A DNA stretch of 64,000 bases from Rozella allomycis CSF55 (lineage: Eukaryota). Of this stretch, positions 1 through 64,000 are shown one piece after another. Each line of letters begins with the position of its first letter. The first letter of the stretch is position 1. The notes below the pieces were generated by a model that searched no databases, was not told the origin of the DNA, and saw only the letters and a program-made list of their open reading frames with translations. The stretch is from the NCBI GenBank assembly GCA_000442015.1, contig KE561209.1, positions 124,001-188,000 of the forward strand. The letters are read 5' to 3'. Made by a program: the position numbers and the translations under genes.

Positions 1-724
1 AGCTTATGTTGAAGAATGCTCCAGAATAAAAAAGAAAGATTTGAAAGGAAAGCAAATGGTTATTAATACGGTAAACGACATGGTTTGTATTAATAAAGGA
101 ATGGGGAGCGTTTGACTCTGAGAGGAAATATTTACCTTATACGAAATATGATAATCATTTAAATAAAGAATCATTGTATCCAAATCAGCAGAATTTTGAG
201 AAGATGATCTCCGGAATGTATCTTGGTGAAATCACACGCCATGTACTCGTGGATCTCCATGCTAGAGGTTTATTGTTCCCAGCTTCTAATATAAATTGCC
301 TCTTGAAAAGAGAATCATTTTTAACTTCTCAAATGTCAAGAATTGAAAGGTAAGAAAAATTCCCGTAATTCAAAGGGACAATTCAAAAAACTTGGATGAC
401 GTGAAAATTGTTTTGGAAAAGAATATTGGAATTTCAGAAACAGATCTTAATGACAGAAAACTTGTTAAGCATGTTTGCAAATGTGTTGGAACAAGAGCAG
501 CTCAATTGTCTGCGATGGCTATTGGTGCTGTTTTGAAGCATTCCGGTAGATGGGATTGCACTGTTGCTATTGATGGATCTTTGTTTGAACATTACCCTAA
601 TTTTAAACTAAGAATTCAACAAACATTAAGACAATTATTTGGAGTTGTTTCAGATGACGTGAAATTGTCGCTAGCGAACGATGGAAGTGGAATTGGTGCA
701 GCTTTGATTGCCGCTTCATGTTAA
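1..724 (+). CDS. HXK: Hexokinase, 3' part (5' end outside window), 2 introns
   Basis: INT|EWGAF, FEKMISGMYLGEI, VAIDGSLFEHYP, DGSGIGAAL motifs. Confidence 0.95.
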
Positions 725-745
725 AAATAAAAAAAGTTGAATTTT

Positions 746-2098
746 TTATTGTTTTTTGGCTTTTGGTTTTTTCCAAACGACATCAAAGATGATGAGAAGA
801 ATTGGAACAATGTGACCAATGAAATACAAATCTGAATAAACCGAATAAAATTTAGAAAAAGAAAGTCTCTCAAATGCAATAAAACTGTAACAAAGTCCAA
901 ATTTAGCCCAAAAGAATCCAACAACTTTGTTTAATGCTTTTGGAGTTTTGCCGCTGAGACGACGAATCCAACGCTGCTCAGCTTCCATCATGAAGAATTC
1001 CAAAGAAAAACAAAAGAAATAACCAGGATGAAACCCATGCCAAAGAGCTAAAAATAAAAGTGAAATAATTGATGAAAGTTGTTTTGATCCTAAAAACTTT
1101 AAACGCTTAAATATGTATGTTTTTATCCACAGATTAGTATTAATATTAAAAGATGCGATTATATCACCCAAACTGGTTGCAGAATTGAACAAGACGTGAT
1201 CAATATTGGTTAGCAGAGAGAAATCTGCATTCCCATGTGCATCAAACCCTTTAAATGAAATCCCGCTAGCGATACATGAAGATTCACTCAGAAGCCAAAT
1301 AAAAATGTACTTAGCTATAGTAAATTGGCCAGCAATCACAATGTAAACAACTCTCCAATAAAATGGAAACATTGAAAATTCTTTCGTGTTAAGACTCTCC
1401 ATTGGAAATTTTGATTGACCTAATTGATTAATGATCAGATAAAATATTGCCACAACAAATTTCTTCATTGCTGGTATTGTTGTATTCACTTCAATCCTTT
1501 TCCCGTCTTTGACAAAAATTCTCCCAGACATGTATCTATTGTACAGTGAATATGAATATTGAGGCCCAACAAGAAACCCAAAAAATGAATAAAAATATGC
1601 CAGAGTATCAATCAATGATGGTGCTTTGTCTAACTTGTTTTCATTTCCAGCATGCTTTGTTGCACCGTCAGAAACATCAAATACAAATCCTATTAAGCGC
1701 AAAGCAAGTACAGATTGCGCAGTAGTAAAATTAATATCATAATCATCTGTACTGTACTGATAATAACACCAAAATAAATGGCACATAACAATCATTATAC
1801 ATGCCCAAGGAGTGTTTTTTGAACGTCCAAACATTTTAACCATCAAATATACAAAAACAATGGAGATAAGGGAATGCATTGTTTCAATGCCGTAATTGAA
1901 ATAAGCAATTGCAAGACCAAATGATAGAATAAATGCTCTCAATCCGCTCTGTGAATACTGTCGATCCAATAGTGTCTTCTTGTAAATAAGCCCAACAAAA
2001 GGCTGTAAAAACATCGATATTAATAGCCTAGATAATGGGATTGAAAATCCAAGTTTCAGAACATAATTATCCAAAAAGGTAATTGGTGGTGGCGACAT
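746..2098 (-). CDS. MBOAT lysophospholipid acyltransferase (Ale1/LPCAT3-like)
   Basis: 450 aa multi-TM ORF; FNINTNLWIKTYIFKRL and LALWHGFHPGY catalytic His motif. Confidence 0.9.
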   Translation of the reverse strand: MSPPPITFLDNYVLKLGFSIPLSRLLISMFLQPFVGLIYKKTLLDRQYSQSGLRAFILSFGLAIAYFNYGIETMHSLISIVFVYLMVKMFGRSKNTPWACIMIVMCHLFWCYYQYSTDDYDINFTTAQSVLALRLIGFVFDVSDGATKHAGNENKLDKAPSLIDTLAYFYSFFGFLVGPQYSYSLYNRYMSGRIFVKDGKRIEVNTTIPAMKKFVVAIFYLIINQLGQSKFPMESLNTKEFSMFPFYWRVVYIVIAGQFTIAKYIFIWLLSESSCIASGISFKGFDAHGNADFSLLTNIDHVLFNSATSLGDIIASFNINTNLWIKTYIFKRLKFLGSKQLSSIISLLFLALWHGFHPGYFFCFSLEFFMMEAEQRWIRRLSGKTPKALNKVVGFFWAKFGLCYSFIAFERLSFSKFYSVYSDLYFIGHIVPILLIIFDVVWKKPKAKKQ

Positions 2099-2234
2099 GG
2101 GTTAAGGGTTCAACCTTCCCTGATTTTTATCATGATTCATCAATAACTATTAAACGAGACGATAATTATTTTTTCATTTCCATGATAAATGTCATTACTT
2201 TTCTGCAAAATAATCTACTCGACTCCTTCTAGTT

Positions 2235-2636
2235 TGGTCATTGTCATTCCTGACCCAGAGAGGGTCTATGACGATAGCATGGGTACTAACTCCCTGACAT
2301 ATATCTTGAGGTACTATCAGTAGTACTGAATACAAGGATAACATCCATCCATTGAGGATCTGAATCTTAAGTTACGCTAGACAATGCCCTGCCAAGGTCA
2401 TTGACGATAGCATAGAGTTCACAACCTTAATAGAGCTATTAAGGTTTCTCTATTGATAACTAACATAGATTTCATACTCATTCATGAAGACCCAATATGG
2501 ATAAGTTATGCTAGACAATGCCCTGCCAAGGTCATTGACGATGGCATAGAGATCACAACCTTAATAAAGCTATTAAGGTTCTTCTAGTGATAACTAACAT
2601 ATATTCAATACTCATTGATGAGGACTCAATATGGAT
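2235..2636. repeat. Tandem repeat, ~134-bp unit: two close copies (2369-2502, 2503-2636) plus a diverged upstream copy
   Basis: TGACGAT(A/G)GCAT recurs at 2269, 2402 and 2536; copies 2 and 3 align over their whole length. Confidence 0.85.
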
Positions 2637-3389
2637 CTCTTAATTTGATAGATCTATAAATAGGATACTATTTATAGAAAGAATCAACCATATAAAACTC
2701 CAAGGAGATATCAATAAATAGAACGGAGGATAATCCATTCTCAATCGACATCAGTTTTTACTCTTTTTATCTTACGATTTACTATCCAATTTATGAGGAT
2801 TAAGATACTATAAGCGCATGGAGCGACAGTCATCACTCAGCCACAACAAATTGCAATGAGGCACAGGAAGAGACCTAAAATTAAAATGAGCGAAATTCGT
2901 GAATTATTAACCGAGTTTTTCAAAAGCGAAGGCATGTCAGTTACCAGAGGTCAGGCCAGAAGACTTCGCCCCTTTATTGCTCGAGTATTTCATACCATAA
3001 CTGTTTAACCATTAGTGTGTAGAATATTCCAAGAAGGGAGCGAATTGGCATGCATATAAAAAATTGAATTGGTGGTTTCGCGATGTAATACAATTATCTT
3101 CATGTAATTAGAACCCTGAAGTATTGCCAAAGTTATATACCGACATTGGCCCTCGATTCGCATTTGATTCAGGTGGTTACTTTAGGATATTTAGAACGGC
3201 ATTTCGCATGGAAGATAAAGCTGTAACATGGTAATTCACTTTCAATCTAGAATACCGCATATATTGAATTAAAGAAAAGAAAAAACTCTTTATTTGATGC
3301 TCTAAAACGGTATAAAGAAGAAAGCGAACAGAAGAATCAAGAGACAAAAAGTACCCAATAAAGTTGTCCATCTTTTGTATTTTTCCAAA

Positions 3390-4580
3390 ATGAAAGTTTT
3401 TTCCTCATTGTTTCCTACCGCTATTTTTCAAGTAAAATGCTCCTTTTTTCAAAAATAGAAATCTCAACCAACCGTTGTAGAAATTAAAAGTCTTATTAAA
3501 AACAGTAGTTACCAAAATTTATTTGGTTCTAGTGTGGATGAATATGCCAAAGTAATCAACAACTATTAGTCAGATATTAGATATCCGATAATTTAGAGAT
3601 AATTGAAAACTATTCCAGTTCTTTTGAACTAATAAAGGTATGGCCCTTGGTCATCAATCATAAAGTTTCTTTCAGAAGTATTGAAGAAACAAACTTATTT
3701 AGCCAGCCATGATATATCAATAGCTGATTATTTTGCTCTTGATAAATGCAGTGCGTCTTTTGCCTTGTTAAAAGATGAAGAGCGTGTGAAACTATACGGG
3801 TTAACCAGATGGTTCAATACTGTGCAAAAATCTGTATGGAAGAATTCCAATGGAACATTTAATTTGGAAAAAGTGCAACTAAACTTTTATAAAGAATTGG
3901 ATGCCAAAAAATCCATTGAAAGCTCGTTAAATGAAACACCTGCTGTTAAACAAACTAAGGACGTAAAAAAAGAAAACGAAAAGAAAACTAAAACTGAAAA
4001 AGATAAAAATCAAAAGCCAAAGGCAAACGGTCAAAAAGAAACCACTGACGATGTCCCCGCTATTTGCAAATTGGATGTTAGAGTTGGAAAAGTTTTATCC
4101 GTTAAAAAACACGAGCAAGCTGATTCCTTGTACGTCGAACAAATAGATGTAGGTGAAGAAAAACCAAGGACTATTGTTTCTGGATTGGTAAAATACATGA
4201 CGGCTGAAGAGCTTCAAGGAAAGATGCTTCTTGTTATGTGTAACTTGAAACCAGCAAGGTAACCATTTTAATTAATTAAAATCAGCATGAGGGGAGTTTT
4301 ATCCGAAGGAATGGTTTTGGCTGCAAGCGACGCCGAAAAGACCAAAGTCGAGTTGTTGGTACCGCCCCCTGGTGCCATTGCAGGAGATGTGATTAGTTTT
4401 GGCGATTTCGAAAGAAAACCTGAATCAATACTAAACCCGAAAAAGAAAATATTTGAATCTGTTCAACCAGATTTTACTACTGATGACAAACTCGTCGCAT
4501 ATTATAAAGACGCTGTTTTTCAAGTCAAAGGAAAAGGTGTTGTAAAAGCACCATCAATTGCAAAAGCAAACATTAAATAA
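3390..4580 (+). CDS. ARC1: Arc1p/AIMP1-like tRNA-synthetase cofactor (GST-like N-term, tRNA-binding OB fold), 4 introns
   Basis: LDVRVGKVLSVKKHEQADSLYVEQIDVGEEKPRTIVSGLV; NLKPA|SMRGVLSEGMVL; LNPKKKIFE. Confidence 0.9.
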
Positions 4581-4726
4581 ATTCTTAAATATTCTATAAC
4601 ATATTTCAAGTGTTCAAAGTACTTTCCATTTATTGACAAGAAGTGTTTTACTAACGCTTCAAAACTTAGATATGTTATATCATTGTTATCTAAAAAATTA
4701 AAGATGAAGATTTATTGATGAATGAT

Positions 4727-5067
4727 TTAATCAAAGAGACCAAATCCCATTTCTTCTTCAGTTTCTTCTTTTTCTTCTTCTTTGACTTCTTCTTTAGCAG
4801 CAGCTGGGGCAGCACCAGAAGCAGCTGCAACTGGAGCAGCACCTGATCCACTTCCGACGTTAAAGATGAGATCTTTGATGTCACGACCTTCTAAGGCCTT
4901 AGCGAAAAGACTAGCCCAGATAGGTTCAACTTCAACACCAGCAGCAGAAGTAAGTTTCAATAAGTTATCAGACTGAGTTTAAATTTATAACAAGTTCTTA
5001 CAGTGATTTCGATAGAGTCATCGAAGAGGATGAGTGAAGCGTATGCGATAGCGAGTTCAGTAGACAT
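4727..5067 (-). CDS. RPP1: 60S acidic ribosomal protein P1, 1 intron
   Basis: [17 protein letters not shown] exon; [16 protein letters not shown]-terminal [10 protein letters not shown]. Confidence 0.95.
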
Positions 5068-5269
5068 TTGCACGTTGATAAGTAGTTTAACTTTCGGTGA
5101 AAGGGCCTAAACAATCGGCAAACTAGACCCTGGTAAGAATTTTTTTCTTTTCAGTACCACTTTCTGAAATTTCAGAAACCTTTTTTTTCTTTGATATGAA
5201 AAATCGTTTTCGCATATAATTGAATGTTATTGCGCCCGAGCTTTCAAGTAATAAAAATATTGACATCTT

Positions 5270-5511
5270 TTAAGCCACGTCGCAACAACAAACAAACAAT
5301 TCACAATTGTAACAGATATGGAAGAAGAGATGGCCAAATTAGGAGTTGATGAAAGTAAGATAAAAGTTTTTTCCTCGTTTATAAATTGTTGCAATTTATT
5401 TTTGCACAACTCTTTTATCGTACTCTCATCAACTCCTAATTTGGCCATCTCTTCTCCCATTTCTGTTACAATTGTGTAGATTAAGTTGTTTGTTGTTGCG
5501 ATGTGGGTTAA
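5270..5511. repeat. Long imperfect inverted repeat (arms ~100 bp, spacer ~45 bp)
   Basis: 5270-5366 is the near reverse complement of 5412-5511 (e.g. GAAGAGATGGCCAAATTAGGAGTTGATGA / TCATCAACTCCTAATTTGGCCATCTCTTC). Confidence 0.92.
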
Positions 5512-5780
5512 GTGCGTACTTGAATTTTGAAAAAAAAGTATGTGTAGATTTAATTTTAAGGCAAAGAAGTTCTAGATTTTTATTGTGTTTCAAGGTAGTT
5601 AAATGAGAAAATAAATCACATGATTTATCCTCCACTAACACTTCATCCGGGCCGAAGTCGTACATTGTAAGTTGTAACATATGTCAGTTTTTAAATTCTG
5701 TCCAGTTTAATCCAAGAAGCCGCCATGTATCATTTTCAGCCTGATAGCATATTAATTAATATTTTTCCAAAATCACGGAA

Positions 5781-7497
5781 ATGACATTGAGAATTTTGGG
5801 TAATTGCGTTGATTCAAGAAAATACACCACTATTCGCCCGATATATAAAAGAGCAAATAACTTCAATGTCTTAAATAACAAACATTTAGATTTTTTTAAT
5901 TCTCTTTTGGAAAAAGAGGAGATTCAAACTAAAGATTTGGATTCTTACAATACCGACTGGATGAAAAAATATAAAGGCCAGTCAAAACTAGTTTTAAAGC
6001 CCAAAGAAGCATCAAAAATATCAGAAATTCTTCGTTATTGCAACATGGAAAAGTAGAATCGATAATCTTACTACTTTAGACTTGCCGTTGTTCCTCAAGG
6101 AGGAAACACTGGTCTTGTGGGCGGTTCAGTACCGGCATTCGACGAAATAATTCTATCGACCAAAAATATAAACAAAATTATTGCTTTTGATAAGACTAAT
6201 GGAGCAATAGTATGTGAAGCTGGTTGCATTCTTCAAACATTAGATGAATATGTCCAAGAAAACGGATTTATTGTCCCACTTGATTTAGGGGCGAAGGGTA
6301 TGGTAGTGCGAAATATATGATCTAGGAAGTTGCCATATAGGTGGTAATGTTTCCACTAATGCCGGTGGTTTACGCCTTATGAGATATGGTTCTCTGAAAG
6401 GTTCAGTTTTGGGGCTTGAAGCAGTAACGGTTTTGAATGTTCTCTAAAGATATTGGCTGATGGGGCCATTCTTTCAAATTTAAACACAATGAGAAAAGAC
6501 AACACGGGTAATGTCTTACAATAACAAAGTTATTGGCTATGATCTAAATCAACTTTTCATCGGTTCGGAAGGGACATTAGGGTTCATAACTAAAGTCTCG
6601 TTACTCTGTGTTCCTAAACCAAAAGTAAACTTACCTTCTGCATAATTATGGCACAAAATGTACTTTTGTTTGGTGTCAATAGCTATGAAAATGTTTTGCA
6701 AATGTTCAAGCTTACAAGAAGCATTTGTTCTGAAATTCTTTCGGGTGATTGTGATAATTGTGTTAATAGCAGCATTTGAGTTCTGGGATGAACATTCAAT
6801 GGAATTGACATTGAAAAACGCAAAACTGCATAGTCCATTGGCTGGACTACATAAGTTCTATGTACTCATTGAAACTTCTGGGTCTGATAGTGATCATGAT
6901 CAAAGCGTATGCTCTCTTATTTAAAATAGATATATATAGAAGCTTGATAAATTAATGAATGAAGGTTTTAGTAAAGAAATTGTACAAGATGGCATTATGG
7001 CACAGGATGTTAGCCAGGTAAAATTGGTATGAATCAAATTAAGATCAAAAATATATGGTCGTACAGAGAATTTATTCCGGAAGCCTGTTCCAGAGAAGGC
7101 TCAATGCTCAAATATGACATATCTTTACCTCAATCAAAATTGTATAGCATTGTTGAGTTAATCCGAGAAAAACTTGGAAAAAGTGTTTCTAATGTAATTG
7201 GATATGGACACATAGGTGATGGTAAAGTCAAATGAATGTTTACATAAGGCAATTTACATCTGAATATCTCATGCATGATTATTCTCCTGATTTGATTAGT
7301 ACAATCGAGCCCTTAGTTTATAATTATGTGGCAGAAAATGGAGGAAGTATTAGCGGCGAGCATGGCATTGGAATTATGAAAGTCAATTATCTACAATACG
7401 CAAAATCACCAAGCTCAATTAAATTGATGAAAAAATCTAAAGAATATGCTTGATCCCAATTCCCAATGGTATTTTAAATCCTTACAAAGTCTTTTGA
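5781..7497 (+). CDS. DLD2: D-2-hydroxyglutarate / D-lactate dehydrogenase (FAD-linked, DLD2-like), 9 introns, apparent C-terminal frameshifts
   Basis: [72 protein letters not shown]. Confidence 0.92.
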
Positions 7498-7667
7498 TTC
7501 AATAAATAATTGATATGAGCGTAGCCATTTTGAGTACTATTTCATGGGCATATTATAGCGTTCTCATCCAAGCCGATTTTTACTGTTAAATATAGCTATA
7601 TGTATTTCAAACTTGGAAGGTCTTGAGTAAAGCGGGCGCATTAGGTAAGTAGCTGATAAATATGATT

Positions 7668-8755
7668 TTATTGTAAAGACTTATAATAATACAACACCAC
7701 GAATTCTGAGGCAATTGATAAATGATCTGAACCGAACGTAGAATTTGGCAAACCAATCTCTCCTCCTTCAATATGTTCTATATGAGGTATATTTTGGACC
7801 GATAAAACCTGCAGAAACTGAGGATCATAAAAAATATAGTCGATTGTTTGTTTGAATGAAGGTGTATACACCGTATAACCTGGTTCACTCCGTAAAGCTG
7901 TAAAGTAAGCTGATTTAAGATTAAATGTATTACTAAGAGAATCTATTATACTTAATATATTCTCCATTGTGTTAAATCTTGTGTGTTCCATTGCATCATT
8001 AGAGTTCTCAATCCCTTTTGGCAGCGAAGATAAGGTTTCAGGTGAAATAATTAACGATTGAAGGTCATCCAAAGAAAGCTTTGCGCTAGTAAGGCATTTA
8101 TACAATGCTGAATCTGGTGTCATATTAAAATCTCCACAAACAATACATGGCGAAATAGAATACTCTTTTTTAACAATTTTTAAGCAGCGCATCCAATATT
8201 CTACCTGTTTCAACCGTATAAAATCCGCTAAAGGTCTCCAATAAAGATGTCCAGTTGAAACTAAAATAGAGTCCATGGTTTCCACATCTTGCAATACTAC
8301 GATAATCGCAATATTATTTGTTGTAGTGATTCCTTTTAAACATTCATCAAATAATACGTGTTTTTGATAAAGTAGCTTCAGCCTAAATGGATTTTAATGG
8401 TAGCATAAACATACTTTCTTCTATTGTAAAAAATAGCGCATCCATCCTTCAAAGGCTTTGACATGAAAACTCCATTAAAACTTTGCTTATTAAGCTCAGG
8501 TTCAAAAAAGTCATAGAAATGATCTACCTCCAAAAGCATTCAACATAAAATCAATACTTGTAGGCATATTATATCTGCATTGCACCGTTCTATTTCTTTC
8601 AGTAAATTGTTTTTCCTAAAACTCCATCGAAGAATACCCTTTTTGCAATATGGGAAGTTTTCTTTGTTAATAAGGCGTTGGGAAAGCACATTGAAACTTT
8701 GAATTTTTATGCTTCTCGTCATGGCTTCATATTTAGTGTTTTGAAAACTGGACAT
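7668..8755 (-). CDS. EEP-family deadenylase/phosphatase (CCR4/Angel/Nocturnin-like), 2 introns
   Basis: SFNVL, ADIICLQ|EVD, GDFN, TIDYIFY, GSDHLSI motifs. Confidence 0.88.
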
Positions 8756-8928
8756 TAACGTTTTCTTATAATTTAATCTCAGAAATTTAGTGACAAAATT
8801 CAATTCCTGCAAACCGAAATTTTACTTATACAGTAGATTTAAAAAGGATTCATTGGCTAGACTTTAAAAATAACTCTAACCTATTAGTTTGTGACAACCC
8901 CTTCCAAGCCACAAACTCAGAATCGTCC

Positions 8929-9927
8929 ATGCCCATTGATAGGACTCAGGAACTTCATAATTACAACAAGAGAGGAAATAGGAATTCTTATAAAAAATTC
9001 AGTCCAAATACCAGCGATCGATCCTTTGATATAGAGATGGGTGTAATCGGCGACAATAGCCAAGATTTGTTTTTCAAAGAAATAGAAGGAATTAGAGCAT
9101 CAATAACAAAAATCACAAGATATACTGATGATTTAAAACGATTGCACACCCAAGCTTTGACAACATTATACGCTGACGATGGTGCAAGAGCAAACAGGGA
9201 TATAGAAGAATTAACAATCCGAATAACAGAAATATCAAATTCAGTACGAAGGAAATTGAAAAAGATTGGCGCTGAAAATGAACAAATGGCCAATAATGTA
9301 TCAAAAGGAAATGCGAATTTAAGGATTCGTACAAATCAAGTAGCTCAGTTGTCAAAAAAGTTTATGGATGTCATGAGAAACTATCAGCAGGTTCAAACAG
9401 AAAACAAGCAAAAGCATATACAGCAACTTGAAAGACAATATAAAATCGTCAGGCCAGATGCAACACAGGAGGAGTTGGAAAAGCTTAGGGAACAACAAGG
9501 AAGTTCTTTAATGTCACAGCAAATATTTACTATCACTAATGTAGATGATGCACGAGAACTTTTAGATGACATGCAAGAAAGGCACAATGAGATTATGGTG
9601 CTAGAGAAATCCATGCTAGAGTTACATCAACTGTTTATGGATATCTCATTGTTAATTGATCAACAAGGAGACATGATAAACACCATTGAATCACAGGTTG
9701 AGCAAGCTACTGAATATACCTCTAATGCGGTCGTGCAACTGAAATCTGCTGTAGAACATCAAAAGAGTGTCAGAAAGAAGAAATGGTACCTCTTAATATT
9801 CTTCTTGATTATTTTAGCCATAGGTGGAGTGCTTCTATGGTTTTATGTAATCCAACCATTTTTGAATCAAAGGAATAGTCAATCTTCAAACATTAAAACA
9901 GGACAAAATACAATAGTTAACAACTGA
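8929..9927 (+). CDS. Plasma-membrane Qa-SNARE syntaxin (Sso1/syntaxin-1-like)
   Basis: Habc helices, SNARE motif ELHQLFMDISLLIDQQGDMINTIE, C-terminal TM. Confidence 0.92.
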   Translation: MPIDRTQELHNYNKRGNRNSYKKFSPNTSDRSFDIEMGVIGDNSQDLFFKEIEGIRASITKITRYTDDLKRLHTQALTTLYADDGARANRDIEELTIRITEISNSVRRKLKKIGAENEQMANNVSKGNANLRIRTNQVAQLSKKFMDVMRNYQQVQTENKQKHIQQLERQYKIVRPDATQEELEKLREQQGSSLMSQQIFTITNVDDARELLDDMQERHNEIMVLEKSMLELHQLFMDISLLIDQQGDMINTIESQVEQATEYTSNAVVQLKSAVEHQKSVRKKKWYLLIFFLIILAIGGVLLWFYVIQPFLNQRNSQSSNIKTGQNTIVNN

Positions 9928-9931
9928 TTGT

Positions 9932-10834
9932 TTATTTATGATTGTTTATTTGATAAAGGACTGTTTTTAAATATTTCTTTTTCAACCTTTTATATTTTTC
10001 TTTAATATCTTCATCATCCTTTTTAATGATATCATTTGCAACTGCATGGGACTCTATTATCTTCCCCATAACCCTCTGCCTTGTAGGGCTAACACTTTTT
10101 CTTTTATCCACAAGCCCTTCTTCAATTAATTCTATTCTCTCCTTTTCCCATTTCTCTTTATCGGCTGCTCTTGCTTTTTCTAGCGACAATCTTAAATCCT
10201 TTTCAGTTTTAACATTAATTTCACATTCTTTAATTTCATTTTGTAATTCTTCAATTTTTCTAGCCAACTGATGCTCATTTTCTTGCAACTTGCCAATGAC
10301 TAGACCATTCTCGTGAATTTGCTTCTTCAATCGTGAATTCTCCATTTTCAATTCCTCTATTTGTGTCTGATATTCAGTCTCAAATGAAGAAAATTTCTCA
10401 GCTGCTTCCATTTCGATTTTCCTCGCCAAATCTCTCTCTTGAACCAATTTGTTGAATAATTCACTTTGCAAAAGTTCTCTTTCAACCCATTTTGACTTTT
10501 CTTCTTCATGACAATTAGAAATGGATATTAGTTCTCTCTCCAGACTTTTTATGATCTCGTCTTTCTTAATGTCACTCTCATATATTTTCGGCGTATCGGC
10601 ACTTTGCAGACGATTCCTAAGCTTCTTAATTTAGTAAAAGTGAATTACCTCTTTAATTTCACTTTCATAGTAATCTCTTATTTCATTTTCCCTAGCAAGG
10701 AATTCATTGCGTTGTTCATCTAATAAACAGAGGTGTTGATTTTGGATAAATTGTATTGTTTTCTCATGACTTTCAGATATTTTTTTGATATGATTACAGA
10801 GCTCTAATATTCGATCTGTTTCGGTTTCATCCAT
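9932..10834 (-). CDS. Coiled-coil hypothetical protein, 1 intron
   Basis: Two E/K-rich ORFs joined by a GT-AG intron near 10626-10658. Confidence 0.65.
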
Positions 10835-11090
10835 TGTTTTGACTTTTTCAAAAATTTCAACGTCAAGTTAAGGCACGACAAAATCATAAAAAATACTTAA
10901 TCTGTAATCATTATCAAGCATAATATAATTATTTCGGTAATGTGACTTGTTAGATTATAAAAGGGACTAGATTCATACAAAAACCAATTGGAAAACTTCA
11001 TAACTTTATCGAATATATTTTAGAAATATGAAGATAGTTCTGTTCTTAGTGCATTACCACACATTAGGTAATTTAGTGCAACGACTGGTG

Positions 11091-11097
11091 ACCCCTG
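11091..11097 (+). promoter_or_regulatory. ACCCCTG motif upstream of the AIF start; representative of a recurrent start-proximal CCC motif
   Basis: Identical heptamer within 30 nt upstream of the Piezo, LPMO, subtilisin and DUG1 start codons. Confidence 0.65.
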
Positions 11098-11116
11098 TTC
11101 ATACTTGCTCAATACA

Positions 11117-13096
11117 ATGATGTTGAGATTGACCAGAATTGCTACATCGCGCGCAGCTACTTTCCGTCCCACTTGGATTCCCAAGAGAAATTTTATTATT
11201 GCTCCACCTAAAAACGAACATGTCTACAACATTGCATTATTTGTAATGGTAAACTGCACAACTATTTTATTATAGGGATTTGGATTGGCATATTTTGCTG
11301 GATCACGTAAATGAAACAAATAATATTTACTAAATAGTTAGCTTTGGGCCCCAATTAGAAGTTTTAGTGAATGCTCATCAAAAGGCAAAAGAACTTGAAA
11401 CGGAGGAAGCTGCGAAAAAAGAAGCCTTACAACTTGAATTAAACGATTCTTCTTCTTATTCGATTGATTCATCTTCTAATCAAGACCATGAATTATCATC
11501 AACACCTCTTGAATCTGATCATAGCCCATCCCCTATTGACGAGGCTGAAAGTTCGAGCAATGAGATTGAAAATAATATTCAAACGAAAATACCTCAAATT
11601 AGAACTACTTTTAGAGCGAAATATGTCCTTGTTGGAGGAGGTACGGCCGCTTACTCTGCGTATGAGACGATTAAGAAACATGAGCCAAATGCCGATGTAA
11701 TCCTACTTGAGTTTTATTATTAAGGTTCTTATTGTATCTAAAGAGGATCTCCCGCCCTACACACGCCCACCATTGTCAAAAGAACTTTGGTTTTCTGATG
11801 ATTCTCTTGCGGAATCTCTCCAATATAAAGACTGGAATGGAAAAAACAAAAAGTAAATCTCGCACAACTAAGTCTTAGCGTACTTTACAAGAGTAAGGCG
11901 GATTATGAAACGGAGGGCACCAAATTGATACTTGGGAGGGAGGCTGTAAAGATGCATCCTGACAGAAATCTCATTGAGTTAAACGATGGATCATACATTA
12001 TATACCAAAAGCTTCTTATTGCGACAGGAGGATCACCAAGAAATCCAGAGTTCCTGCAAAATCTATCACCAACAACGATGGAGAAGGTTAGTATGTACAG
12101 AGGGGTAACATGACTTTTGTGTGTCCAATAGTTAAATGATTATCAAAAAATTAGGAAACTTGTGAAAGAAGGCAAAGAGATCGCCATCATTGGCGGCGGA
12201 TTTCTTGGAAGTGAACTTTCTTGTGCTATTGCAAATGAGCGTAAAATATGAATTTCATATTAAAAGAACGCAAACTAAACGGCCCATCAAGGGTAACACA
12301 AATATACCCAGAGGAAGGAAACATGTCAAACATTTTCCCGAGATACTTGTCGAATTGGACGAAAAATCAGTTAGAAAAATGTAACAGTTAATATCAAGTC
12401 TTATTGATAGTTGGTGTGAATATCAAAAGTGAATGCTCTGTGAAAAAATTGGCGGTTGATGAGAATGAAGGAAAAGTGACAATTAAGACAAACAAAGAAG
12501 ACATCAAGGCTGATCATGTAATTGTAGCTGCAGGAATTGAGCCAAATGTTAGTTTGGGGGAATCTGGAAATTTAGAAATCGATGAAGTGAATGGAGGTAT
12601 CGTAGTTAACAAGGAGCTCTCGGCAACAAGCAATGTGTGGATAGCCGGGGATGTTTGTTCATATCATGATGTAGTTTTAGGAAGAAGAAGAGTCGAGCAT
12701 TATGAACATGCTGTTTATTCTGGGCAAGTAGCCGCCAAGAACATGATGGGATTCAAGGACGAATATACTCATCAGCCAATGTTTTGGAGTGATTTGGGTC
12801 CAGAAATAAGTTATGAAGCGGTGGGAACTCTTGATAGTAAAATGATGACTGTTTCTGTGTGGGCTAAAGAAACTGAAGGAGAAGAAAAATTTGACCGGGG
12901 TCTAGTATTCTATTTGAAGAATGATGTAATCACCGGATTGCTACTGTTTAATTTACCGAATAGGATATCGTTAGCTAGGAAAATCATTAAATCGAGAATG
13001 AATAGCAAAGATATTGAAAAGGTGGCGAACGCGTTTGAAATCCATGAGCCTAGAAATCCCAATGTGAAGACTGAAGAAATGGAAAGTAGCAATTGA
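11117..13096 (+). CDS. AIFM1: Mitochondrial apoptosis-inducing factor (AIFM1-like flavoprotein), 7 introns
   Basis: Targeting peptide plus [55 protein letters not shown]. Confidence 0.9.
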
Positions 13097-13138
13097 AGAA
13101 AAAGTTATTTAATAAAGTATATTTGAGTATAAATTAAT

Positions 13139-15881
13139 TTATTTTTGAATTTTTTTAATGACATTGAGAGCGTATTTTGCCAAACTTTTAGTAGAGGAAG
13201 AAAAGCTTGAATTTTTGTCGGCAAATTTGCAAAAGTCTAGAATCCATTTTTCTGCATAGAGAGATGCAACTTGAGGGCCTAGAACGTCAGCCATGTCACC
13301 CAAGAGGCCAAGAGCGGCTTTGGTTGTAGATTCAGGTCTATGAGCATCGTTTATAACGGTGTGGATGAATTGAAGAATGTTAGGAACAGAAGATAGGAGA
13401 CATTGACTATTTTGGGCCAAGCCTCTAAAGATTGAAGAAAATGAACCCATGATAGTTTCATGCATTTGAACGATGTAATCAAATTCATCAGGATCTGAAA
13501 CATCAACTTCAATAGAAGAGATTGCATGGAAAAGAACATTTTGAACAGACTCAAAGTATTTAGAAAATGAAGATTCAATTGAAACGGCAATATCGCCAAA
13601 AATGCCAAAGACTAAAGTTTTAGTTTGTCTTTCAACATTTGGATCTTGCAGAATAATCCAGAGCGAGTTCATGAAGTTATCGCAATAAGAAGAGAATTCT
13701 TGACCAAGAAAAGTAGCAATGTCACCAACAAGAGCAACAGAAGAAAGCAAAGTCTAAAAAACAATCAAAAATCAAATAATTTACTTGTTGATCATCGTGA
13801 CTGCCCATAACGTTTAAGAGAATTGGATTCAAGGCAACCATGTACCTATTAAAAGAACCTTCGACCACGCCACAAATTTCTTTTATGACATTTAGAATAT
13901 CATCAGCCACAGTTGTATTTTTAGAACAAGAAAGAATGTTTAAAAGTAAAGTCATCAATTGATCAGCAACTGGAACCATCTTTTTGCCCAACCTTTTCAC
14001 GAGTGCATCAATAACTGATAAAATGTTAGATTGAACTTCACTTAATGAATCATCAACTGAAACATTTTGATGTTGAAGTGTAAAATTTAAATGTTCCAAC
14101 ATCAAATTTGTTAATGAAACCAAGCCTTCAGAACAATCATTAGCACTTGCTGATACAAAACAGCTTAGAGCATAATGTAAAGAAAGTTTAAAGTTTGAAT
14201 CGTTTTGTTCTTGTTTTTGAACTAGATTTAAAAATATTTGAACAAATGGATTGAAAAATGGTGAAAGATCATTTGTTTGATCTGTTTCAGCTGTTTCCGA
14301 ATATTCGGAACATAGATTAGCAATTGCAAAGGCGCAGTTTGTGGCTATTCTTCTTTTGTCATTTAAATGATCAATCAAACATTTCATAACAGATTGAACC
14401 TTTGCAGTGTCAAAGAACGCAACATAATTCTTCATAATCTCACCAACAGTCCAAGCAACTGAATCTCTAACATCAGCTGATGGATCATTCATCAAATCTA
14501 AAAGAACTGGAAGTGCCTATCAATCTTTAAATATTTTCTTACATTTCTCAAGAAATCTGTAAACAAGGGGCTTTCAATATTTCCTTCAGCCATTGTTCCC
14601 AAAGCCATAACTGCTGCTTCCTTTTGATGCCAATCGGGGCTTGTGATATAAGTTTGAATAAAGTTTAAAATTGTGTTATCTTCCAATAAATCTTTTCCAA
14701 CGCAATGTGCTAAAAATCCAAGACACGTGGCAGCAGACATAGCCACATTCCACTCATCTTCATCTGCATCTTCTTCCTGTTGAGTTAAAAGAATAAGCAA
14801 AACTGGAACAATTTCTCTACTGCCAATACGAGCAAAGTTTTCAATCTCAAACGATCTTTCACTCAAGTCGATTTCAACTTCACAAACTGTCGTCCAAAAT
14901 TCAATCGCCTGCAATGCCAAACTTACATTGTTGCTTTTCATCGCGTTGATTGAAGCTTTATACAATCCAGCCTTGTCAATTCAAACCATCTTTTCTTACT
15001 TGCATATAGCCACTCATGTGTTCATAATACAATTGCATTATTTTCACCAAACATTCAAAGGCTGACACACATATTTCCCCATCATTAGATTGTGCCGCTT
15101 CAAATACAACCTTCATTATATAATCTCTTTCCCCTTGGTGGTTAAAGTTCTCTTCAGCAAATTCTAATGAATTGTAGAGTGCATTCAACGATGCCTTTCT
15201 AATTACACTAGATGGCTCCTCCACTCTGGCACCCTGAAATATTGCAGTCATCAAATTATTAGAATACACTTTAATAGCATCGGAATCAACTTGTTCACAA
15301 ATAAATCCAATTGCTTCCATAGTCGCCTTTTTCCTATTCACATCACTCTCTGGTGAACTCATGTAATTGACCAACGTTGGCACAAGCTCACTCCACTCGT
15401 TTCTTGGTAATTCAATGTTTGCTATCGCTTCAACAACCTCTTATCAAACTTTTCAGCCTCTTACTTGCGCTGCTGTAGTCCCAACCATACTTTCTTTAGC
15501 ACCAAGGGCCATCAATGCACCCATTTTAATCTGGCTTTTAACTCCAGCATCCAAATTAATCCACTTGTTTATCATTTCCTCTCTTCTTTCCACTTCCTAC
15601 CTTTTTCAAATTACTCCAAATTTACTTTGGCTTTCATAGTGTTCTTCAAAGCTATACCAGCGGCACTCCTAACTATAGACTCACTTGTCTCATTTGTTAA
15701 CTGTTGCGATAACATCATTAAATACATCGACTATTACAAATCTATTGTATCCTTACAAAATTTTCTCTAGACGCATTCTCAAGCGCTCTAGTCGCTTCTT
15801 CTCTTACGTTTTGTACTATACTTGCCTTTTTTAGTGTTTACCTGGCGAGAGTGTGTTGATCAGGAGTTGCCCAAATTCCAT
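13139..15881 (-). CDS. KAP95: Importin beta-1 (Kap95), 7 introns
   Basis: IAKIELPRNEW, ALQAIEFWTTVCEVE, acidic loop EDEWNVAMSAATCL, HEAT repeats. Confidence 0.93.
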
Positions 15882-15994
15882 GCCTAAGACCAGGGTGTGA
15901 AAATGCAAAAGAGCAACATCCAATCTCACAAAATAAAAGGCTATTCAATTATTATTATGATAAAAACGATAAAATTTATTTAAATATTTTACAT

Positions 15995-16394
15995 CTAGAA
16001 TATGTGCTTTTCTTTCTCGAATTTCTTCAACATATTCACGCAATTGAATACTAATTCCATCTTTCTTTTTAGATACCGATTGCTGAAAAATTGTTCGCAG
16101 GTCAAATCACACATGCTCTGGCATCGCAGTATTTGAAAGAGAATAGTAATGAATTGCTTGTCGTTAAACTTTTCTGCGAGCAATAGTTTTGGAAAATTTT
16201 TGGTAATATACATGGTGAAAGAACTGTTCGCGCTATAAAAGATGTGATGGAGTATGGGTAGAAATACAATAGGTGAAGCGGCAGCCAATCTAAAAATATC
16301 GATACTTTTCCGTGCTATACTCTGATTTTAATATTTTATGCTTGTAGCCGACATAAAGTAATTCTTTTGAGAACTTGTTCAGTTCCACTTCCAT
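15995..16394 (-). CDS. CEP44: Centrosomal protein CEP44-like domain, 1 intron
   Basis: ASPIVFLPILHHIF...NDKQFITILFQILR...LTCEQFFS resembles the CEP44 N-terminal domain. Confidence 0.65.
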
Positions 16395-16447
16395 TTCAGA
16401 TATTTTGGAATAATCAACAACGTTTTTTTTGAAATTTATTAAACAAT

Positions 16448-17487
16448 TTATACATCATCATTATTATTCATTAAATGTAGATATGCCGGCTGTCCAGTGC
16501 TTGATGGGAATGACAATCTTTGTTGGGATTCCATGGATTGGTTCATGTTCAGTAAATAAACCCCGCAAAATGTTACAAAAAATCCACAAAAAATCGAAAG
16601 CACTTTCACCGGGTCTCTCTCGTTGAATCCTTCAAATAAAAGAACCGATGCCAAGATAGTTGCTGTTGTAAAGAATACATAGTATATAGGAGTCACTACA
16701 GAAGTACTGAATATATCCAAAGCTTTGTTTAAATAAGTAATCTGAATCAAAATAAAAACTCCCACGGTAATAAGAATTATATACGTCGACACAAAAAGAA
16801 ATTGATTTTTTCCTTCAAAAGTTAGTTTTAGCGATATTCCCAGTGCTTTAGAAGACATCACCAACAAAGACCCAATAAGTGAGCATATGGAAATATATAC
16901 CAATGGAGTGCGCCGACCATACTTTACTGAAAGTTTTCTGATCGCATAGAAGCAATATGTGATACAACTTAGTGAATACAATAAAAAGCCTTAATTTCCA
17001 ACTATGAAAATATAAACCTGGTTTAAATGCTGCTTCTATTATCTCTTGGATTGAGCTAACTTGTTTCTCTTCAGGTGCATGAAGAATCTTAACTCTAGGC
17101 TTAAGAAAAATACATTACAATAATAACTGCACCTAGCAAACATAAAACACATCCTACTCTTCCGGCTTTGTCTAATCTTTCATGCAAGAAAGTTGTCGCA
17201 AGTAACGATGATATCAAAACCGACAGCCCCCCTAATGGTGTCACGAGAATAGCGGGTGCAAAAGTATAGGCTGCAAAATTTGCGAGCTCTCCAAAAACCA
17301 CTTGTGCCAGAAAATCCATACATTTACTTGTTAGTAAACCAATCCACCACATCCTGGATCGCAAGTATGCAAACCCATCACCATTGCCATCACTGGATAT
17401 CAGGCCTTTCTTTGTAATTATGAAGCTCACTCCTATAAAAAAACTAGAAGATACAGCTAATATTAAGCCTATGTATTTATCTTCCAT
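16448..17487 (-). CDS. NIPA-family magnesium transporter, 3 introns
   Basis: MEDKYIGLILAVSSS, GELANFAAYTFAPAILVTPLG, YLNKALDIFSTSVVTPIYYVFFTT. Confidence 0.95.
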
Positions 17488-17518
17488 TAAAGAAATTTGG
17501 GATTTATTTTTATCACTT

Positions 17519-18314
17519 TCAAACAATGAAAGCAAAGAGTATAAACAAAAATCCTCCAATGAAAGTAACTTAAACTACATAAAAGATATAAATTTACGAG
17601 TTTTTGTTGAAATCTTAGTAGCCAAAATCCGACCTCCAATAACCGCCAAAAATGTACATATTCCATGACCGAGCAATGTCCCAAATATAATTATAAGATA
17701 GCCCTTTTGAATAGTAAAAAAATCATTACTTGCGATGCGGCCATAGCGAATGTTGTAATTTGTGATCGGTCACCCCATTCCGCCATAATTGTCAAAGTAA
17801 AAACCTCCATGAATAATGAAGCTGCATCCCTAAACATGGTATTTTGAGGCGGCTTTTCACCTCCCTCGATTTTTGTCAGCATGTTAGTGGTGTCTTTCAT
17901 TTCCAATTCGTTTCTCACAGATTCCATTTCTTCCTGTGCTTCATTGTAGCTCATGTAATATGCCTCGTAGAGCATGTTAAAGCCGAATATAATAAAAGTA
18001 AATGTAGCGCACCATTTCACATACTTTTCTGATATCAAAGTCGGCAAAGTTGTGCCCAGTGCCACTGACAGTAAGGTCATTATTATTAAAGCGCTATATG
18101 ACGAGGCGAAAACCAAAAGCCTGGAATGTTTCATTGCCATTATCGCAGCAATGAAGAATGTTTTGTCTCCGATCTCAGAAACCATGATCATCAAAATGTT
18201 AGCGAAAAAAGCCTGCAATGATGAAGTGGACTTCTTTTCAATCAAAGAAACACTTTGAGACAGTACATTGGGGGTAAATAGAAAGTACACAAATATGGTT
18301 CCAAATTTCAACAT
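17519..18314 (-). CDS. GDT1: GDT1/TMEM165 (UPF0016) Ca2+/Mn2+ transporter, 2 introns
   Basis: Twin motifs SEIGDKTF and AEWGDRSQ. Confidence 0.93.
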
Positions 18315-18380
18315 TTTCTGAAATTTGAATGAGCACGATATTCAATTATTGCCCAATTGATGGCAGAAAATTTTCGGAAA

Positions 18381-19441
18381 ATGAAGATATTTGCCCCCTT
18401 TGTAACTATAAAAGGTATTGTAGGGTTTGACGATAGTTTAGGAATAAAATCAAGGAGGGGCCCCTGAATGTTCGAATAAAGAAACCTTGGAGAAAGCTAT
18501 TATACATCAAACAAGGTTACGTAATTATACCAGGAGTTCTTTTTTTAGCCTGATAACTATGTTGATTCTTCATTTCTCGAAGAAATGCAAAAGAATGGTA
18601 CTATTTACCAACATTATTTGCAAAGTTAATGTTAGAACTTACGACTACATGTCGCTCGTAATCAATTCAGGCTTAATAACATTGCAAATATCATCTATAA
18701 TGATTTTCTTGGGAGTCTTTACTCATCTATATTCGGGCACAATAACACCGAACGGTGTAGCCATATTTTCATTTGTCTCGAGTATTTTTGGTTATTTTAT
18801 TTGGATTTACAACACTCCCCAGTTTTTAAAAAGAGGTAATAGCGATACAAGGTTAAGATAGCCAATAATGAAAACTATAAAGAAATTGTCATGTTATTTG
18901 CTATAGTACTCGGGCTAACTCCTATTCTAAAAACTTTAACTGAAGATACAAGTAGCGATACCATCTGGGCTTTTACAATTATTTTGTTTATCACCAATTT
19001 GCTATTTTTCGATTACACAACTACGGGAAACGGGATTCAGTTTCCAGCTTCTGTGTCTGTAAATGCCGCAATATTCGCTTCTGTACTATTAGCTTCTAGA
19101 CTCCCAACAAAACATCATGTCTTCTCTCTTTGTTCCTACTCTGTTTGTTGGTTTGTATACTTTCCGATGTTATGCAAAGCTTTAAAAATTAGGTCTCCTA
19201 ATTTATTCACAATTATTTCTATTTCATCCTTTATCAGTGCTTCTTTGCTGTGGTTTGGGATTTCAAAGCTCTGCGTTCTCCTGTATTCATCAGTTTTTAT
19301 GTTTATAACTTTTGTTTGCCCATACTGGTTTATATCTTTACAAAAATATAAAAAGTAACATTGGCAATTGTTATTTATAGTGAAATAATTGGGCCATGGG
19401 ATGAAGCAACTATAATGAAAAAGACCAGAGCAATCGGCTAA
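18381..19441 (+). CDS. GPI2: GPI-GlcNAc transferase subunit PIG-C/Gpi2 (start uncertain)
   Basis: WRKLLYIKQGY|PDNYVD, PILKTLTEDTSSDTIWA, AAIFASVLLASRL, EIIGPWDEA. Confidence 0.92.
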
Positions 19442-19481
19442 GCATAATATATAAAGTTTATTTAATATCTAATTTGAACGT

Positions 19482-20785
19482 TTAATACCACAAAGATGCA
19501 TGACTTCCAAGAGAAGATGAATCAATTGGTCCTCCGCAAACGGACAGAATATTTTTAGATGGATTTAAGGACATTGAAAAAATTGCTTGGCAGTCATACC
19601 CATCCTTTAATTTAACAAATATAAACCTTTTTACCCGATCAACGTCGAAAAATTTGTTTTCTAAAATGCAATTTTTTCTGATGTCAAAGACGCTTATTTC
19701 TGGACCTCCTTTACCAATTAGTATATAATCGTCCTTAACTAGCAATGATCTGACGCCATAACATGATCGAGACGTTTGGACCATTATTATACTATCGACA
19801 ATATTTCTTTGTCTCACATCAGTTATGTGCAGGCCCTGCTTTGAGCCAATAACCAATGAATTGTGCAATCGTGCGACACAGCAAGTTTCAGTGGCGTTTA
19901 CATTTATTTTGTGGATCGGTTTTCGATATGAAATACTCTTACTGGTTTGAATGTTGTACCATCCCAAATTTTTAAGGTTTGATCTAAGCCAAGGGAAACG
20001 AATTTTGCCTGTTTAATAAAATGCAATATACTTGCCTGTCCAATAGCACATAATCGCCTTGTTGGACCTTCATGTGCTTTCTTAAGCCCATGTTTTGTAA
20101 ATTGGTCTTGGTTGGCTTTCCATATACCAATGTTTGAGTCCCTGGATGCTTCAACCATCAAATGAGATATTTTTACCTGAAATAAAAGTATCACTTGTCA
20201 GCCAAACACCATCAAATATTACATCTTCATGAGCCTTATTAATTGGGGAAATAATCTTTACTGGAATGGTCTGAATATGTGAGAACATAGGGAAGCTAAG
20301 AACAGATAAACAGTTGGAAGTGTATCCACAAGTAATGATAACATCCTGGGTGGGATTTATTTCCAAAATGTAGTTCCCCCTTCTTTCTTGTAATCTATTT
20401 TTCTCGCAACCAGGAATAGGAATTTTAAAGCTCTTTTTGACCTTGTTATTGTACAACACAACCTGCATGAGTTGAGCCTGCAGGACTTACACTTTGGCAT
20501 TTTGTTGAATATAAGATTTGTTCATCATCAATCCATTGACATGAAAAATATTTATTCAAATTCAATGTATCAATTTCATCTATTTTTTCTAATCTGTCGA
20601 AAAAGAATTTGCCGCGAATTTTCTCGTGAAGGCTACTGTTACATAAAGTTAAAGAAATACTTTTTGGAAGCGTGATAATCTATTCTTCTGTCCAAGATTG
20701 TTTCAATTTTGTTTCCCAAAAGCTTTTTTCTTTTCCCTAACGTTAATCGCCACTTATTCAATATCCTAGTTAATATGGCGCGCAT
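19482..20785 (-). CDS. WD40 protein, DCAF12-like
   Basis: NKIFAKV exon, AHEDVIFDGVWLTSDTFISASRD, VSLGLDQTLKIWD, C-terminal GGPI...GSHASLW. Confidence 0.65.
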
Positions 20786-21405
20786 TAGTTTTCCAATTAC
20801 CAGGGCCTAAAATTCGCCAAAATCTGACACGTTAAAAGCGTTATGAAAAGGTTATAAGAGGTCCAAGGAGTAGTCTTGAAGTTTCCAGCTAAGTATGAAG
20901 TCAATTGTAATCTTATAAGGTATCAAGAGTTTAAAACAACATTCTTTACCTTTTTTATACTCAAGACAGTCTAATTTCATGTGCACCGAAGAAGAAGTTG
21001 GGGTGGATATTAAAGAATTCAAGCGAACCGCGCAACTCTACGTGGGAATGAAAATGCGAAATTCCGTTTACCATTATCGTGCATTCTTAGTGAAGACATA
21101 ACTATTTGAGGTTAAAGAAGAACTCAATCTAGCCCTTAATCTTTTAGAATTTCTTCATTGATGAATTGGAAATCTTAAAGTTACTTCCCATATGATTTTA
21201 CAGGCAAATACCGCAAATATTCTTTAATGACCTTTTAATTGCTACATATATTTAAGCATGATATTGTTGTATTTAGTTTTTGGAACTACTTTAGTAAATT
21301 ATTTGCAATATGTTAACCATATAATTTCTTTTATCATCAGTGTTTTTTATGCAATTTTTGACGAACAAAGTTGTAGATGTTTAATATCTTTGTTTACAAA
21401 ATTGA

Positions 21406-23189
21406 ATGTTCGCCAATCTGAAAGATGACACATCTATTGAGGAGATTCTAAAGAATCATGACCTAAAATCTTTGTTATATCAGTTCTCAGTTAAACAACT
21501 GGCCGAAGAAAACATAATATTTCTGGACGAATACCATCAAATTAAGAATTTCATTGAAACCAAAGATGAAGACCTTCAAAATGACCTAAGAATCAAATTA
21601 AATGGTTTATTCAGCAACTTTATTGAAGATTCTTCACAGTACGCTTTAAATATACCCGACGCTACAAAAACAGACGCATTGAAAAGATGGAAAGAGCAAA
21701 CTACAAAGGAAACACCATTGTCTGCAATTTTTAGCATCCTTGACGAAACGTACAAGCATGTGAGGGATTTACTTAAAACATCATCCATTCTTCCTTTTGC
21801 CCAAGAACTTAAGCAGGCTACAAAGAACGCAATAAAGTAAGTTATTAGCTATAACTTAAGTAGTTCTAAAATATTGCCCAAGCAAAAAAGAGTTGTAATT
21901 ATTGGTGCTGGGTTTTGCGGAACATTAGTAGCCAGACTACTGGACAAATACAAAGCTTTTCAAGTCGTTCTTATTGATAGAAAGCCGGTTTTTGAAAGTA
22001 CTCCATACAGTATTATGGCCATGGTTGATCCAGATTTACAGGAAAAGATTTTGCTTCCTCTTGACAATCTTTTGAAAAACGGAGTTTTTATCCAGGGCCA
22101 CGTGACTAAACTAAGAAGCAATTCAGTGGATGTGAATGGAACCAATATCCCATTTGATTATTTAGTCTTGGGAATGGGTTCTTCTTATAAATCCGGCATT
22201 AAGGCCCAAAACTGGTCTGTGAATTATAGAAAAAAGAATTATCTTGAGTCTTTTGAAAAGATCAAGGAAGCAAAGAAAATATTGATTGTTGGAGGTGGTA
22301 CGGGAATGAGTATGTTTACAACTTAGGACTCGAAGGAATTGAGCTCGCTACTCAAATAAAATCATTCGACCCGTCAAAAAATATAGTTCTTATGGACTCA
22401 AATGATAGATTAATGAAAAGAAGTAGCCCTGCCGTTGGTGAACGCATCATTAAAGAGCTCAAGAAGATGGGCATTGAAATACATTTAAGAACGCGCTTTC
22501 TAAAGTATGATGCGGTTAAGAATGTCTATAAAACATCAGTGGGTGAAATAAAAGCAGATTTTATGATGTGGGCAAGTGGTATTCAGCCGAATTCGGATCT
22601 TGTAAAGGAATTCAATGCGGATCTGGTAAACGAAATGGGATACATCAAGGTAAATTTAATCAGGATTTTTCATGAGGCAAACAATGATTTAACTGTTGTA
22701 GGAATGCCAAAAATGTTTGTAGGTGGGGACTTGAAAAGTTTGAAAGAGGAAAAAATGGCATTTACCGCTCAAGTGGACGGAATAATGATAGCCAATAACA
22801 TTTGCCGAGCAGAGTTGGGAAAAGAACTTTTTCAGAGGGGCAAAGAACATCCGCCTTTAGTTAATGACGGCATGCATTTTGTTTCCCTTGGACTTAATAA
22901 GGGTAACACTGGAAATAATGCATAAAAAGGAATCATGATAGTTCCCAAGCAAATGATGTTCCCATGTTTGAAAGGACACTTCTTTTATGTATCCCCAAAG
23001 GTGTACAAAATGAAAATGGACTTTCTTCCAACCGGCATGAGTGTTTTGAAGGGTGAAAGGGAACCTTTAGGATTGTACGGCAAGTCAAGAGTAGAGAAAA
23101 TATTACTTTCTGAACCCGTTGTTGATCAAGAAGCGTCAAATGGTCGTCTTGAGGCCAAATCCAAAAAGCACATTGATAGCAATGAATAA
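21406..23189 (+). CDS. RGS domain fused to AIFM2/FSP1(AMID)-like NAD(P)H oxidoreductase (5' end uncertain)
   Basis: RGS: FSVKQLAEENIIFLDE, FIEDSSQYALNI; in-frame intron 21837-21860/21863; VVIIGAGFCG, FDYLVLGMGS, ILIVGGG|LEGIEL, FVGGD. Confidence 0.8.
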
Positions 23190-23485
23190 AAAGCTTAATA
23201 AGTGCAAATTTCTAGTTTGTCTAGTGAATACACATTATATTGACTTTAGGTCATCTATTTTCATTTTACTTAAGTATGCAAAATATTGACTCCTTTTTCA
23301 ATACCTTTTTTCGCTCAATTCGTAACACATTACAATTTGCAATGAATGCTGCCTGACTATTCTAATTATCTTAATTGCTTAAACATTGGAACAATTGAAT
23401 CCTTGTCTTTGCATGTAAATGCGAGGATTTCAACAAACTCAGTCGTGAACATTAATATATGTTAAATGATAATTTATTAAATAAT

Positions 23486-26400
23486 TTAACTCCTTTTGAG
23501 TTTAGTCAAGGAAAATAGATTTTCCGGTGATCTAAATAGATTAATTAACTGCCTAAATATTGTTTCTTCCATTAAATGATCTTTAAACTCTCGAGCCAAA
23601 AGTAAATTCTACTATAACAAATTAAGAACATTTACTTCGCACATTTCCAATATGGGGTCAATGTTTGGAATGTCTTCGTACACAATTCTAAAAGACATTC
23701 CTGTGACGATCATTCTAAGAAATCGACCAAAAGTAAAAACAACGGCAACGTACAGACCAATAACACCATATGAACTAATGGCAGATATGGCGGCAATATT
23801 ATCAGAATAGACGAAAACAACAAATTTATCGTTTGTATTATTAAAGTTGCTTATTCGTTGATTAATTTCAAACCAAGTGACAGATTCTGATGTCTGCTTC
23901 AGTAGAGTATATGTATTTTTATTGGTACCTTGTGATGTTTGTGGAATTGATCTATTTTGAATGTTTTATTTGATTACTCTAGTTTGCCTGTTGGATATGA
24001 TCTTAATAAGAGTGGTAAAAGGGCAGGAATTTCAGTTTGGGCGTACGACTCTGATGAATTTAGCAAGTCAGCCAAAGAATTTAATTTTGAAGTAATATTT
24101 GCAGTCGTTGAACCAGAAGAAGAAACAATCGTAGCTGAAGGATGCAAGACAGACCAATCAGCGACCAATGGTGAAGTTCTATTGTTCTTTGCCAAATCAC
24201 GCAATGTATCGATTAATTGAACTTTACTCTTGGGATTTATTTCCCAATTGCTGCTTGAAAACTAGTTGATGATGTATGGAAATGATTACTGAACTAAAGG
24301 AGACTTTTTGAATATTATTTTTTCCAGCGAAAGAGGGAAGATTAAAATTTTCTTTTAAAAACTTGTATTCCATGTCATTTATCGCTTCAATTCCAGTTTC
24401 ATTAGTAGTATCTGTGGCTTGGTCAAAAAGAGGCTCAAAGCCGCCAATTCTCAACGTGACTTTTAATGAAGAAATTGGGTTAGGTTGTGTTGTGCCTGGA
24501 ATAGATAGGAAAAGCAATGGAAACCAAATAAGAAAAATCAACCCGACAATCATCAATCCACAAAGGAGCCACTTGTTTGCTTTTGGCTGAATAGTTCCAA
24601 ACTTGCGAGGATAATTTTTGATGGCTGTTAGACTGCATTTAACATTGAAAACATTAACGTAAATATCTTCAAACTTTAGCCAATTGTAAAAGTCTAGACA
24701 AGTGTCTGTTACTGCCCAATCAATTATTGATCTAATTTCAAAGATGAAAGGAATTGATCTATAAACAATATTTGCAATACGATTAATTAGATTGTATTGG
24801 TTGATGATAAAAAAGGAACTCTTAAACTTTGGATACCCATGTTTTAGCTGGAGTGCGGCAAAGTACCAATAAAGACATTTAAAAAAGTACCATATCTGCA
24901 ATTGAATTAAATTTTTGATGTATTGCCTATTGTTAAGTTTGCTATATAAATTACTTGTTTGAGATTGTTAAAGCAAAAAATACCCATAGATGAAAAGAAA
25001 CTACAGAGAATATTTGAAGAATGAATTTGAACAACCAATTTTTGGCGCCATAAATACCCCTGTCGATAATAATTAAACAAAAATTAATCAATTCAATTGC
25101 AACAAATAGAGGAGGTACAGTATTTTGAGAAAATATCTAATGAGAGAAAGATGAAAAGGTTACATTGTTTAGAAATTGTAAATCTTGGGCAGTCCCTTTT
25201 TCACCCGAGAAGGAATCCCAGAAAAAGACTGTTAGAGTAAAGCAAATGAAATCACAAATGAACATTGGAAGGTAGAAATCTTTACCGAATGTTTCATTTA
25301 AATGTTCGTTAAATTTAGATTTCAGAGTTTCCCATAGGGAAGGTTTTCTGGGGACATCGAGTGGTTGATGGTTTAAAGAGAAACTAGAGATTGGAGAGCT
25401 TAAAGTTTGAGGAGAGCTAGTTGATTCGTAAGGAGAATCAATTCCTTTTCTTTTGGTGTTGTAGTTGCTCATTTCATAATTAAAGGGTCCATCGTCAACA
25501 TTTGATGCATTTGCATTCCCCAATTCAACATCGGTTTGTCTATTAAGCAATTCAACATCGTTTTGTCTATTATAGACTTCGACATCACCTTGTCTATTAC
25601 CTTGTTCTTCAACGTTGTGCTTTTCAACTCCTTTTAAATCTTTGAAATCCCATAACCCAGTTCTTCTCATGATTGAGCGTTGAATGACAAGAGAAAACAA
25701 AACAAGAATTTCAACGTTGCTTGAAGAAGAAAAGGAAGAACAAACTTTGAATAAACCAAATATTCTTGACCAAGAAAACTCTACCTTTTCTTCACAGTTA
25801 AAGGAAGAATCAATGAAAGGAAATTGAAAAATGTATCTAAAGAGAATCATGTAAACGGAATAAACAAGTAAAGAATGCCAAAAGTAATGATTGGGACGAG
25901 GTCTGCTTAGTAGACCAAAAGTTAAGATTAAAACCATTGGAATTGTTGTGATTACAGAGCCGCGTTCAATTTGAAGAAGAAAAAGAAAAAAGAAGCAAAT
26001 TAAATCAAATCTTGCTAAAATTAAGAAATAAATTGAATAAAGGAATCTTTTAAAAATATTTTTGTTTGAATATTTCTGAAATGGTTCATTGCATATTTTT
26101 CTATACAAATGAGACCAAGAAAATATTTTAATTATCAAACCTTTCAAAAAACTCACAATCACTCTTTCAGTAGCCAAGGTATCTCTCTGGTTAGTTTCTT
26201 TCTCAATGATATCTTCATTATCATCTCTTTCACCGCTAACGTTCTCTTTAACGTTCTTTTCATGAAGGCTCATTTCATCCTTTTCTCTTTTAAGGCCCAT
26301 TTCATCCTTGTCTCTTTCACCCCATTCCCTATCACCTTCGTTGAATGTAGGACTGTTTAATTCACTTTCAGATATTTCATTGAATAATTCTTTATCATTT

Positions 26401-29400
26401 TTAGAAAGATTTTCAGTAGCTTTTTCATAAACATTTTCTAAATGCAAAGAAATTTGATTTTCAGTTTTTTCATGAATATTTTGAGTGAAATTTAAATCTT
26501 TATCAACAGAAGAATTAGAAGAAAAATGAGAAGGTGAATCAAAGGAAGAATTAGGAAAATTGCTTTTGGTGTCTTTACTCTTTATGTCTTCACTCTTCCC
26601 TTGCGTACTTTTCCCTTCCTTACTGCCTTCATTTTCACCCCCTTCACCATTTTCACCCCCTTCACCCTCTTCCTCACAATTGTTGAATAAATCAATCCAA
26701 TCTTCAATTCCTTCACATTTGTTTTTGTGAATAACCATTTTAGAATAAAGATTTATAATTTGCTTTTCATAATTTATAAGATTTTGTTTCAATTCAATTA
26801 ATTGTTCAATTTTAAACAATTCAGATCTATTTGAAGCTTCCATTAATTCTTGCTTAGATTTCTTAATACAATTTCTCATTTCAGGTAAAAATGTTAAATT
26901 TGAATGAATTAGAATCAAAAAGAATAAAAAAATCATTCCTAAATAATCAAAATCAAAAATATTTTCATTTTGCAATTTATAAAACCCAAAAATTGTAAAA
27001 AAATTAACTTTGCAATTTCTGAAATTTACACATGGGGAATCACCATTGTTAAATATAAAATAGACTTGAAATCCTAAAATAACCCAAAATAGAATCAATA
27101 TATAAATTAAAATAAATCTAAAATTGTTATTCTTATTTAAAAACAATCGTTCTCCAAGAATAATCAAGTAGAGTGAAAATGAGAATAAACCAAGAGAAAT
27201 CAAATTGATTCTAAATATAGATGTAAAACAACTTGTTATCAAAATTAACCAAAAAAAGTTTCTCAAAACAAATGTAGAAAGTTTAGATGAAGCAGTTGAA
27301 GTGGCAATGGAGAGATTTGTTACTGATCGAGTAGAGAGATTTGTTAATGATCGAGTAGAAACATTTAATGATAAATTTATTACTTTGAATGTTAAAATGT
27401 AATAAATCAACATTTCAATTCCAATAGAAACATTAATGGAATCTTCATTCTTAAATCCAAATAAACCGCTAATTTCTTTACTAAACGTTATTGGAATTAA
27501 ATCATTTAAATAATTAATTTGTGATGCATAATAAACGCTTGTAAGAATTCCAAATACTATTGATTGACCTTTAAGATTAAATCTTTTGAATATAAAAATG
27601 CTAACAATTAAAAGAAAATAAAAACTTGTCAAATTTTGTCTAGCAAATCCTCCAAACAAAATTAAAGTAATCAAAATCTCCATTTTAAAATATAAAATTC
27701 CATTGAAAAGACAAGTTAAAACATTTGCTACTTTATCCACTTTTTCATCTTTAATTTTATCATTTTTAATTATTGAATGTAATAGAATAATGAATCCCAA
27801 TAAAATTTCAATAATAAAATACTCTGAAAGTGGAATATTCAAATTCTGAAATTTCGTTAATCCAATTTCATTTAAAATTTTATTTTCTGGAAAACTTTTT
27901 AATTGATAAATAATTTGACTGGCCATATTAATCTCTCCAAACAAAAGAAACATGAAATAGTTATTCTGAAATTTACTAAAAATGAAGAATAAAATTAGCA
28001 AGGCGAAATTAATTAAAGAAATAGATCTAGTAATTAACAAATAAACAAGAATAAAAATTATTAATCTTGAAAATTTAAATATTACAAATTTCAATGATTC
28101 CCAAGCGATTGCCATATTAGATTTAGACACAATTTGAGAATCATTTTTAGAATCATTTTTATCCATTTGAATATCTTTTTCACTTTTTGTGTCTTCCATT
28201 TCAATCGCTTTCTTTTCAGTGGAGTCTCTTATTACTACTAAACCATTCATTTCTTTTTCTCCTACAGATCTTCCTTCTACAGATCTTCCTTCTACTCTTC
28301 CTTCTAAAGATCTTCTTTCTACACTTTTTTCTTCCGCTTCTTTTTTTCTCATAATTCTGAAATTTAAAACACTCAAGATTAATAAAATAACATGCGGCAA
28401 TAAATATGAAAATAATTTTCCAGATGCATCTCTAAGCCCCAGATCTAAGATTAGATCTTCATTCAATTCATTTTTAATTTTTTCTTTAAAATACTTAAAT
28501 TGATAAAGATAAAGAAATGCAATAACAGAAGATGAATAAATAACAGAAATAGTCCAACTGTACAAAATAACTTTTCTAAATTGAAAATACAAACAATTAA
28601 TCCAAAAGAATAAAAATATTAAATATCCAAAACTTAACAAATTTGCTTCCTTCATAAAACATCCACAAAGTAAAAAACTTATCATTGTGACAATCCACGT
28701 GTATTTCTTTAAAATTGAATCTTTAAATTCTTTCCATTTCTTCAATTTTTCATTTCTTTTATTCTTCAAAAAGTAAAATGTTTGCAATTGAATTGTTGAC
28801 AATCCTAAAATAACCAAATACAATGTCATTCCTTCCCATAACCTTTCATACTTTGATAATCCAATCACACTCGAAATTTCAAAATTATCTTTCACAAAAC
28901 TAAACTGCCAAATATATTCTGTTAAAATAACAAATTCTGTATAAATAACTAAAACTGGCCAAAATACTTTCACTGTCCATGGAAAGGTCATAAAAATCAA
29001 AAACAATATCAAATAAATCGCATTAATCACAGTCACCTTTTCTAAACTACAAAGATAAATCAAACAAAGTGAAATTATATAAGCATAGGACAACAAAATA
29101 GAAGAACCAACTTTAATCAAATAAAATCCACTCTTCTTCACCCTCTCAATCCAAGACATCTACCATTATATTAAAGTTTTATTATTACCCTTTTATTTTC
29201 TATTGATTCTTTCTTTTCTTCTCTCAAATCTTTCCATTCATAATTAGTCAGCAAAAGCAATCCCAATGTCAACACTTTAACGCCAATTTCTAAAATTGGT
29301 ATTTTATCTCCAATCACTCCAATCTCTTTAACAATTCTATTATCATCTTTAAAATTAAACACGCAAAACAAATATTCCACAAACACAACCAAACTCATCC

Positions 29401-30529
29401 AAAATATTACATATGAAACTGTAGCCTTGTGAAACGATCTCTCAAGTAAAATAATCAATAATGCCCAAACTAAAATAGGTATAGAAACAAAGCTAGGGAA
29501 TTGAACAGCCCAAAAGATTGAAATACACGAAGATATTATCCACGAATTCTTCTTTATAACCCCAAAATTTATTCCTTCAAATACAATCTTCAAATCTCCC
29601 TTATCATACTTGAATACTTTAGACATTTGCTTAATCCCATGACTTCTACATCTATAATACAAATACTTTGCAATAAATATAAATTCACCTAAAATCAATG
29701 ATCCACTTAAAATGTCTTCCCAATTATTCAATTTAACAAAAAAGTACTCATTAGAAAACTCAAATATTTGACGCAAATACAAAATCAATAAAAATATTAT
29801 AGAATAAAAAAACTTAATGTTTTGAAATAGATTAAAAAATGACTTTGTGTATTTGCCAAATCCAATCATTAGCATCTCATACATGAAAATAACAAAAAAT
29901 ATCACAAAAGGAACCCTCTTACTAACAACAGATCCCACACCTGATAATATAATCGATAACAGCAATGTTATTCTACGAGTACGTCCAAATCTTGATGTTA
30001 TCAAATCTTCTGTTGGTTCAATAATCGCCTGTCCTGATTCACTTGCACTCTGATAATTTCGTCCCATACTCCAATCATTATTCAACGGACGAGTTTGCAT
30101 TTTAAAGGCATTAAAGAAAATAGCAACCACACTGCATACACACAGAATGACATCAGTGCCCACACTAACAAATAGCTCAAAATGATCTGTAGAGTTGGTC
30201 ATCCCAAACAATTTAGACCACTCTGGAAGGCGAAAATCAAATGCAAATGTTCTCGTTGTTTGAACAGCCGCATGGACAATACTCATCGAAATACTCAATA
30301 AAGCTACACTATATAAAATCAACTTTCTTAGCCATCCTATATTTCTATCATAAATTATTTACTGAAAGATGGTAGAAAAAATATCAAACTAGCAATAAAT
30401 AGAACAAAATAAATAAAAGAGACAATGTTAAACCTAACTACAGCACCTATAAATTATATATTGATTAATCTTACTGTACAATAAAATAATAGGCCATATA
30501 CTCTCAACTAAACGTCGAGTAGTTAACAT
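23486..30529 (-). CDS. PIEZO: Piezo-family mechanosensitive channel, ~6 introns
   Basis: ~7 kb multi-TM gene; ALQLKHGYP, PFIFEIRSIIDW, WLKFEDIY, LIWFPLLFLS, YGVIGLYVAVVFTFGRFLR, LFRSPE. Confidence 0.92.
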
Positions 30530-31464
30530 TAAAATAAAAATAGTTGAAACAGTTAACAGGGGTTTCAAATCAAAGCTAAAATAGTAAAAAATACATCATT
30601 TCTATATTCAAGAGTTTTTAATGATTTAATCGATGTTTTCCCTTTCCTCTACTGTGCACAAGGCTGACACGGAGGGTTTTCGACTTTTCGTCTTATATAA
30701 GAATATGTGTCGCTCCAAGCGCTTATAGTCATAAATTGGATAGTAATATTAAAGACAAATGAATAAAAACAGATGTCGAATAATAATGGATTATCTCCGA
30801 TTGTTTATTGAATATCGCCTCGGAATTTATATTCTATAAATAGTACCAGAATAGAGATCCGTTCAGGAATAAATTTAAGAGATCTCAGATCCTGGCTCAA
30901 CTTTGGTTATGAGTTTAAGGCGTAAATATTAGTTCATCTGAGATACCTCACATGGTCCATGGTCCGTGGAGACAATATTTACTTACCGTATAGTGACTAC
31001 CGGTAGGTGGATTTGACCAAGCCACAATTTTTATAACCGAAATCGTTTAAATATCGAAAACGTAGAAAAAGCATTTATTTCTATTAATCAATGCCTTTTA
31101 GACAGCATGGTGCCATGGTCTCACGAGACTACATTGGAAATAATGATTCATTGAGCGAAGAAGAGTAGCGCCCACTAAATAAATAAATTACCAAAGTTAC
31201 TTACTGAAAATGCTTCATCTTGGCATGTAGCCTTGTACATATTTGGCCAGTGGCCACGTAGTCACGGACCCCGGTATGAATATTTTTCTGTCTCTTTTCA
31301 TGGCATTTTTATTATCGTTACCTTTAAAGAATTTGAATATCTGTGATACTAAAAGCGGAGTTGCCATGGTAATGGGTTGTCATTTGTCAATACTATAATT
31401 GAACCTTCCATATTGCCAATAATGAGTAGTATTTTTTATTATGAATGCTTATACGTTGTTGTCN

Positions 31465-32515
31465 GGATTTGAATAAAAATGTTCTAAAAGAGAATATTTC
31501 AATCCTTTAACAAAATTTAAAATTGATAAATCAAAAAGTGAAAAATGATCCAAAAGAAGTTTCAAAGATTTAAACCCCAGTCTAAATCTCATTTCACTCT
31601 CAACAAAAAACTATTTTTAATCTTCTTCATTTCTTACTTTTAAAATTAATTCATCCAAACATTTCTCTGGTTGCTCCAATTTAAATAATTCTAATTGCAA
31701 AAATGAACAACTTTGTCTCGTTAATACTTGATGAAACATTTCCATCGACGTCGCCATTCCAAATATCAACGTTAAATTCAACTTCTTTTGATGAATGCTA
31801 TTATTTCTTCCTTTAATTCTTACCTCAACAAACAAATCAATGCCTCCAACACTTTCGCATCACAACCTTCAAAGTCTGGAATCATCAATATCAATTTTCT
31901 CTCTTTATTTGTTTCATACCAATCATTCAACACTGAAATATCATATGCCAATCTCTTTCTATTAGAATTTATCAACACCCCTTCAATTTCTTCTTCATCA
32001 ATCAAATCTCCACTCTTTGTAAATTTCGTAATTATAGATTTCACTGTTTGTTTCAAATTATTCACCTGATCCAATATCACTATCCTAGACTTCTTTTCAT
32101 TCCTCGATAATTCCATCCTCAATCTTTGGAATAACGATACTCTATTCGTTGAATGCATCCCTATCTTCACTCAAAAATTTATCTACCAACAAACAACAAT
32201 GCAGTAGGAATGTCACCCATAAAATCAACCTGGTCTTGAAACACAAACTCTGCCATTTCATTAAACACCCTTTGATGAACCTTTTCAGTTACTTCCTATT
32301 ATACCAAACTAAAATAAAATATACATCAACTATATTCTCAAGTTCTGACAATGCTTCCTGGTACTCCTTCATCCTCTCATCACCCTCGTCAGGCAACAGT
32401 TTTACAAAATGCTCAGTCATCGTCTTTGGCTTTTTACATTTCGGTTGCACTATATAACACGCCTATCTCATACAAATACAACTAGTACCTGAGAAACAGA
32501 ATCAAATTTTGTCAT
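31465..32515 (-). CDS. ORC3: Origin recognition complex subunit 3, 3'-truncated at assembly N (31464)
   Basis: LMIPDFEGCDAKVLEALI, LIFGMATS, LKYSLLEHFYSNP running into the N. Confidence 0.8.
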
Positions 32516-32543
32516 CAACCAGTTACGAAATTTCAAAGTCAAA

Positions 32544-34001
32544 ATGCGCACCAGAAGTAAATTCCATTCTACAAAATATTCAGGATCAATACTACCATCA
32601 GTATCAACAGAAACACAGGATCTAGCTGCTAAAGATGAAGCCATTTCATCTCCCAGAAAGAAACAAAAAAGAACCCCAAAAATTGATAAACCCGATCACC
32701 ATAAAAACATGGCTATTGTAGAAAAGATTAACCAAGATCAAGAAAACATAAACCCAAACATCTCACGCGAAGCATTGGACAAGCTGGCTGATGCAAAGTC
32801 TATTTTCAGGCGCTCAGCCGACAACACCATAGATTTCTATGTCGGCCGCCAGAAAGAACGAGATACCATACAAGAGTTTATAAACAACATTCAGAGCAAA
32901 AACAAAAATGGATCGCTGTACATTGCTGGGTGTCCCGGTTGCGGAAAGACAGCATTGATGGCACAAATCTTGGAAAAATCAGTAAGAAAATGCATCAAAT
33001 GGTTAATAGAAAATTGTACATACTTTTTTAAATTGCATGACTGTGGAAGAACCTAGACAGATATTTTCAAAATTGGTCGCTAAAGTTTTTGGTAAAGAAA
33101 CTACGCTCAAGGATTCTTTTGAATGCTTTAAAAGCAATATTGATGCTTCAAAGAAACCAATGTAATTGTTTTTGTGTTTATTAATAGATTATTGGTGCTG
33201 GATGAAATCGATCAATTGTTAACAGCCAATGGTGACATTTTGTACAAGTTATTTGAAATACCTTTTAGCAGCAACAATAAGATATCCATTATCGGGATTG
33301 CAAATTCTTTGGACCTTACAGATAGATTTTTACCAAGATTAAAGTTAAAGGGCCTGGAACCAAAAATACTTCATTTTCAATCCTACAAAATTAATGAGAT
33401 TTCCGATATCTTGAAAAAAAGATTAGAATTTGTTAAAGATCGGATTAAAGTGCAGGATATCGCTTTGGAACTTTGTAGTCGCAAAGTTGTTGCGATTGGC
33501 GATGTTCGGAAGGGTTTAGATTTTATATTACAAGTATGAAATAACATGAAAGCTTAATAGGCTATTGAAAAGGCTGAAATAAAAGGAAAGGAGAGTGTGG
33601 AAGTTACTGTGGCACACATGGTCCAAGTGCTGAATAATTCAATTCAACCGAATTCAAGCGTGTTCAAGATTAAATCTCTAAATATCCAGTGCAAGTGTGT
33701 TCTTGTAGCTTTTTATAGACTACAGAATAAACATATCACTGTTGAAAACGTAATTAACTTTCAATTCATTCTTTAGGTTTTAAAAGAATACGAAATAGTT
33801 TGTAAACAAATTGGAACAAGTGGTCTCTCTCGATCAGAATTCTTGGATATATGTTCAACACTTGAAACTACTGGAATTTGGTCGTTTCAAACTAAAGGCT
33901 CGCAGTTCCAAAAGAGAATCCAATTGCATGTGTCAACCGATGATATCAAAGTTGCCTGTCAAAAAGAAAAAATATTAGAAAGTTTATTTCTGAATGAATA
34001 A
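32544..34001 (+). CDS. CDC6: Cell division control protein 6, 4 introns
   Basis: SLYIAGCPGCGKT Walker A, LVLDEIDQL Walker B, IGIANSLDLTDRFLPRL, GDVRKGLD. Confidence 0.93.
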
Positions 34002-34065
34002 AATGTATAGAATATTAATCGCCTTTTTGTTTTTGCCAATTCAAATCATGTAACACTTTATAAAT

Positions 34066-34482
34066 CTAAACAGAAATTTTTGGAACTTTGCCTCGAGAGT
34101 ACATTAAACTTGCCCTTTTTCTTCGCTCTTCCTAATCATCAACCATTAATTGAATTATTACCATTTCCTTAATTCTCTCATCAAAATCAATCGACTTGTC
34201 GAATTGAATATACCTTATCCATGGTCCTTGAATAACCATTGATTCATAAACTTTTTCCTCCCAGTCAACATCATTGACTTTTTTAATCCAAGTAGCATTT
34301 TCAACAACCATTCTGACTATACATTAAATATTGCTTTACGTCTGAGATTTGTCAATAAACACCAAAGTTCCGTAAACTATTTGTTCTCTGTTTAGCTCTA
34401 CATACACTTTTTCACCCAAAATACTCGAAAAGAGATATGTCAAGTTTTTGGCTTGGAAAGACAGTTCCAACTTTGTCGCCAT
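34066..34482 (-). CDS. Sm-like protein, most similar in pattern to LSm10 (absent from ORF track), 2 introns
   Basis: Spliced product MATKLELSFQAKNLTYLFSSILGEKVYVELNREQIVYGTLVFIDKSQTMVVENATW...SMVIQGPWIRYIQF has Sm1 and Sm2 motifs. Confidence 0.7.
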
Positions 34483-34497
34483 TTTGTAAAATTCACA

Positions 34498-35513
34498 ATG
34501 AAGGACCATTTTATTGCAGGCGGTACTTCTGCTTTTATAACTTGTTTATCATTGCAACCATTAGATGTATATAAAACCAGACTGCAAGAGATTCCCACAA
34601 ATATTAAAATATCGTAAAGAATTCGTGTATAATCAATAGGCATCTTCAATTTATCAAATCTATTATAAGGAAAGAAGGAGTTGGAGTATTTTGGAGAGGG
34701 ACGGTGCCAACGTTCATAAGGAATGTACCGGGAGTGTCATGCTACTTTGGATTGATACATCAAATTACATCAAATATTCTTCGGAAGGCTCAAAACGGAT
34801 ATGTACCACAATCATTGGTGACAAATGTTACGGGAAAGCAAAACCAATTTGAATTGACAACTCTCGGCAACGCGCTTGTTGGTAGCGTTGCAAGATGCAT
34901 TGCTGGCCTCGTCTTTATGCCAGTAACAATTCTTAAAGTAAAATACGAAGTATGATTTTGCGAAAGTTATTTTAGAGTGAATCCTTTGAGATAAAGCCAA
35001 TGTCAAAAATAATTCGAGACATTCATCAAAAGTATGGAGTTAAAGGTAATCTTTAGTTTTTTTTAGTTTTCAGGATTCTTTCGAGGGTTTGCAGTGACAA
35101 TGTTTCGTGATGCCCCTTTTGCCGGATTGTATTATTCCAGTTATCAACAATTCAAAAAGACGATGACTTGCACTACCCTGCCCATATTTATCCAAAACAC
35201 TTCCAGTGGTAATTAGTCATTCATTTTCTAATGAGCAATCATTGCAGCTTTTGTGGCGACAATAATAACACAACCATTCGACATTGTAAAAACTAGACTT
35301 CAGTTATACCCCGATCGATATAAGTCTTCTTATTCTACTTTTAAATCGATAATAACAGTAATTAAGATGATAATGAATTAATTGTAGCAAAATGGGGTAA
35401 GGGGTCTTTTTAGAGGCGCGGGCCCGAGAATACTGCGAAAAACATTATCGACCTCTATGACTTGGATTTTTTACGAACATATTTTAGCTTTGAGTAGACA
35501 AATAAATAGATAG
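34498..35513 (+). CDS. HEM25: Mitochondrial carrier, SLC25A38/Hem25 glycine-transporter-like, 5 introns
   Basis: LQPLDVYKTRLQ, RNVPGV, PVTILKVKYE, RDAPFAGLY, QPFDIVKTRLQ, PRILRK. Confidence 0.85.
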
Positions 35514-35812
35514 ACTTGTTGATGATAAATTTGTGATCATATGTATTTGGAAAGTATTTGTCCCTATTGCCGCTCCGAACTTGAAGTTTTTCATTTGAAC
35601 CATGATAAGTGCATAGTTATGTGTCCAAATATATCTGTAAATACGTATGTATATGAATAGCAGTGTCAATTTCCCTTAAACGAGCGCTTTTTGAAGCTCT
35701 TGGTATTCCAAAGTGTGGAGTTAAACAATCTCGGGGAATTAATTAGTACAGCCTACTCAAATTGGTATTATGCAGACAAAGCATACCATTCGAATCGCAA
35801 TAAATAAGGGCT

Positions 35813-36103
35813 TTATTTTCCTCCTTTGTATCCATACTTCGACGTACTCCATTTTCCTTTTCCTTTTACTTCAGGTGCACATTTCTGAATAACGGAAGAG
35901 TATGATTTAAAACTACAGCTGGTTTGTGTTCTTGGGTCTGGGTTTTGAGAATAACATCCTTGGTGGTAAAAGAATCTCATTTTACGCCCATCCCGAACCA
36001 CAACGTTTTCGCCCTTGTGAATAATTTGCTTACATTCTCTGCAAGAATGTCCCATTCTATTTGCTGATCCGGTAGATATAGTCCAATACGAATTATTAGA
36101 CAT
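35813..36103 (-). CDS. Small PARP-type zinc-finger-like protein
   Basis: SCRECKQIIHKGE...FFYHQGCY (C-x2-C...H-x2-C). Confidence 0.6.
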   Translation of the reverse strand: MSNNSYWTISTGSANRMGHSCRECKQIIHKGENVVVRDGRKMRFFYHQGCYSQNPDPRTQTSCSFKSYSSVIQKCAPEVKGKGKWSTSKYGYKGGK

Positions 36104-36272
36104 TTATATTAGGTTGTTAAGTTGTAGTGGCCAAAAATAGACCAGCCCTTAAAGCTAAACACGCCACTATTGGAATTCGGACCAATCTTTTTGTAATGCA
36201 AGAAGCATTCATTATCAATCAAATTATAACATCCAAAAATATAATCAATTAATATAATGATTTTTTTATTAA

Positions 36273-36827
36273 TTAAACATGAACAATGTCTGTGAGACCA
36301 ATGAATCTTTGCGGATCGGAAGAATAAATGGTGGAAGAACCAGGCATATTGTAAATGGGGAGGTTCGGTCCGTTAAAACCAGAACCATTGCCACCTACGA
36401 TTGTCACATCAGCACAATTCATGTAGTATTCTGGTTGTCCTGATAACACTGGAACCCATGACCATGCGAAAACAGCATTTCCCGATGGAGCATTTTGAGG
36501 AATCATGACTTGATAATTATGATTGATAGGGCATGACTTGTCAGTAGACGAAATGACCTTGAAAGTATGACCTCCATCGTAGGAGAGGGAAAATAAGCAA
36601 CCGCCACCACCGTGGGGAGCACCTCCAGATATGACGACTTCAATTAGTGAGCCAGCTGTAAGGGTTGTTGTCGAGCCTCCTGCGTGTCTTCCCTGGCAAA
36701 GTTCTTTGGCGGGTGAATTATCTGTGCCTTGACGAGGGACGGGGACAGTCATGAGCATATGAGAAGTGGCAAGAGATAAGCATGCAAGTGAAACCAAGGA
36801 GGAAGTGAACAATTTGGAGAAAATCAT
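36273..36827 (-). CDS. Secreted lytic polysaccharide monooxygenase, AA11-like
   Basis: Signal peptide then His1 (HMLMTVPVPR); APHGGGGCLFSLSYD; FAWSW..GQPEYYMNCADV. Confidence 0.85.
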   Translation of the reverse strand: MIFSKLFTSSLVSLACLSLATSHMLMTVPVPRQGTDNSPAKELCQGRHAGGSTTTLTAGSLIEVVISGGAPHGGGGCLFSLSYDGGHTFKVISSTDKSCPINHNYQVMIPQNAPSGNAVFAWSWVPVLSGQPEYYMNCADVTIVGGNGSGFNGPNLPIYNMPGSSTIYSSDPQRFIGLTDIVHV

Positions 36828-36955
36828 TTTACAGGGGTCTGAGTGCGATCGAGTGGCTTATATACCCCGCTTGACCCTGTGAACCTGAGCGATAAGGGCA
36901 AAGAAATGCTATCGATAAGTCATGCATAGCGCATTCTTTCTATCCTTGGAAACCC

Positions 36956-37590
36956 ATGGCGTTGGCATCACGTAATGAAAATGTTTTGATCATAAATTGC
37001 ACGCCTCTTAACGGCTCTTTCCTAGAGAGAAGGTCAATCTCACTGCAGGAAAATGACTCTATTTTAGTTGGGCGATTTTCTGAAGGTAATAATGTAAAGG
37101 AGAAAATTGACTCTCTTTTGTTTGCCTCGCCTGTAGTCAGCCGCAACCATGCAATTGTAAAGAATGCTAAAGGAAAGGTATGCATATAATAATGAATTAA
37201 AACTTGATTGTCTTAATGGATACGAATAGTTCAGGAGGAACATTTGTTAATGGAAAAAGGATTAATGCAAATGAAGAAGTTGAGATCAATGATGGGGAAA
37301 AGATTCAATTTGGAACTACTCATAAGACGCCTAATGGAAGTAATTTTCTTGAAGATTCTATTAGTAGTTGTAATACCGAGTATTCAATTGCAAATAAAGA
37401 TACAGAATCCATACCAAGAAGAAGCGTACAAGTAATCAATTTAAAATATTTAACCTTTAGTGACATCAGCAAAGATCCTGTGGTTCAAGCTGCTGTCGAG
37501 AATGAGTTCAACAATATCTGGAATACTTTGAGCATGTCCATTCCAGATCCCATTGAATTATTGAGCAAATATAAACTGAAAAACGTGTAA
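36956..37590 (+). CDS. FHA-domain protein, 3 introns (first apparently GT-TG)
   Basis: ILVGR, SPVVSRNHA, DTNSSGGTFVNG, DGEKIQFG. Confidence 0.85.
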
Positions 37591-37666
37591 TATTTTTGAA
37601 TAAACTCTCGCTTTCAAATTTAAGTCTAGTTAGCAAACAAGCCACCAACTTTCCAGGGTGGAAAAA

Positions 37667-38835
37667 ATGGCTGAAATTAATCTTATTCGTAATAACGATG
37701 CCTTTTATCGTTATAAAATGCCTAGACTCCAAGCCAAAGTTGAAGGTAGAGGAAACGGTATTAAAACTGTAATTCTCAACATGGCTGAAATCGCAAAAGC
37801 CGTTTACAGACCACCTTCATGTATGATAATCATTTTAATATTATGAAGATATTACTAAGTTTTTTGGTGATGTTTTGGGAACGCAATCTAAGATAGATGA
37901 CAAGAATAACCGTTACGTTGTTAATGGAAAACATGAAACAATCAAACTGCAAGATCTTGTTTATGATTTTATTGAAAAATTTGTTCTCTGTCAATCAGGT
38001 TCTTGTAACAATCCTGAAACTGAAATTGTAATCCATCTTAGTTTATGAAAACAGATTATCCAAGGATCTGGAAAGAACAAGACTGCTGTAAGAAAATGTG
38101 CTGCGTGTGGTTATACAACACCTTTTGATCCTGTTAATAAATTGACAAACTATATTATTAAGAATCCACCATCGCCAGCAATCGTTCCAGCAACTACAGG
38201 GGCAACAAAGCAACATGCTGATGCTGAAGAAGGGGAACAAGAAGAACACGAGCAAGTTGTACCAGAGCCCGAAGAACAAGAATTAGATGTTGAAGTTGAA
38301 TTGAAGGAAGAGAAGAAACAATTATATGCATTTGGAGAGGAAATCGCTGCTCATCCTGAATGGTCAGCAGAAGAAATTAAGAGAATGGCTGCAGAAAGGG
38401 ACATTGAAGAGCATAGAATTATTATTGTAGTAATGGAAAACTGTTTTACAGAAAATATTTTGGCAGAAATTCCAAAGAAGATTGACTTTCTAAGAGAAGT
38501 AATTTTAAGTAATATTAGAAAATAGTTTTTGAAAAGGCCAAGTTGCCAAAGAGGGTTAATTGGAGGTGTTGAACGCTTTGTAGGTATTCGCTATCCGGAA
38601 TTACTTTCTAAAACTGCTTTAATTTTAAAGACTTTGTATGATGAAGATCTTTTACAAGAAGAACCTGTTTTGGAGTGGGCTAAAAGATTGAATAAGAAAT
38701 ATGTAAGCAAAGATACTTGCAGAGCTGTCCACAAAGCAGCCAAACAGTTTGTGAGGTGGCTTCAGTAATGTTTTTCATTGATTTAAATTTAGAAATGCTG
38801 ATGAAGAATCTGAAGAGGAAGAATCAGATGAATAA
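37667..38835 (+). CDS. TIF5: Translation initiation factor eIF5, 4 introns
   Basis: [24 protein letters not shown], zinc knuckle CNNPET, W2 domain. Confidence 0.96.
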
Positions 38836-38886
38836 AGAATAAATTCTGGTAGCAAACATAACTCATTTTATTAATTAAAATATTTG

Positions 38887-40177
38887 TTAGAAATAGACGT
38901 TATTGTTATTTTCCAACCTTTGGATTTTAAATCCAGTGAAAGATTTCTTGGCTGAGATTGATTTTTGATATCCATTGAATAGCAACAAGTTTGGTGATCC
39001 ATCCCCAAGTTTAGTCAATTTGTCTTTTGTTGCCAATGAAACTATCTTTTCTTTGCTTTCAGCTGGGGTCATATCCTTCTCCGAGAGAATCAAAGCTAAA
39101 ACACCAGCAGCGTGTGGACTAGCCATTGAAGTACCACTAATTGTTTTAGAGTCAGTATTTGAATCTTTCCATCCAGCAGTAATGTTCAATCCAGGAGCAA
39201 ATAATGTAACACATTCACCAAAGTTTGAAAAGAAAGCGCGTTCATCATTAATGTTGCTAGCTCCAGTGGAAACAACACCATTAGCAGACGCAGGTGAATA
39301 TTGGCAGGCGTCTTTATTATCATTTCCTGCAGCTACTGCAACATGCACACCTTTCTTAACAGCCAATTCAACAACAAAATTGATAATGAATGATTTTGGA
39401 CCACCAAGAGACATGTTAATAACCGAAGGTCTTTTGGTTGTCTCTTTTTGTTTGGCTACCCAATCGATTCCCTTTTAAAAGTAATGAAGGGGAATTACCT
39501 TGAGAACATCAAACAAGTTACCAGAGCCATTGTCTTTCAACACCTTAACCGCGATGATCTTGGCTTGCTTAGCAACTCCATATTTGTTTCCAGCAATAGT
39601 AGTGGCAACATGCTACTTCACAGAAACGCAACACTCTTACTGTTCCATGGCCTTGCCCGTCAGCGTCTTTGTCTCCTTTTGGAACTGTTATTCCCCAAAC
39701 TGCACGTCCATCAAAATCTTCGTGTTCAATTCTAACACCTTTTCTTCATACTGAATTTATCGTACCAGTATCAACGACATAGACGTCAACACCTTGACCA
39801 GCGGCCTTTTCATTATAGAAATAGGGAGTATTCAAAGTAAAAGCATTTCTTGAGGAAATTCGAGGAAGTCCCCAAGAAGGTGGCGATGATTGCACGTCCA
39901 TTATGCTATACTCCTTATTTGCCTCAATTGCGAGAATATCGTCAGAGTTGGTGAGAATGGAAAGTACATTGGGGTCCATCTTTGCTGCATATCCATTAAA
40001 TGACTCGTATATGTGTATGATTCCGTTATCTTCAGTTCTCTGGCTAGCAGCAAATTCTTGGCGCAATGAATACAAGTGCTCGTCGACATTAACACCATCC
40101 CTTAGAAGCACAATATATCCTGGGTCAACGGCAAGAACACTAGCCGCTATTGCAAGAGTTAATGAAAGCAGTCTCAT
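38887..40177 (-). CDS. Secreted/vacuolar subtilisin S8A (proteinase K/B-like) with I9 propeptide, 3 introns
   Basis: [27 protein letters not shown] catalytic motifs. Confidence 0.95.
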
Positions 40178-40243
40178 TAGCAATTTCAGGGGTGTGATAA
40201 CCCATCTTGGGAAATTAATTAGCTTTTTTGAGAAAAATCTGAA

Positions 40244-40729
40244 ATGATTTTTTATGTCAGAGCTTTCAATAGATGCAGTCTCATTCCAAGTCAAAGAAGA
40301 TACTTGTTCTCTTTGAAAAAGCCAATTAGTTCCTTTATTACCAGAACTAGGCTGATTAAAGATGACCACATGGTGCAATTGGTCACATCTTCCACCGTCT
40401 TTACTGTCAAGGCGATAATTGCCATGTCCGTTTTGGGCTCACTTGGTGTAGATATGAGGCCGGTCATTACTGGTCTTGGTATCACTGGTTTTACTGTGGG
40501 ATTTGCACTCAAGGATATTGGAGCTAATTTCGTTAGTGGATTTCTTCTCCTGTTCCAAAAACCCTTTAAAATGAACGATGTTATAAAATCTGGATCATAT
40601 CAAGGAAAAGTTATAGGGATGGATGTCAAGTATGTTCACTTGCAAACACCAGAGGGCAGAATATTGCTTCCAAGTTCAACAGTCTATAGCAATCCTATAA
40701 TAATAATCGAAGATTCATTGAAAAAATAG
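40244..40729 (+). CDS. Minimal MscS-family mechanosensitive channel with basic N-terminal presequence
   Basis: GLGITGFTVGFALKDIGANFVSGFLLLFQKPFKMNDVI...GKVIGMD...LPSS; ends after the middle beta domain. Confidence 0.88.
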   Translation: MIFYVRAFNRCSLIPSQRRYLFSLKKPISSFITRTRLIKDDHMVQLVTSSTVFTVKAIIAMSVLGSLGVDMRPVITGLGITGFTVGFALKDIGANFVSGFLLLFQKPFKMNDVIKSGSYQGKVIGMDVKYVHLQTPEGRILLPSSTVYSNPIIIIEDSLKK

Positions 40730-40783
40730 TTATTGATTTTGCTCTAATTAACTTATAAATTTTTTGACCATCTTTTTGTGTTG

Positions 40784-43247
40784 ATGAAATTTCTTAATTT
40801 AGTATTGTTGTATTGCCTTAAAATTGGCTTAAGCTATATATTTTTCTATGAATTCCTACCAGAAAAGCAAAGCTTGAATGGATACTCGACATTTGCTGAT
40901 GAAAGTGAACCCAACCATCCAAAACCAATTTTCTCTAGATTAGTGTTTATTATTATAGATTCATTGAGAGCTGATTTTGTAATGGGAAATAACTCTGGTT
41001 TCAATTTTGTCAAAAGGTAATCAGGTTTATTGCTAAATATTCGAGGAAAATTGAATCTGGAGACGCATTACCCTTTGTTAGTCTTGCCAAACCTCCTACA
41101 GTTACAATGCCAAGGATCAAAGCATTAGTTTCAGGAAGCAACCCAACATTCTTAGATTTGGTGAAAAATTTTGATGCGTACAAGATGACATTTGACAATT
41201 GGTTACATCAATTTAAACAAGCTAATAAATCGATAGTATTTTATGGAGATGATACGTGGATTAAAATGTTTGGTGATGGCTTTTTTAAAAGATCTGAGGG
41301 AACAACTTCGTTTTTTGTTCAGGTAAGCATTAGATGATTTACTGATAGGATACAGTTGAGGTTGATAAAAATGTTACAAGACATCTAGACATCGAATTAA
41401 AGAATAAAGACTGGGATGTGATGATCCTGCATTATTTGGGTTTAGATCATATTTGTCACTCGGAAGGAATTCATAGTGCTAAAATGATTCCAAAGCATCA
41501 AGAAATGGACAAGATTATAGAAAGAATTTATGGAGATTTGCAGGATGAAAGAACGCTTCTCGTTGTTTCAGGAGATCATGGAATCACAGACGTAAAATGA
41601 GTTTATAAAGTTAAATAGCAAGGAAATCACGGAGGATCTTCAATTGAAGAATTAAGCACCGGATTGATTTTTTTATCTCCATTGTTTCATAAACTTGGTC
41701 AGAATAGAGATGGAAGGAATAATTTACTTGGCCAACGAAAAGATCTGAAAACATTCCTAGAGTCAATAGAATCGAATATAAAATATGAAATAGTCAATCA
41801 AATTGACATTGTCTCAACTTTATGTATCTTATTTGGATTGCCAATTCCTAGAAACAATGCAGGCAAGATAATCCCCAGAATTTTATCCATGTATGACGAT
41901 ACTGATAAAAGGAAAGCTTTGGAGTTAAATTTGAATCAAATTTCTAATCTTATAAATGCTTCATTAGAATGCAACTCTTGCCCTAGTGAGTGTTGTGAGT
42001 TGCAAGAAGAAATTAAAAATTGCAACAACGAAAAGAAAATTGATAAAGTTTTGGATATTTTAATCAAAGCATCACATTTTGTTTCAGAATCTTCAAATGA
42101 AGGCAGCACGTACAAAATGGCATTCATTATTTTTCTTTCTCTAATATTGATATTCTCTTCCAATTTTAACTTGAGTGACAAATGGAGTCTCCTTTTTATT
42201 ATATCATTGGTTTTAACAGCAATCATTGATGAATCTTTTCTCATTTATCACTTGGCTGTCGTTATTATGTCTATCCCATTGATCGGATCCTTTAATGATT
42301 ACAATCCAAAGATGAACTATATTGAGTATTTCTACACTTTTTCTTTTATTTTTATCTCTTTTTCTTCTTTTTCGAGTAGTTTCGTGGAAGAGGTTTATCT
42401 TCTATGGAATTACCTAACAGTATCTGGTGTCTTTTGGTCCACCGTTAAGAATAGGTCAGTCAAGAATATTCTTGTTCTTTTCGGATTACGATTTGCTCAA
42501 TGCTGGAATTCAACTGGGTACCAATGGATAAACCTTTTGGACGCACAAGAAGTACTTAGCCCTTATCCCAAATTGACTCTATCACTTTCATTGATTTCTC
42601 ATTGGTTGATGTTCTTTCTACTAACGAAAAAGGATGTTTTATTGTTTATCGCTTCTCTATTAATTTCATTTTATAATGTCGGCGTATTAGATTTGAATCA
42701 AAATGTAATTTTAGCCAGGCTGTGCTATTTGTCTATTATTTTATCAATTATATTCTCGAAATGTAAATTTCGCGCAACTCTCGACTCTTTGGCTACAATT
42801 GGCTTTTTGTTACAAAAGACGCACAATACGCTGCTAATTCCTGTTCTTTTGCTCATATTATCAAAGATAGAAGATAGCAATAGTTTAACTCTGTTCTTTC
42901 TTGGTAAAATGATATTTTATTGTTTTGGACAATCTAACAGTAGTTTGGCTAATATAGATATCAGCCATTCGTACATTGGCCTTACAGATTTTAATTACTA
43001 CTTGGTTGGCTTTCTTACCTTTTTCAATACTTATTACGGTCCCATCCTATGCGCCATGAAGAACATTAAATCCCATTCATCCAAAGTCCCATTCATTCAG
43101 CCATTGTTTCTATTACATTCATTTACAGTATTCACTGTTTGCTTTATCTTTAGAAATCATCTATTTGTATGGTCTGTTTTCGCTCCTTATTTTATGTATG
43201 AAATTTTTTGGATTCCGATTCAATTTGCTTTTTCAATTACTAAATAA
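40784..43247 (+). CDS. GPI7: GPI ethanolamine-phosphate transferase PIG-G/Gpi7, 3 introns
   Basis: IIDSLRADF, PPTVTMPRIKAL, YGDDTW, LHYLGLDHICH, GDHG..GNHGGS, FRNHLFVWSVFAP. Confidence 0.93.
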
Positions 43248-43447
43248 ATAGAGTCATTTGCTTTCAACTATTATTTATTAATACAAATAAAAAATTTAAT
43301 AATAAGAATAATCAGGAAGTGTCAAGACGACATCAGTCACATCACAGCAATTAACATTGACATTTGACCTCACGTAAAATATACAATTAACAATATACTA
43401 AAAATGCTTAAATTTATTTCCTGCATTCAGCATTGTTTGATGGGGAA

Positions 43448-43717
43448 TTAGTTATGCTGATCGAAAATTTTGACTGGCGACACTGACCTCCCTTGAATGA
43501 CTGTCAAAACTATTCCACTGTCATTGCTTACTGCTTCATCTTCACCTTCTAATAGTTCATGGAGGTTCCATACTGCTCTGGATCTTCTCAAAGTTCCAAA
43601 TTTTCGTGAAGATTGAAACGCTACGGTTTCAACATCATAATTGTTAAAACAAGAATTATCACTTTGAGTGGTATTAAAAAAGGAATCTGCAGATAAAGAT
43701 CGGGTATGTTTGAGCAT
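43448..43717 (-). CDS. Hypothetical small protein
   Basis: 89 aa ATG ORF filling an intergenic gap; no recognised motif. Confidence 0.45.
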   Translation of the reverse strand: MLKHTRSLSADSFFNTTQSDNSCFNNYDVETVAFQSSRKFGTLRRSRAVWNLHELLEGEDEAVSNDSGIVLTVIQGRSVSPVKIFDQHN

Positions 43718-43902
43718 GACAAAATATTTGCCAAGCGAATTTATATTGGGGCTTGGGACAAATTTAGAGCAAAAAAGCCAAAATTATTTCCCAGAAATTA
43801 GTATTTATAAATTAAAATAGAATAGAATAGATTTATAATATCAGACTTGAGAGCATTTCAATAGGACCAACTAAGCCATCATAACCCTTGTTTGACGAGA
43901 AA

Positions 43903-45160
43903 ATGGCAGAAAGAGGTAGTCGTCACAATTCCGAGGAAGATAAAATGGTGTTTGAAACTTCGCCAAGTGTCAAAGTAATTCATAGCTTTGAGGAACTTGA
44001 ACTGAATGAAGACCTTTTGAGGGGTATTTACGCATATAGTAAGACTTTGTTGTTTGCTGGAATAAGATTATGAAAAGCCATCAGCTATTCAACAAAGAGC
44101 TATTAAACCGATTATTCAAGGAAGAGATATTATTGCTCAAGCACAATCTGGAACTGGCAAGACTGCAACTTTTTCTATTGGAGTTTTGCAAAGAATTGAT
44201 ACCAGTCTTAGAGAGCCACAAGCACTTGTACTTTCACCCACTAGAGAACTTGCGACACAAATCCAAAGTGTGATGTTGGCTTTGGGTGATTATATGAATG
44301 TACAAGTTCATGCGTGTATAGGAGGAAGCAGTGTTGGAGAAGATATTAAAAAATTAGATTATGGACAACACGTGGTATCTGGAACACCTGGAAGAGTTTT
44401 TGATATGATTAGAAGAAGAAATTTGAGAACCAGACATATTAAGATGTTGGTGTTGGATGAAGCTGATGAAATGTTATCGAGAGGATTTAAAGAACAAATT
44501 TATGATATTTATAGATTTCTACCAGCGGGTGTTCAACTTGTTATTGTTTCAGCTACCCTCCCACAAGAAGTTTTAGAATTAACAACCCAATTCACCACTG
44601 ATCCTGTCAGAGTTTTAGTTAAGCGTGATGAACTTACTTTGGAAGGAATTAAACAATTTTTTGTAGCTGTTGAAAAAGAAGAGTGGAAGTTTGATACGCT
44701 TTGTGACTTGTACGACACTTTAACGATTACTCAAGCTGTTATTTTCTGTAACACAAAAGTTAAAGTTGATTGGTTGACAGAAAAGATGCGTGAATCTAAT
44801 TTTACAGTCTCATCAATGCACAGCGATATGCCACAAAAAGAACGTGAAGCGATCATGCAAGAATTCAGACAAGGAGCAAGGTAATCAACATTTAGTATTT
44901 AAAGTAGCCGTGTTTTAATAACGACTGACATTTGGGCCAGAGGAATTGACGTTCAACAAGTCTCTCTAGTTATTAATTATGATTTGCCAATCAACCGTGA
45001 AAATTACATTCACAGAATCGGTCGTTCTGGAAGATACGGTCGTAAAGGTGTTGCAATAAATTTTGTAAAGAACGAGGACGTTAAAATTCTTCGTGATATT
45101 GAACAATATTATTCCACCCAAATTGATGAAATGCCAATGAATGTTTCCGATTTAATTTAA
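43903..45160 (+). CDS. FAL1: DEAD-box helicase eIF4A-III/Fal1, 2 introns
   Basis: [52 protein letters not shown]. Confidence 0.96.
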
Positions 45161-45191
45161 ATAAACTATTCAATCAAAACAATTTATTAAT

Positions 45192-46052
45192 TTACATTTC
45201 TTCAATCTTATCTCCTAATCCAGGTCCTTGAAAGAAATCATCCACAATCCCATCCATTTTAAATGCCATCAATTCCTCCTTTTCATCATTCTCCCGCTTT
45301 GCATTATTTTTACCATTCACATTTTCTACCAGACTATCGTTACTATTAAACACAAACCTAGCTGCGTTTTGTTCGTCATTCTTCACAGCATTCTTAATTT
45401 CAGTCATTTTATTCAAATTATTATGTAGCTTCTCTGGACTACTTAGTATTTGTTGATAATAAAAGAATCCATTAGGATGATATATTAATGCCATGGACCC
45501 TTCAGGTGAATTTATAATTGGCGGCAAATGCGTTGGAGAAACTTTGTTCATGTTATGATTAACAATCTCACTACCGTCAGAAGGCTCGTGAGTATTATTG
45601 TATGTCGGAGTAACTGCACTTTGTCCATTTGATTGCATAGAAGGAGGAGAAAATAATTTGTTCATCAATGGGTTCACAAACTCACTCCCATCAGAAGGCT
45701 CATGAAAATTATTATTATATATCAGATTATATCCACTTTGTCCATTTGATTGCACAGAAGGAGGTGATATCATGAATTCATCTTCCAACGGCGACTTGTT
45801 ATATGCCTTTTCTAGTAGTTTCCTTTGAAGCGTTCCTTTGGCATTAGCCATTCTTTGCTTGTATGGTGTATTATTTTTGTATTGTCTCGATTCAATATTC
45901 AACGCGATTTTTCTTCTTAATCGATTGTTCAACGACGCTTTTCTCATCATTGATATCTGCTGTTGCTCATAATACTCTGCTATGTTGAATGGTTGGAAAT
46001 CTGGAGTAGACACATTTTTTGGTAGTAATGGCTTTTGTTTCAAGTCTGGCAT
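45192..46052 (-). CDS. Hypothetical low-complexity protein with internal ~39-aa duplication
   Basis: 286 aa ORF; SPPS(V/M)QSNGQS...HEPSDGSE occurs twice (45535-45767). Confidence 0.6.
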   Translation of the reverse strand: MPDLKQKPLLPKNVSTPDFQPFNIAEYYEQQQISMMRKASLNNRLRRKIALNIESRQYKNNTPYKQRMANAKGTLQRKLLEKAYNKSPLEDEFMISPPSVQSNGQSGYNLIYNNNFHEPSDGSEFVNPLMNKLFSPPSMQSNGQSAVTPTYNNTHEPSDGSEIVNHNMNKVSPTHLPPIINSPEGSMALIYHPNGFFYYQQILSSPEKLHNNLNKMTEIKNAVKNDEQNAARFVFNSNDSLVENVNGKNNAKRENDEKEELMAFKMDGIVDDFFQGPGLGDKIEEM

Positions 46053-46186
46053 ACTTCGGAAGGTAAACTATGTCTAAAAATAAATCCACATTTGGATCAT
46101 GAGTGTCCATAATTTACTTCAAATAATGATTCTACAACGCGTTTTGTTGAAATAAAAATGAAAAGTTAATAACTGAATTTACAGGA

Positions 46187-47187
46187 ATGTTCCTTCGTCA
46201 ATTTAGGAAGCCAATATTTTCAATTACGAGAATAATAACGAGAAATAAGTTAATTATACCTCCAAAAGGCGATAAAAAAGTGGAAAAGATTGAAAAAAAG
46301 GACAGCGAGGTCGGTTTTCTCGATAGAAGTGATCCATTTAACTCCCAAGACGTAATAATGTAACAAATAGAAAAAATAAGATTATGTACCCCAAATTATT
46401 CCTATTTACATTACTTGGGGCTTCAGTAGTACTGTCATATTTGTACATTATGCGAGACAGAGAATTCAAGAGATTGGACAAGCAGTTTACAGACGTTCAA
46501 AGTTATGGGAAACCATTAATTGGCGGGCCATTTAAACTTGTAGATCACGATGGGATTCCTAGAACTGATGCCGATTTTAAAGGGTCTTTTTTGATGATAT
46601 ACTTTGGGTTTACACATTGCCCTGATATTTGTCCTATGGAGTTGGATAAAGTCGGAAAGATTATAAAAGCGTTAGGTAAAATGATGCGCTACATTAAAAT
46701 AGACTTGGATCCGGAGGTGAAGGATTGTATTCGACCGGTATTTATTAGCGTGGACCCTATTAGAGATGGAGTAGAACAAGTCAAAGATTATCTCGCAGGT
46801 AAATCTCCAATGCATTTTTGTTTAGATTTTCATCCAAAGTTTGTTGGATTAACGGGTCCTATTGAAGAAATTGAGAAATGCGCTAGGAAATATAGAGTGT
46901 ACTTTTCAACCGCCGGCACAGGTAAATTAAATGATTAAAGTTTAAAAGGCCCTGATGCTAATGATTATTTGATGGATCATTCGGCTTATGTATATTTAAT
47001 GGATCCAAAAGGAGAATTCATTGATGTCTTTGGATCTGAAAGTACTTTGCTACAAATGGTTTCTAGACTAACAAATATTATAAAGGACTACGATACACAT
47101 ATTGAAAAAGTCCAGAGAATTGACTTACAACTCCCAAAGATCCCGGCTCCAGTCGAAAAAGCTCAAGAGGCTGAAGAAAGTAAATAA
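46187..47187 (+). CDS. SCO1: Cytochrome c oxidase copper chaperone SCO1, 4 introns
   Basis: IGGPFKL, YFGFTHCPDICPMEL, DYLMDHS..YLMDPKGEF. Confidence 0.95.
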
Positions 47188-47206
47188 ACTAAATTAAAAT
47201 GATTTA

Positions 47207-48972
47207 TTACTCTTCTTGTAAAACAGTGACTACTTCTGAAGCATCTGGACTTTGTCTTAAAGTCCAGTTTGATCCATTTGAAACAGCAATTTGTTTCATA
47301 ACCCTTTGATAAATCCCCTGTGGAAACTTCACTCTTAATTGCGTTTCGATTTCATTGATTATGTCGCCTTTTTTAAGTTGAGGTTTTTGAGTGAATAGTT
47401 TTAATATAACAGATCTATAAGGATCTATGGATTGATCTTGAATGGTTAGTAAAGCAACACATCTATTTGGTAAATGGATGATTGGGAGCTTGCTTAACAA
47501 ATTCTTCAACTCTTGTGAGTCTGAAAGACCTGAAATCGACAATAAATAATCATGGGAACAAATAGAATGTTCCAATAGAGCTCTTCTTATTTTCTGAACA
47601 TTTTCAGATTCGGGCTCATCAATTTCCATAAGAGAATTACTTTGACCCTCGGAAGAGGAAGGATTTGACTTTACTGCTGATTGTTTCTTTGTTTTCGGTT
47701 TTGTTAAATTCTTTAGAACTTTTTCAAACTCTTCTTCAAGTAATTTAGTTTGTCTTTCAACAATCTCTTTATGTTTTGAAAGAAAGGAATCATCTTGCAT
47801 TACTTTCAATTCCCAACCTTTTCCTGCTCTTAATCGCGCAATGTTTGTAAAGACTTCCTTTGCCAGTTCGTTAGTGATGTTGACATGTTCAATCACTTGT
47901 TTCCTTTGCACAAAATGAGATTGGTTAAATTGATGCAAAAGTTTCGTATGAACTTTAATTTGTGATTCGATTTTGTATTTGACGTCACCGCGGACAACCC
48001 AAACCCCCTGCACTAAATGAGCAACCCTTTCCAATTCTCTTAAAATATGTCTATCTTCTTTCTCAGTAACTATTTCCTTTATTTTGTTAAAAGACAAAAC
48101 ATTAGCATTCAAAAATAATGCTTTTATTTGCTCATCTAAAGGCATTTCTTGGAGTTCTTGTAATGAAATCTTTCCAGCATTTCCTTTGACCGGAATATAT
48201 CTTTTTACCAATAGAATTAATTTTTACTCTTGATCCTTTTCATAAGTTGTTGGACTAATAGAATTTAAATAGTCCTGTTTATTATCTTTCAAATGAAACA
48301 AGGTATCTGATTTCGATACCAATTTCCCCATAACTGTGGTGCTTTCAATAGACTTTTATTTCTTTCAAAATTAATTTACTTGTGATGGAAAATATTGATA
48401 CTGCACACTTGGTTCTTCGTTAATATCTTTAAGTTTTAGTGAAAGGGGTCGCTGTGAAATTTCATTCCCATCCATGTTCTTTTTTAAAACTTGTACATTA
48501 ACAATCTTTGGAGTATCATCTTCTTCCTCATCTTCATTATCATCCTTGTTATTGTCATCTATTCTATCAATATGGTTCAAAGTGGGCCTCATTTGGCTAA
48601 CACTTTTTATTGGAGTTAAATGAAGTTTCCCTACATTAACTAGTATTGTTAAGCTATACCATCTTTTATAATCGCAGCTGCATATACGGATTTTTGTTGA
48701 ACCTCGGATGAAGAAATTGAGTAATGCCCCATAACGTCTATTCCAGGTTCAGCTAATTTTCTTCCTTGTTCCTTGTCATATGTCACATGTGCAACATTTA
48801 GAGGAATCGAGAGTTCTAATACATTTGATTGTGATTTGAAGTATGCCTTTTCTGGTGGTAAAGGGTATCCTGAAGTTCTAGTAGGATGTAGCAACAAATG
48901 TAAATGTGGTGTAAGATGAGTAGATAACTGTACTGGAAGTGAAAACAGCTCTTTTCTTTCGGTTCCAGTCAT
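47207..48972 (-). CDS. RPC5: RNA polymerase III subunit RPC5/POLR3E-like, 3 introns
   Basis: LHLLLHPTR, LHLTPIKSVSQMRPTLNHID, AHLVQGVWVV. Confidence 0.8.
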
Positions 48973-49086
48973 ATTTTTTGGTGGCTGTGTATAACTCTCA
49001 ATGATTAGTCCAGCTGGTATTTAATTTATTTAACAATCAATAAAAATTAACTACTACGTTTCTATTATTTATAACATGATGATGGG

Positions 49087-51356
49087 ATGAATTTTGATTC
49101 AAGATTTTTCATAAATGGACTTACAGGGACAAACTTTGACTCGCGAGTACTTTAATGCGATGCTGCGACAAAATTTTGATCTTTTAGAATCACTTCCGAA
49201 ACCGTAACATGATTTGCATTATATAAGAAACAGTGACGGTGATATTTGGGCACTTGTGAAAAAACTTTACAAGATACGTTTACAAGATGAGATGGAGATT
49301 AGTTTCGAAAATAACAAAAGAGTTACCAACGCTTTCTTGATTTCACAGATTGAGAAAACTAAACCAGTTTCATTGTACATGTGTATCCTTGACTGGCTTC
49401 ATGACAAAGCATCTGAGCCTGAACTCGTTGAAAAAAAGAATGTGCACGTTGGAAATCCCGATGACTGGCTGGCATCGACTGCTAATTTGAATGATAGGGT
49501 AAATATTTTGGCACACGCTATTCAGAAATATGTTTGTGACATTTTTAGGATAACTTTTGGGTTATTAAGAAAAGGAGAACATAAAAGAGCTATGGAAATT
49601 GCAGAAAGTTATGAAATGTATTGGTTAAGCAGTATGATCAATGGTTATACTCCATGGAACTATGAATCTATTGCCTCTGTAGAGTAATTATAGTTTAGAT
49701 TAAATATTAAGCGGTGATATAAAATTCTCTGGGAATAAAAATCGCTTTCTATTCAAGGAAAGCTGCTTGAAAGCATCACAATCTGTAATTCAATTTGTAA
49801 TACATAAAGCAGGCTGGAATTGATGCATTCGCAAAAGCCATTTTTGGATTCTTGAGTGGCCAAGTTGATCTTATTCTTCCAGTGTGCAAATCATGGGAAG
49901 ATCATATTTGGGCGTACATTCATTGTCTAAAAGAACATGAAATTGACAAAGTAAGCAATATTTATATTTTTAACAAGATTCTTTTGTCAGTTTCACAGAT
50001 TACAGACTCTGAAGATGTTATGGAAAGATACATTCAAGGATATAATGGGACAATAGAAGACATCATTAGAGTCAACCAGTAAAGTTTATTTTTTCTTTTG
50101 AATAGAAATTATATTTCTCATGAATCTCAAAAATGGATTTCATTGATAATTTCAAATAATTTAGAATCTCTAGTGAAAGTTGACCCCTCAAAGGAAAACA
50201 GCACGCGTTTCCTTTGTCATCTTGCACTCTACTTAAGTAGTATTAACTATAAAATTCCAGATCATGCTTGCGATGATTTACTTTTAAGATATATTAACTA
50301 TTTGACTAGCAAAGACATGACTGTAATAACCTTTAACATACTTTACCAGGGTCGACAAGTTGCTTTCTATACTAAATTTTTAAGCCCGGGATTACAAGTG
50401 CAAGCATACTCAAATTTCATACTAAATTTTGATTGGAATAACTCTAAAATAGACAGGAAAGCTCTATTGGCAGAAGCAAAGTCTATTGGATTAAATTACC
50501 AGGGTATTGCTAAACTAGCAGTAGATAAAGGAATAGAAAACGCTGAAATCAAGGTATTTTTTTATATTAATTTATATATAGTTTAATGAGACGATGTCAG
50601 TTCCAGAACGTCCGGTGATTGAACTGATTGCAGGTACAGAGGAAGATGAACAATTAGTGTTGTCATTGGAATATTTATTGGCTGAAGATAGAATGATATC
50701 AGACTCTTTAATAAGATTTAACAAGATAATGCGTTTGTTTTTAGCATTTGGCAAACTTTCTTCATGCTGCCTCTTGATGAAGATTCTTCCAGCCATAGAT
50801 AGAAACTTTACGGCCCTAATAGCACCTGAAGAAATATCTGAAGATGAATGGGAAGTTTCAAAAAAAGAATTTTCTGATTATAAATTATTTTTGGAGGGCT
50901 ATTCGGCATTCATGGACTGGCAAACATGCTTTGCTCAAAAACCAGAAATTGCAGGTAATGCGCGCTTATATCAGGACTGGATGAACAAAATAAAAGACGA
51001 AGCAAACAAGGCTAATGAAGCATTAACGCAATGGATTTTGTCTGATTGGCTATTTAAGCCGTCATATTTCTATTCAAAGAAAAGTATTGTAAATTTCCCT
51101 TTATAATTTAGATACCAAAATTGGTTCACAGCTGGAAAATATTAGAGAAAAATATGTACCTGATCTTGTCTTAAAGTTTCAGGACCTCTTATATCAAACC
51201 GGATTAATTTATTCCAATTTCCTCAAAAAGTCATTAGAAATCGTGAGTATTTTAGCAGATAAGGGTTACCAATACGATTCCCTATTATCAGCCACACCAC
51301 AAATGCCAATTCTTTTGAAAAACATTCGTTCGTCATTCCTTCAAACTTTAAAATGA
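49087..51356 (+). CDS. NUP84: Nucleoporin Nup107/Nup84-like, ~10 introns
   Basis: ILDWLH, LLRKG, ILPVCKSWEDHIWAY, RFLCHLALYL, IREKYVPDL. Confidence 0.8.
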
Positions 51357-51392
51357 AATAAAAAAAGTCAATTAATTTAATTTATTTTATTA

Positions 51393-52025
51393 TTATATAA
51401 CTAAGAGAGTAACAATTATCGACAAAGCAATTGAAACTATTGGATAAGGACGATTAGAGTTCCCACTGTTGCCGTTATCATTTTTACCCGGAGTTGGGCT
51501 ATGATTACCCACAGGAACTTGTGGGTCGTTGAATCCCATTTCATCTGCAATCTTATTTTGATTATTGAAATCTCCGCTCTCTACAGCCTTTTTGAAATAT
51601 GTGTCAAGCATAATATCCAACTTGTTTGCCTCATCACCCAAGGAGGAGAAATCAAACTTTTTGACTTTTTCAAGTATCTTCTTTAATTTAGACTTTAATT
51701 CCAAGATTTCGTTTTGCATAAGAACAATATAGCCACGAGTTTTGTCAAGTCGAGCTTGTACTGCAAAAGAATCAGCGTCTAAATATCCTTGGCACGCCTT
51801 TTTGCATTCTTCAAATAGGTTTTCCCCGTTTAATGACTGCAGTTTTTCATAGTTGTTATTGCAAAAAGAGACAACATTGGAAATTGCAGTCATTGGAAGC
51901 GTTAATGGGCTAGTCATTTCAAATTTGTACCTAGAAGTCCCTTGTGTAGGCGTAATATTTATTAGATTAGCGCCTTGACAGTGGAGTACTTTGAGAAATG
52001 ATAATAGGGCGATCACAATCCTCAT
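51393..52025 (-). CDS. Secreted, probably GPI-anchored orphan protein
   Basis: N-terminal signal peptide, G/N/S-rich linker, C-terminal hydrophobic tail. Confidence 0.65.
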   Translation of the reverse strand: MRIVIALLSFLKVLHCQGANLINITPTQGTSRYKFEMTSPLTLPMTAISNVVSFCNNNYEKLQSLNGENLFEECKKACQGYLDADSFAVQARLDKTRGYIVLMQNEILELKSKLKKILEKVKKFDFSSLGDEANKLDIMLDTYFKKAVESGDFNNQNKIADEMGFNDPQVPVGNHSPTPGKNDNGNSGNSNRPYPIVSIALSIIVTLLVI

Positions 52026-52189
52026 TATTAGTGGCTTGGCAATTAATCTGATAAATTAGTCCGAAATTAGGGCAGAATATATCAATAGCTGTACTATTAG
52101 TTAGTCTGAAGACATGTGATAAAATGTTGTTCGACCAAAAAGTGAAAAACTACAATAAGGCAAACCTCACTAAGAATGTTTTATAAGAA

Positions 52190-53025
52190 CTATGGAATGT
52201 GAGCCATATGATTAGGTTCATCATAAATTTTGTGCAAAGCATACCATACCACCACAATGAATAAAGCCGAAGAAAATACCTAATTTGAACGTCAATAAAA
52301 GTTGTACCCTTTTGTTATAAAGAATAGAATCAACATCATATCCATATTTTTTAGTCACTTGAAGAGGATCTAACAATCCATTAGAGCTCTTATCAATATT
52401 TAAAGAACCATCTTCATTGTATACCAGCGTCATTAAATCAGGTTTCGTGTAGAATCTATGCTTTGGCTCATTATTTTTCATATCTGTCAACCTCAACAAG
52501 TTCACCAAATTCCCTTCATAAAAGTTTCGTTTATTGAATCCAGAAATGGCATTCACTACATTGCTGACATTAGGGACAACTTGATTGTCCATTTTAAGGA
52601 CCTTGGTGAACCTTGATTGTACATCCTACCATATCCTTTAGCGCGGCTAAAACTGAGGTTGTGTCTTCAGGATGTATTTCAGGATACATCTTAAATTGCA
52701 TCAAAATAAACTGGGTAGATGGTCCAGAACCATGGTTGCTTGCCAGCTTGCGAACCAATTCCTTGATTTCATCAACTTCCTTGATCTTATCTGCTTCAGG
52801 ACTCATGGAAGATATGTTTGCAATTATTGGCTGAGGATCCAAATATTTTGGCCGCCCTTGATCCATGAATTTAATGAAATAATATTTTCTAGCTGGTTTA
52901 CTTTTGCTAACAGCTGGCTTAATATCAAATAGATCATATTGGGAATCCGTAGCGGCGTTGAAATAGCGTTTTGGGACGCAATTGATGGATTGTCGGCGTA
53001 TTGGGTTGAGGATGCGTCGAAACAT
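52190..53025 (-). CDS. Hypothetical mitochondrial membrane protein, 2 introns
   Basis: Arg-rich presequence MFRRILNPIRRQS; C-terminal TM after second intron. Confidence 0.6.
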
Positions 53026-53225
53026 TGACAAGGGTTTTCACTGTGTTATGAGAAAAATTATAAAATAGTTAAATAAAATTATCTAAGTCCTTTAGGCTTT
53101 ATTCTAAAGGGGAATCATTCACTCCAACTTGTGTCATCATCTTGAAGCCTGAAGGCATCTAAATAGAAAATATGATGCATGACAAGAAAAATTATTGGCA
53201 ACTTTAAGGATACTAATGCAATGTC

Positions 53226-53647
53226 ATGTGCTCTATGTTGATGTCTCGAATCGCATCCCTAAACTTCGGAAATTTCGTAATGAGATTGAATTTATTCAAC
53301 TTTGAATCTCCGCGTTCTTCTAATGGAGATAATTCATTTGATAGAACATTTCAAAGAGCCCAACTTGAGACTACGTCTCTTTCTTCGTCCTCTCTACTTT
53401 TAGCAGCAACAGAGAAGCTTACCATTGAAAGTATGACTTACGTATATCTTAAATAGATGTTTTAGATTCAGACAACAGAATATCTGAAGAAAATAATCAG
53501 TCAGAACTGCCGATGTCAATAAAAGGTACCAAAATTCATTATGCTTCTTGAGAAAAGAGGGAAAGATGTATGGAAGTTTTAAGAAAGGCTATAAAGGATC
53601 TGGATGAAGATGCTTGGCAATTTGATTCAACTAATCCTACTTTTTAA
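53226..53647 (+). CDS. Small spliced protein with APC16-like C-terminus (start uncertain)
   Basis: Two GT-AG introns give ...EKRERCMEVLRKAIKDLDEDAWQFDSTNPTF*. Confidence 0.45.
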
Positions 53648-53730
53648 TATCTTTCCGCCGATAGACATGTGTATAGTACCATAAGAATAAAGAGACTTCA
53701 TATTTTGTGCGATTAAATACACCAATTTCT

Positions 53731-54511
53731 ATGGCAACCACTTTTGTTACTCATACAAAGCCGCGATATAGAAGGCGAGTAATGATTAAATCTAAGCATT
53801 AATCAAAGAAAGAAAAAGATGAGACTGAGGTGAAAATATTTGACTTCATATTGGACTTTTCATTTAATGACTTAGTTGACTTTCCGAGTAAAATGACAAT
53901 ATTAAAGCGATAGACTTGAAAACAGATGAACCAAGGTGCATTAAAGTAGCACCAACATCGGTATTACTTTCAGAGTATTTTGAAATAGAAGGATGGAATT
54001 CCTGATGAAGTGCTGGGTTTCAATCAAGCCAATCAATTAAGTGCTAGAATCGATGTTTTGAAACTTTCTAATAACAAACTAACTTCATTATCAGGGATTG
54101 AAGAACTTTCGAATCGTTTGCCGGCAACATGGTGTATTGATACTTTACAATGGCTTGATTTATCTTTTAATGCTATAACAACTTTATCTACCGTAATAAT
54201 TTCCCCTTGCAGAAACTAAGAGCATATCCACATTGCCGAATTTGTCCATTTTGTATCTTCACGGCAACAGAATAGAAAAGATTCAGGAAATCGACAAATT
54301 GCAAGGTCTTGAGAGATTAAAAACATTTACATTTCATGGAAATCCATGCGAATCCAATTGCAAAATTTACAGAGACTATATTGTTTTTCGCTTACCGCAT
54401 CTAAAGTCTTTAGATTTCAGTCCTCTATCTAATCAAGAATTACGAGAATGTGAAAATATAGTTAGAAACAGCAAAATCAAATTGAAATCTAGCAGATCAT
54501 CTGCTATGTAA
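53731..54511 (+). CDS. LRRC51: Leucine-rich repeat protein LRRC51-like, 4 introns
   Basis: LDFSFNDL, LQWLDLSFNAI, LSILYLHGNRI, TFHGNP, YRDYIV..LKSLDFS. Confidence 0.8.
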
Positions 54512-54547
54512 CATTGGGCAAAATAAATGAGGTATTATGAAATATGT

Positions 54548-54920
54548 TTATTCGTTAATTTTGGCCAATAATTCAGAATCGCGATAAATAAAGCATTCAT
54601 CTTCGGTCTCTTTTCCTTCCTTGATGAGAGTTCCAGAAAAGTTTGGCAAAATGACCTTGTCGCCAACCTTGACGTTCATTGGAATGCGATTTCCTTCCTA
54701 AATATTAGCATGTGTATTTTATTACTCTGTCAACAGCACCTGGTCCGACAGCTAGAACAACACCTCTATTTAATGAAGATTGTGCCTTTTCTGGAATGTA
54801 AATACCTGAAGCAGTCTTTTCGACTGGTTTGACTCTTTGTACAAGAACACGATCTAAAAGTGGTAAAATTTTCTTTGCAGCAGATGCCTAGATATCATTA
54901 AAAGTAATTGATGGTACCAT
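54548..54920 (-). CDS. HSP10: Mitochondrial co-chaperonin Hsp10; first coding exon is ATG only
   Basis: KKILPLLDRVLVQR, TASGIYIPE, LAVGPG, YRDSELLAKI. Confidence 0.95.
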
Positions 54921-55089
54921 CTTGTTACAATGGAATTTCGTAAATTCGATTGCCTTTTATAGACTTTCCATGGAATTCTATTGAAAACATCAAAAAAGGA
55001 ATATATTATTTTGGAAAGGAACCATGAGGAAATAATTGATAGAATTACAACATACAGAGTAAAATTGACATTTGATTTGAATTTTATTG

Positions 55090-56757
55090 TTACTTTGAGG
55101 AAGCTAATTCAAACATATAAGCGGAAAGTAATTTGATTCCATTGATGTAATTTTTCTTGTCTATTTTTTCGTTGATGCTGTGTGCCCCATCATCACTCGC
55201 TCCCATTGGAAGCAACAAGACCTAGAATTTGTTTCAATAGCAGTGCTTTACATTTTTATCTAATTGCTCCTGGAAAGTTAAAGTAACAGGAATAGAGCCT
55301 CCTTCACGTGTTAAATCTGGCTTGACGCCCCATACTCTTTCAGTTGCTTTAGATCCCGCGACTAAATTCAATATACAAAACCAGGATTACCGAAATTCCA
55401 ATGATTTGGATCAGTTAACCAATATTTGCCGGCATGTAAGCATTCACACTTTATTTTATTTTTTGAGTGTAACTTTTTAGCTTCTTGGTTAACATAATCA
55501 ATAACAAGTTGCTCGAGATTTTCAAGATCCATGTTTGGCACTGTTCTTATGGAGAACTTACCCTTAACGCATGCGGGAATAACTGTTTTGGCTCCAGAGC
55601 CATAAAACGCACCTTCTATGCCATGAATGCTTAAAGATGGATAGCGCCAACGATGTAGTAAGGTATTCTTTTCATCGTCATACAAAGAATTCTTTGTACC
55701 CACAGACTTGTAATGATCTTCCATCGAGTAATCAACGCTGTCGTATAAATTTTCTTCTTCTTCTTAAACTTGTAATTATTGATGCTTTATTACTTGATAA
55801 TTTAGCAACTTGATCCAGAACCCCGGGAATCAAGATCTTCCCCTGGCTTGAAACTAATTTTGAAAATAGATGAGATAAATCTATAAAAATTAAGTAAATA
55901 AAGTTTACCAATCATTGGCTCGTGAACTGTGCCTCCAAAGACCCCAGAATGAAGATCTTTTTGTGGTCCGGAAATTGTAATTTGAAAGTACGAAATTCCT
56001 CTCAATCCATACGTTAAACAAGGTTTCTTTCCTAGCCAATCTATTTTCAATTTTATAAAAATGTTACAGTTATCGCTAATGCAAACACAATCAACATCCT
56101 TGAAATATTCATTAGCTTCTTTCTTGATTAGATCGTCTAATCCTTCACTTCCATATTCTATCTTAATTCAATCCATTTTATACCTTCCATTCCTTCAAAA
56201 CAAAATTTAATATTGACAGGAAGCTCAAATCCTAGCTTTTGATAAGCTTCTACAGCCCAGAGCCATCCTATTACAGGACCTAATCTAACAATTAATTAAA
56301 TAACACCTTTATCGTCAGTCGCTCCTCTCCCGACCAATCTACCATCTTCCATTTCAGTTAAATCAAAAGGTTCCGTATCCCATCCATCACTTTTTTCGGC
56401 CGGTTGAACATCATAATGACCATAAACTAAAACAGTCTTTTTATTCTTGTTATTTCCAAGAGTTCCCAAAAGAATTGGCGGTAAAGGTACTTCTTGACCT
56501 TCCATTTCATGAGTGCCTTGCTCAACTCTTTTCACTCTTTTATAAATAACAATTCGTCCATACTTTATAGATAGTTTCTTCATCCATTTTTCTAGTAAAT
56601 CAGCTGTTTGAAATACATATTTTCGGTGTTCGATAGATGCACTAATACCAGGAATTCCAACAATCTCAGCAAGTCTTTCAATGTACAACTTTTCATTATT
56701 TTCAATGTGGGAAAATATTTTATCGAGCTGTGCGTCTGAGGTTTTGTTCTTTGACAT
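55090..56757 (-). CDS. DUG1: M20A Cys-Gly dipeptidase Dug1/CNDP2, 8 introns
   Basis: [55 protein letters not shown]. Confidence 0.95.
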
Positions 56758-56883
56758 TATTTGAACAATTACAGGGGTGCATCGAATTGATTGGCAATTC
56801 TAGGACTGACATTTTCAAGTTAGATGATATCACAATTAGAATCCACGTTTATTAACATATTTTCGTCGCTAAATTATAGCTCC

Positions 56884-57836
56884 TTAATTCTCATATCGAT
56901 CATAAAAGACATCCGTCAATTCTTCTAAGACATCGCTGGCAAGCATTCCTCTCTTTTTTCTTTCATATGCTCTTTTGCACGCTTCTCTGACTAACGAACT
57001 AGAATTGTTCATTATTTGGATTTCACTTTCTTCATCCATCGCCGTACCACTCCATGCAACAAAACAAGACAGAACACCAGTTAATATATCACCTATCATC
57101 AAAGTAATTTAAATTAATCACCTAATCCACCACATCTGCGCAATACACCAGGTATTGTTTGCCTTCCATGGCTTCTGACACAGAAATATTCGTCAAACTC
57201 CTGTTTAATAAGAAATCTGCAACTGGGGTATCTTAAGGCAAGTTCTTTTTCATTAATGACATTCTAATCAAATTCACATATTGTCTATACGACTGCCTTT
57301 ATCAAACGGCTCAATTCATTATGATTAGGGGTAATGAAACTCCTATAATGAGGGATATCAGGAATCAAAGCGATAGCATCGGCATCCATTATGAGCGGGA
57401 TATTCAATCTAGTTGTTTCAATCGCTACAGCCCGGGCAGATTCAAGCAAAAATTTATTCCTTGATAGACCCGGTCCTAGGATTATACAATGAAACTTTGT
57501 AAGCCATTTTGTTGTAGGCTCAATTCCTTCTAATTTAGTGGAGCTAAAATATGGATGCACTATAATATCTGGCGAATAGCTCTTAATTGGTATGGCAGCC
57601 TCCTTGTCGCAAAATATGTGAACCATTTCTGCACCCTACTCTTATTTCATATGATGTTACATACAGTTCTTAATGCGGCCATCGCTGCAAAATATGGAGC
57701 ACCCGTGTATCTTTCATAAGCGTTGAATATTCAAATACTCTGAACTACCGCCAATGATACCGATAACGCATTGTTGGCCTTTCCTAAGCGAAAAATCTAA
57801 CTTTGGGATGCTCATGAAATTCTGTGAATGCGCCAT
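56884..57836 (-). CDS. NAXD: ATP-dependent NAD(P)HX dehydratase, 4 introns
   Basis: IIGGSSEYTGAPYF, IKSYSPDIIVHP, GPGLSR, DADA, TPNHNE, RRCGGLGDILTG. Confidence 0.93.
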
Positions 57837-58030
57837 TGGCTTGATCTTATCTTTTGACACTTTAAGGCTACTTTTACAATTATACAAAATACTATAAGCT
57901 TAACATTAGTCAAGTATATCTCTTTGCTCGAAGCGTTGTTGATCATCAGGGAAGGCCTATATATGTTAAACTTAGATTTAAAAGGTATGTATTATCAATT
58001 TAAAAAGAAGATAGAGTTTATTGAATATAA

Positions 58031-59845
58031 TTAGTCGTTGTTTGAACCCTCTTGGACACCTTCATTCAACGGTAATGCATCTGCTTCAGCAACCTCACCT
58101 TTCTTTATTTCTAGATTGAGATTGTGTATCGAATTAGTTAATTCAGCTGAGGCTTTAAGTAAATCATTTTGAGACTTTTTTAGCGTTATTGAATCCTTGA
58201 TTTCTTTAAGAATTGTATTTCCATCCAAATCAATTAGCTTATCTTTAACCTTATCAGAATCTTGGTTATCTAGATCCATTGATTTCGACTTGCCATAATT
58301 TATTGCGCTGGTCATTGCATTATTGCTCTTCGAGTGACTTAGTTTGCTAGAGCTAAATGGGCGCGGCTGCCATTGTTTTCTCTCCGAAGATTTCATATCT
58401 GACTTCTTAGCGGATTTCTTTGTTGGTAACTGAGAAGATGCTGACTTTATGCTCGAAAGGCTAGCGCCTCTTGCGATAATTGTTTGGCTTTCAGATGGAT
58501 TAATTACTTTATGGCATATATAAATAAAAATTACCTTTCATCGTATTTTTTGTTTGTCTGCTTCTTTCTTGCTCGCCTAGAGCGAACTTAACTATAACCG
58601 GTTTCACTTTTCCGCTTGGAATTAAAGAATTGATAGGAACAAAATTCCTGCTTTCCCTATAATTTGCTTTTATAGACATTGAAGAAATCTTTGTGAATGA
58701 AATTAGTCTTTTTGAATTGTATTCGATGTCTATATATGGCTCAGTTTCATTTCCCAAGACATATTCTGTTCCATTTACTAGTTCGTCTATCAGTTTGATT
58801 CTTTTGCCACTCGGTAGCTCATATAAACGCTTTCCTGCAGACGTTCTGCTCCAAGTTATATGATTATTTAGAAATTGAAAGAGCTAATAAAGTTAGGTAT
58901 CTTATACTACCTTGTCCATCGTAGGATACCTTAACATTGTAACAGAAACATGAAAGCCCATGTGATAAGGATCACCGTTGGGGTACACTTTAATAATGAC
59001 TGGTTTCTCTAATTTGTATAAATCATGATGTTTACTTCTTGATACGGATTGAAAAAGAGTTGATGACCTTTATCAATACTGTCTTTAGTCCATAATTGAT
59101 ATTCCTTTGGTTGAACAGGTTCGGATCCGGTTGCGATTAAGTTAATTCCGTCAAATAAATCTTGGAATTTTAGAACCGGTTGATATGTAGCAGCGTTAAA
59201 AACATTTCTTATGCTAATCCCTACGTGTGGCAGCGCTCGTGATACTTCATACATGAACTTTAGTAATGACTTTATACTTCATTACTTGCTCCCAATTTTT
59301 ACAGTTTCGAAAGTTTAACGTGATCAATGCCCCTTTATGATTTACGTCTCCATTAAAAAACACTATCGCCCTTATTCCTTTCATCTTATTACAGCAACAT
59401 AAGGACCATACTGTTGGCGTAAAATTGGATAATTCACCTTGTTGTTGAAAATCAATGTCTCTTGACTGTGTCCGTGTTATTTTTTGACTTTTAACTCCTT
59501 TTCTTTGATTTTTATTATTTTCAAGCGGGATAGGTTTATAAACTATATCTCGATTGAGTGTTTCATGACCGCAGCATACAATGTACAAAGTGTCTGAAGT
59601 CAGTTCATCTAAATGTTTCACCATCCGTCCGTCTACAGAATATATCTTTCTTGGAGCAGATGTCAAATTCAATCTTTTGGCGAGAGTTTCATAAAACTAG
59701 AATAGCTTGTCATGTAAATACATACTGTTTCCATATTCCGACATTGCAACAAATTCACGCACATCTTTAATGGGGGATTGAAACTATCACCATTATGAAT
59801 TGCATATATATTGAAGCAATGATTCTCAATTTGAGCGTATGGCAT
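58031..59845 (-). CDS. Doublecortin-domain protein with three DCX repeats, ~6 introns
   Basis: Three NGD-initiated repeats (HNGDSF, FNGDVN, PNGDPY), RKIYSVDG, KRLYELPSG. Confidence 0.75.
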
Positions 59846-59994
59846 TACTGGAGACTTTAATCACCGTTCTATTTTTATCGATCGTTTCAAAGAATCTTTA
59901 GCTATTAAATACTAATGACTGTTAAATATTGGCTATATTGCATAGATCTATGCTTGATTGATTTCTAAATTCAACGCCACACAGGCCACTTGAT

Positions 59995-61212
59995 ATGATC
60001 TTTGTGCACAGGCAACTCGCAATTTTATTTATATTGATGGTTTTAGATGTCATATCATTTTCTCTATTTTTTCCAATTAGCGACAGCTTATTAGAAAAAC
60101 TGCAGCTTCCGGAAACTAACACGTTTCATATTTTGGCACTTCCGCTATCAAAAGCGTTTGAAAGTGAAGTGTTTTGGAACGGGTTTTTGTCTACAATGTA
60201 TGGGCTAATACAGTGTATTATGGCACCAATTCATGGAAGATGGTCAGATAGGTTTGGAAGAAAGCCAGTTCTGGTGGTGTCTCTATATTTGTTAATGTTC
60301 GCCAATACTCTAATGGCGTTTCAAAGGACATTTTCAATGTTATTTATTACAAAAGTAATTACCGGAGTAACCAAAACTCTCAGTTCACTCAGCTATACAA
60401 TTTCTTCTGACATGTCAGAGGCAAAGATTTCTGACAAGGGAAATGCTATTATTGGCATAGCTTATAGCATCGGATTCACAATCGGGCCTCTAGTTGGAAT
60501 TCTTTTAGTTCGCAAAAACAATGTGGTTTATGATTCATTTATGGTTGCAGCATTGCTAAATTTTATTTCTCTTCTCGTTTGCATGTTTTTTGAAGAAAAA
60601 AGGAATGAAACGACCAACAATCAAAATGAAGACAATGATGGACATCCGACACAGAGCAGGAATCAAAGAGACTATTTTCTAGTTGCATTACTCTTCCAAT
60701 TCTTTTATTCCGGCTTTGAATCGACTCTTACGTTTTCAGCAAAGGAGAGGTTAAATTTTAATTCTCGAGAACAAGGGATGCTATTAATTTGGATAGGAGT
60801 GGCATCAATAATTATACATGGTGTCTTTATGAGAAGAAAGAAACAATTTGACGATAATACTGTGGTAAATATTGGAATAATTGGCGCATTATGCAGTGCG
60901 ATTTTATTTCCTTTTGCCAAAACGACTAACCAGGCATATGTAACTGTTCTTGGTTCGTCTATTGCAACATCATTCGTCAATGGAGGGCTATCGAGGCTTG
61001 TTGTCATCAAGGCAGATTCTAAATTTAAAGGTGAACAAATAGGAAAAATGAGAAAGTACAGTCAATTAGGTCGCGCACTCGGCCCCTTTTGTGCGTCATT
61101 CATATGTTCCAGTTTTGGTTATCATTCGTACGGATTTTTCAGTTCAACGGGTTTAGTTGTTACTGCCCTTTTTCTGAACCATGTATTTATCAATAGAAGG
61201 AAATTTGATTAA
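59995..61212 (+). CDS. MFS transporter (MFSD10/TetA-like), intronless
   Basis: GRWSDRFGRKPVL motif A; GFTIGPLVG motif C. Confidence 0.9.
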   Translation: MIFVHRQLAILFILMVLDVISFSLFFPISDSLLEKLQLPETNTFHILALPLSKAFESEVFWNGFLSTMYGLIQCIMAPIHGRWSDRFGRKPVLVVSLYLLMFANTLMAFQRTFSMLFITKVITGVTKTLSSLSYTISSDMSEAKISDKGNAIIGIAYSIGFTIGPLVGILLVRKNNVVYDSFMVAALLNFISLLVCMFFEEKRNETTNNQNEDNDGHPTQSRNQRDYFLVALLFQFFYSGFESTLTFSAKERLNFNSREQGMLLIWIGVASIIIHGVFMRRKKQFDDNTVVNIGIIGALCSAILFPFAKTTNQAYVTVLGSSIATSFVNGGLSRLVVIKADSKFKGEQIGKMRKYSQLGRALGPFCASFICSSFGYHSYGFFSSTGLVVTALFLNHVFINRRKFD

Positions 61213-61252
61213 TAAACGTTATAGAATTTAATAATTAAATATGAATGAGCAT

Positions 61253-62880
61253 TTATTTATCCAAGCGACAAATAGGATCTCTTTCGATAGATTCAATTGG
61301 AACTTTATGTCCAACAAGGTCTCTAATGTTATTGTAGCCATATTTAATCATTGCTGGTCTTTCAAGAGACAGACCCCATGCAATAACAGTAACTCTTTTA
61401 TCGAAGCCCATAGGAAGTATCATTTCAGGACGGAAAATACCTGAATTTCCAACTTCAATTCTTTTCTTCAAACCAGGGTGGTAAGCGAATATTTCCATGG
61501 ATGGTTCAGTGTAAGGATTGTAGGCAGGTTTGAATTCCAAGTCAGTTAATCCCAGCATTTTAAAGAAAGCATCCAAAACACCAATTAAATGACCCAAAGT
61601 TAAATCGTAATCAGCGATAAGACCCTCAACTTGATGAAACTCAGCCAAGTGTGTTGCATCAACAGATTCATTTCGAAAGACCTTGTCGATAGAGAAGTAT
61701 TTAACCGGTTTGAATTCTTTCTAAATGTTAGACTGAGGGTAAATAAATACCTGTTGGGCAAGTTTGTACAACATTCTCGCACTGACAGCCGTTGTGTGAG
61801 TTCTTAAAAGATTCTTTTGAGCTTCTTCAATCTTCCAGTCATAACGATAGCCAATTGAACCATTTCCGCCTTCAGCGTGTTGCTTTTTGACGCGTTCTAA
61901 ATAATCCAATGGAAATTTGTTTGAAGTTTTGGGGCTTTTCAAAAAGAAAGTGTCATGCGCATCTCTTGCTGGATGTTGTTGAGGTTGAAATAAAGCATCG
62001 AAATTCCAAAAAGAAGATTCGACATAATTGTTAGTTGGCATTTCTTCAAATCTAATTTTAATCCAAATATAATTATGTACCCAAGAACAAAAAAGATATT
62101 TCGAAATTCTTCTCTAACTTTCATTAAGGGATGAAGATGACCACATTTAGGTGGAATACCCATAGCATTCAAATTGTATTCTTTAAATACGGCTGTTTTC
62201 CATGACCCACTTTATTAAGTTGGATTTCCAAAATTACTCTGTAAGCATCTCACTTGTAAGATCCGTCGCATAGCTTGGGATTTCCAATGCAAATTTTTCT
62301 CCCTTCTTTACAGAAAACCAAACAATCTTTTCTTTGTCAACGAGTTTTCTTTTCTTTAGATCATTCAAAGTTTTCTCATTATCTAAGGTTCCAGTTTTTT
62401 CAATTTGTTCTAAATCAAGTCTTGTTTGATCGACAATTTCATTTGCAATAGCTTTTAAAGTATCTCCATCTTTCTTGATCCACTTATTTTGAAATGCCTT
62501 TCCTTGTCCAAACTTTGCTGCAGGTCCAACAACATTCTATTCATAATAATGTCATTTTATACCTGCAACTCGGCTATTTTTAAACCATCAAGACTAGCCA
62601 AAACTGCGTTGAACACTTGTGCTTCGTGACTTCCCTTTGAAACAATTTCTTTTCCTTCATCAGTTAATTTCCATATCTGTTCTTCATGAGCTTCATATTC
62701 TATCATCTATTTAAAAATTCTTAAAAATAATACTCCGTGAACTAGCAAGGATTTAATAGCACCAAGAAAAACTTGTGAATCAACAGAATTTCCCATGTGC
62801 TTAAACAAAGAAGAATTAGATATCTCTCCTTGCTTGTCTAAATGCTGCAAAATACAGTGTGGTAAACTTTCCATAGTCAT
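61253..62880 (-). CDS. FRS2: Cytosolic phenylalanyl-tRNA synthetase alpha subunit, 5 introns
   Basis: [52 protein letters not shown]. Confidence 0.97.
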
Positions 62881-62972
62881 ACTGTGGCTTCGAAGGAAAA
62901 AATTAGTTGGAAAATTCAGGAAATAGATTTAAACCACTTTAACTTATTAAAAAAAGAAAGAAGGAAAAAGAT

Positions 62973-64000
62973 TTATGAACAAGATTTTAGTCTATCACGA
63001 ACTATTAATTCATGTATATTATCAATGGCTTCTTTAGCGCTTGATTTGTACATGACAAAATGACCTTGTATTTGTGCTGGAGATAATGTCTCATTTTCTA
63101 CTAATGAAAGAAATCGTTCACAGAGGTCAGAATCTTCAGGATAGAATCGGTTAAACATTTTAGCTTTTTGACTCGCACTCGCTAAGCCAATGTATTGTTT
63201 AACATCCACTCTGCCAGGACGTATTAACGCAGGATCTAATTTATTGTAGTGATTTGTAGTCATAAAAATAATTCTTTCTTCAGATGCAGTGACTCCATCA
63301 AGGGCATTCAAAAGACCACTGAATGAAACGTGCGTTGTAACCCTATGTATTGAAATACCCCCTTCTTACTGTCCTTTAGCTTTCCTATTCTCATCAAATG
63401 CTGCGTCAATATCTTCTAACAATAGTATACTTCTTTCAGGTGCATTACTGAGCAAATGATTAAATCGATCATCTGTCATAACACCCTCTCCAAGGTNGGC
63501 TGCGTCAATATCTTCTAACAATATTATACTTCTTTCAGGTGCATGACTGAGCAAATGATTAAATCGATCATCTGTCATAACACCCTCTCCAAGGTTAATG
63601 ATGCAAATATTGTAATCTAATGACCCCGCCAACGCTTGAATGAATGAACTCTTTCCAGTACCTGATTTTATATTATATTATTTTATACCTGGATCACCAT
63701 ATAGTAAATATCCTCTTCTATACGGAATTCCTTTTGCCAATACATTATTCAGTTACCTCGATCTTGATACCATTTTCCGTTGCTTCTAAAATCTTGGACA
63801 TCGTTTAATATCATATCTGATATCCCATCATCTAATACTACTGATTCTAGTGGTCTTTTTCGCCGTGGTTGTCCAAATTGTCGCCACTCTGATCCCCAGC
63901 TTGTATATATGATAGTCTTCCCTTCATTTGATTTCAAAGCATTTTCTTTTGCTTCGATTAATAAATTTATAAAATAAGATTTATCACGACCAATAGTAGT
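62973..64000 (-). CDS. BCS1: Mitochondrial AAA chaperone BCS1 (5' end outside window)
   Basis: [55 protein letters not shown]. Confidence 0.95.

What the first reader, a model, noticed from the sequence alone, without database searches (positions are those of the whole stretch)
6625..6650. DLD2 intron 5: GT...ATG with no AG alternative
CCA AAA|gtaaacttaccttctgcataattatg|GCA CAA AAT GTA gives [12 protein letters not shown], matching the family pattern. Read-through hits TAA at 6643. The intron has no AG, and the next AG (6681-6682) gives AAA CTA TGA, a stop.
Basis: seen in the sequence. Interest (0 to 1): 0.72.

Follow-up and report, generated by a model that had tools for sequence, protein, structure and literature searches.

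The report
Dead splice site in decaying gene
The odd intron ending in TG instead of AG is real in the sequence, but it sits in a copy of a mitochondrial dehydrogenase gene of the fungal parasite Rozella that also carries three frameshifts, so it is most likely a mutated splice site in a decaying gene copy and not a new way of splicing.

Summary
The window is Rozella allomycis CSF55. The gene at 5781-7497 (+) is a D-2-hydroxyglutarate dehydrogenase (DLD2/D2HGDH) homologue.

Only removal of 6625-6650 (GTAAAC...TTATG, 26 nt) joins PKPK to AQNV as the family requires. There is no AG in 6626-6680, and the AG at 6681-6682 leads to a stop.

"No AG alternative" is incomplete. Two in-frame GT-AG options exist:
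- 6625-6710 (86 nt), used in the deposited protein, which drops 20 residues kept by 35 of 35 homologues.
- 6600-6625, which swaps 8 conserved residues.

The gene copy is broken elsewhere:
- Three indels in the last exon (-1, +1, +7), with a premature stop at 7293-7295.
- The -1 shift is also read in a second deposited record of the same strain.
- Intron 4 likewise needs a TG end at 6535.

Other genes in the window look normal. All 24 checked junctions have GTA...AG introns of 24-31 nt.

Best reading (0.7): a mutated acceptor in a pseudogenised copy or allele of a non-haploid genome. Neither reads nor RNA could be laid, because the read laying cap was lost. Interest is low.

The parts
5781..7497 (+). 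D-2-hydroxyglutarate dehydrogenase (DLD2/D2HGDH-like) gene copy, 10 exons in the family-consistent model; conceptual product 487 aa if the three indels are read through
   Evidence: Pfam FAD_binding_4 and FAD-oxidase_C on exon translations. Best named hits are D-2-hydroxyglutarate dehydrogenases, and there is a 100% match to EPZ31581.1 of Rozella allomycis. The closest solved structure is 6lpn. Gene model.
6625..6650 (+). Intron 5 of the family-consistent model: 26 nt, GTAAAC...TTATG, ending in TG instead of AG (the finding)
   Evidence: The junction is gapless against 35 of 35 homologues.
6508..6535 (+). Intron 4: 28 nt ending in TTG if the invariant KDNTGYDL motif is to be kept. An internal AG at 6528-6529 gives a 22-nt intron and a 2-residue insertion (NT-VI-GYDL), as in the deposited protein.
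   Evidence: 0 of 35 homologues have extra residues inside DNTGYDL. A 22-nt intron is below the 24-31 nt class.
6681..6682 (+). First AG downstream of the dead acceptor; a 58-nt intron ending here gives AAA CTA TGA (stop)
6709..6710 (+). Second AG, in frame. The 86-nt intron 6625-6710 is used in the deposited model and removes 20 residues (AQNV...QMFK).
   Evidence: 0 of 35 homologues lack these residues.
6600..6625 (+). Cryptic in-frame GT-AG alternative (26 nt, GTT donor, AAG acceptor) that would replace 8 conserved residues by intron-derived ones
   Evidence: Mean BLOSUM62 against 35 homologues is -1.24, versus 1.76 for the TG model.
7269..7271 (+). Frameshift 1: one base missing between ...NLHLNI(S) and MHDYSPDL. 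As written, the frame runs into TGA at 7293-7295.
   Evidence: The second record RKP21855.1 reads [15 protein letters not shown] in one frame, which requires the same deletion.
7430..7435 (+). Frameshift 2: run of six A where five would keep the family frame ([11 protein letters not shown])
   Evidence: RKP21855.1 ends ...KLMKNLKNML, i.e. it does not have the extra A.
7454..7467 (+). Frameshift 3: perfect 7-nt tandem duplication (TCCCAAT twice) inside ...[13 protein letters not shown]
6745..6772 (+). Intron 6 as a 28-nt NAGNAG acceptor. The second AG gives the family's EILSAFEF; the first (6745-6769, used in the deposited model) adds one Ala.

Best explanation
The 26-nt segment 6625-6650 is an ordinary ultrashort Rozella intron whose acceptor AG has mutated to TG (A to T at 6649). 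It lies in a copy or allele of the D2HGDH/DLD2 gene that no longer encodes a working enzyme.

Shown:
- The ancestral exon structure. Nine introns of 26-33 nt restore a gapless, well-conserved D2HGDH.
- The TG at two acceptors (introns 4 and 5).
- Three indels (-1, +1, +7) in the last exon. As written, these truncate the protein before the C-terminal GGSISGEHG segment.
- The -1 indel in a second deposited record of the strain.

Inferred:
- The lesions are real mutations that accumulated after loss of constraint on this copy, possibly sheltered by other alleles in a non-haploid genome.
- The spliceosome no longer removes exactly these 26 nt. It would retain the intron or use a neighbouring AG (6681-6682 giving a stop, or 6709-6710), as AG>TG acceptor mutants do in humans.
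- The deposited 430-aa proteins are annotation work-arounds that skip the lesions.
For: (1) Lesions cluster in this gene.
- The last exon needs a -1, a +1 and a +7 correction to read ...[14 protein letters not shown]...[21 protein letters not shown]. As written, it stops at 7293-7295.
- Intron 4 also ends in TG if KDNTGYDL is to be kept.

(2) The assembly is not generally error-ridden.
- An uninterrupted 1340-codon ORF (25140-29159) and many 200-540-codon ORFs are intact.
- 24 of 24 Pfam-continuous exon junctions in other genes have a GTA...AG intron of 24-31 nt. So does the SCO1 junction.
- 82 GT-AG introns were predicted window-wide, 73 of them 24-31 nt.

(3) Independent record. RKP21855.1 (same strain, 27,481-bp contig) reads [15 protein letters not shown] in one frame, which is possible only with the same -1 deletion. 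It lacks the extra A of frameshift 2.

(4) The deposited model EPZ31581.1 is reproduced exactly on the window with introns of 27, 43, 26, 22, 86, 25, 33, 26 and 92 nt. It skips SCHIG, 20 residues after PKPK, and the HIGDGNLHLN motif. The family-consistent model gives 27, 28, 26, 28, 26, 28, 33, 26 and 27 nt.

(5) With an A at -2, the two acceptors would read AAG and TAG, which are the two commonest acceptor triplets here (27 and 43 of 82).

(6) Precedent. In humans, TG works only as an alternative to an AG within 28 nt and never as the sole site, and AG>TG mutants activate neighbouring AGs (PMC2374985, abstract and section 12).

(7) R. allomycis shows a triploid-like pattern with heterozygous SNPs (PMC6784888, passages). 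Broken alleles can therefore persist.
Against: - The coding sequence is otherwise very well kept. 126 of 133 near-invariant family columns are retained, the 7 deviations are all conservative, and there is no in-frame stop once the indels are read through. Decay, if real, is therefore recent.
- Two A-to-T changes at the same acceptor position in adjacent introns is a coincidence under random decay. My rough estimate is a few percent to tens of percent, depending on what counts as a hit; this is inference, not a computation.
- Amino-acid divergence between the two deposited records is 6 real differences in about 424 residues, plus 2 mismatches caused by the frameshift. This is not clearly higher than for the neighbouring t-SNARE, at 3 of 332, so no relaxed constraint is demonstrated.
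- The second record's gene model may have been built by homology to the first, so its exon structure is not independent and it says nothing about base 6649.
- Neither read-level nor RNA evidence was obtained.
Confidence: 0.7

Rival explanations
1. The TG is used as a genuine 3' splice site. In Rozella, introns have an extremely narrow length range (about 26-29 nt). The second step could therefore pick the acceptor by distance from the 5' site or branch point and tolerate UG, so introns 4 and 5 are spliced at TG. The frameshifts would then be recent or allele-specific.
For: - Both TG-ended introns have modal lengths (28 and 26 nt), GTA donors and normal -3 bases.
- The AG-based alternatives are atypical in length (22, 58, 86 nt) and damage conserved motifs.
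- Two TG acceptors in one gene is unlikely by chance (inference).
- Intron 4 has an AG 6 nt upstream of its TG, the arrangement in which human TG sites work (PMC2374985).
- The exon sequence is otherwise well conserved.
Against: - No non-AG intron is needed at any of 24 of 24 checked junctions in other genes.
- A scan that allowed non-AG ends picked none credibly; its 3 picks all fuse neighbouring genes. That scan has low power, since it did not recover introns 4 and 5 either.
- The only two TG cases lie in the one gene with three frameshifts.
- Intron 5's TG has no AG within 28 nt downstream (the next is at 6681-6682). The only AG upstream overlaps the donor.
- In humans, sole TG sites are not used.
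Confidence: 0.1
2. Base 6649 is A in reality or in another allele. The T is then a consensus or assembly choice, or a heterozygous variant in a non-haploid genome. At least one allele may carry a normal GT-AG intron 5, and possibly an intact gene.
For: - R. allomycis is reported to have a triploid-like allele pattern with heterozygous SNPs (PMC6784888, passages).
- The two deposited records differ at 6 residues, and at the A-run indel, within this gene. They also differ at 3 of 332 residues in the t-SNARE two genes away. Allelic differences at about the 1% level are therefore real here.
- Frameshift 2 is absent from the second record.
Against: - Frameshift 1 is shared by both records.
- No read-level data could be examined.
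Confidence: 0.15
3. The deposited gene model is the true mRNA. Intron 5 is then the 86-nt GT-AG intron 6625-6710, and the protein is a 430-aa divergent FAD-binding protein lacking several D2HGDH motifs.
For: It is the only fully GT-AG, open-reading model, and it reproduces EPZ31581.1 exactly on the window.
Against: - It needs introns of 43, 86 and 92 nt in a genome where 73 of 82 predicted introns are 24-31 nt.
- It drops SCHIG even though a canonical 28-nt intron keeps it.
- It drops 20 residues present in 35 of 35 homologues.
- It drops the invariant HIGDGNLHLN motif and ends before [11 protein letters not shown].
- The skipped DNA still encodes family-like sequence in the right frames.
Confidence: 0.05

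Closest known systems
Splice-acceptor (AG>TG) loss-of-function mutations in unitary or allelic pseudogenes
   Same: A canonical intron in position, length and donor whose acceptor reads TG, accompanied by frameshifting indels in the same gene. Known AG>TG mutants shift splicing to neighbouring AGs (PMC2374985, section 12).
   Different: Splicing outcome and expression were not observed here. The rest of the coding sequence is still highly conserved. The organism is non-haploid, so other alleles may be intact.
TG-AG tandem alternative 3' splice sites of human U2-type introns (Szafranski et al. 2007, PMC2374985)
   Same: GT...TG introns of the U2 type. Intron 4 has an AG 6 nt upstream of the TG, within the 28-nt tandem limit.
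   Different: Intron 5's TG would be the sole acceptor, with no usable AG within 28 nt, which was never seen in the human set. No transcript evidence here.
Human D-2-hydroxyglutarate dehydrogenase (PDB 6lpn) / yeast Dld2 family
   Same: FAD_binding_4 plus FAD-oxidase_C domains. 126 of 133 near-invariant columns are kept in the conceptual translation. The C-terminal exon aligns to 6lpn residues 403-452.
   Different: The reading frame is broken three times and two acceptors are non-AG, so as written it cannot give the full-length enzyme. That yeast Dld2 is the D2HGDH orthologue is recalled and comes from no call.
Miniature introns of Microsporidia (e.g. Encephalitozoon cuniculi)
   Same: Very short spliceosomal introns in the sister lineage of Rozella. 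PMC6349667 (passages) describes miniature E. cuniculi introns about one third as long as a 76-nt intron and spliced at under 20%.
   Different: Rozella has many introns per gene, whereas microsporidia have few. No splicing-efficiency data for Rozella were seen.

Membership tests
D2HGDH / DLD2 (FAD-linked oxidase) protein family | FAD_binding_4 (PF01565) N-terminal domain | tested here: met
   Exon 2 translation matches PF01565 at E 9.8e-14 and 2.9e-14.
D2HGDH / DLD2 (FAD-linked oxidase) protein family | FAD-oxidase_C (PF02913) C-terminal domain | tested here: met
   Three exon translations match profile positions 34-77, 105-166 and 182-231.
D2HGDH / DLD2 (FAD-linked oxidase) protein family | Continuous open reading frame through the C-terminal catalytic segment | tested here: not met
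   -1, +1 and +7 indels in the last exon, with a stop at 7293-7295 as written.
Canonical U2-type GT-AG intron (Rozella class) | GT(A) donor and length 24-31 nt | tested here: met
   GTAAAC, 26 nt. 77 of 82 predicted introns start GTA and 73 of 82 are 24-31 nt.
Canonical U2-type GT-AG intron (Rozella class) | AG at the 3' end | tested here: not met
   TG at 6649-6650, and no AG in 6626-6680.
Canonical U2-type GT-AG intron (Rozella class) | Removal from the transcript | not testable with these tools
   The read laying cap was lost, so no junction data were obtained.
TG-AG tandem alternative 3' splice site (PMC2374985) | A functional AG acceptor of the same intron within 28 nt of the TG | tested here: not met
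   For intron 5, the next AG ends at 6682, 32 nt after 6650, and the upstream AG 6624-6625 overlaps the donor. For intron 4 the feature is met: AG at 6528-6529, 6 nt upstream.
U12-type intron | Extended donor consensus (recalled as /RTATCCTT) and AT-AC or GT-AG ends | tested here: not met
   The donor is GTAAACTT. The consensus is recalled and comes from no call.
Pseudogene (non-functional gene copy) | Frame-disrupting lesion confirmed in independent sequence data | tested here: met
   Frameshift 1 is required by the reading of RKP21855.1 on another contig. Caveat: same strain, and no reads were examined.
Pseudogene (non-functional gene copy) | No intact allele or paralogue elsewhere in the genome | not testable with these tools
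   No whole genome is held for this window. Only one Rozella cluster appears among the best 120 hits, and the organism is non-haploid.

The most novel reading that the evidence does not exclude
Rozella's spliceosome, working on introns of an almost fixed length of about 27 nt, may select the 3' splice site mainly by distance. It could then use UG as the sole acceptor, so that introns 4 and 5 of this gene are spliced at TG. This would be the first sole-TG U2-type acceptors in a fungus-like lineage next to Microsporidia.
Probability: 0.08. Interest if true: 0.65.

Novelty: new member of a known kind. Interest (0 to 1): 0.25.

Why it matters
- Two GenBank proteins for this locus (EPZ31581.1, RKP21855.1) are annotation work-arounds of a broken gene copy. 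Metabolic reconstructions of Rozella should therefore not count D2HGDH as present without checking alleles.
- The locus is a clean natural test of what a spliceosome restricted to about 27-nt introns does with an AG>TG acceptor. A few RNA-seq junction reads would settle it.
- It also shows that GT-AG-only gene callers produce outlier intron lengths (43, 86, 92 nt) that can be used to flag decaying genes in this genome.

Tried and rejected
- Whole genome: not held.
There was therefore no read-level check of 6649 or of the indels, and no junction data.
- The look-up of sequencing runs: no RNA holder listed. The one RNA run offered (X12) held next to none of the sampled words. This is not evidence either way.
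- The search for homologous proteins with the last-exon ORF at near lengths found nothing, so independent contig ORFs could not be compared that way.
- The search with exon 2 and longer lengths listed only one Rozella cluster among the best 120 of 7767. No transcript-derived protein was seen, but coverage of the collection is unknown.
- Metagenome scan with P0003: 5 loci. Three are intron-less and two have longer introns, at 39-62% identity. None is a close relative with tiny introns, so conservation of the acceptor could not be tested.
- Scan allowing non-AG ends: 3 picks, all fusing neighbouring genes. It failed to recover introns 4 and 5 themselves, so its negative result is weak.
- Scan allowing introns up to 200 nt: it chained the whole window and is uninformative about long introns.
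- An IES-like TA-bounded excision of the segment was considered and rejected, because it gives the wrong frame (reasoned).
- No extra intron can repair frameshift 1, because there is no GT between 7266 and 7275.
- The search of earlier findings: nothing on this genome.
- Literature searches 'Rozella allomycis'+'intron', 'Rozella'+'short introns' and 'Rozella'+'intron length' found no description of non-AG introns in Rozella. Only listings and passages were read. Table S7 of PMC8042348, which gives a lowest fungal intron median of 29 bp, was not opened, so assigning that value to Rozella is a guess.

Full report
**What the window is.**
- The sequence is about 34% GC throughout.
- Exon 2 of the gene in question matches, at 100% identity, a protein of Rozella allomycis CSF55 on a 719,121-bp contig (EPZ31581.1 = P0003).
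- The next-best hits are D-2-hydroxyglutarate dehydrogenases of fungi, animals and plants, at no more than 75% identity.
- Pfam finds FAD_binding_4 and FAD-oxidase_C on the exon translations.
- The closest solved structure is human D2HGDH, 6lpn.
That yeast Dld2 is the D2HGDH orthologue is my recollection and comes from no call.

**The observation.**
- One search shows CCA AAA | GTAAACTTACCTTCTGCATAATTATG | GCA CAA AAT GTA, with the middle 26 nt at 6625-6650.
- Read-through meets TAA at 6643-6645.
- The AG dinucleotides after 6625 start at 6681, 6709, 6717 and 6720, so none lies inside the segment.
- Splicing to 6681-6682 gives AAA CTA TGA.
- With exactly these 26 nt removed, the conceptual protein reads ...[18 protein letters not shown].... 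It aligns without a gap in 35 of 35 diverse homologues; one homologue has extra residues in that span.

One search lists every in-frame, stop-free GT/GC-AG option around the site. Two matter:
- *6625-6710 (86 nt).* This is the intron in the deposited protein. rebuilds EPZ31581.1 exactly from the window with introns of 27, 43, 26, 22, 86, 25, 33, 26 and 92 nt. It deletes 20 residues that 35 of 35 homologues keep.
- *6600-6625 (26 nt, GTT donor).* This keeps the protein length but replaces LLCVPKPK by intron-derived residues. Mean BLOSUM62 against the homologues is -1.24, versus 1.76 for the TG model.

Neither option looks ancestral.

**The gene copy is broken elsewhere.** My family-consistent model has introns at 6053-6079, 6298-6325, 6424-6449, 6508-6535, 6625-6650, 6745-6772, 6907-6939, 7018-7043 and 7222-7248. 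Their lengths are 27, 28, 26, 28, 26, 28, 33, 26 and 27 nt.

- *Intron 4.* It also ends in TG (TTATTG) if the invariant KDNTGYDL motif is to be kept. The AG 6 nt upstream gives a 22-nt intron and a VI insertion that 0 of 35 homologues have.
- *Last exon.* The family frame changes three times:
  - one base is missing at about 7270;
  - a run of six A at 7430-7435 stands where five would keep the frame;
  - a perfect 7-nt tandem duplication lies at 7454-7467.
- As written, the frame stops at 7293-7295, before the GGSISGEHG segment that aligns to 6lpn residues 403-452.
- No GT-AG intron can repair the first shift, because there is no GT between 7266 and 7275.

**Are these assembly errors?** General error is unlikely.
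- The window holds an uninterrupted 1340-codon ORF and many ORFs of 200-540 codons.
- I took 24 pairs of adjacent ORFs that continue the same Pfam profile in other genes. They cover hexokinase, Arc1p-like, GPI2, a pyridine-nucleotide oxidoreductase, eIF5, a DEAD-box helicase, a mitochondrial carrier, an LRR protein, Nup84/107 (3 junctions), Cdc6, PIGO, importin-beta (3), GDT1, Piezo (4), ORC3, RPC5 and PheRS.
- All 24 have a GTA...AG intron of 24-31 nt that restores the frame. A 25th junction (SCO1) does too.
- A codon-score chaining scan predicted 82 GT-AG introns when 20-45 nt was allowed, 2 of them in this gene. Of the 82, 73 are 24-31 nt and 77 start GTA. The 3' triplets are TAG 43, AAG 27, GAG 6 and CAG 6.
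- Allowing non-AG ends gave only three picks, and each fused neighbouring genes. That scan did not recover introns 4 and 5 either, so it has little power.

**A second record.**
- The 90% cluster of EPZ31581.1 holds one more member: RKP21855.1, 'partial', same strain, on a 27,481-bp contig.
- It differs at 6 residues, plus 2 mismatches caused by the A-run.
- It reads ...[19 protein letters not shown]... in one frame, which is possible only if the same base is missing at about 7270. It ends ...KLMKNLKNML, i.e. without the extra A.
- So frameshift 1 is in two deposited sequences, while frameshift 2 is allele- or assembly-specific.
- The model structure of the second record copies the first and may be homology-built. 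It therefore says nothing about base 6649.
- The t-SNARE two genes away differs at 3 of 332 residues between the same two sources. A 286-aa protein at 45195-46052 is identical on two contigs.
- PMC6784888 (passages) reports a triploid-like pattern with heterozygous SNPs for R. allomycis. It names a single-cell co-assembly besides the isolate assembly, which fits allelic differences of this size.

**State of the coding sequence.**
- Read through the three indels, the 487-residue conceptual protein keeps 54 of 57 invariant and 126 of 133 near-invariant columns of a 35-homologue alignment.
- The 7 deviations are all conservative. This number lies within the range of the homologues themselves under leave-one-out.
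- There is no in-frame stop.
- So loss of constraint, if real, is recent, or this allele is sheltered by others.

**Interpretation.**
- The simplest account of all of this is a decaying copy or allele. One lesion removed function and further ones followed, among them A-to-T changes at the -2 position of two acceptors. With A restored these would read AAG and TAG, the commonest acceptors here.
- Human data say that a sole TG is not used and that AG>TG mutants shift to neighbouring AGs (PMC2374985, abstract and section 12). On this precedent, the transcript of this copy would retain the 26 nt or use 6681-6682 (a stop) or 6709-6710.
- I put this reading at about 0.7.
- Against it stand the coincidence of two identical acceptor changes, the good conservation, and the lack of any read or RNA data.
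- A heterozygous or mis-called base at 6649 (0.15) and true use of TG by a distance-measuring spliceosome (0.1) remain open. The deposited 86-nt model as the real mRNA is unlikely (0.05).

**What could not be done.**
- The metagenome scan gave no close relative.

**Literature.**
- Searches for Rozella with 'intron', 'short introns' and 'intron length' returned no paper describing non-AG introns in Rozella. I read listings and passages only.
- PMC8042348 (passages) gives fungal intron medians of 29-197 bp in a Table S7 that I did not open.
- PMC8476143 (passages) gives 2.5 introns per kb for Rozella.

Noticed in passing
whole window; e.g. 350-375, 4259-4285, 13754-13784, 44881-44907, 61721-61750: Rozella introns form a very tight class. 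73 of 82 predicted are 24-31 nt (mode 27), 77 of 82 start GTA, and the 3' ends are TAG or AAG in 70 of 82. I found no paper describing this in the text I read, only a 29-bp lowest median in an unopened supplementary table of PMC8042348.
   Followed up: partly
6298-6340 versus 6298-6325: The deposited protein EPZ31581.1 skips the conserved SCHIG residues by using a 43-nt intron, although a canonical 28-nt GT-AG intron keeps them. This is an annotation slip unrelated to any lesion.
   Followed up: yes
5283-5366 and 5412-5495: An 84-nt inverted repeat (86% complementary, 45 nt between the arms) lies in the spacer between the ribosomal P-protein gene (minus strand) and the dehydrogenase gene. One arm contains an ATG-led short ORF followed by GTAAG. 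Function unknown.
   Followed up: no
8929-9924 (+) and 45195-46052 (-): Two deposited records of the same strain differ at 3 of 332 residues in the t-SNARE, but are identical for the 286-aa protein further along. Allelic divergence therefore seems patchy along the contig.
   Followed up: partly
25140-30358 (-): A Piezo-type channel gene with a single 1340-codon exon lies in the lowest-GC stretch of the window (25-27% GC, strong negative GC skew).
   Followed up: no
6745-6772; 44881-44907; 48631-48659: Several acceptors are NAGNAG-like or tandem (two AGs 3-9 nt apart in frame), so small alternative-acceptor variation may be common in these tiny introns.
   Followed up: no
31464 and 63497: Single N bases in the assembly.
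   Followed up: no

What the first reader, a model, noticed from the sequence alone, without database searches (positions are those of the whole stretch)
6508..37206. Recurrent non-canonical GT-TG spliceosomal introns in unrelated genes
Seen: of roughly 140 tiny introns reconstructed by eye, four (6508-6535 and 6625-6650 in DLD2; 8531-8557 minus strand in the EEP nuclease; 37178-37206 in the FHA gene) have normal GTA donors and normal length (26-29 nt) but restore conserved protein motifs only if the acceptor is TG. In two cases no usable AG exists. Established: the 3' AG is nearly invariant in U2 introns and is read by U2AF1 and Prp8. Inference: about 3% TG acceptors would indicate a spliceosome that picks the 3' site largely by distance and needs only the terminal G. 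I am not aware of this being described for this lineage. Caveat: the draft has visible errors, so A-to-T miscalls must be excluded.
Basis: partly seen in the sequence, partly recalled or inferred. Interest (0 to 1): 0.88.

Follow-up and report, generated by a model that had tools for sequence, protein, structure and literature searches.

The report
Tiny Rozella introns ending in TG
In this stretch of the genome of the fungal parasite Rozella allomycis, four otherwise ordinary 26-29-base introns in three conserved genes end in TG instead of the near-universal AG, which suggests an unusually tolerant splicing machinery but still needs RNA proof.

Summary
The window is Rozella allomycis.

Homology fixes the junctions. 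The TG model aligns without gaps in DLD2/D2HGDH, keeps the catalytic Glu of LQ|EVD in the nuclease and joins the two FHA halves. Two sites have no usable AG. The public AG-only gene models are damaged at all four sites.

My own AG-only gene finder gave 111 introns, 93 of them 26-29 nt. Decoy runs found no other locus needing a non-AG acceptor or a non-GT donor.

A second, single-cell assembly of the strain encodes Phe at the codon whose third base is the -2 position of site 3. That base is therefore T or C, not A, which excludes a miscall there.

I obtained no read or RNA evidence. The other three T's and actual splicing at TG remain unproven.

Best reading (about 0.6): real UG 3' splice sites, used as sole acceptors in ultra-short introns measured by length. 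Rivals are dead or variant alleles and draft errors.

The parts
6508..6535 (+). Site 1: 28-nt intron in DLD2/D2HGDH, GTAATG...TTATTG. The TG end restores the invariant RKDNTG|YDL motif.
   Evidence: One search gives the sequence. In one search the TG model has no gap against 4 of 5 homologs at this motif (the fifth, P0073, has its own deletion). The public model P0003 inserts VI.
6508..6529 (+). Alternative 22-nt GT-AG intron at site 1, used by the public models.
   Evidence: Only 2 of 111 predicted introns are 23 nt or shorter.
6625..6650 (+). Site 2: 26-nt intron in DLD2, GTAAAC...ATTATG, with no AG inside. The TG end joins [12 protein letters not shown].
   Evidence: The blind decoy run needs a non-AG acceptor here.
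6651..6744 (+). DLD2 exon. Its first 20 residues ([20 protein letters not shown]) are conserved but are skipped by the public 86-nt AG intron.
   Evidence: Alignment; P0003 and P0127 sequences.
8531..8557 (-). Site 3: 27-nt intron in the angel/CCR4-like EEP nuclease, GTATTG...CTTTTG. The TG end gives ADIICLQ|EVDHF.
   Evidence: Nocturnin 6mal_A reads L74 Q75 E76 V77 D78. Exon 1 ends at the residue aligned with Q75 and exon 2 starts at the one aligned with E76. The -2 base (8532) is the third base of a TTT codon that is Phe in both assemblies.
8528..8557 (-). Alternative 30-nt GT-AG intron at site 3. It is in frame but deletes the Glu of LQEVD.
37178..37206 (+). Site 4: 29-nt intron in a small FHA-domain gene, GTATGC...AACTTG. 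It has no AG inside and no frame-compatible AG within 100 nt.
   Evidence: In Pfam FHA, exon 1 residues 53-73 match profile positions 10-30 and exon 2 residues 2-36 match 34-67. The blind decoy runs need a non-AG acceptor here.
5781..7497 (+). DLD2 / D-2-hydroxyglutarate dehydrogenase gene. In my model it has about 9 tiny introns, two of them TG.
7271..7462 (+). Three frame breaks in the 3' part of DLD2, measured against homologs: one base missing near 7272-7279, one extra base in or next to an A run, and a 7-nt tandem duplication (tcccaat).
   Evidence: tblastn HSPs lie in frames 1, 3 and 2. The single-cell assembly protein P0127 reads LMKNLKNML, i.e. without the extra base.
7668..8755 (-). 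EEP nuclease gene (angel/CCR4/nocturnin-like). It is intact apart from the TG intron.
36956..37590 (+). FHA-domain gene: two exons (74 + 127 codons) joined only by the TG intron.
   Evidence: The public model P0129 runs out of frame through exon 2.

Best explanation
These are true spliceosomal (U2-type) introns of Rozella allomycis whose 3' splice site is UG instead of AG.

Rozella introns are ultra-short (mode 26-29 nt). They carry little signal beyond a GUA donor, an A/U-rich body and (U/A)AG, and I found no strong branch motif. The 3' site appears to be chosen within a narrow distance window rather than as the first AG.

Within that window the catalytic centre still needs the terminal G, which pairs with the 5' G. 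It tolerates U in place of A at -2, the position that in yeast pairs with the branch adenosine.

About 3% of introns (4 of roughly 115-140 in this window) would then be GU-UG and spliced constitutively, two of them with no AG at all.

Shown: the DNA sequence, the exact fit to homology, the typical intron context, the absence of other non-canonical classes, and T (or C) at -2 of site 3 in a second assembly.

Inferred: that the RNA is actually cut at UG, and the mechanism.
For: 1. Exact homology.
- The DLD2 TG model aligns gap-free at both sites, while the AG-only public model has a 2-residue insertion and a 20-residue deletion.
- In the nuclease, Q|E continuity with nocturnin L74-Q75-E76-V77 holds only with TG.
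- The FHA profile is continuous across the junction, 10-30 then 34-67.

2. No AG alternative at sites 2 and 4.

3. Typical context. The donor is GTA in 4 of 4 (107 of 111 canonical introns). Lengths are 26-29. The -3 base is T, A, T, T (canonical: TAG 64, AAG 33). Context scores lie at the 26th-48th percentile.

4. Specificity. Gene-finder runs allowing each of 15 other acceptor or donor dinucleotides flagged only sites 2 and 4, gene boundaries and one frameshift locus. No GC donor was used. All four exceptions are the same change (A-2 to T), which random decay or random error would not give.

5. Independent assembly. The single-cell protein P0121 reads NAFGG across site 3. The Phe codon's third base is the -2 position, and an A there would give Leu. 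That assembly differs elsewhere (M8I, T184M), so it is not a copy of the reference.

6. The nuclease and FHA genes are otherwise intact.

7. Precedent. TG is the documented non-AG 3' site in humans (PMC2374985). Yeast lacking Prp18 uses BG sites (PMC10711555, passages read).
Against: - No transcript evidence of any kind was obtained.
- The T at -2 is independently confirmed for only 1 of 4 sites. At site 1 the second assembly is uninformative (ATT and ATA are both Ile), and sites 2 and 4 are not covered by any model.
- Two of the four sites lie in one gene (DLD2) that carries three frame breaks in this assembly. It could be a decaying gene, although a second assembly lacks one of the breaks.
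- At site 4, and within one residue at site 2, homology does not exclude other in-frame non-AG ends.
- In yeast a U at 3'SS -2 gives a strong exon-ligation defect (bioRxiv 10.1101/212811, figure legend passage). In humans, AG>TG mutants do not splice at TG, and TG is never the sole acceptor (PMC2374985, section 12).
- The sample is only four introns from one 64-kb window.
- The intron catalogue comes from my own simple gene finder, not from RNA.
Confidence: 0.6

Rival explanations
1. The T's are real, but UG is not used. These are splice-site mutations. The affected alleles would be dead or dying genes, or would make the altered proteins of the AG-only models (a Val-Ile insertion at site 1, loss of Glu at site 3), while sites 2 and 4 would give retained introns and truncated products.
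For: - DLD2 holds two of the four sites plus three frame breaks.
- Yeast and human data say UG is a poor or unusable sole acceptor (10.1101/212811 passages; PMC2374985 section 12).
- In-frame AG alternatives exist at sites 1 and 3.
- The two assemblies differ at 6 of 424 comparable DLD2 residues, so allelic variation may be high.
Against: - All four lesions are the identical A-to-T change at -2. No donor or -1 lesion, and no other non-AG class, occurs anywhere in the window.
- The nuclease and FHA genes are otherwise intact, and every exon downstream of the TG sites is open and conserved.
- Site 3 keeps T or C in both assemblies.
- One DLD2 frame break is absent from the second assembly, so it looks like a draft error or an allele rather than decay.
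- The AG alternative at site 3 removes a catalytic residue while the rest of the catalytic domain is kept.
Confidence: 0.22
2. Draft-assembly base errors: the true genome has AG at these positions.
For: - The assembly has errors or ambiguities: two single N's and three frame breaks in DLD2, one of them absent from the second assembly.
- For three of the four sites no independent sequence could be examined.
Against: - Site 3 is T or C in an independently assembled genome.
- The visible errors are indels, not substitutions.
- Four A-to-T substitutions falling exactly on -2 of about 115-140 introns would imply a per-base error rate of several percent. Yet about 45 kb of predicted coding sequence shows only the one cluster of frame breaks.
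Confidence: 0.08
3. The introns are removed at some other non-AG end (for example AC or AA at site 4, or one codon away at site 2), or by a process other than the major spliceosome. TG would then be partly a coincidence.
For: - FHA profile position 32 is unmatched, so one extra residue is allowed. In-frame ends AA (37200) and AC (37203) exist.
Against: - Sites 1 and 3 are fixed to the nucleotide by invariant motifs, and both are TG.
- At site 2 the TG end gives the only gap-free alignment.
- The donors do not resemble the U12 donor consensus (recalled).
Confidence: 0.1

Closest known systems
TG-AG tandem alternative 3' splice sites of human U2-type introns (Szafranski et al. 2007, PMC2374985; abstract and section 12 read)
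   Same: - The intron is GT...TG and is handled by the major spliceosome.
- The -3 preference resembles that of AG sites.
- At sites 1 and 3 an AG lies 6 nt upstream or 3 nt downstream. At sites 2 and 4 the next AG lies 32 and 23 nt downstream (lengths).
   Different: - In humans TG is never the sole acceptor. It is a minor alternative used in 36 genes, about 0.01% of candidate motifs.
- Here the TG form is the only one that gives the conserved protein. Two introns contain no AG. The frequency would be about 3% of introns, and the introns are 26-29 nt.
Relaxed 3' splice-site fidelity in yeast lacking Prp18 (PMC10711555; abstract and passages read)
   Same: 3' sites of the form BG (B = C, G or U) are used, so a spliceosome can ligate at UG when proofreading or docking is weakened.
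   Different: - That is a mutant phenotype with low-level alternative use and several non-AG classes.
- Here it would be the wild-type state, only UG is seen, and the status of Prp18 in Rozella was not examined.
Rare GT-TG junctions in well-annotated genomes, e.g. the fungus Ganoderma lingzhi (PMC11590231; Table 1 passage read)
   Same: GT-TG junctions supported by transcripts exist in fungi.
   Different: - There they are 22 junctions (0.024%), alongside 1.85% GC-AG.
- Here the count is 4 of about 115-140 introns, with 0 GC-AG among 111 predicted introns.
Genomes with wholesale non-canonical splicing (tunicates; PMC13326754, search listing and abstract start only)
   Same: This is lineage-specific loosening of the GT/AG rule, there linked to divergent U2AF.
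   Different: - In those genomes most introns escape GT/AG, at both ends.
- Here 96-97% remain GT-AG and only position -2 varies.

Membership tests
U2-type (major) spliceosomal intron | GT (GU) at the 5' end with the lineage's donor consensus | tested here: met
   GTA in 4 of 4, against 107 of 111 predicted canonical introns.
U2-type (major) spliceosomal intron | AG at the 3' end | tested here: not met
   TG in 4 of 4. Confirmed as not-A for site 3 in a second assembly.
U2-type (major) spliceosomal intron | Length and composition typical of the organism's introns | tested here: met
   Lengths are 26-29 nt against a mode of 26-29 (93 of 111). Context scores lie at the 26th-48th percentile.
U2-type (major) spliceosomal intron | Removed from the mRNA at the stated junctions | not testable with these tools
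   No RNA data could be examined. Only homology supports the junctions.
U2-type (major) spliceosomal intron | Recognisable branch-point motif upstream of the 3' site | tested here: inconclusive
   No enriched, positioned motif in 101 predicted introns; only A-richness at -4 to -8.
TG-AG tandem alternative 3' splice site (human type) | TG used only as an alternative to a functional AG within 28 nt | tested here: not met
   At sites 2 and 4 no frame-compatible AG lies within 28 nt: the nearest in-frame AG gives an 86-nt intron at site 2, and there is none within 100 nt at site 4. Sites 1 and 3 do have an AG 6 and 3 nt away.
TG-AG tandem alternative 3' splice site (human type) | Both isoforms seen in transcripts | not testable with these tools
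   No RNA data were available.
U12-type (minor) intron | Extended donor consensus (recalled: RTATCCTT) and AT-AC or GT-AG ends | tested here: not met
   The donors are GTAATG, GTAAAC, GTATTG and GTATGC. The consensus is recalled, not taken from a call.

The most novel reading that the evidence does not exclude
Rozella allomycis constitutively splices about 3% of its introns at a UG 3' splice site, including introns that contain no AG at all.

In its 26-29-nt introns the 3' end would be set by a molecular ruler from the 5' splice site or branch. Position -2 would be relaxed from A to A/U, perhaps through loss or divergence of a second-step fidelity factor (Prp18, Slu7, the Prp8 alpha-finger) or of U2AF35.

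If true, several hundred Rozella gene models are wrong, and the lineage would be a natural system for studying AG-independent exon ligation.
Probability: 0.55. Interest if true: 0.82.

Novelty: new variant of a known kind. Interest (0 to 1): 0.66.

Why it matters
The 3' AG is one of the most invariant signals in eukaryotic gene expression. Structural work explains it by pairing of A(-2) with the branch adenosine and of G(-1) with the 5' G.

A wild-type organism that uses UG as the only acceptor in a few percent of its introns would be a natural experiment on that rule. It would also bear on how ultra-short introns are measured.

There is a practical consequence as well. The public Rozella gene models assume AG, and at all four sites they give damaged proteins:
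- an insertion in an invariant motif;
- a 20-residue deletion;
- a nuclease model that omits the exons on both sides of the intron, including the conserved Glu;
- an out-of-frame FHA domain.

Rozella is the standard outgroup for Microsporidia and early fungi. Such errors therefore feed into comparative genomics and into counts of intron evolution.

Tried and rejected
- **Read-level check.** Nothing could be laid on any site.
- **Sequencing runs.** The look-up of sequencing runs listed 15 runs and no RNA holder. This says nothing about expression.
- **Whole genome and earlier findings.** Neither was available.
- **Exact look-ups.** I looked up ORFs that would read through the TG ends in other assemblies. 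0 of 6 were found, including one 450-residue control ORF, so the test is uninformative.
- **Metagenome scan, exact match.** The unchanged 28-mer upstream of site 3 gave 0 hits.
- **Metagenome scan, relatives.** A scan for relatives of the 72-residue DLD2 exon kept 80 loci. The best had 68% identity and none was a close Rozella relative, so I did not study them further.
- **Length histograms.** GTA...NNG histograms show the AG peak at 25-29 nt but cannot detect a 3% TG class.
- **Decoy runs.** Gene-finder decoy runs cannot resolve the exact acceptor, because in-frame shifts of 3 nt score alike. They only locate the loci that lack an AG solution.
- **In-frame TG alternatives.** 7 of 111 canonical introns have one. 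I checked a single case by eye (eIF5, 37821-37848) and it favours AG. The other 6 were not checked.
- **Early ideas dropped.**
  - Ciliate IES elements: TA boundaries do not fit, and the organism is Rozella.
  - Reassigned stop codons: the standard code gives ORFs up to 1340 codons.
- **Mitochondrial carrier gene (34498-35500).** I suspected a hidden non-canonical intron, but by eye all its introns are GT-AG.
- **Literature.** Four searches found no paper describing Rozella splice-site usage or tiny introns. The genome paper (James et al. 2013, recalled) is not in the library, and supplements are closed, so a statement there could have been missed.
Full report
**Identity of the window.** A 72-residue exon (6081-6296) is 100% identical to an NCBI protein of Rozella allomycis, P0003 = EPZ31581.1. 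Rozella is a cryptomycotan parasite of the water mould Allomyces. The window has 34% G+C. The standard code gives open frames up to 1340 codons. Genes are packed and interrupted by very many tiny introns. Pfam on the longest exons of 30 of the 42 gene predictions scoring 15 or more gave family matches for 23. These include hexokinase, MBOAT, syntaxin, AIF, importin-beta, NIPA, GDT1, GPI2, Piezo, ORC3, subtilase, PIGO/PIGG, a DEAD-box helicase, SCO1, RPC5, Nup84/107, an M20 peptidase, an MFS transporter and PheRS. No splicing factor lies in the window.

**The observation.** All four introns are present exactly as described:
- 6508-6535 (+), 28 nt, GTAATG...TTATTG
- 6625-6650 (+), 26 nt, GTAAAC...ATTATG
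- 8531-8557 (-), 27 nt, GTATTG...CTTTTG
- 37178-37206 (+), 29 nt, GTATGC...AACTTG

To see what is normal here I wrote a simple gene finder: codon log-odds, explicit intron lengths, and donor and acceptor weight matrices trained on the window. In AG-only mode it predicts 111 introns in genes of adequate score. Of these, 93 are 26-29 nt. Donors are GTA in 107 and GTG in 4. Acceptors are TAG 64, AAG 33, CAG 9 and GAG 5. The four TG introns sit on the length mode. All have GTA donors, and T, A, T, T at -3. Their context scores fall at the 26th-48th percentile of the canonical set. GTA...TG at 26-29 nt occurs 375 times in the window by chance. The pattern itself therefore carries no information; what matters is that these four coincide with breaks in conserved reading frames.

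**Homology at the junctions: DLD2 (D-2-hydroxyglutarate dehydrogenase).** I aligned a TG-model translation, computed in a script, with the public Rozella model and five homologs.
- The TG model gives [13 protein letters not shown]. It has no gap against 4 of the 5 homologs at site 1; the fifth, P0073, has its own deletion there.
- It gives [24 protein letters not shown], with no gap against 4 of the 5 at site 2; P0016 carries a 12-residue insertion there.
- The public model P0003 uses a 22-nt AG intron at site 1, which gives DNT-VI-GYDL.
- At site 2 it uses an 86-nt AG intron that deletes the 20 conserved residues.

**Homology at the junctions: the nuclease.** The gene is an angel/CCR4/nocturnin-like EEP enzyme. 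Exon 1 ends ...ADIICLQ, aligned to nocturnin up to Q75. The downstream frame aligns as (L)EVDHFYDFF to nocturnin L74-Q75-E76-V77-D78-H79. Only the TG end gives Q|E. The AG 3 nt further on gives a 30-nt intron and removes the Glu. That this Glu is the catalytic, metal-binding residue of the family is established knowledge that I recall; no call tested it.

**Homology at the junctions: the FHA gene.** Exon 1 residues 53-73 match Pfam FHA positions 10-30, and exon 2 residues 2-36 match positions 34-67. The two halves therefore belong together. There is no AG in the intron and no frame-compatible AG within 100 nt. At this site homology would also allow an end one or two codons earlier (AC at 37203, AA at 37200). 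'Only TG' is thus strict at sites 1 and 3, best-fitting at site 2, and one of three options at site 4.

**Is it more than chance, and is TG special?** I reran the gene finder with a high cost for starting a new gene. In separate runs I allowed each of the 15 non-AG acceptors, and each of the 15 non-GT donors.
- The only loci that demanded a non-AG acceptor were 6625 (site 2) and 37178 (site 4).
- Every other 'use' fell at a boundary between neighbouring genes, or at one frameshift locus in DLD2 (7202-7262). I checked this by eye for 17546-17597, 16422-16453 and 55037-55114.
- No locus demanded a non-GT donor, and GC donors were never used.
- Sites 1 and 3 are invisible to this test because in-frame AG alternatives exist.

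So four of four non-canonical junctions in the window are the same single change, A to T at -2. Random decay or random base error would hit donors, -1 and the other substitutions as well.

**Draft errors and the second assembly.** The caveat about errors is real for indels. Against homologs, the last part of DLD2 changes frame three times between 7271 and 7462:
- one base missing near 7272-7279;
- one extra base in or beside an A run;
- a 7-nt tandem duplication.

The protein searches turned up models from a second, single-cell assembly of the same strain, with locus tags ROZALSC1DRAFT. These have the same exon structure as the reference models but are translated from different DNA.
- For DLD2, P0127 differs from P0003 at 6 scattered residues. 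From residue 425 it reads NLKNML instead of KSKEYA. That is the frame I had predicted for one fewer base, so this break is a draft error or an allele of the reference.
- For the nuclease, both public models happen to begin in another frame inside the TG intron: MPTSIDF(M/I)LNAFGG. The Phe codon is window 8534-8532 (TTT), and its third base is the -2 position. An A there would give Leu. Both assemblies encode Phe, while differing at two other residues (M8I, T184M).

The -2 base of site 3 is therefore T or C in independent data, not A, and a miscall is excluded there. The same trick is uninformative at site 1, because ATT and ATA are both Ile. It is impossible at sites 2 and 4, which lie in annotated introns; the single-cell FHA model P0129 runs out of frame.

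**How the 3' end may be chosen.**
- In 101 predicted introns I found no positioned branch motif. There is only A-richness at -4 to -8 and T or A at -3.
- Of 102 introns of 24-31 nt, 33 contain an internal AG that would give an intron of 18 nt or more and is skipped. Some lie only 2-8 nt upstream of the used site and out of frame.
- These are predictions from a model with a length prior, so the in-frame cases are partly circular. The out-of-frame cases are not.
- Together with the narrow length distribution, this fits selection by distance rather than by first AG.

The yeast P-complex structure shows G(-1) pairing with the 5' G, and A(-2) pairing Hoogsteen-to-Hoogsteen with the branch adenosine. 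There U(-2) gives a strong defect (bioRxiv 10.1101/212811, passages read). Yeast without Prp18 uses BG sites genome-wide (PMC10711555, passages read). A lineage-specific relaxation at -2 is thus mechanistically conceivable. I could not inspect the Rozella factors, because no genome is held.

**Comparison with what is known.**
- TG 3' splice sites are established in 36 human genes. They occur only as alternatives to an AG within 28 nt, never as the sole site, and human AG>TG mutants do not splice at TG (PMC2374985, abstract and section 12).
- In the fungus Ganoderma lingzhi, GT-TG is 22 junctions, 0.024%, against 1.85% GC-AG (PMC11590231, Table 1 passage).
- Here the frequency would be about 3%. 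Two introns have no AG, the TG form is the one that encodes the conserved protein, and GC-AG is absent from 111 predicted introns.
- Four literature searches found nothing on Rozella splice sites. One comparative paper takes 2.5 introns per kb from the public annotation (PMC8476143, passages). The genome paper is not in the library and supplements are closed.

**Verdict.** It remains an inference, because neither genomic reads nor RNA could be examined.

| Reading | Probability |
|---|---|
| Genuine UG 3' splice sites | about 0.6 |
| Inactivating or isoform-changing mutations | about 0.2 |
| Other non-AG ends or mechanisms | about 0.1 |
| Draft base errors at the remaining sites | under 0.1 |

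I file it as a new variant of a known kind: sole, constitutive TG acceptors in ultra-short introns.

Noticed in passing
5781-7497 (+), 7668-8755 (-), 36956-37590 (+): The public Rozella gene models for all three genes are mis-spliced.
- EPZ31581.1/RKP21855.1 (DLD2) also skip SCHIG by using a 43-nt instead of the 28-nt AG intron at 6298-6325.
- The nuclease models (206 aa) start inside the TG intron in a wrong frame.
- The single-cell FHA model P0129 translates exon 2 out of frame.
   Followed up: partly
7271-7462 (+): There are three frame breaks in the 3' part of DLD2: -1, +1 and a 7-nt tandem duplication (tcccaat). The single-cell assembly lacks the +1. The other two could not be checked.
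   Followed up: partly
DLD2 and nuclease proteins of the two assemblies: Two assemblies of the same strain differ at 6 of 424 comparable DLD2 residues and 2 of 206 nuclease residues, including one change inside the TG intron. This suggests heterozygosity, culture polymorphism or amplification errors.
   Followed up: no
whole window: Introns are ultra-short and uniform: 93 of 111 predicted are 26-29 nt. The donor is almost always GTA. No GC-AG was found, there is no clear branch motif, and internal AGs are frequently skipped. I found no published description in four searches.
   Followed up: partly
6745-6772 (+): This DLD2 intron has tandem acceptors TAG (25 nt) and CAG (28 nt). Homologs (ILSAFEF) favour the 28-nt form, while the public model uses the 25-nt form and gains an extra Ala.
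   Followed up: partly
23612-30529 (-): This is a very large gene (2242 predicted residues, with a 1332-codon exon) that matches Piezo transmembrane units. A mechanosensitive-channel homolog in a reduced intracellular parasite is worth a look.
   Followed up: no
31464 and 63497: Single N characters in the assembly.
   Followed up: no
34498-35500 (+): My gene finder truncated this mitochondrial carrier gene at 35056. By eye it continues through three further canonical introns of 28, 27 (GAG acceptor) and 30 nt.
   Followed up: partly

What the first reader, a model, noticed from the sequence alone, without database searches (positions are those of the whole stretch)
37178..37206. FHA gene intron 1: GTATGC...CTTG with no AG
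AAG|gtatgcatataataatgaattaaaacttg|ATT GTC TTA ATG GAT joins the SRNHA and DxxSxxGTFVNG halves of the FHA domain in frame. The 29-nt intron contains stops and no AG, and the next AG (37228-37229) is out of frame. The gene is otherwise intact, so this is the cleanest independent example.
Basis: seen in the sequence. Interest (0 to 1): 0.75.

Follow-up and report, generated by a model that had tools for sequence, protein, structure and literature searches.

The report
Mini-intron lacking its AG acceptor
A small signalling-domain (FHA) gene of the fungal parasite Rozella is split by a typical 29-base intron that ends in TG, not the near-universal AG, so the gene is either newly broken or spliced in an unusual way.

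Summary
Bases 37178-37206 (29 nt, GTATGC...CTTG) contain no AG. The next AG, at 37228-9, is out of frame. Only removal of exactly these 29 nt rebuilds an FHA domain (62 bits joined; halves 12 and 42 bits).

T at 37205 stands in high-depth DNA contigs of three runs from two studies, so a sequencing error is unlikely. The window matches Rozella allomycis CSF55 gene models.

About 60-67 other introns in the window are 23-31 nt (mode 27) and can all be read as GT..AG, so this is an isolated exception, not a habit of the genome. Apart from the A-to-T at position -2, the intron's signals score better than most of its neighbours.

No RNA data could be found, so splicing at TG is untested.

- **Most likely (0.55):** a recent acceptor mutation. 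Splicing falls to the next AG or fails, giving truncated 80-aa or 77-aa products.
- **Main rival (0.28):** TG works as the acceptor.

The public gene model dodges the problem with a 144-nt intron and loses the FHA domain. A second gene in the window (FAD-linked oxidase, about 7269-7273) carries a 1-nt frameshift.

The parts
36956..37177 (+). Exon 1 of the FHA gene (ATG to ...AAG); encodes the first half of the FHA domain including SRNHA
   Evidence: ORF. Pfam FHA profile 10-30, 21.6 bits. First 44 residues identical to public model P0001.
37178..37206 (+). 29-nt mini-intron-like insert, GTATGC...CTTG, with no AG
   Evidence: 5' site score 9.26 (rank 56 of 67). 3' context without the AG columns 2.53 (rank 58 of 67). 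AT 0.79 against a mean of 0.74. Removing exactly 29 nt gives the best FHA score.
37205..37206 (+). Terminal TG where all other introns of the window have AG; T at 37205 is the deviant base
   Evidence: Contigs of X1, X2 and X5 cover it with 0 other letters.
37207..37339 (+). Exon 2: second half of the FHA domain (IVLMDTNSSGGTFVNG...QFG)
   Evidence: Pfam FHA profile 34-67, 30.7 bits. Best solved relatives Vps64 6a8w (E 0.011) and SLMAP 6ar0 (E 0.018).
37228..37229 (+). Next AG downstream, 23 nt past the TG; out of frame with donor 37178; the acceptor used by the public gene model
   Evidence: the 52-nt intron gives an 80-aa truncated product. P0001 uses acceptor 37229 with donor 37086.
37340..37367 (+). 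Candidate intron 2 (28 nt, GTAAT...TAGTAG); inferred, not shown
   Evidence: Scores 8.38 and 4.06, AT 0.75. Together with 37432-37460 it removes 57 nt and keeps the frame. The read-through frame is also open.
37368..37431 (+). Candidate exon 3 if introns 2 and 3 are real; otherwise part of one long exon
   Evidence: Both readings are open. Codon score is 0.33 per codon spliced against 0.26 read through, which is not decisive.
37432..37460 (+). Candidate intron 3 (29 nt, GTAATC...TTTAG); used by the public model P0001
   Evidence: reconstructs P0001 with this intron. 5' score 9.49, AT 0.83.
37461..37590 (+). Last exon and stop codon TAA (37588-37590)
   Evidence: the C-terminal 42 residues are identical to P0001.

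Best explanation
This is a genuine spliceosomal mini-intron of the kind that fills this genome: GTA start, about 27 nt, AT-rich. Its acceptor dinucleotide reads TG in the DNA, most simply through one A-to-T change that turned TAG into TTG.

- **Shown:** the DNA base, the intron-like anatomy, and that only a 29-nt excision restores the FHA domain.
- **Inferred:** in this window the acceptor used is nearly always the first AG ending 23 nt or more from the donor. The spliceosome would therefore most likely go on to the AG at 37228-9 (52-nt intron, frameshift, stop after 6 codons) or leave the intron in (stop after 3 codons). Most transcripts would then be unproductive.
- **Consequence:** the gene is a very young pseudogene or a strong hypomorph, with at best a minor fraction spliced at TG. 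No other lesion is visible, so the change would be recent.
For: - T at 37205 stands in contigs of three runs from two studies, at depths 1036, 244 and 16.5, with no alternative letter listed.
- Donor score ranks 56 of 67 and 3' context without AG ranks 58 of 67. Length 29 nt lies within the 23-31 nt range.
- Every other junction could be solved with GT..AG. That is 79 of 93 ORF-pair junctions. Of the 14 without, one was solved in another frame, one is a frameshift, 11 lie antisense to or between Pfam-supported genes, and one is this intron.
- The used AG is the first AG ending at 23 nt or more in 65 of 67 introns, which predicts use of 37228-9 here.
- In humans, AG>TG acceptor mutants activated neighbouring AGs and did not splice at TG, and TG was never the sole acceptor (PMC2374985, abstract and section 12 read).
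- A second gene in the window, the FAD-linked oxidase, has a 1-nt frameshift inside the conserved GHIGDG-NLHLN region. Its public model P0002 skips that region. Gene-breaking lesions therefore occur here.
Against: - The gene shows no second lesion. Exon 2 onward is open for 127 codons, and two further intron-like elements keep intact GT..AG ends and compensating lengths. This fits a gene still in use as well as a very recent mutation.
- The G at -1 is kept, and TG is the one non-AG acceptor documented to work (PMC2374985).
- The TG lies at 29 nt, inside the narrow length range of the window's introns, while the 52-nt alternative lies outside the 23-31 nt range of my set.
- My intron set was chosen by requiring GT..AG and favouring GTA and 24-34 nt. 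The 'first AG' rule and the 67 of 67 AG count are therefore partly circular, and a few of the 67 are probably spurious (for example 22310 and 15363).
- The DNA runs may all come from one strain, and two may be the assembly's own source.
Confidence: 0.55

Rival explanations
1. The TG is a working acceptor. In introns this short the 3' end is set mainly by distance from the donor and branch site. The retained G at -1 is enough for exon ligation, so the FHA protein is made normally.
For: - The 29-nt length is inside the window's narrow length distribution.
- Internal AGs are skipped in 42 of 67 introns, so position matters as well as sequence.
- The gene is otherwise intact.
- An AG lies 23 nt downstream, within the 28-nt TG-AG distance limit reported for human TG acceptors (PMC2374985 section 12).
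Against: - None of the other roughly 60-67 introns in the window needs a non-AG end.
- Apart from GTA, AG and length, the introns carry almost no information, so losing AG removes a large share of the signal.
- In humans TG never acts as the sole acceptor.
- There is no RNA evidence.
Confidence: 0.28
2. Sequencing or assembly error, or a minority variant: the true base at 37205 is A and the intron is an ordinary GT..AG one.
For: One substitution would make it canonical (TTG to TAG). X1 and X2 are flagged as possible sources of the assembly. Contigs drop rare variants (text).
Against: Three runs from two samples and two studies give T at high word depth, with no other letter listed at that place. 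The same table does list variants at other places, such as 33078 and 40913. P0001 comes from a separate single-cell assembly by its name, and it matches the window's exons exactly, including the use of AG 37228-9.
Confidence: 0.05
3. The public model is right. The gene uses a 144-nt intron (37086-37229), there is no FHA domain, and the FHA-like halves are a relic or chance.
For: P0001 is built only from GT..AG introns and is open.
Against: P0001 has no Pfam match, while the two skipped or out-of-frame pieces each pass the FHA gathering score. Together they score 62 bits against an FHA profile built from unrelated sequences. A 144-nt intron is far outside the 23-31 nt range seen here.
Confidence: 0.07
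4. Not an intron: the two halves are joined during translation by ribosomal frameshifting or bypassing.
For: The two frames differ by -1/+2.
Against: The upstream frame stops at 37187 and the downstream frame opens only at 37201, so no single shift can connect them. The standard code fits the window, with a 1340-aa ORF. The insert has this genome's donor motif.
Confidence: 0.02

Closest known systems
TG 3' splice sites in U2-type introns of human genes (Szafranski et al. 2007, PMC2374985; abstract and section 12 read)
   Same: A GT...TG intron with an ordinary donor. The G at -1 is kept. An AG lies within 28 nt downstream (here 23 nt).
   Different: In humans TG is only an alternative to a nearby AG that gives a viable product, and it is conserved in orthologues. 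Here the nearby AG gives a frameshift, TG would have to be the only productive acceptor, and neither use nor conservation is shown.
Acceptor-site AG>TG mutations that inactivate or misdirect splicing (human disease alleles as summarised in PMC2374985 section 12; yeast UAG-to-UUG second-step mutants, recalled and not looked up)
   Same: A single-base change at -2 of an otherwise good intron. The predicted outcome is use of the next AG or a block at exon ligation.
   Different: This is a natural allele fixed in the sequenced strain of a fungal parasite, in a 29-nt intron. The outcome has not been measured.
Ultra-short spliceosomal introns (Paramecium about 25 nt, chlorarachniophyte nucleomorphs 18-21 nt, Stentor 15 nt; recalled, not looked up)
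   Same: A very narrow length range (here 23-31 nt, mode 27), AT-rich, and little signal beyond the terminal bases.
   Different: Those systems are described as strictly GT..AG. This intron lacks AG. For Rozella I saw only totals in the supplement to PMC8476143: 20,623 introns and 950,194 nt, a mean of 46 nt.
FHA domain proteins of the SLMAP / Vps64 (Far9) type
   Same: The second half of the domain has these two as its best solved matches (6a8w E 0.011, 6ar0 E 0.018). The FHA domain lies at the N-terminus of a short protein.
   Different: The matches are weak. The first half has no solved relative at E<=10 and no relative among 1.8 billion representatives except its own gene model. I saw no membrane anchor or coiled coil, but did not test for them.

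Membership tests
U2-type GT-AG spliceosomal intron | GT at the 5' end with the genome's donor consensus | tested here: met
   GTATGC; PWM score 9.26, rank 56 of 67. A score this high occurs at 25 of 127,911 other positions.
U2-type GT-AG spliceosomal intron | AG at the 3' end | tested here: not met
   Ends in TG, with no AG anywhere in the 29 nt. The DNA base is confirmed.
U2-type GT-AG spliceosomal intron | Length and composition typical of the genome's introns | tested here: met
   29 nt (6 of 67 introns are 29 nt; range 23-31). AT 0.79 against a mean of 0.74.
U2-type GT-AG spliceosomal intron | Removal restores a continuous conserved protein | tested here: met
   All 19 best of 251 joined variants remove exactly 29 nt. 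With donor 37178: 62.1 bits for 29 nt, 58.4 for 26, 57.0 for 23, 56.5 for 32. The alignment across the junction has no gap.
U2-type GT-AG spliceosomal intron | Spliced junction seen in RNA | not testable with these tools
   No RNA run holding the stretch was listed. The four runs laid were DNA contigs with no joint at introns.
U12-type (minor) intron | Extended donor consensus (A/G)TATCCTT (consensus recalled) | tested here: not met
   The donor is GTATGCAT.
TG-AG tandem acceptor (Szafranski 2007) | An AG acceptor within 28 nt of the TG | tested here: met
   TG at 37205-6 and AG at 37228-9, a distance of 23 nt. The limit is from PMC2374985 section 12.
TG-AG tandem acceptor (Szafranski 2007) | Both sites used, with TG as an alternative | not testable with these tools
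   No RNA data.
FHA domain (PF00498) | Match to the Pfam profile above the gathering score | tested here: met
   Exon 1 scores 21.6 bits and exon 2 scores 30.7 bits against a cut-off of 20.7. Profile positions 10-30 and 34-67 are complementary.
FHA domain (PF00498) | Conserved Gly-Arg, Ser-x-x-His and Asn-Gly residues (list recalled) | tested here: inconclusive
   VGR and SRNH are present. The usual S-x-N-G-T reads S-S-G-G-T, with Gly in place of Asn. One metagenome FHA (L015) shows the same STGGTF.
Programmed ribosomal frameshift | Overlap of the two open frames at a shift site | tested here: not met
   There is a 14-nt gap between the stop of frame 0 (37187) and the opening of the second frame (37201).

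The most novel reading that the evidence does not exclude
In Rozella's roughly 27-nt introns the 3' end is set by a molecular ruler, so that a GT...TG intron of the right length is spliced constitutively. This would be the first TG that serves as the only productive acceptor of a gene.
Probability: 0.25. Interest if true: 0.65.

Novelty: new member of a known kind. Interest (0 to 1): 0.35.

Why it matters
- **Annotation:** the public gene model of this locus is wrong in either case. It hides an FHA phosphopeptide-binding domain behind a 144-nt intron and an out-of-frame exon.
- **If the acceptor is dead:** together with the frameshifted FAD-linked oxidase gene 30 kb away, it is a snapshot of ongoing gene decay in a reduced intracellular parasite related to microsporidia.
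- **If TG is used:** it gives a natural test of how the acceptor is chosen in ultra-short introns, which carry almost no signal besides GTA, AG and length.
- **How to settle it:** one RT-PCR decides between these readings.

Tried and rejected
- **No RNA holder listed.** The single run search returned DNA holders only. The four runs laid were contigs without splice joints.
- **Whole genome not held**.
- **Earlier notes of the scan:** none for this genome, and nothing relevant by words.
- **Homologues of exon 1:** only its own model P0001 among 1.8 billion representatives, and no PDB chain at E<=10.
- **Homologues of exon 2 by word index:** only P0001.
- **Metagenome scan:** 33 loci, all generic FHA domains matching residues 1-76 at most and not orthologues. 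I used 29 of the 33 only to build a profile.
- **Genome-contig scan with the FAD-oxidase piece:** no relative.
- **Codon-usage scoring** separated coding from non-coding poorly and could not decide between the spliced and read-through versions of 37340-37460.
- **Branch-site motif:** I looked for one in the 67 introns and found none.
- **Literature:** searches found no paper in the held library describing Rozella's intron length mode or non-AG introns. The original genome paper (James et al. 2013) was not seen.
- **First versions of two scripts were faulty.** One search was too verbose, and one search used a wrong exon end that put the variants out of frame. They were redone.

Full report
**What the window is.** The window uses the standard genetic code, with one 1340-aa open frame. 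GC content is about 34%. It is packed with eukaryotic housekeeping genes: hexokinase, importin beta, eIF5, eIF4A, PheRS, Piezo, ORC3, Cdc6 and others (Pfam on 150 ORF fragments). Two public proteins named by their sources as Rozella allomycis CSF55 are built from this very DNA. P0001 can be rebuilt exactly from window coordinates. P0002 is 100% identical over the queried 60 residues. No whole genome is held for the window.

**The observation.** Bases 37178-37206 read GTATGCATATAATAATGAATTAAAACTTG, which is 29 nt with no AG.
- The frame starting at ATG 36956 runs into TAA at 37187.
- The frame that encodes the rest of the FHA domain opens only at 37201. The two open frames are separated by 14 nt, so no single ribosomal shift can join them.
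- The next AG starts at 37228. With donor 37178 it gives a 52-nt intron and an 80-aa product that stops 6 codons after the junction. Retention gives 77 aa.

**Removing exactly these 29 nt is what the protein needs.**
- Pfam FHA matches exon 1 at residues 53-73 (profile 10-30, 21.6 bits) and exon 2 at residues 2-36 (profile 34-67, 30.7 bits). Both pass the 20.7-bit cut-off.
- I built an independent FHA profile from 29 of the 33 uninterrupted FHA reading frames fetched from metagenomes and scored 251 stop-free joined variants.
- The 19 best variants all remove exactly 29 nt. With the GT donor at 37178 the scores are 62.1 bits (29 nt), 58.4 (26 nt), 57.0 (23 nt) and 56.5 (32 nt). The separate halves score 11.7 and 41.5 bits.
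- The alignment across the junction has no gap.
- Among the 29-nt variants listed's top 30, only the one at 37178 starts with GT, and it ends in TG.

**Is the base real?** Contigs of three runs cover the site with no differing letter: X1 (record 36740-37562, depth 1036), X2 (36274-37344, depth 244) and X5 (36387-38103, depth 16.5). These come from two samples and two studies. The same table does report variants at other places. X1 and X2 may be the source of the assembly, and all runs probably stem from one strain. This rules out a simple error but not strain-specific mutation.

**How the other introns of the window look.**
- Of 36 junctions that I picked from Pfam continuity or long ORFs, 31 had a GT..AG solution of 70 nt or less.
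One search lists ordinary introns for RPC5 (48659-48631) and Piezo (25163-25137, 24954-24927); I did not resolve the BCS1 junction (gap of 74 nt).
- One, in the FAD-linked oxidase gene, has a normal 27-nt intron (7222-7248) followed by a 1-nt frameshift. The fifth is the FHA intron.
- An automatic pass over all ORF pairs gave 93 junctions, 79 with a GT..AG solution. Of the 14 without, one was solved in another frame (Carb_kinase, 29 nt). Eleven lie antisense to or between Pfam-supported genes (not checked one by one). The other two are the same two cases.
- The best GT..AG solutions include 67 with GTA or GTG starts and lengths of 23-31 nt. The counts by length are 23:1, 24:5, 26:14, 27:20, 28:19, 29:6, 30:1 and 31:1.
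- This set was chosen by requiring GT..AG and favouring GTA and 24-34 nt, and a few members are probably spurious. Its uniformity is therefore partly built in.
- Within the set, 42 of 67 contain internal AGs that are passed over. The AG used is the first one ending 23 nt or more from the donor in 65 of 67. No position other than GTA and AG carries information, and there is no branch-site motif.
- A supplement table of PMC8476143 lists 20,623 introns totalling 950,194 nt for this species, a mean of 46 nt (passage seen).

**How the FHA intron compares.** Its donor scores 9.26, which is rank 56 of 67. Its last ten bases, scored without the AG columns, give 2.53, which is rank 58 of 67. Its AT content is 0.79 against a mean of 0.74. 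A donor this good occurs at only 25 of 127,911 other positions in the window. It is therefore a good intron of the local kind with one deviant base: T instead of A at -2.

**What the public annotation did.** P0001 equals exons 36956-37085, 37230-37431 and 37461-37590. It has a 144-nt intron that swallows the SRNHA half, reads the second FHA half out of frame, and returns to frame through a 29-nt intron at 37432-37460. P0001 has no Pfam match. It looks like a predictor's way around the missing AG.

**Rest of the gene.** Two further intron-like elements lie downstream: 37340-37367 (28 nt) and 37432-37460 (29 nt). Both start with GTAAT, end in TAG, and are AT-rich (0.75 and 0.83). Together they remove 57 nt and keep the frame. 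The read-through frame is also open, and neither codon scores nor my profile decide between the two readings. Intron-like motifs of this quality occur about 8 times in 14 kb of long exons. Two in 380 nt with compensating lengths mildly favours real introns. This part is inference.

**What the protein is.** It is an N-terminal FHA domain in a protein of about 183-202 aa. The second half is nearest to the FHA domains of Vps64 (6a8w, E 0.011) and SLMAP (6ar0, E 0.018). The first half has no detectable relative apart from its own model. The usual Asn in the S-x-N-G-T loop is Gly.

**Mechanism.**
- *Shown:* the DNA has TG, the element has the anatomy of a local mini-intron, and only its exact removal gives an FHA domain.
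- *Inferred:* I rate a recent acceptor mutation as most likely (0.55). Every other intron here can be read with AG. The first-AG pattern predicts the out-of-frame AG at 37228-9. In the one systematic study I could read, TG never acted as the sole acceptor, and AG>TG mutants switched to neighbouring AGs (PMC2374985, abstract and section 12).
- The frameshifted FAD-oxidase gene in the same window, whose public model P0002 omits the conserved GHIGDG-NLHLN stretch, shows that gene-breaking lesions exist in this assembly. I could not check that one in reads.
- Against this reading, the gene has no second lesion. The TG sits at a canonical length and keeps the G at -1. An AG lies 23 nt away, within the 28-nt limit reported for human TG-AG tandems. 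A working TG acceptor therefore remains a serious rival (0.28).
- Error (0.05), the public model (0.07) and translational recoding (0.02) are minor.

**Comparison and novelty.** It works like, and probably is, a U2-type intron, but it fails the AG criterion, so I do not file it as a canonical GT-AG intron. It resembles human TG acceptors in form but not in context. I found no paper in the held library on Rozella intron lengths or non-AG introns. The original genome paper was not available to me. As an isolated case without RNA evidence it is of modest interest. It would become notable only if splicing at TG were shown.

Noticed in passing
7222-7310 (+), FAD-linked oxidase gene (about 5760-7450): After a normal 27-nt intron (7222-7248) the conserved GHIGDG-NLHLNI stretch runs in one frame. 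The following ...[18 protein letters not shown] runs in the frame one base earlier, with only 5 nt (7269-7273) where two codons are expected. This is an apparent 1-nt deletion with no intron solution. The public model P0002 skips the whole conserved stretch. Not checked in reads.
   Followed up: partly
whole window: Introns are extremely short and uniform: 67 candidates of 23-31 nt, mode 27, GTA...AG, AT 0.74. There is no detectable branch-site motif, and internal AGs are skipped in 42 of 67. The acceptor is the first AG ending at 23 nt or more in 65 of 67. The set is partly defined by my selection rule.
   Followed up: partly
31335-32001: Word depth jumps about 7-fold or more in all four runs (8173 against about 1170 in X1). 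Many contigs break with loose ends at 31459-31465, so this is a repeated element. Two N's of the window lie nearby: an X appears in an ORF at 31449-31610.
   Followed up: no
47343-50000: Run X5 carries contigs at depth 4,300-15,800 that differ from the window at many places between 48200 and 49839. One of them replaces 2 nt with 142 other letters at 48990-48993. X1 and X2 match the window exactly there. This may be a high-copy divergent copy or another organism in that run.
   Followed up: no
36276-36857 (-): The neighbouring gene encodes a secreted-looking protein with weak matches to lytic polysaccharide monooxygenase families (LPMO_10 E 0.008, AA9 E 0.009). Its region (36001-38000) has the highest GC fraction in the window's 2-kb profile (0.377).
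   Followed up: no
23615-30358 (-): A very large Piezo-type mechanosensitive channel gene with one 4-kb exon. GC in this region falls to 0.25-0.27.
   Followed up: no
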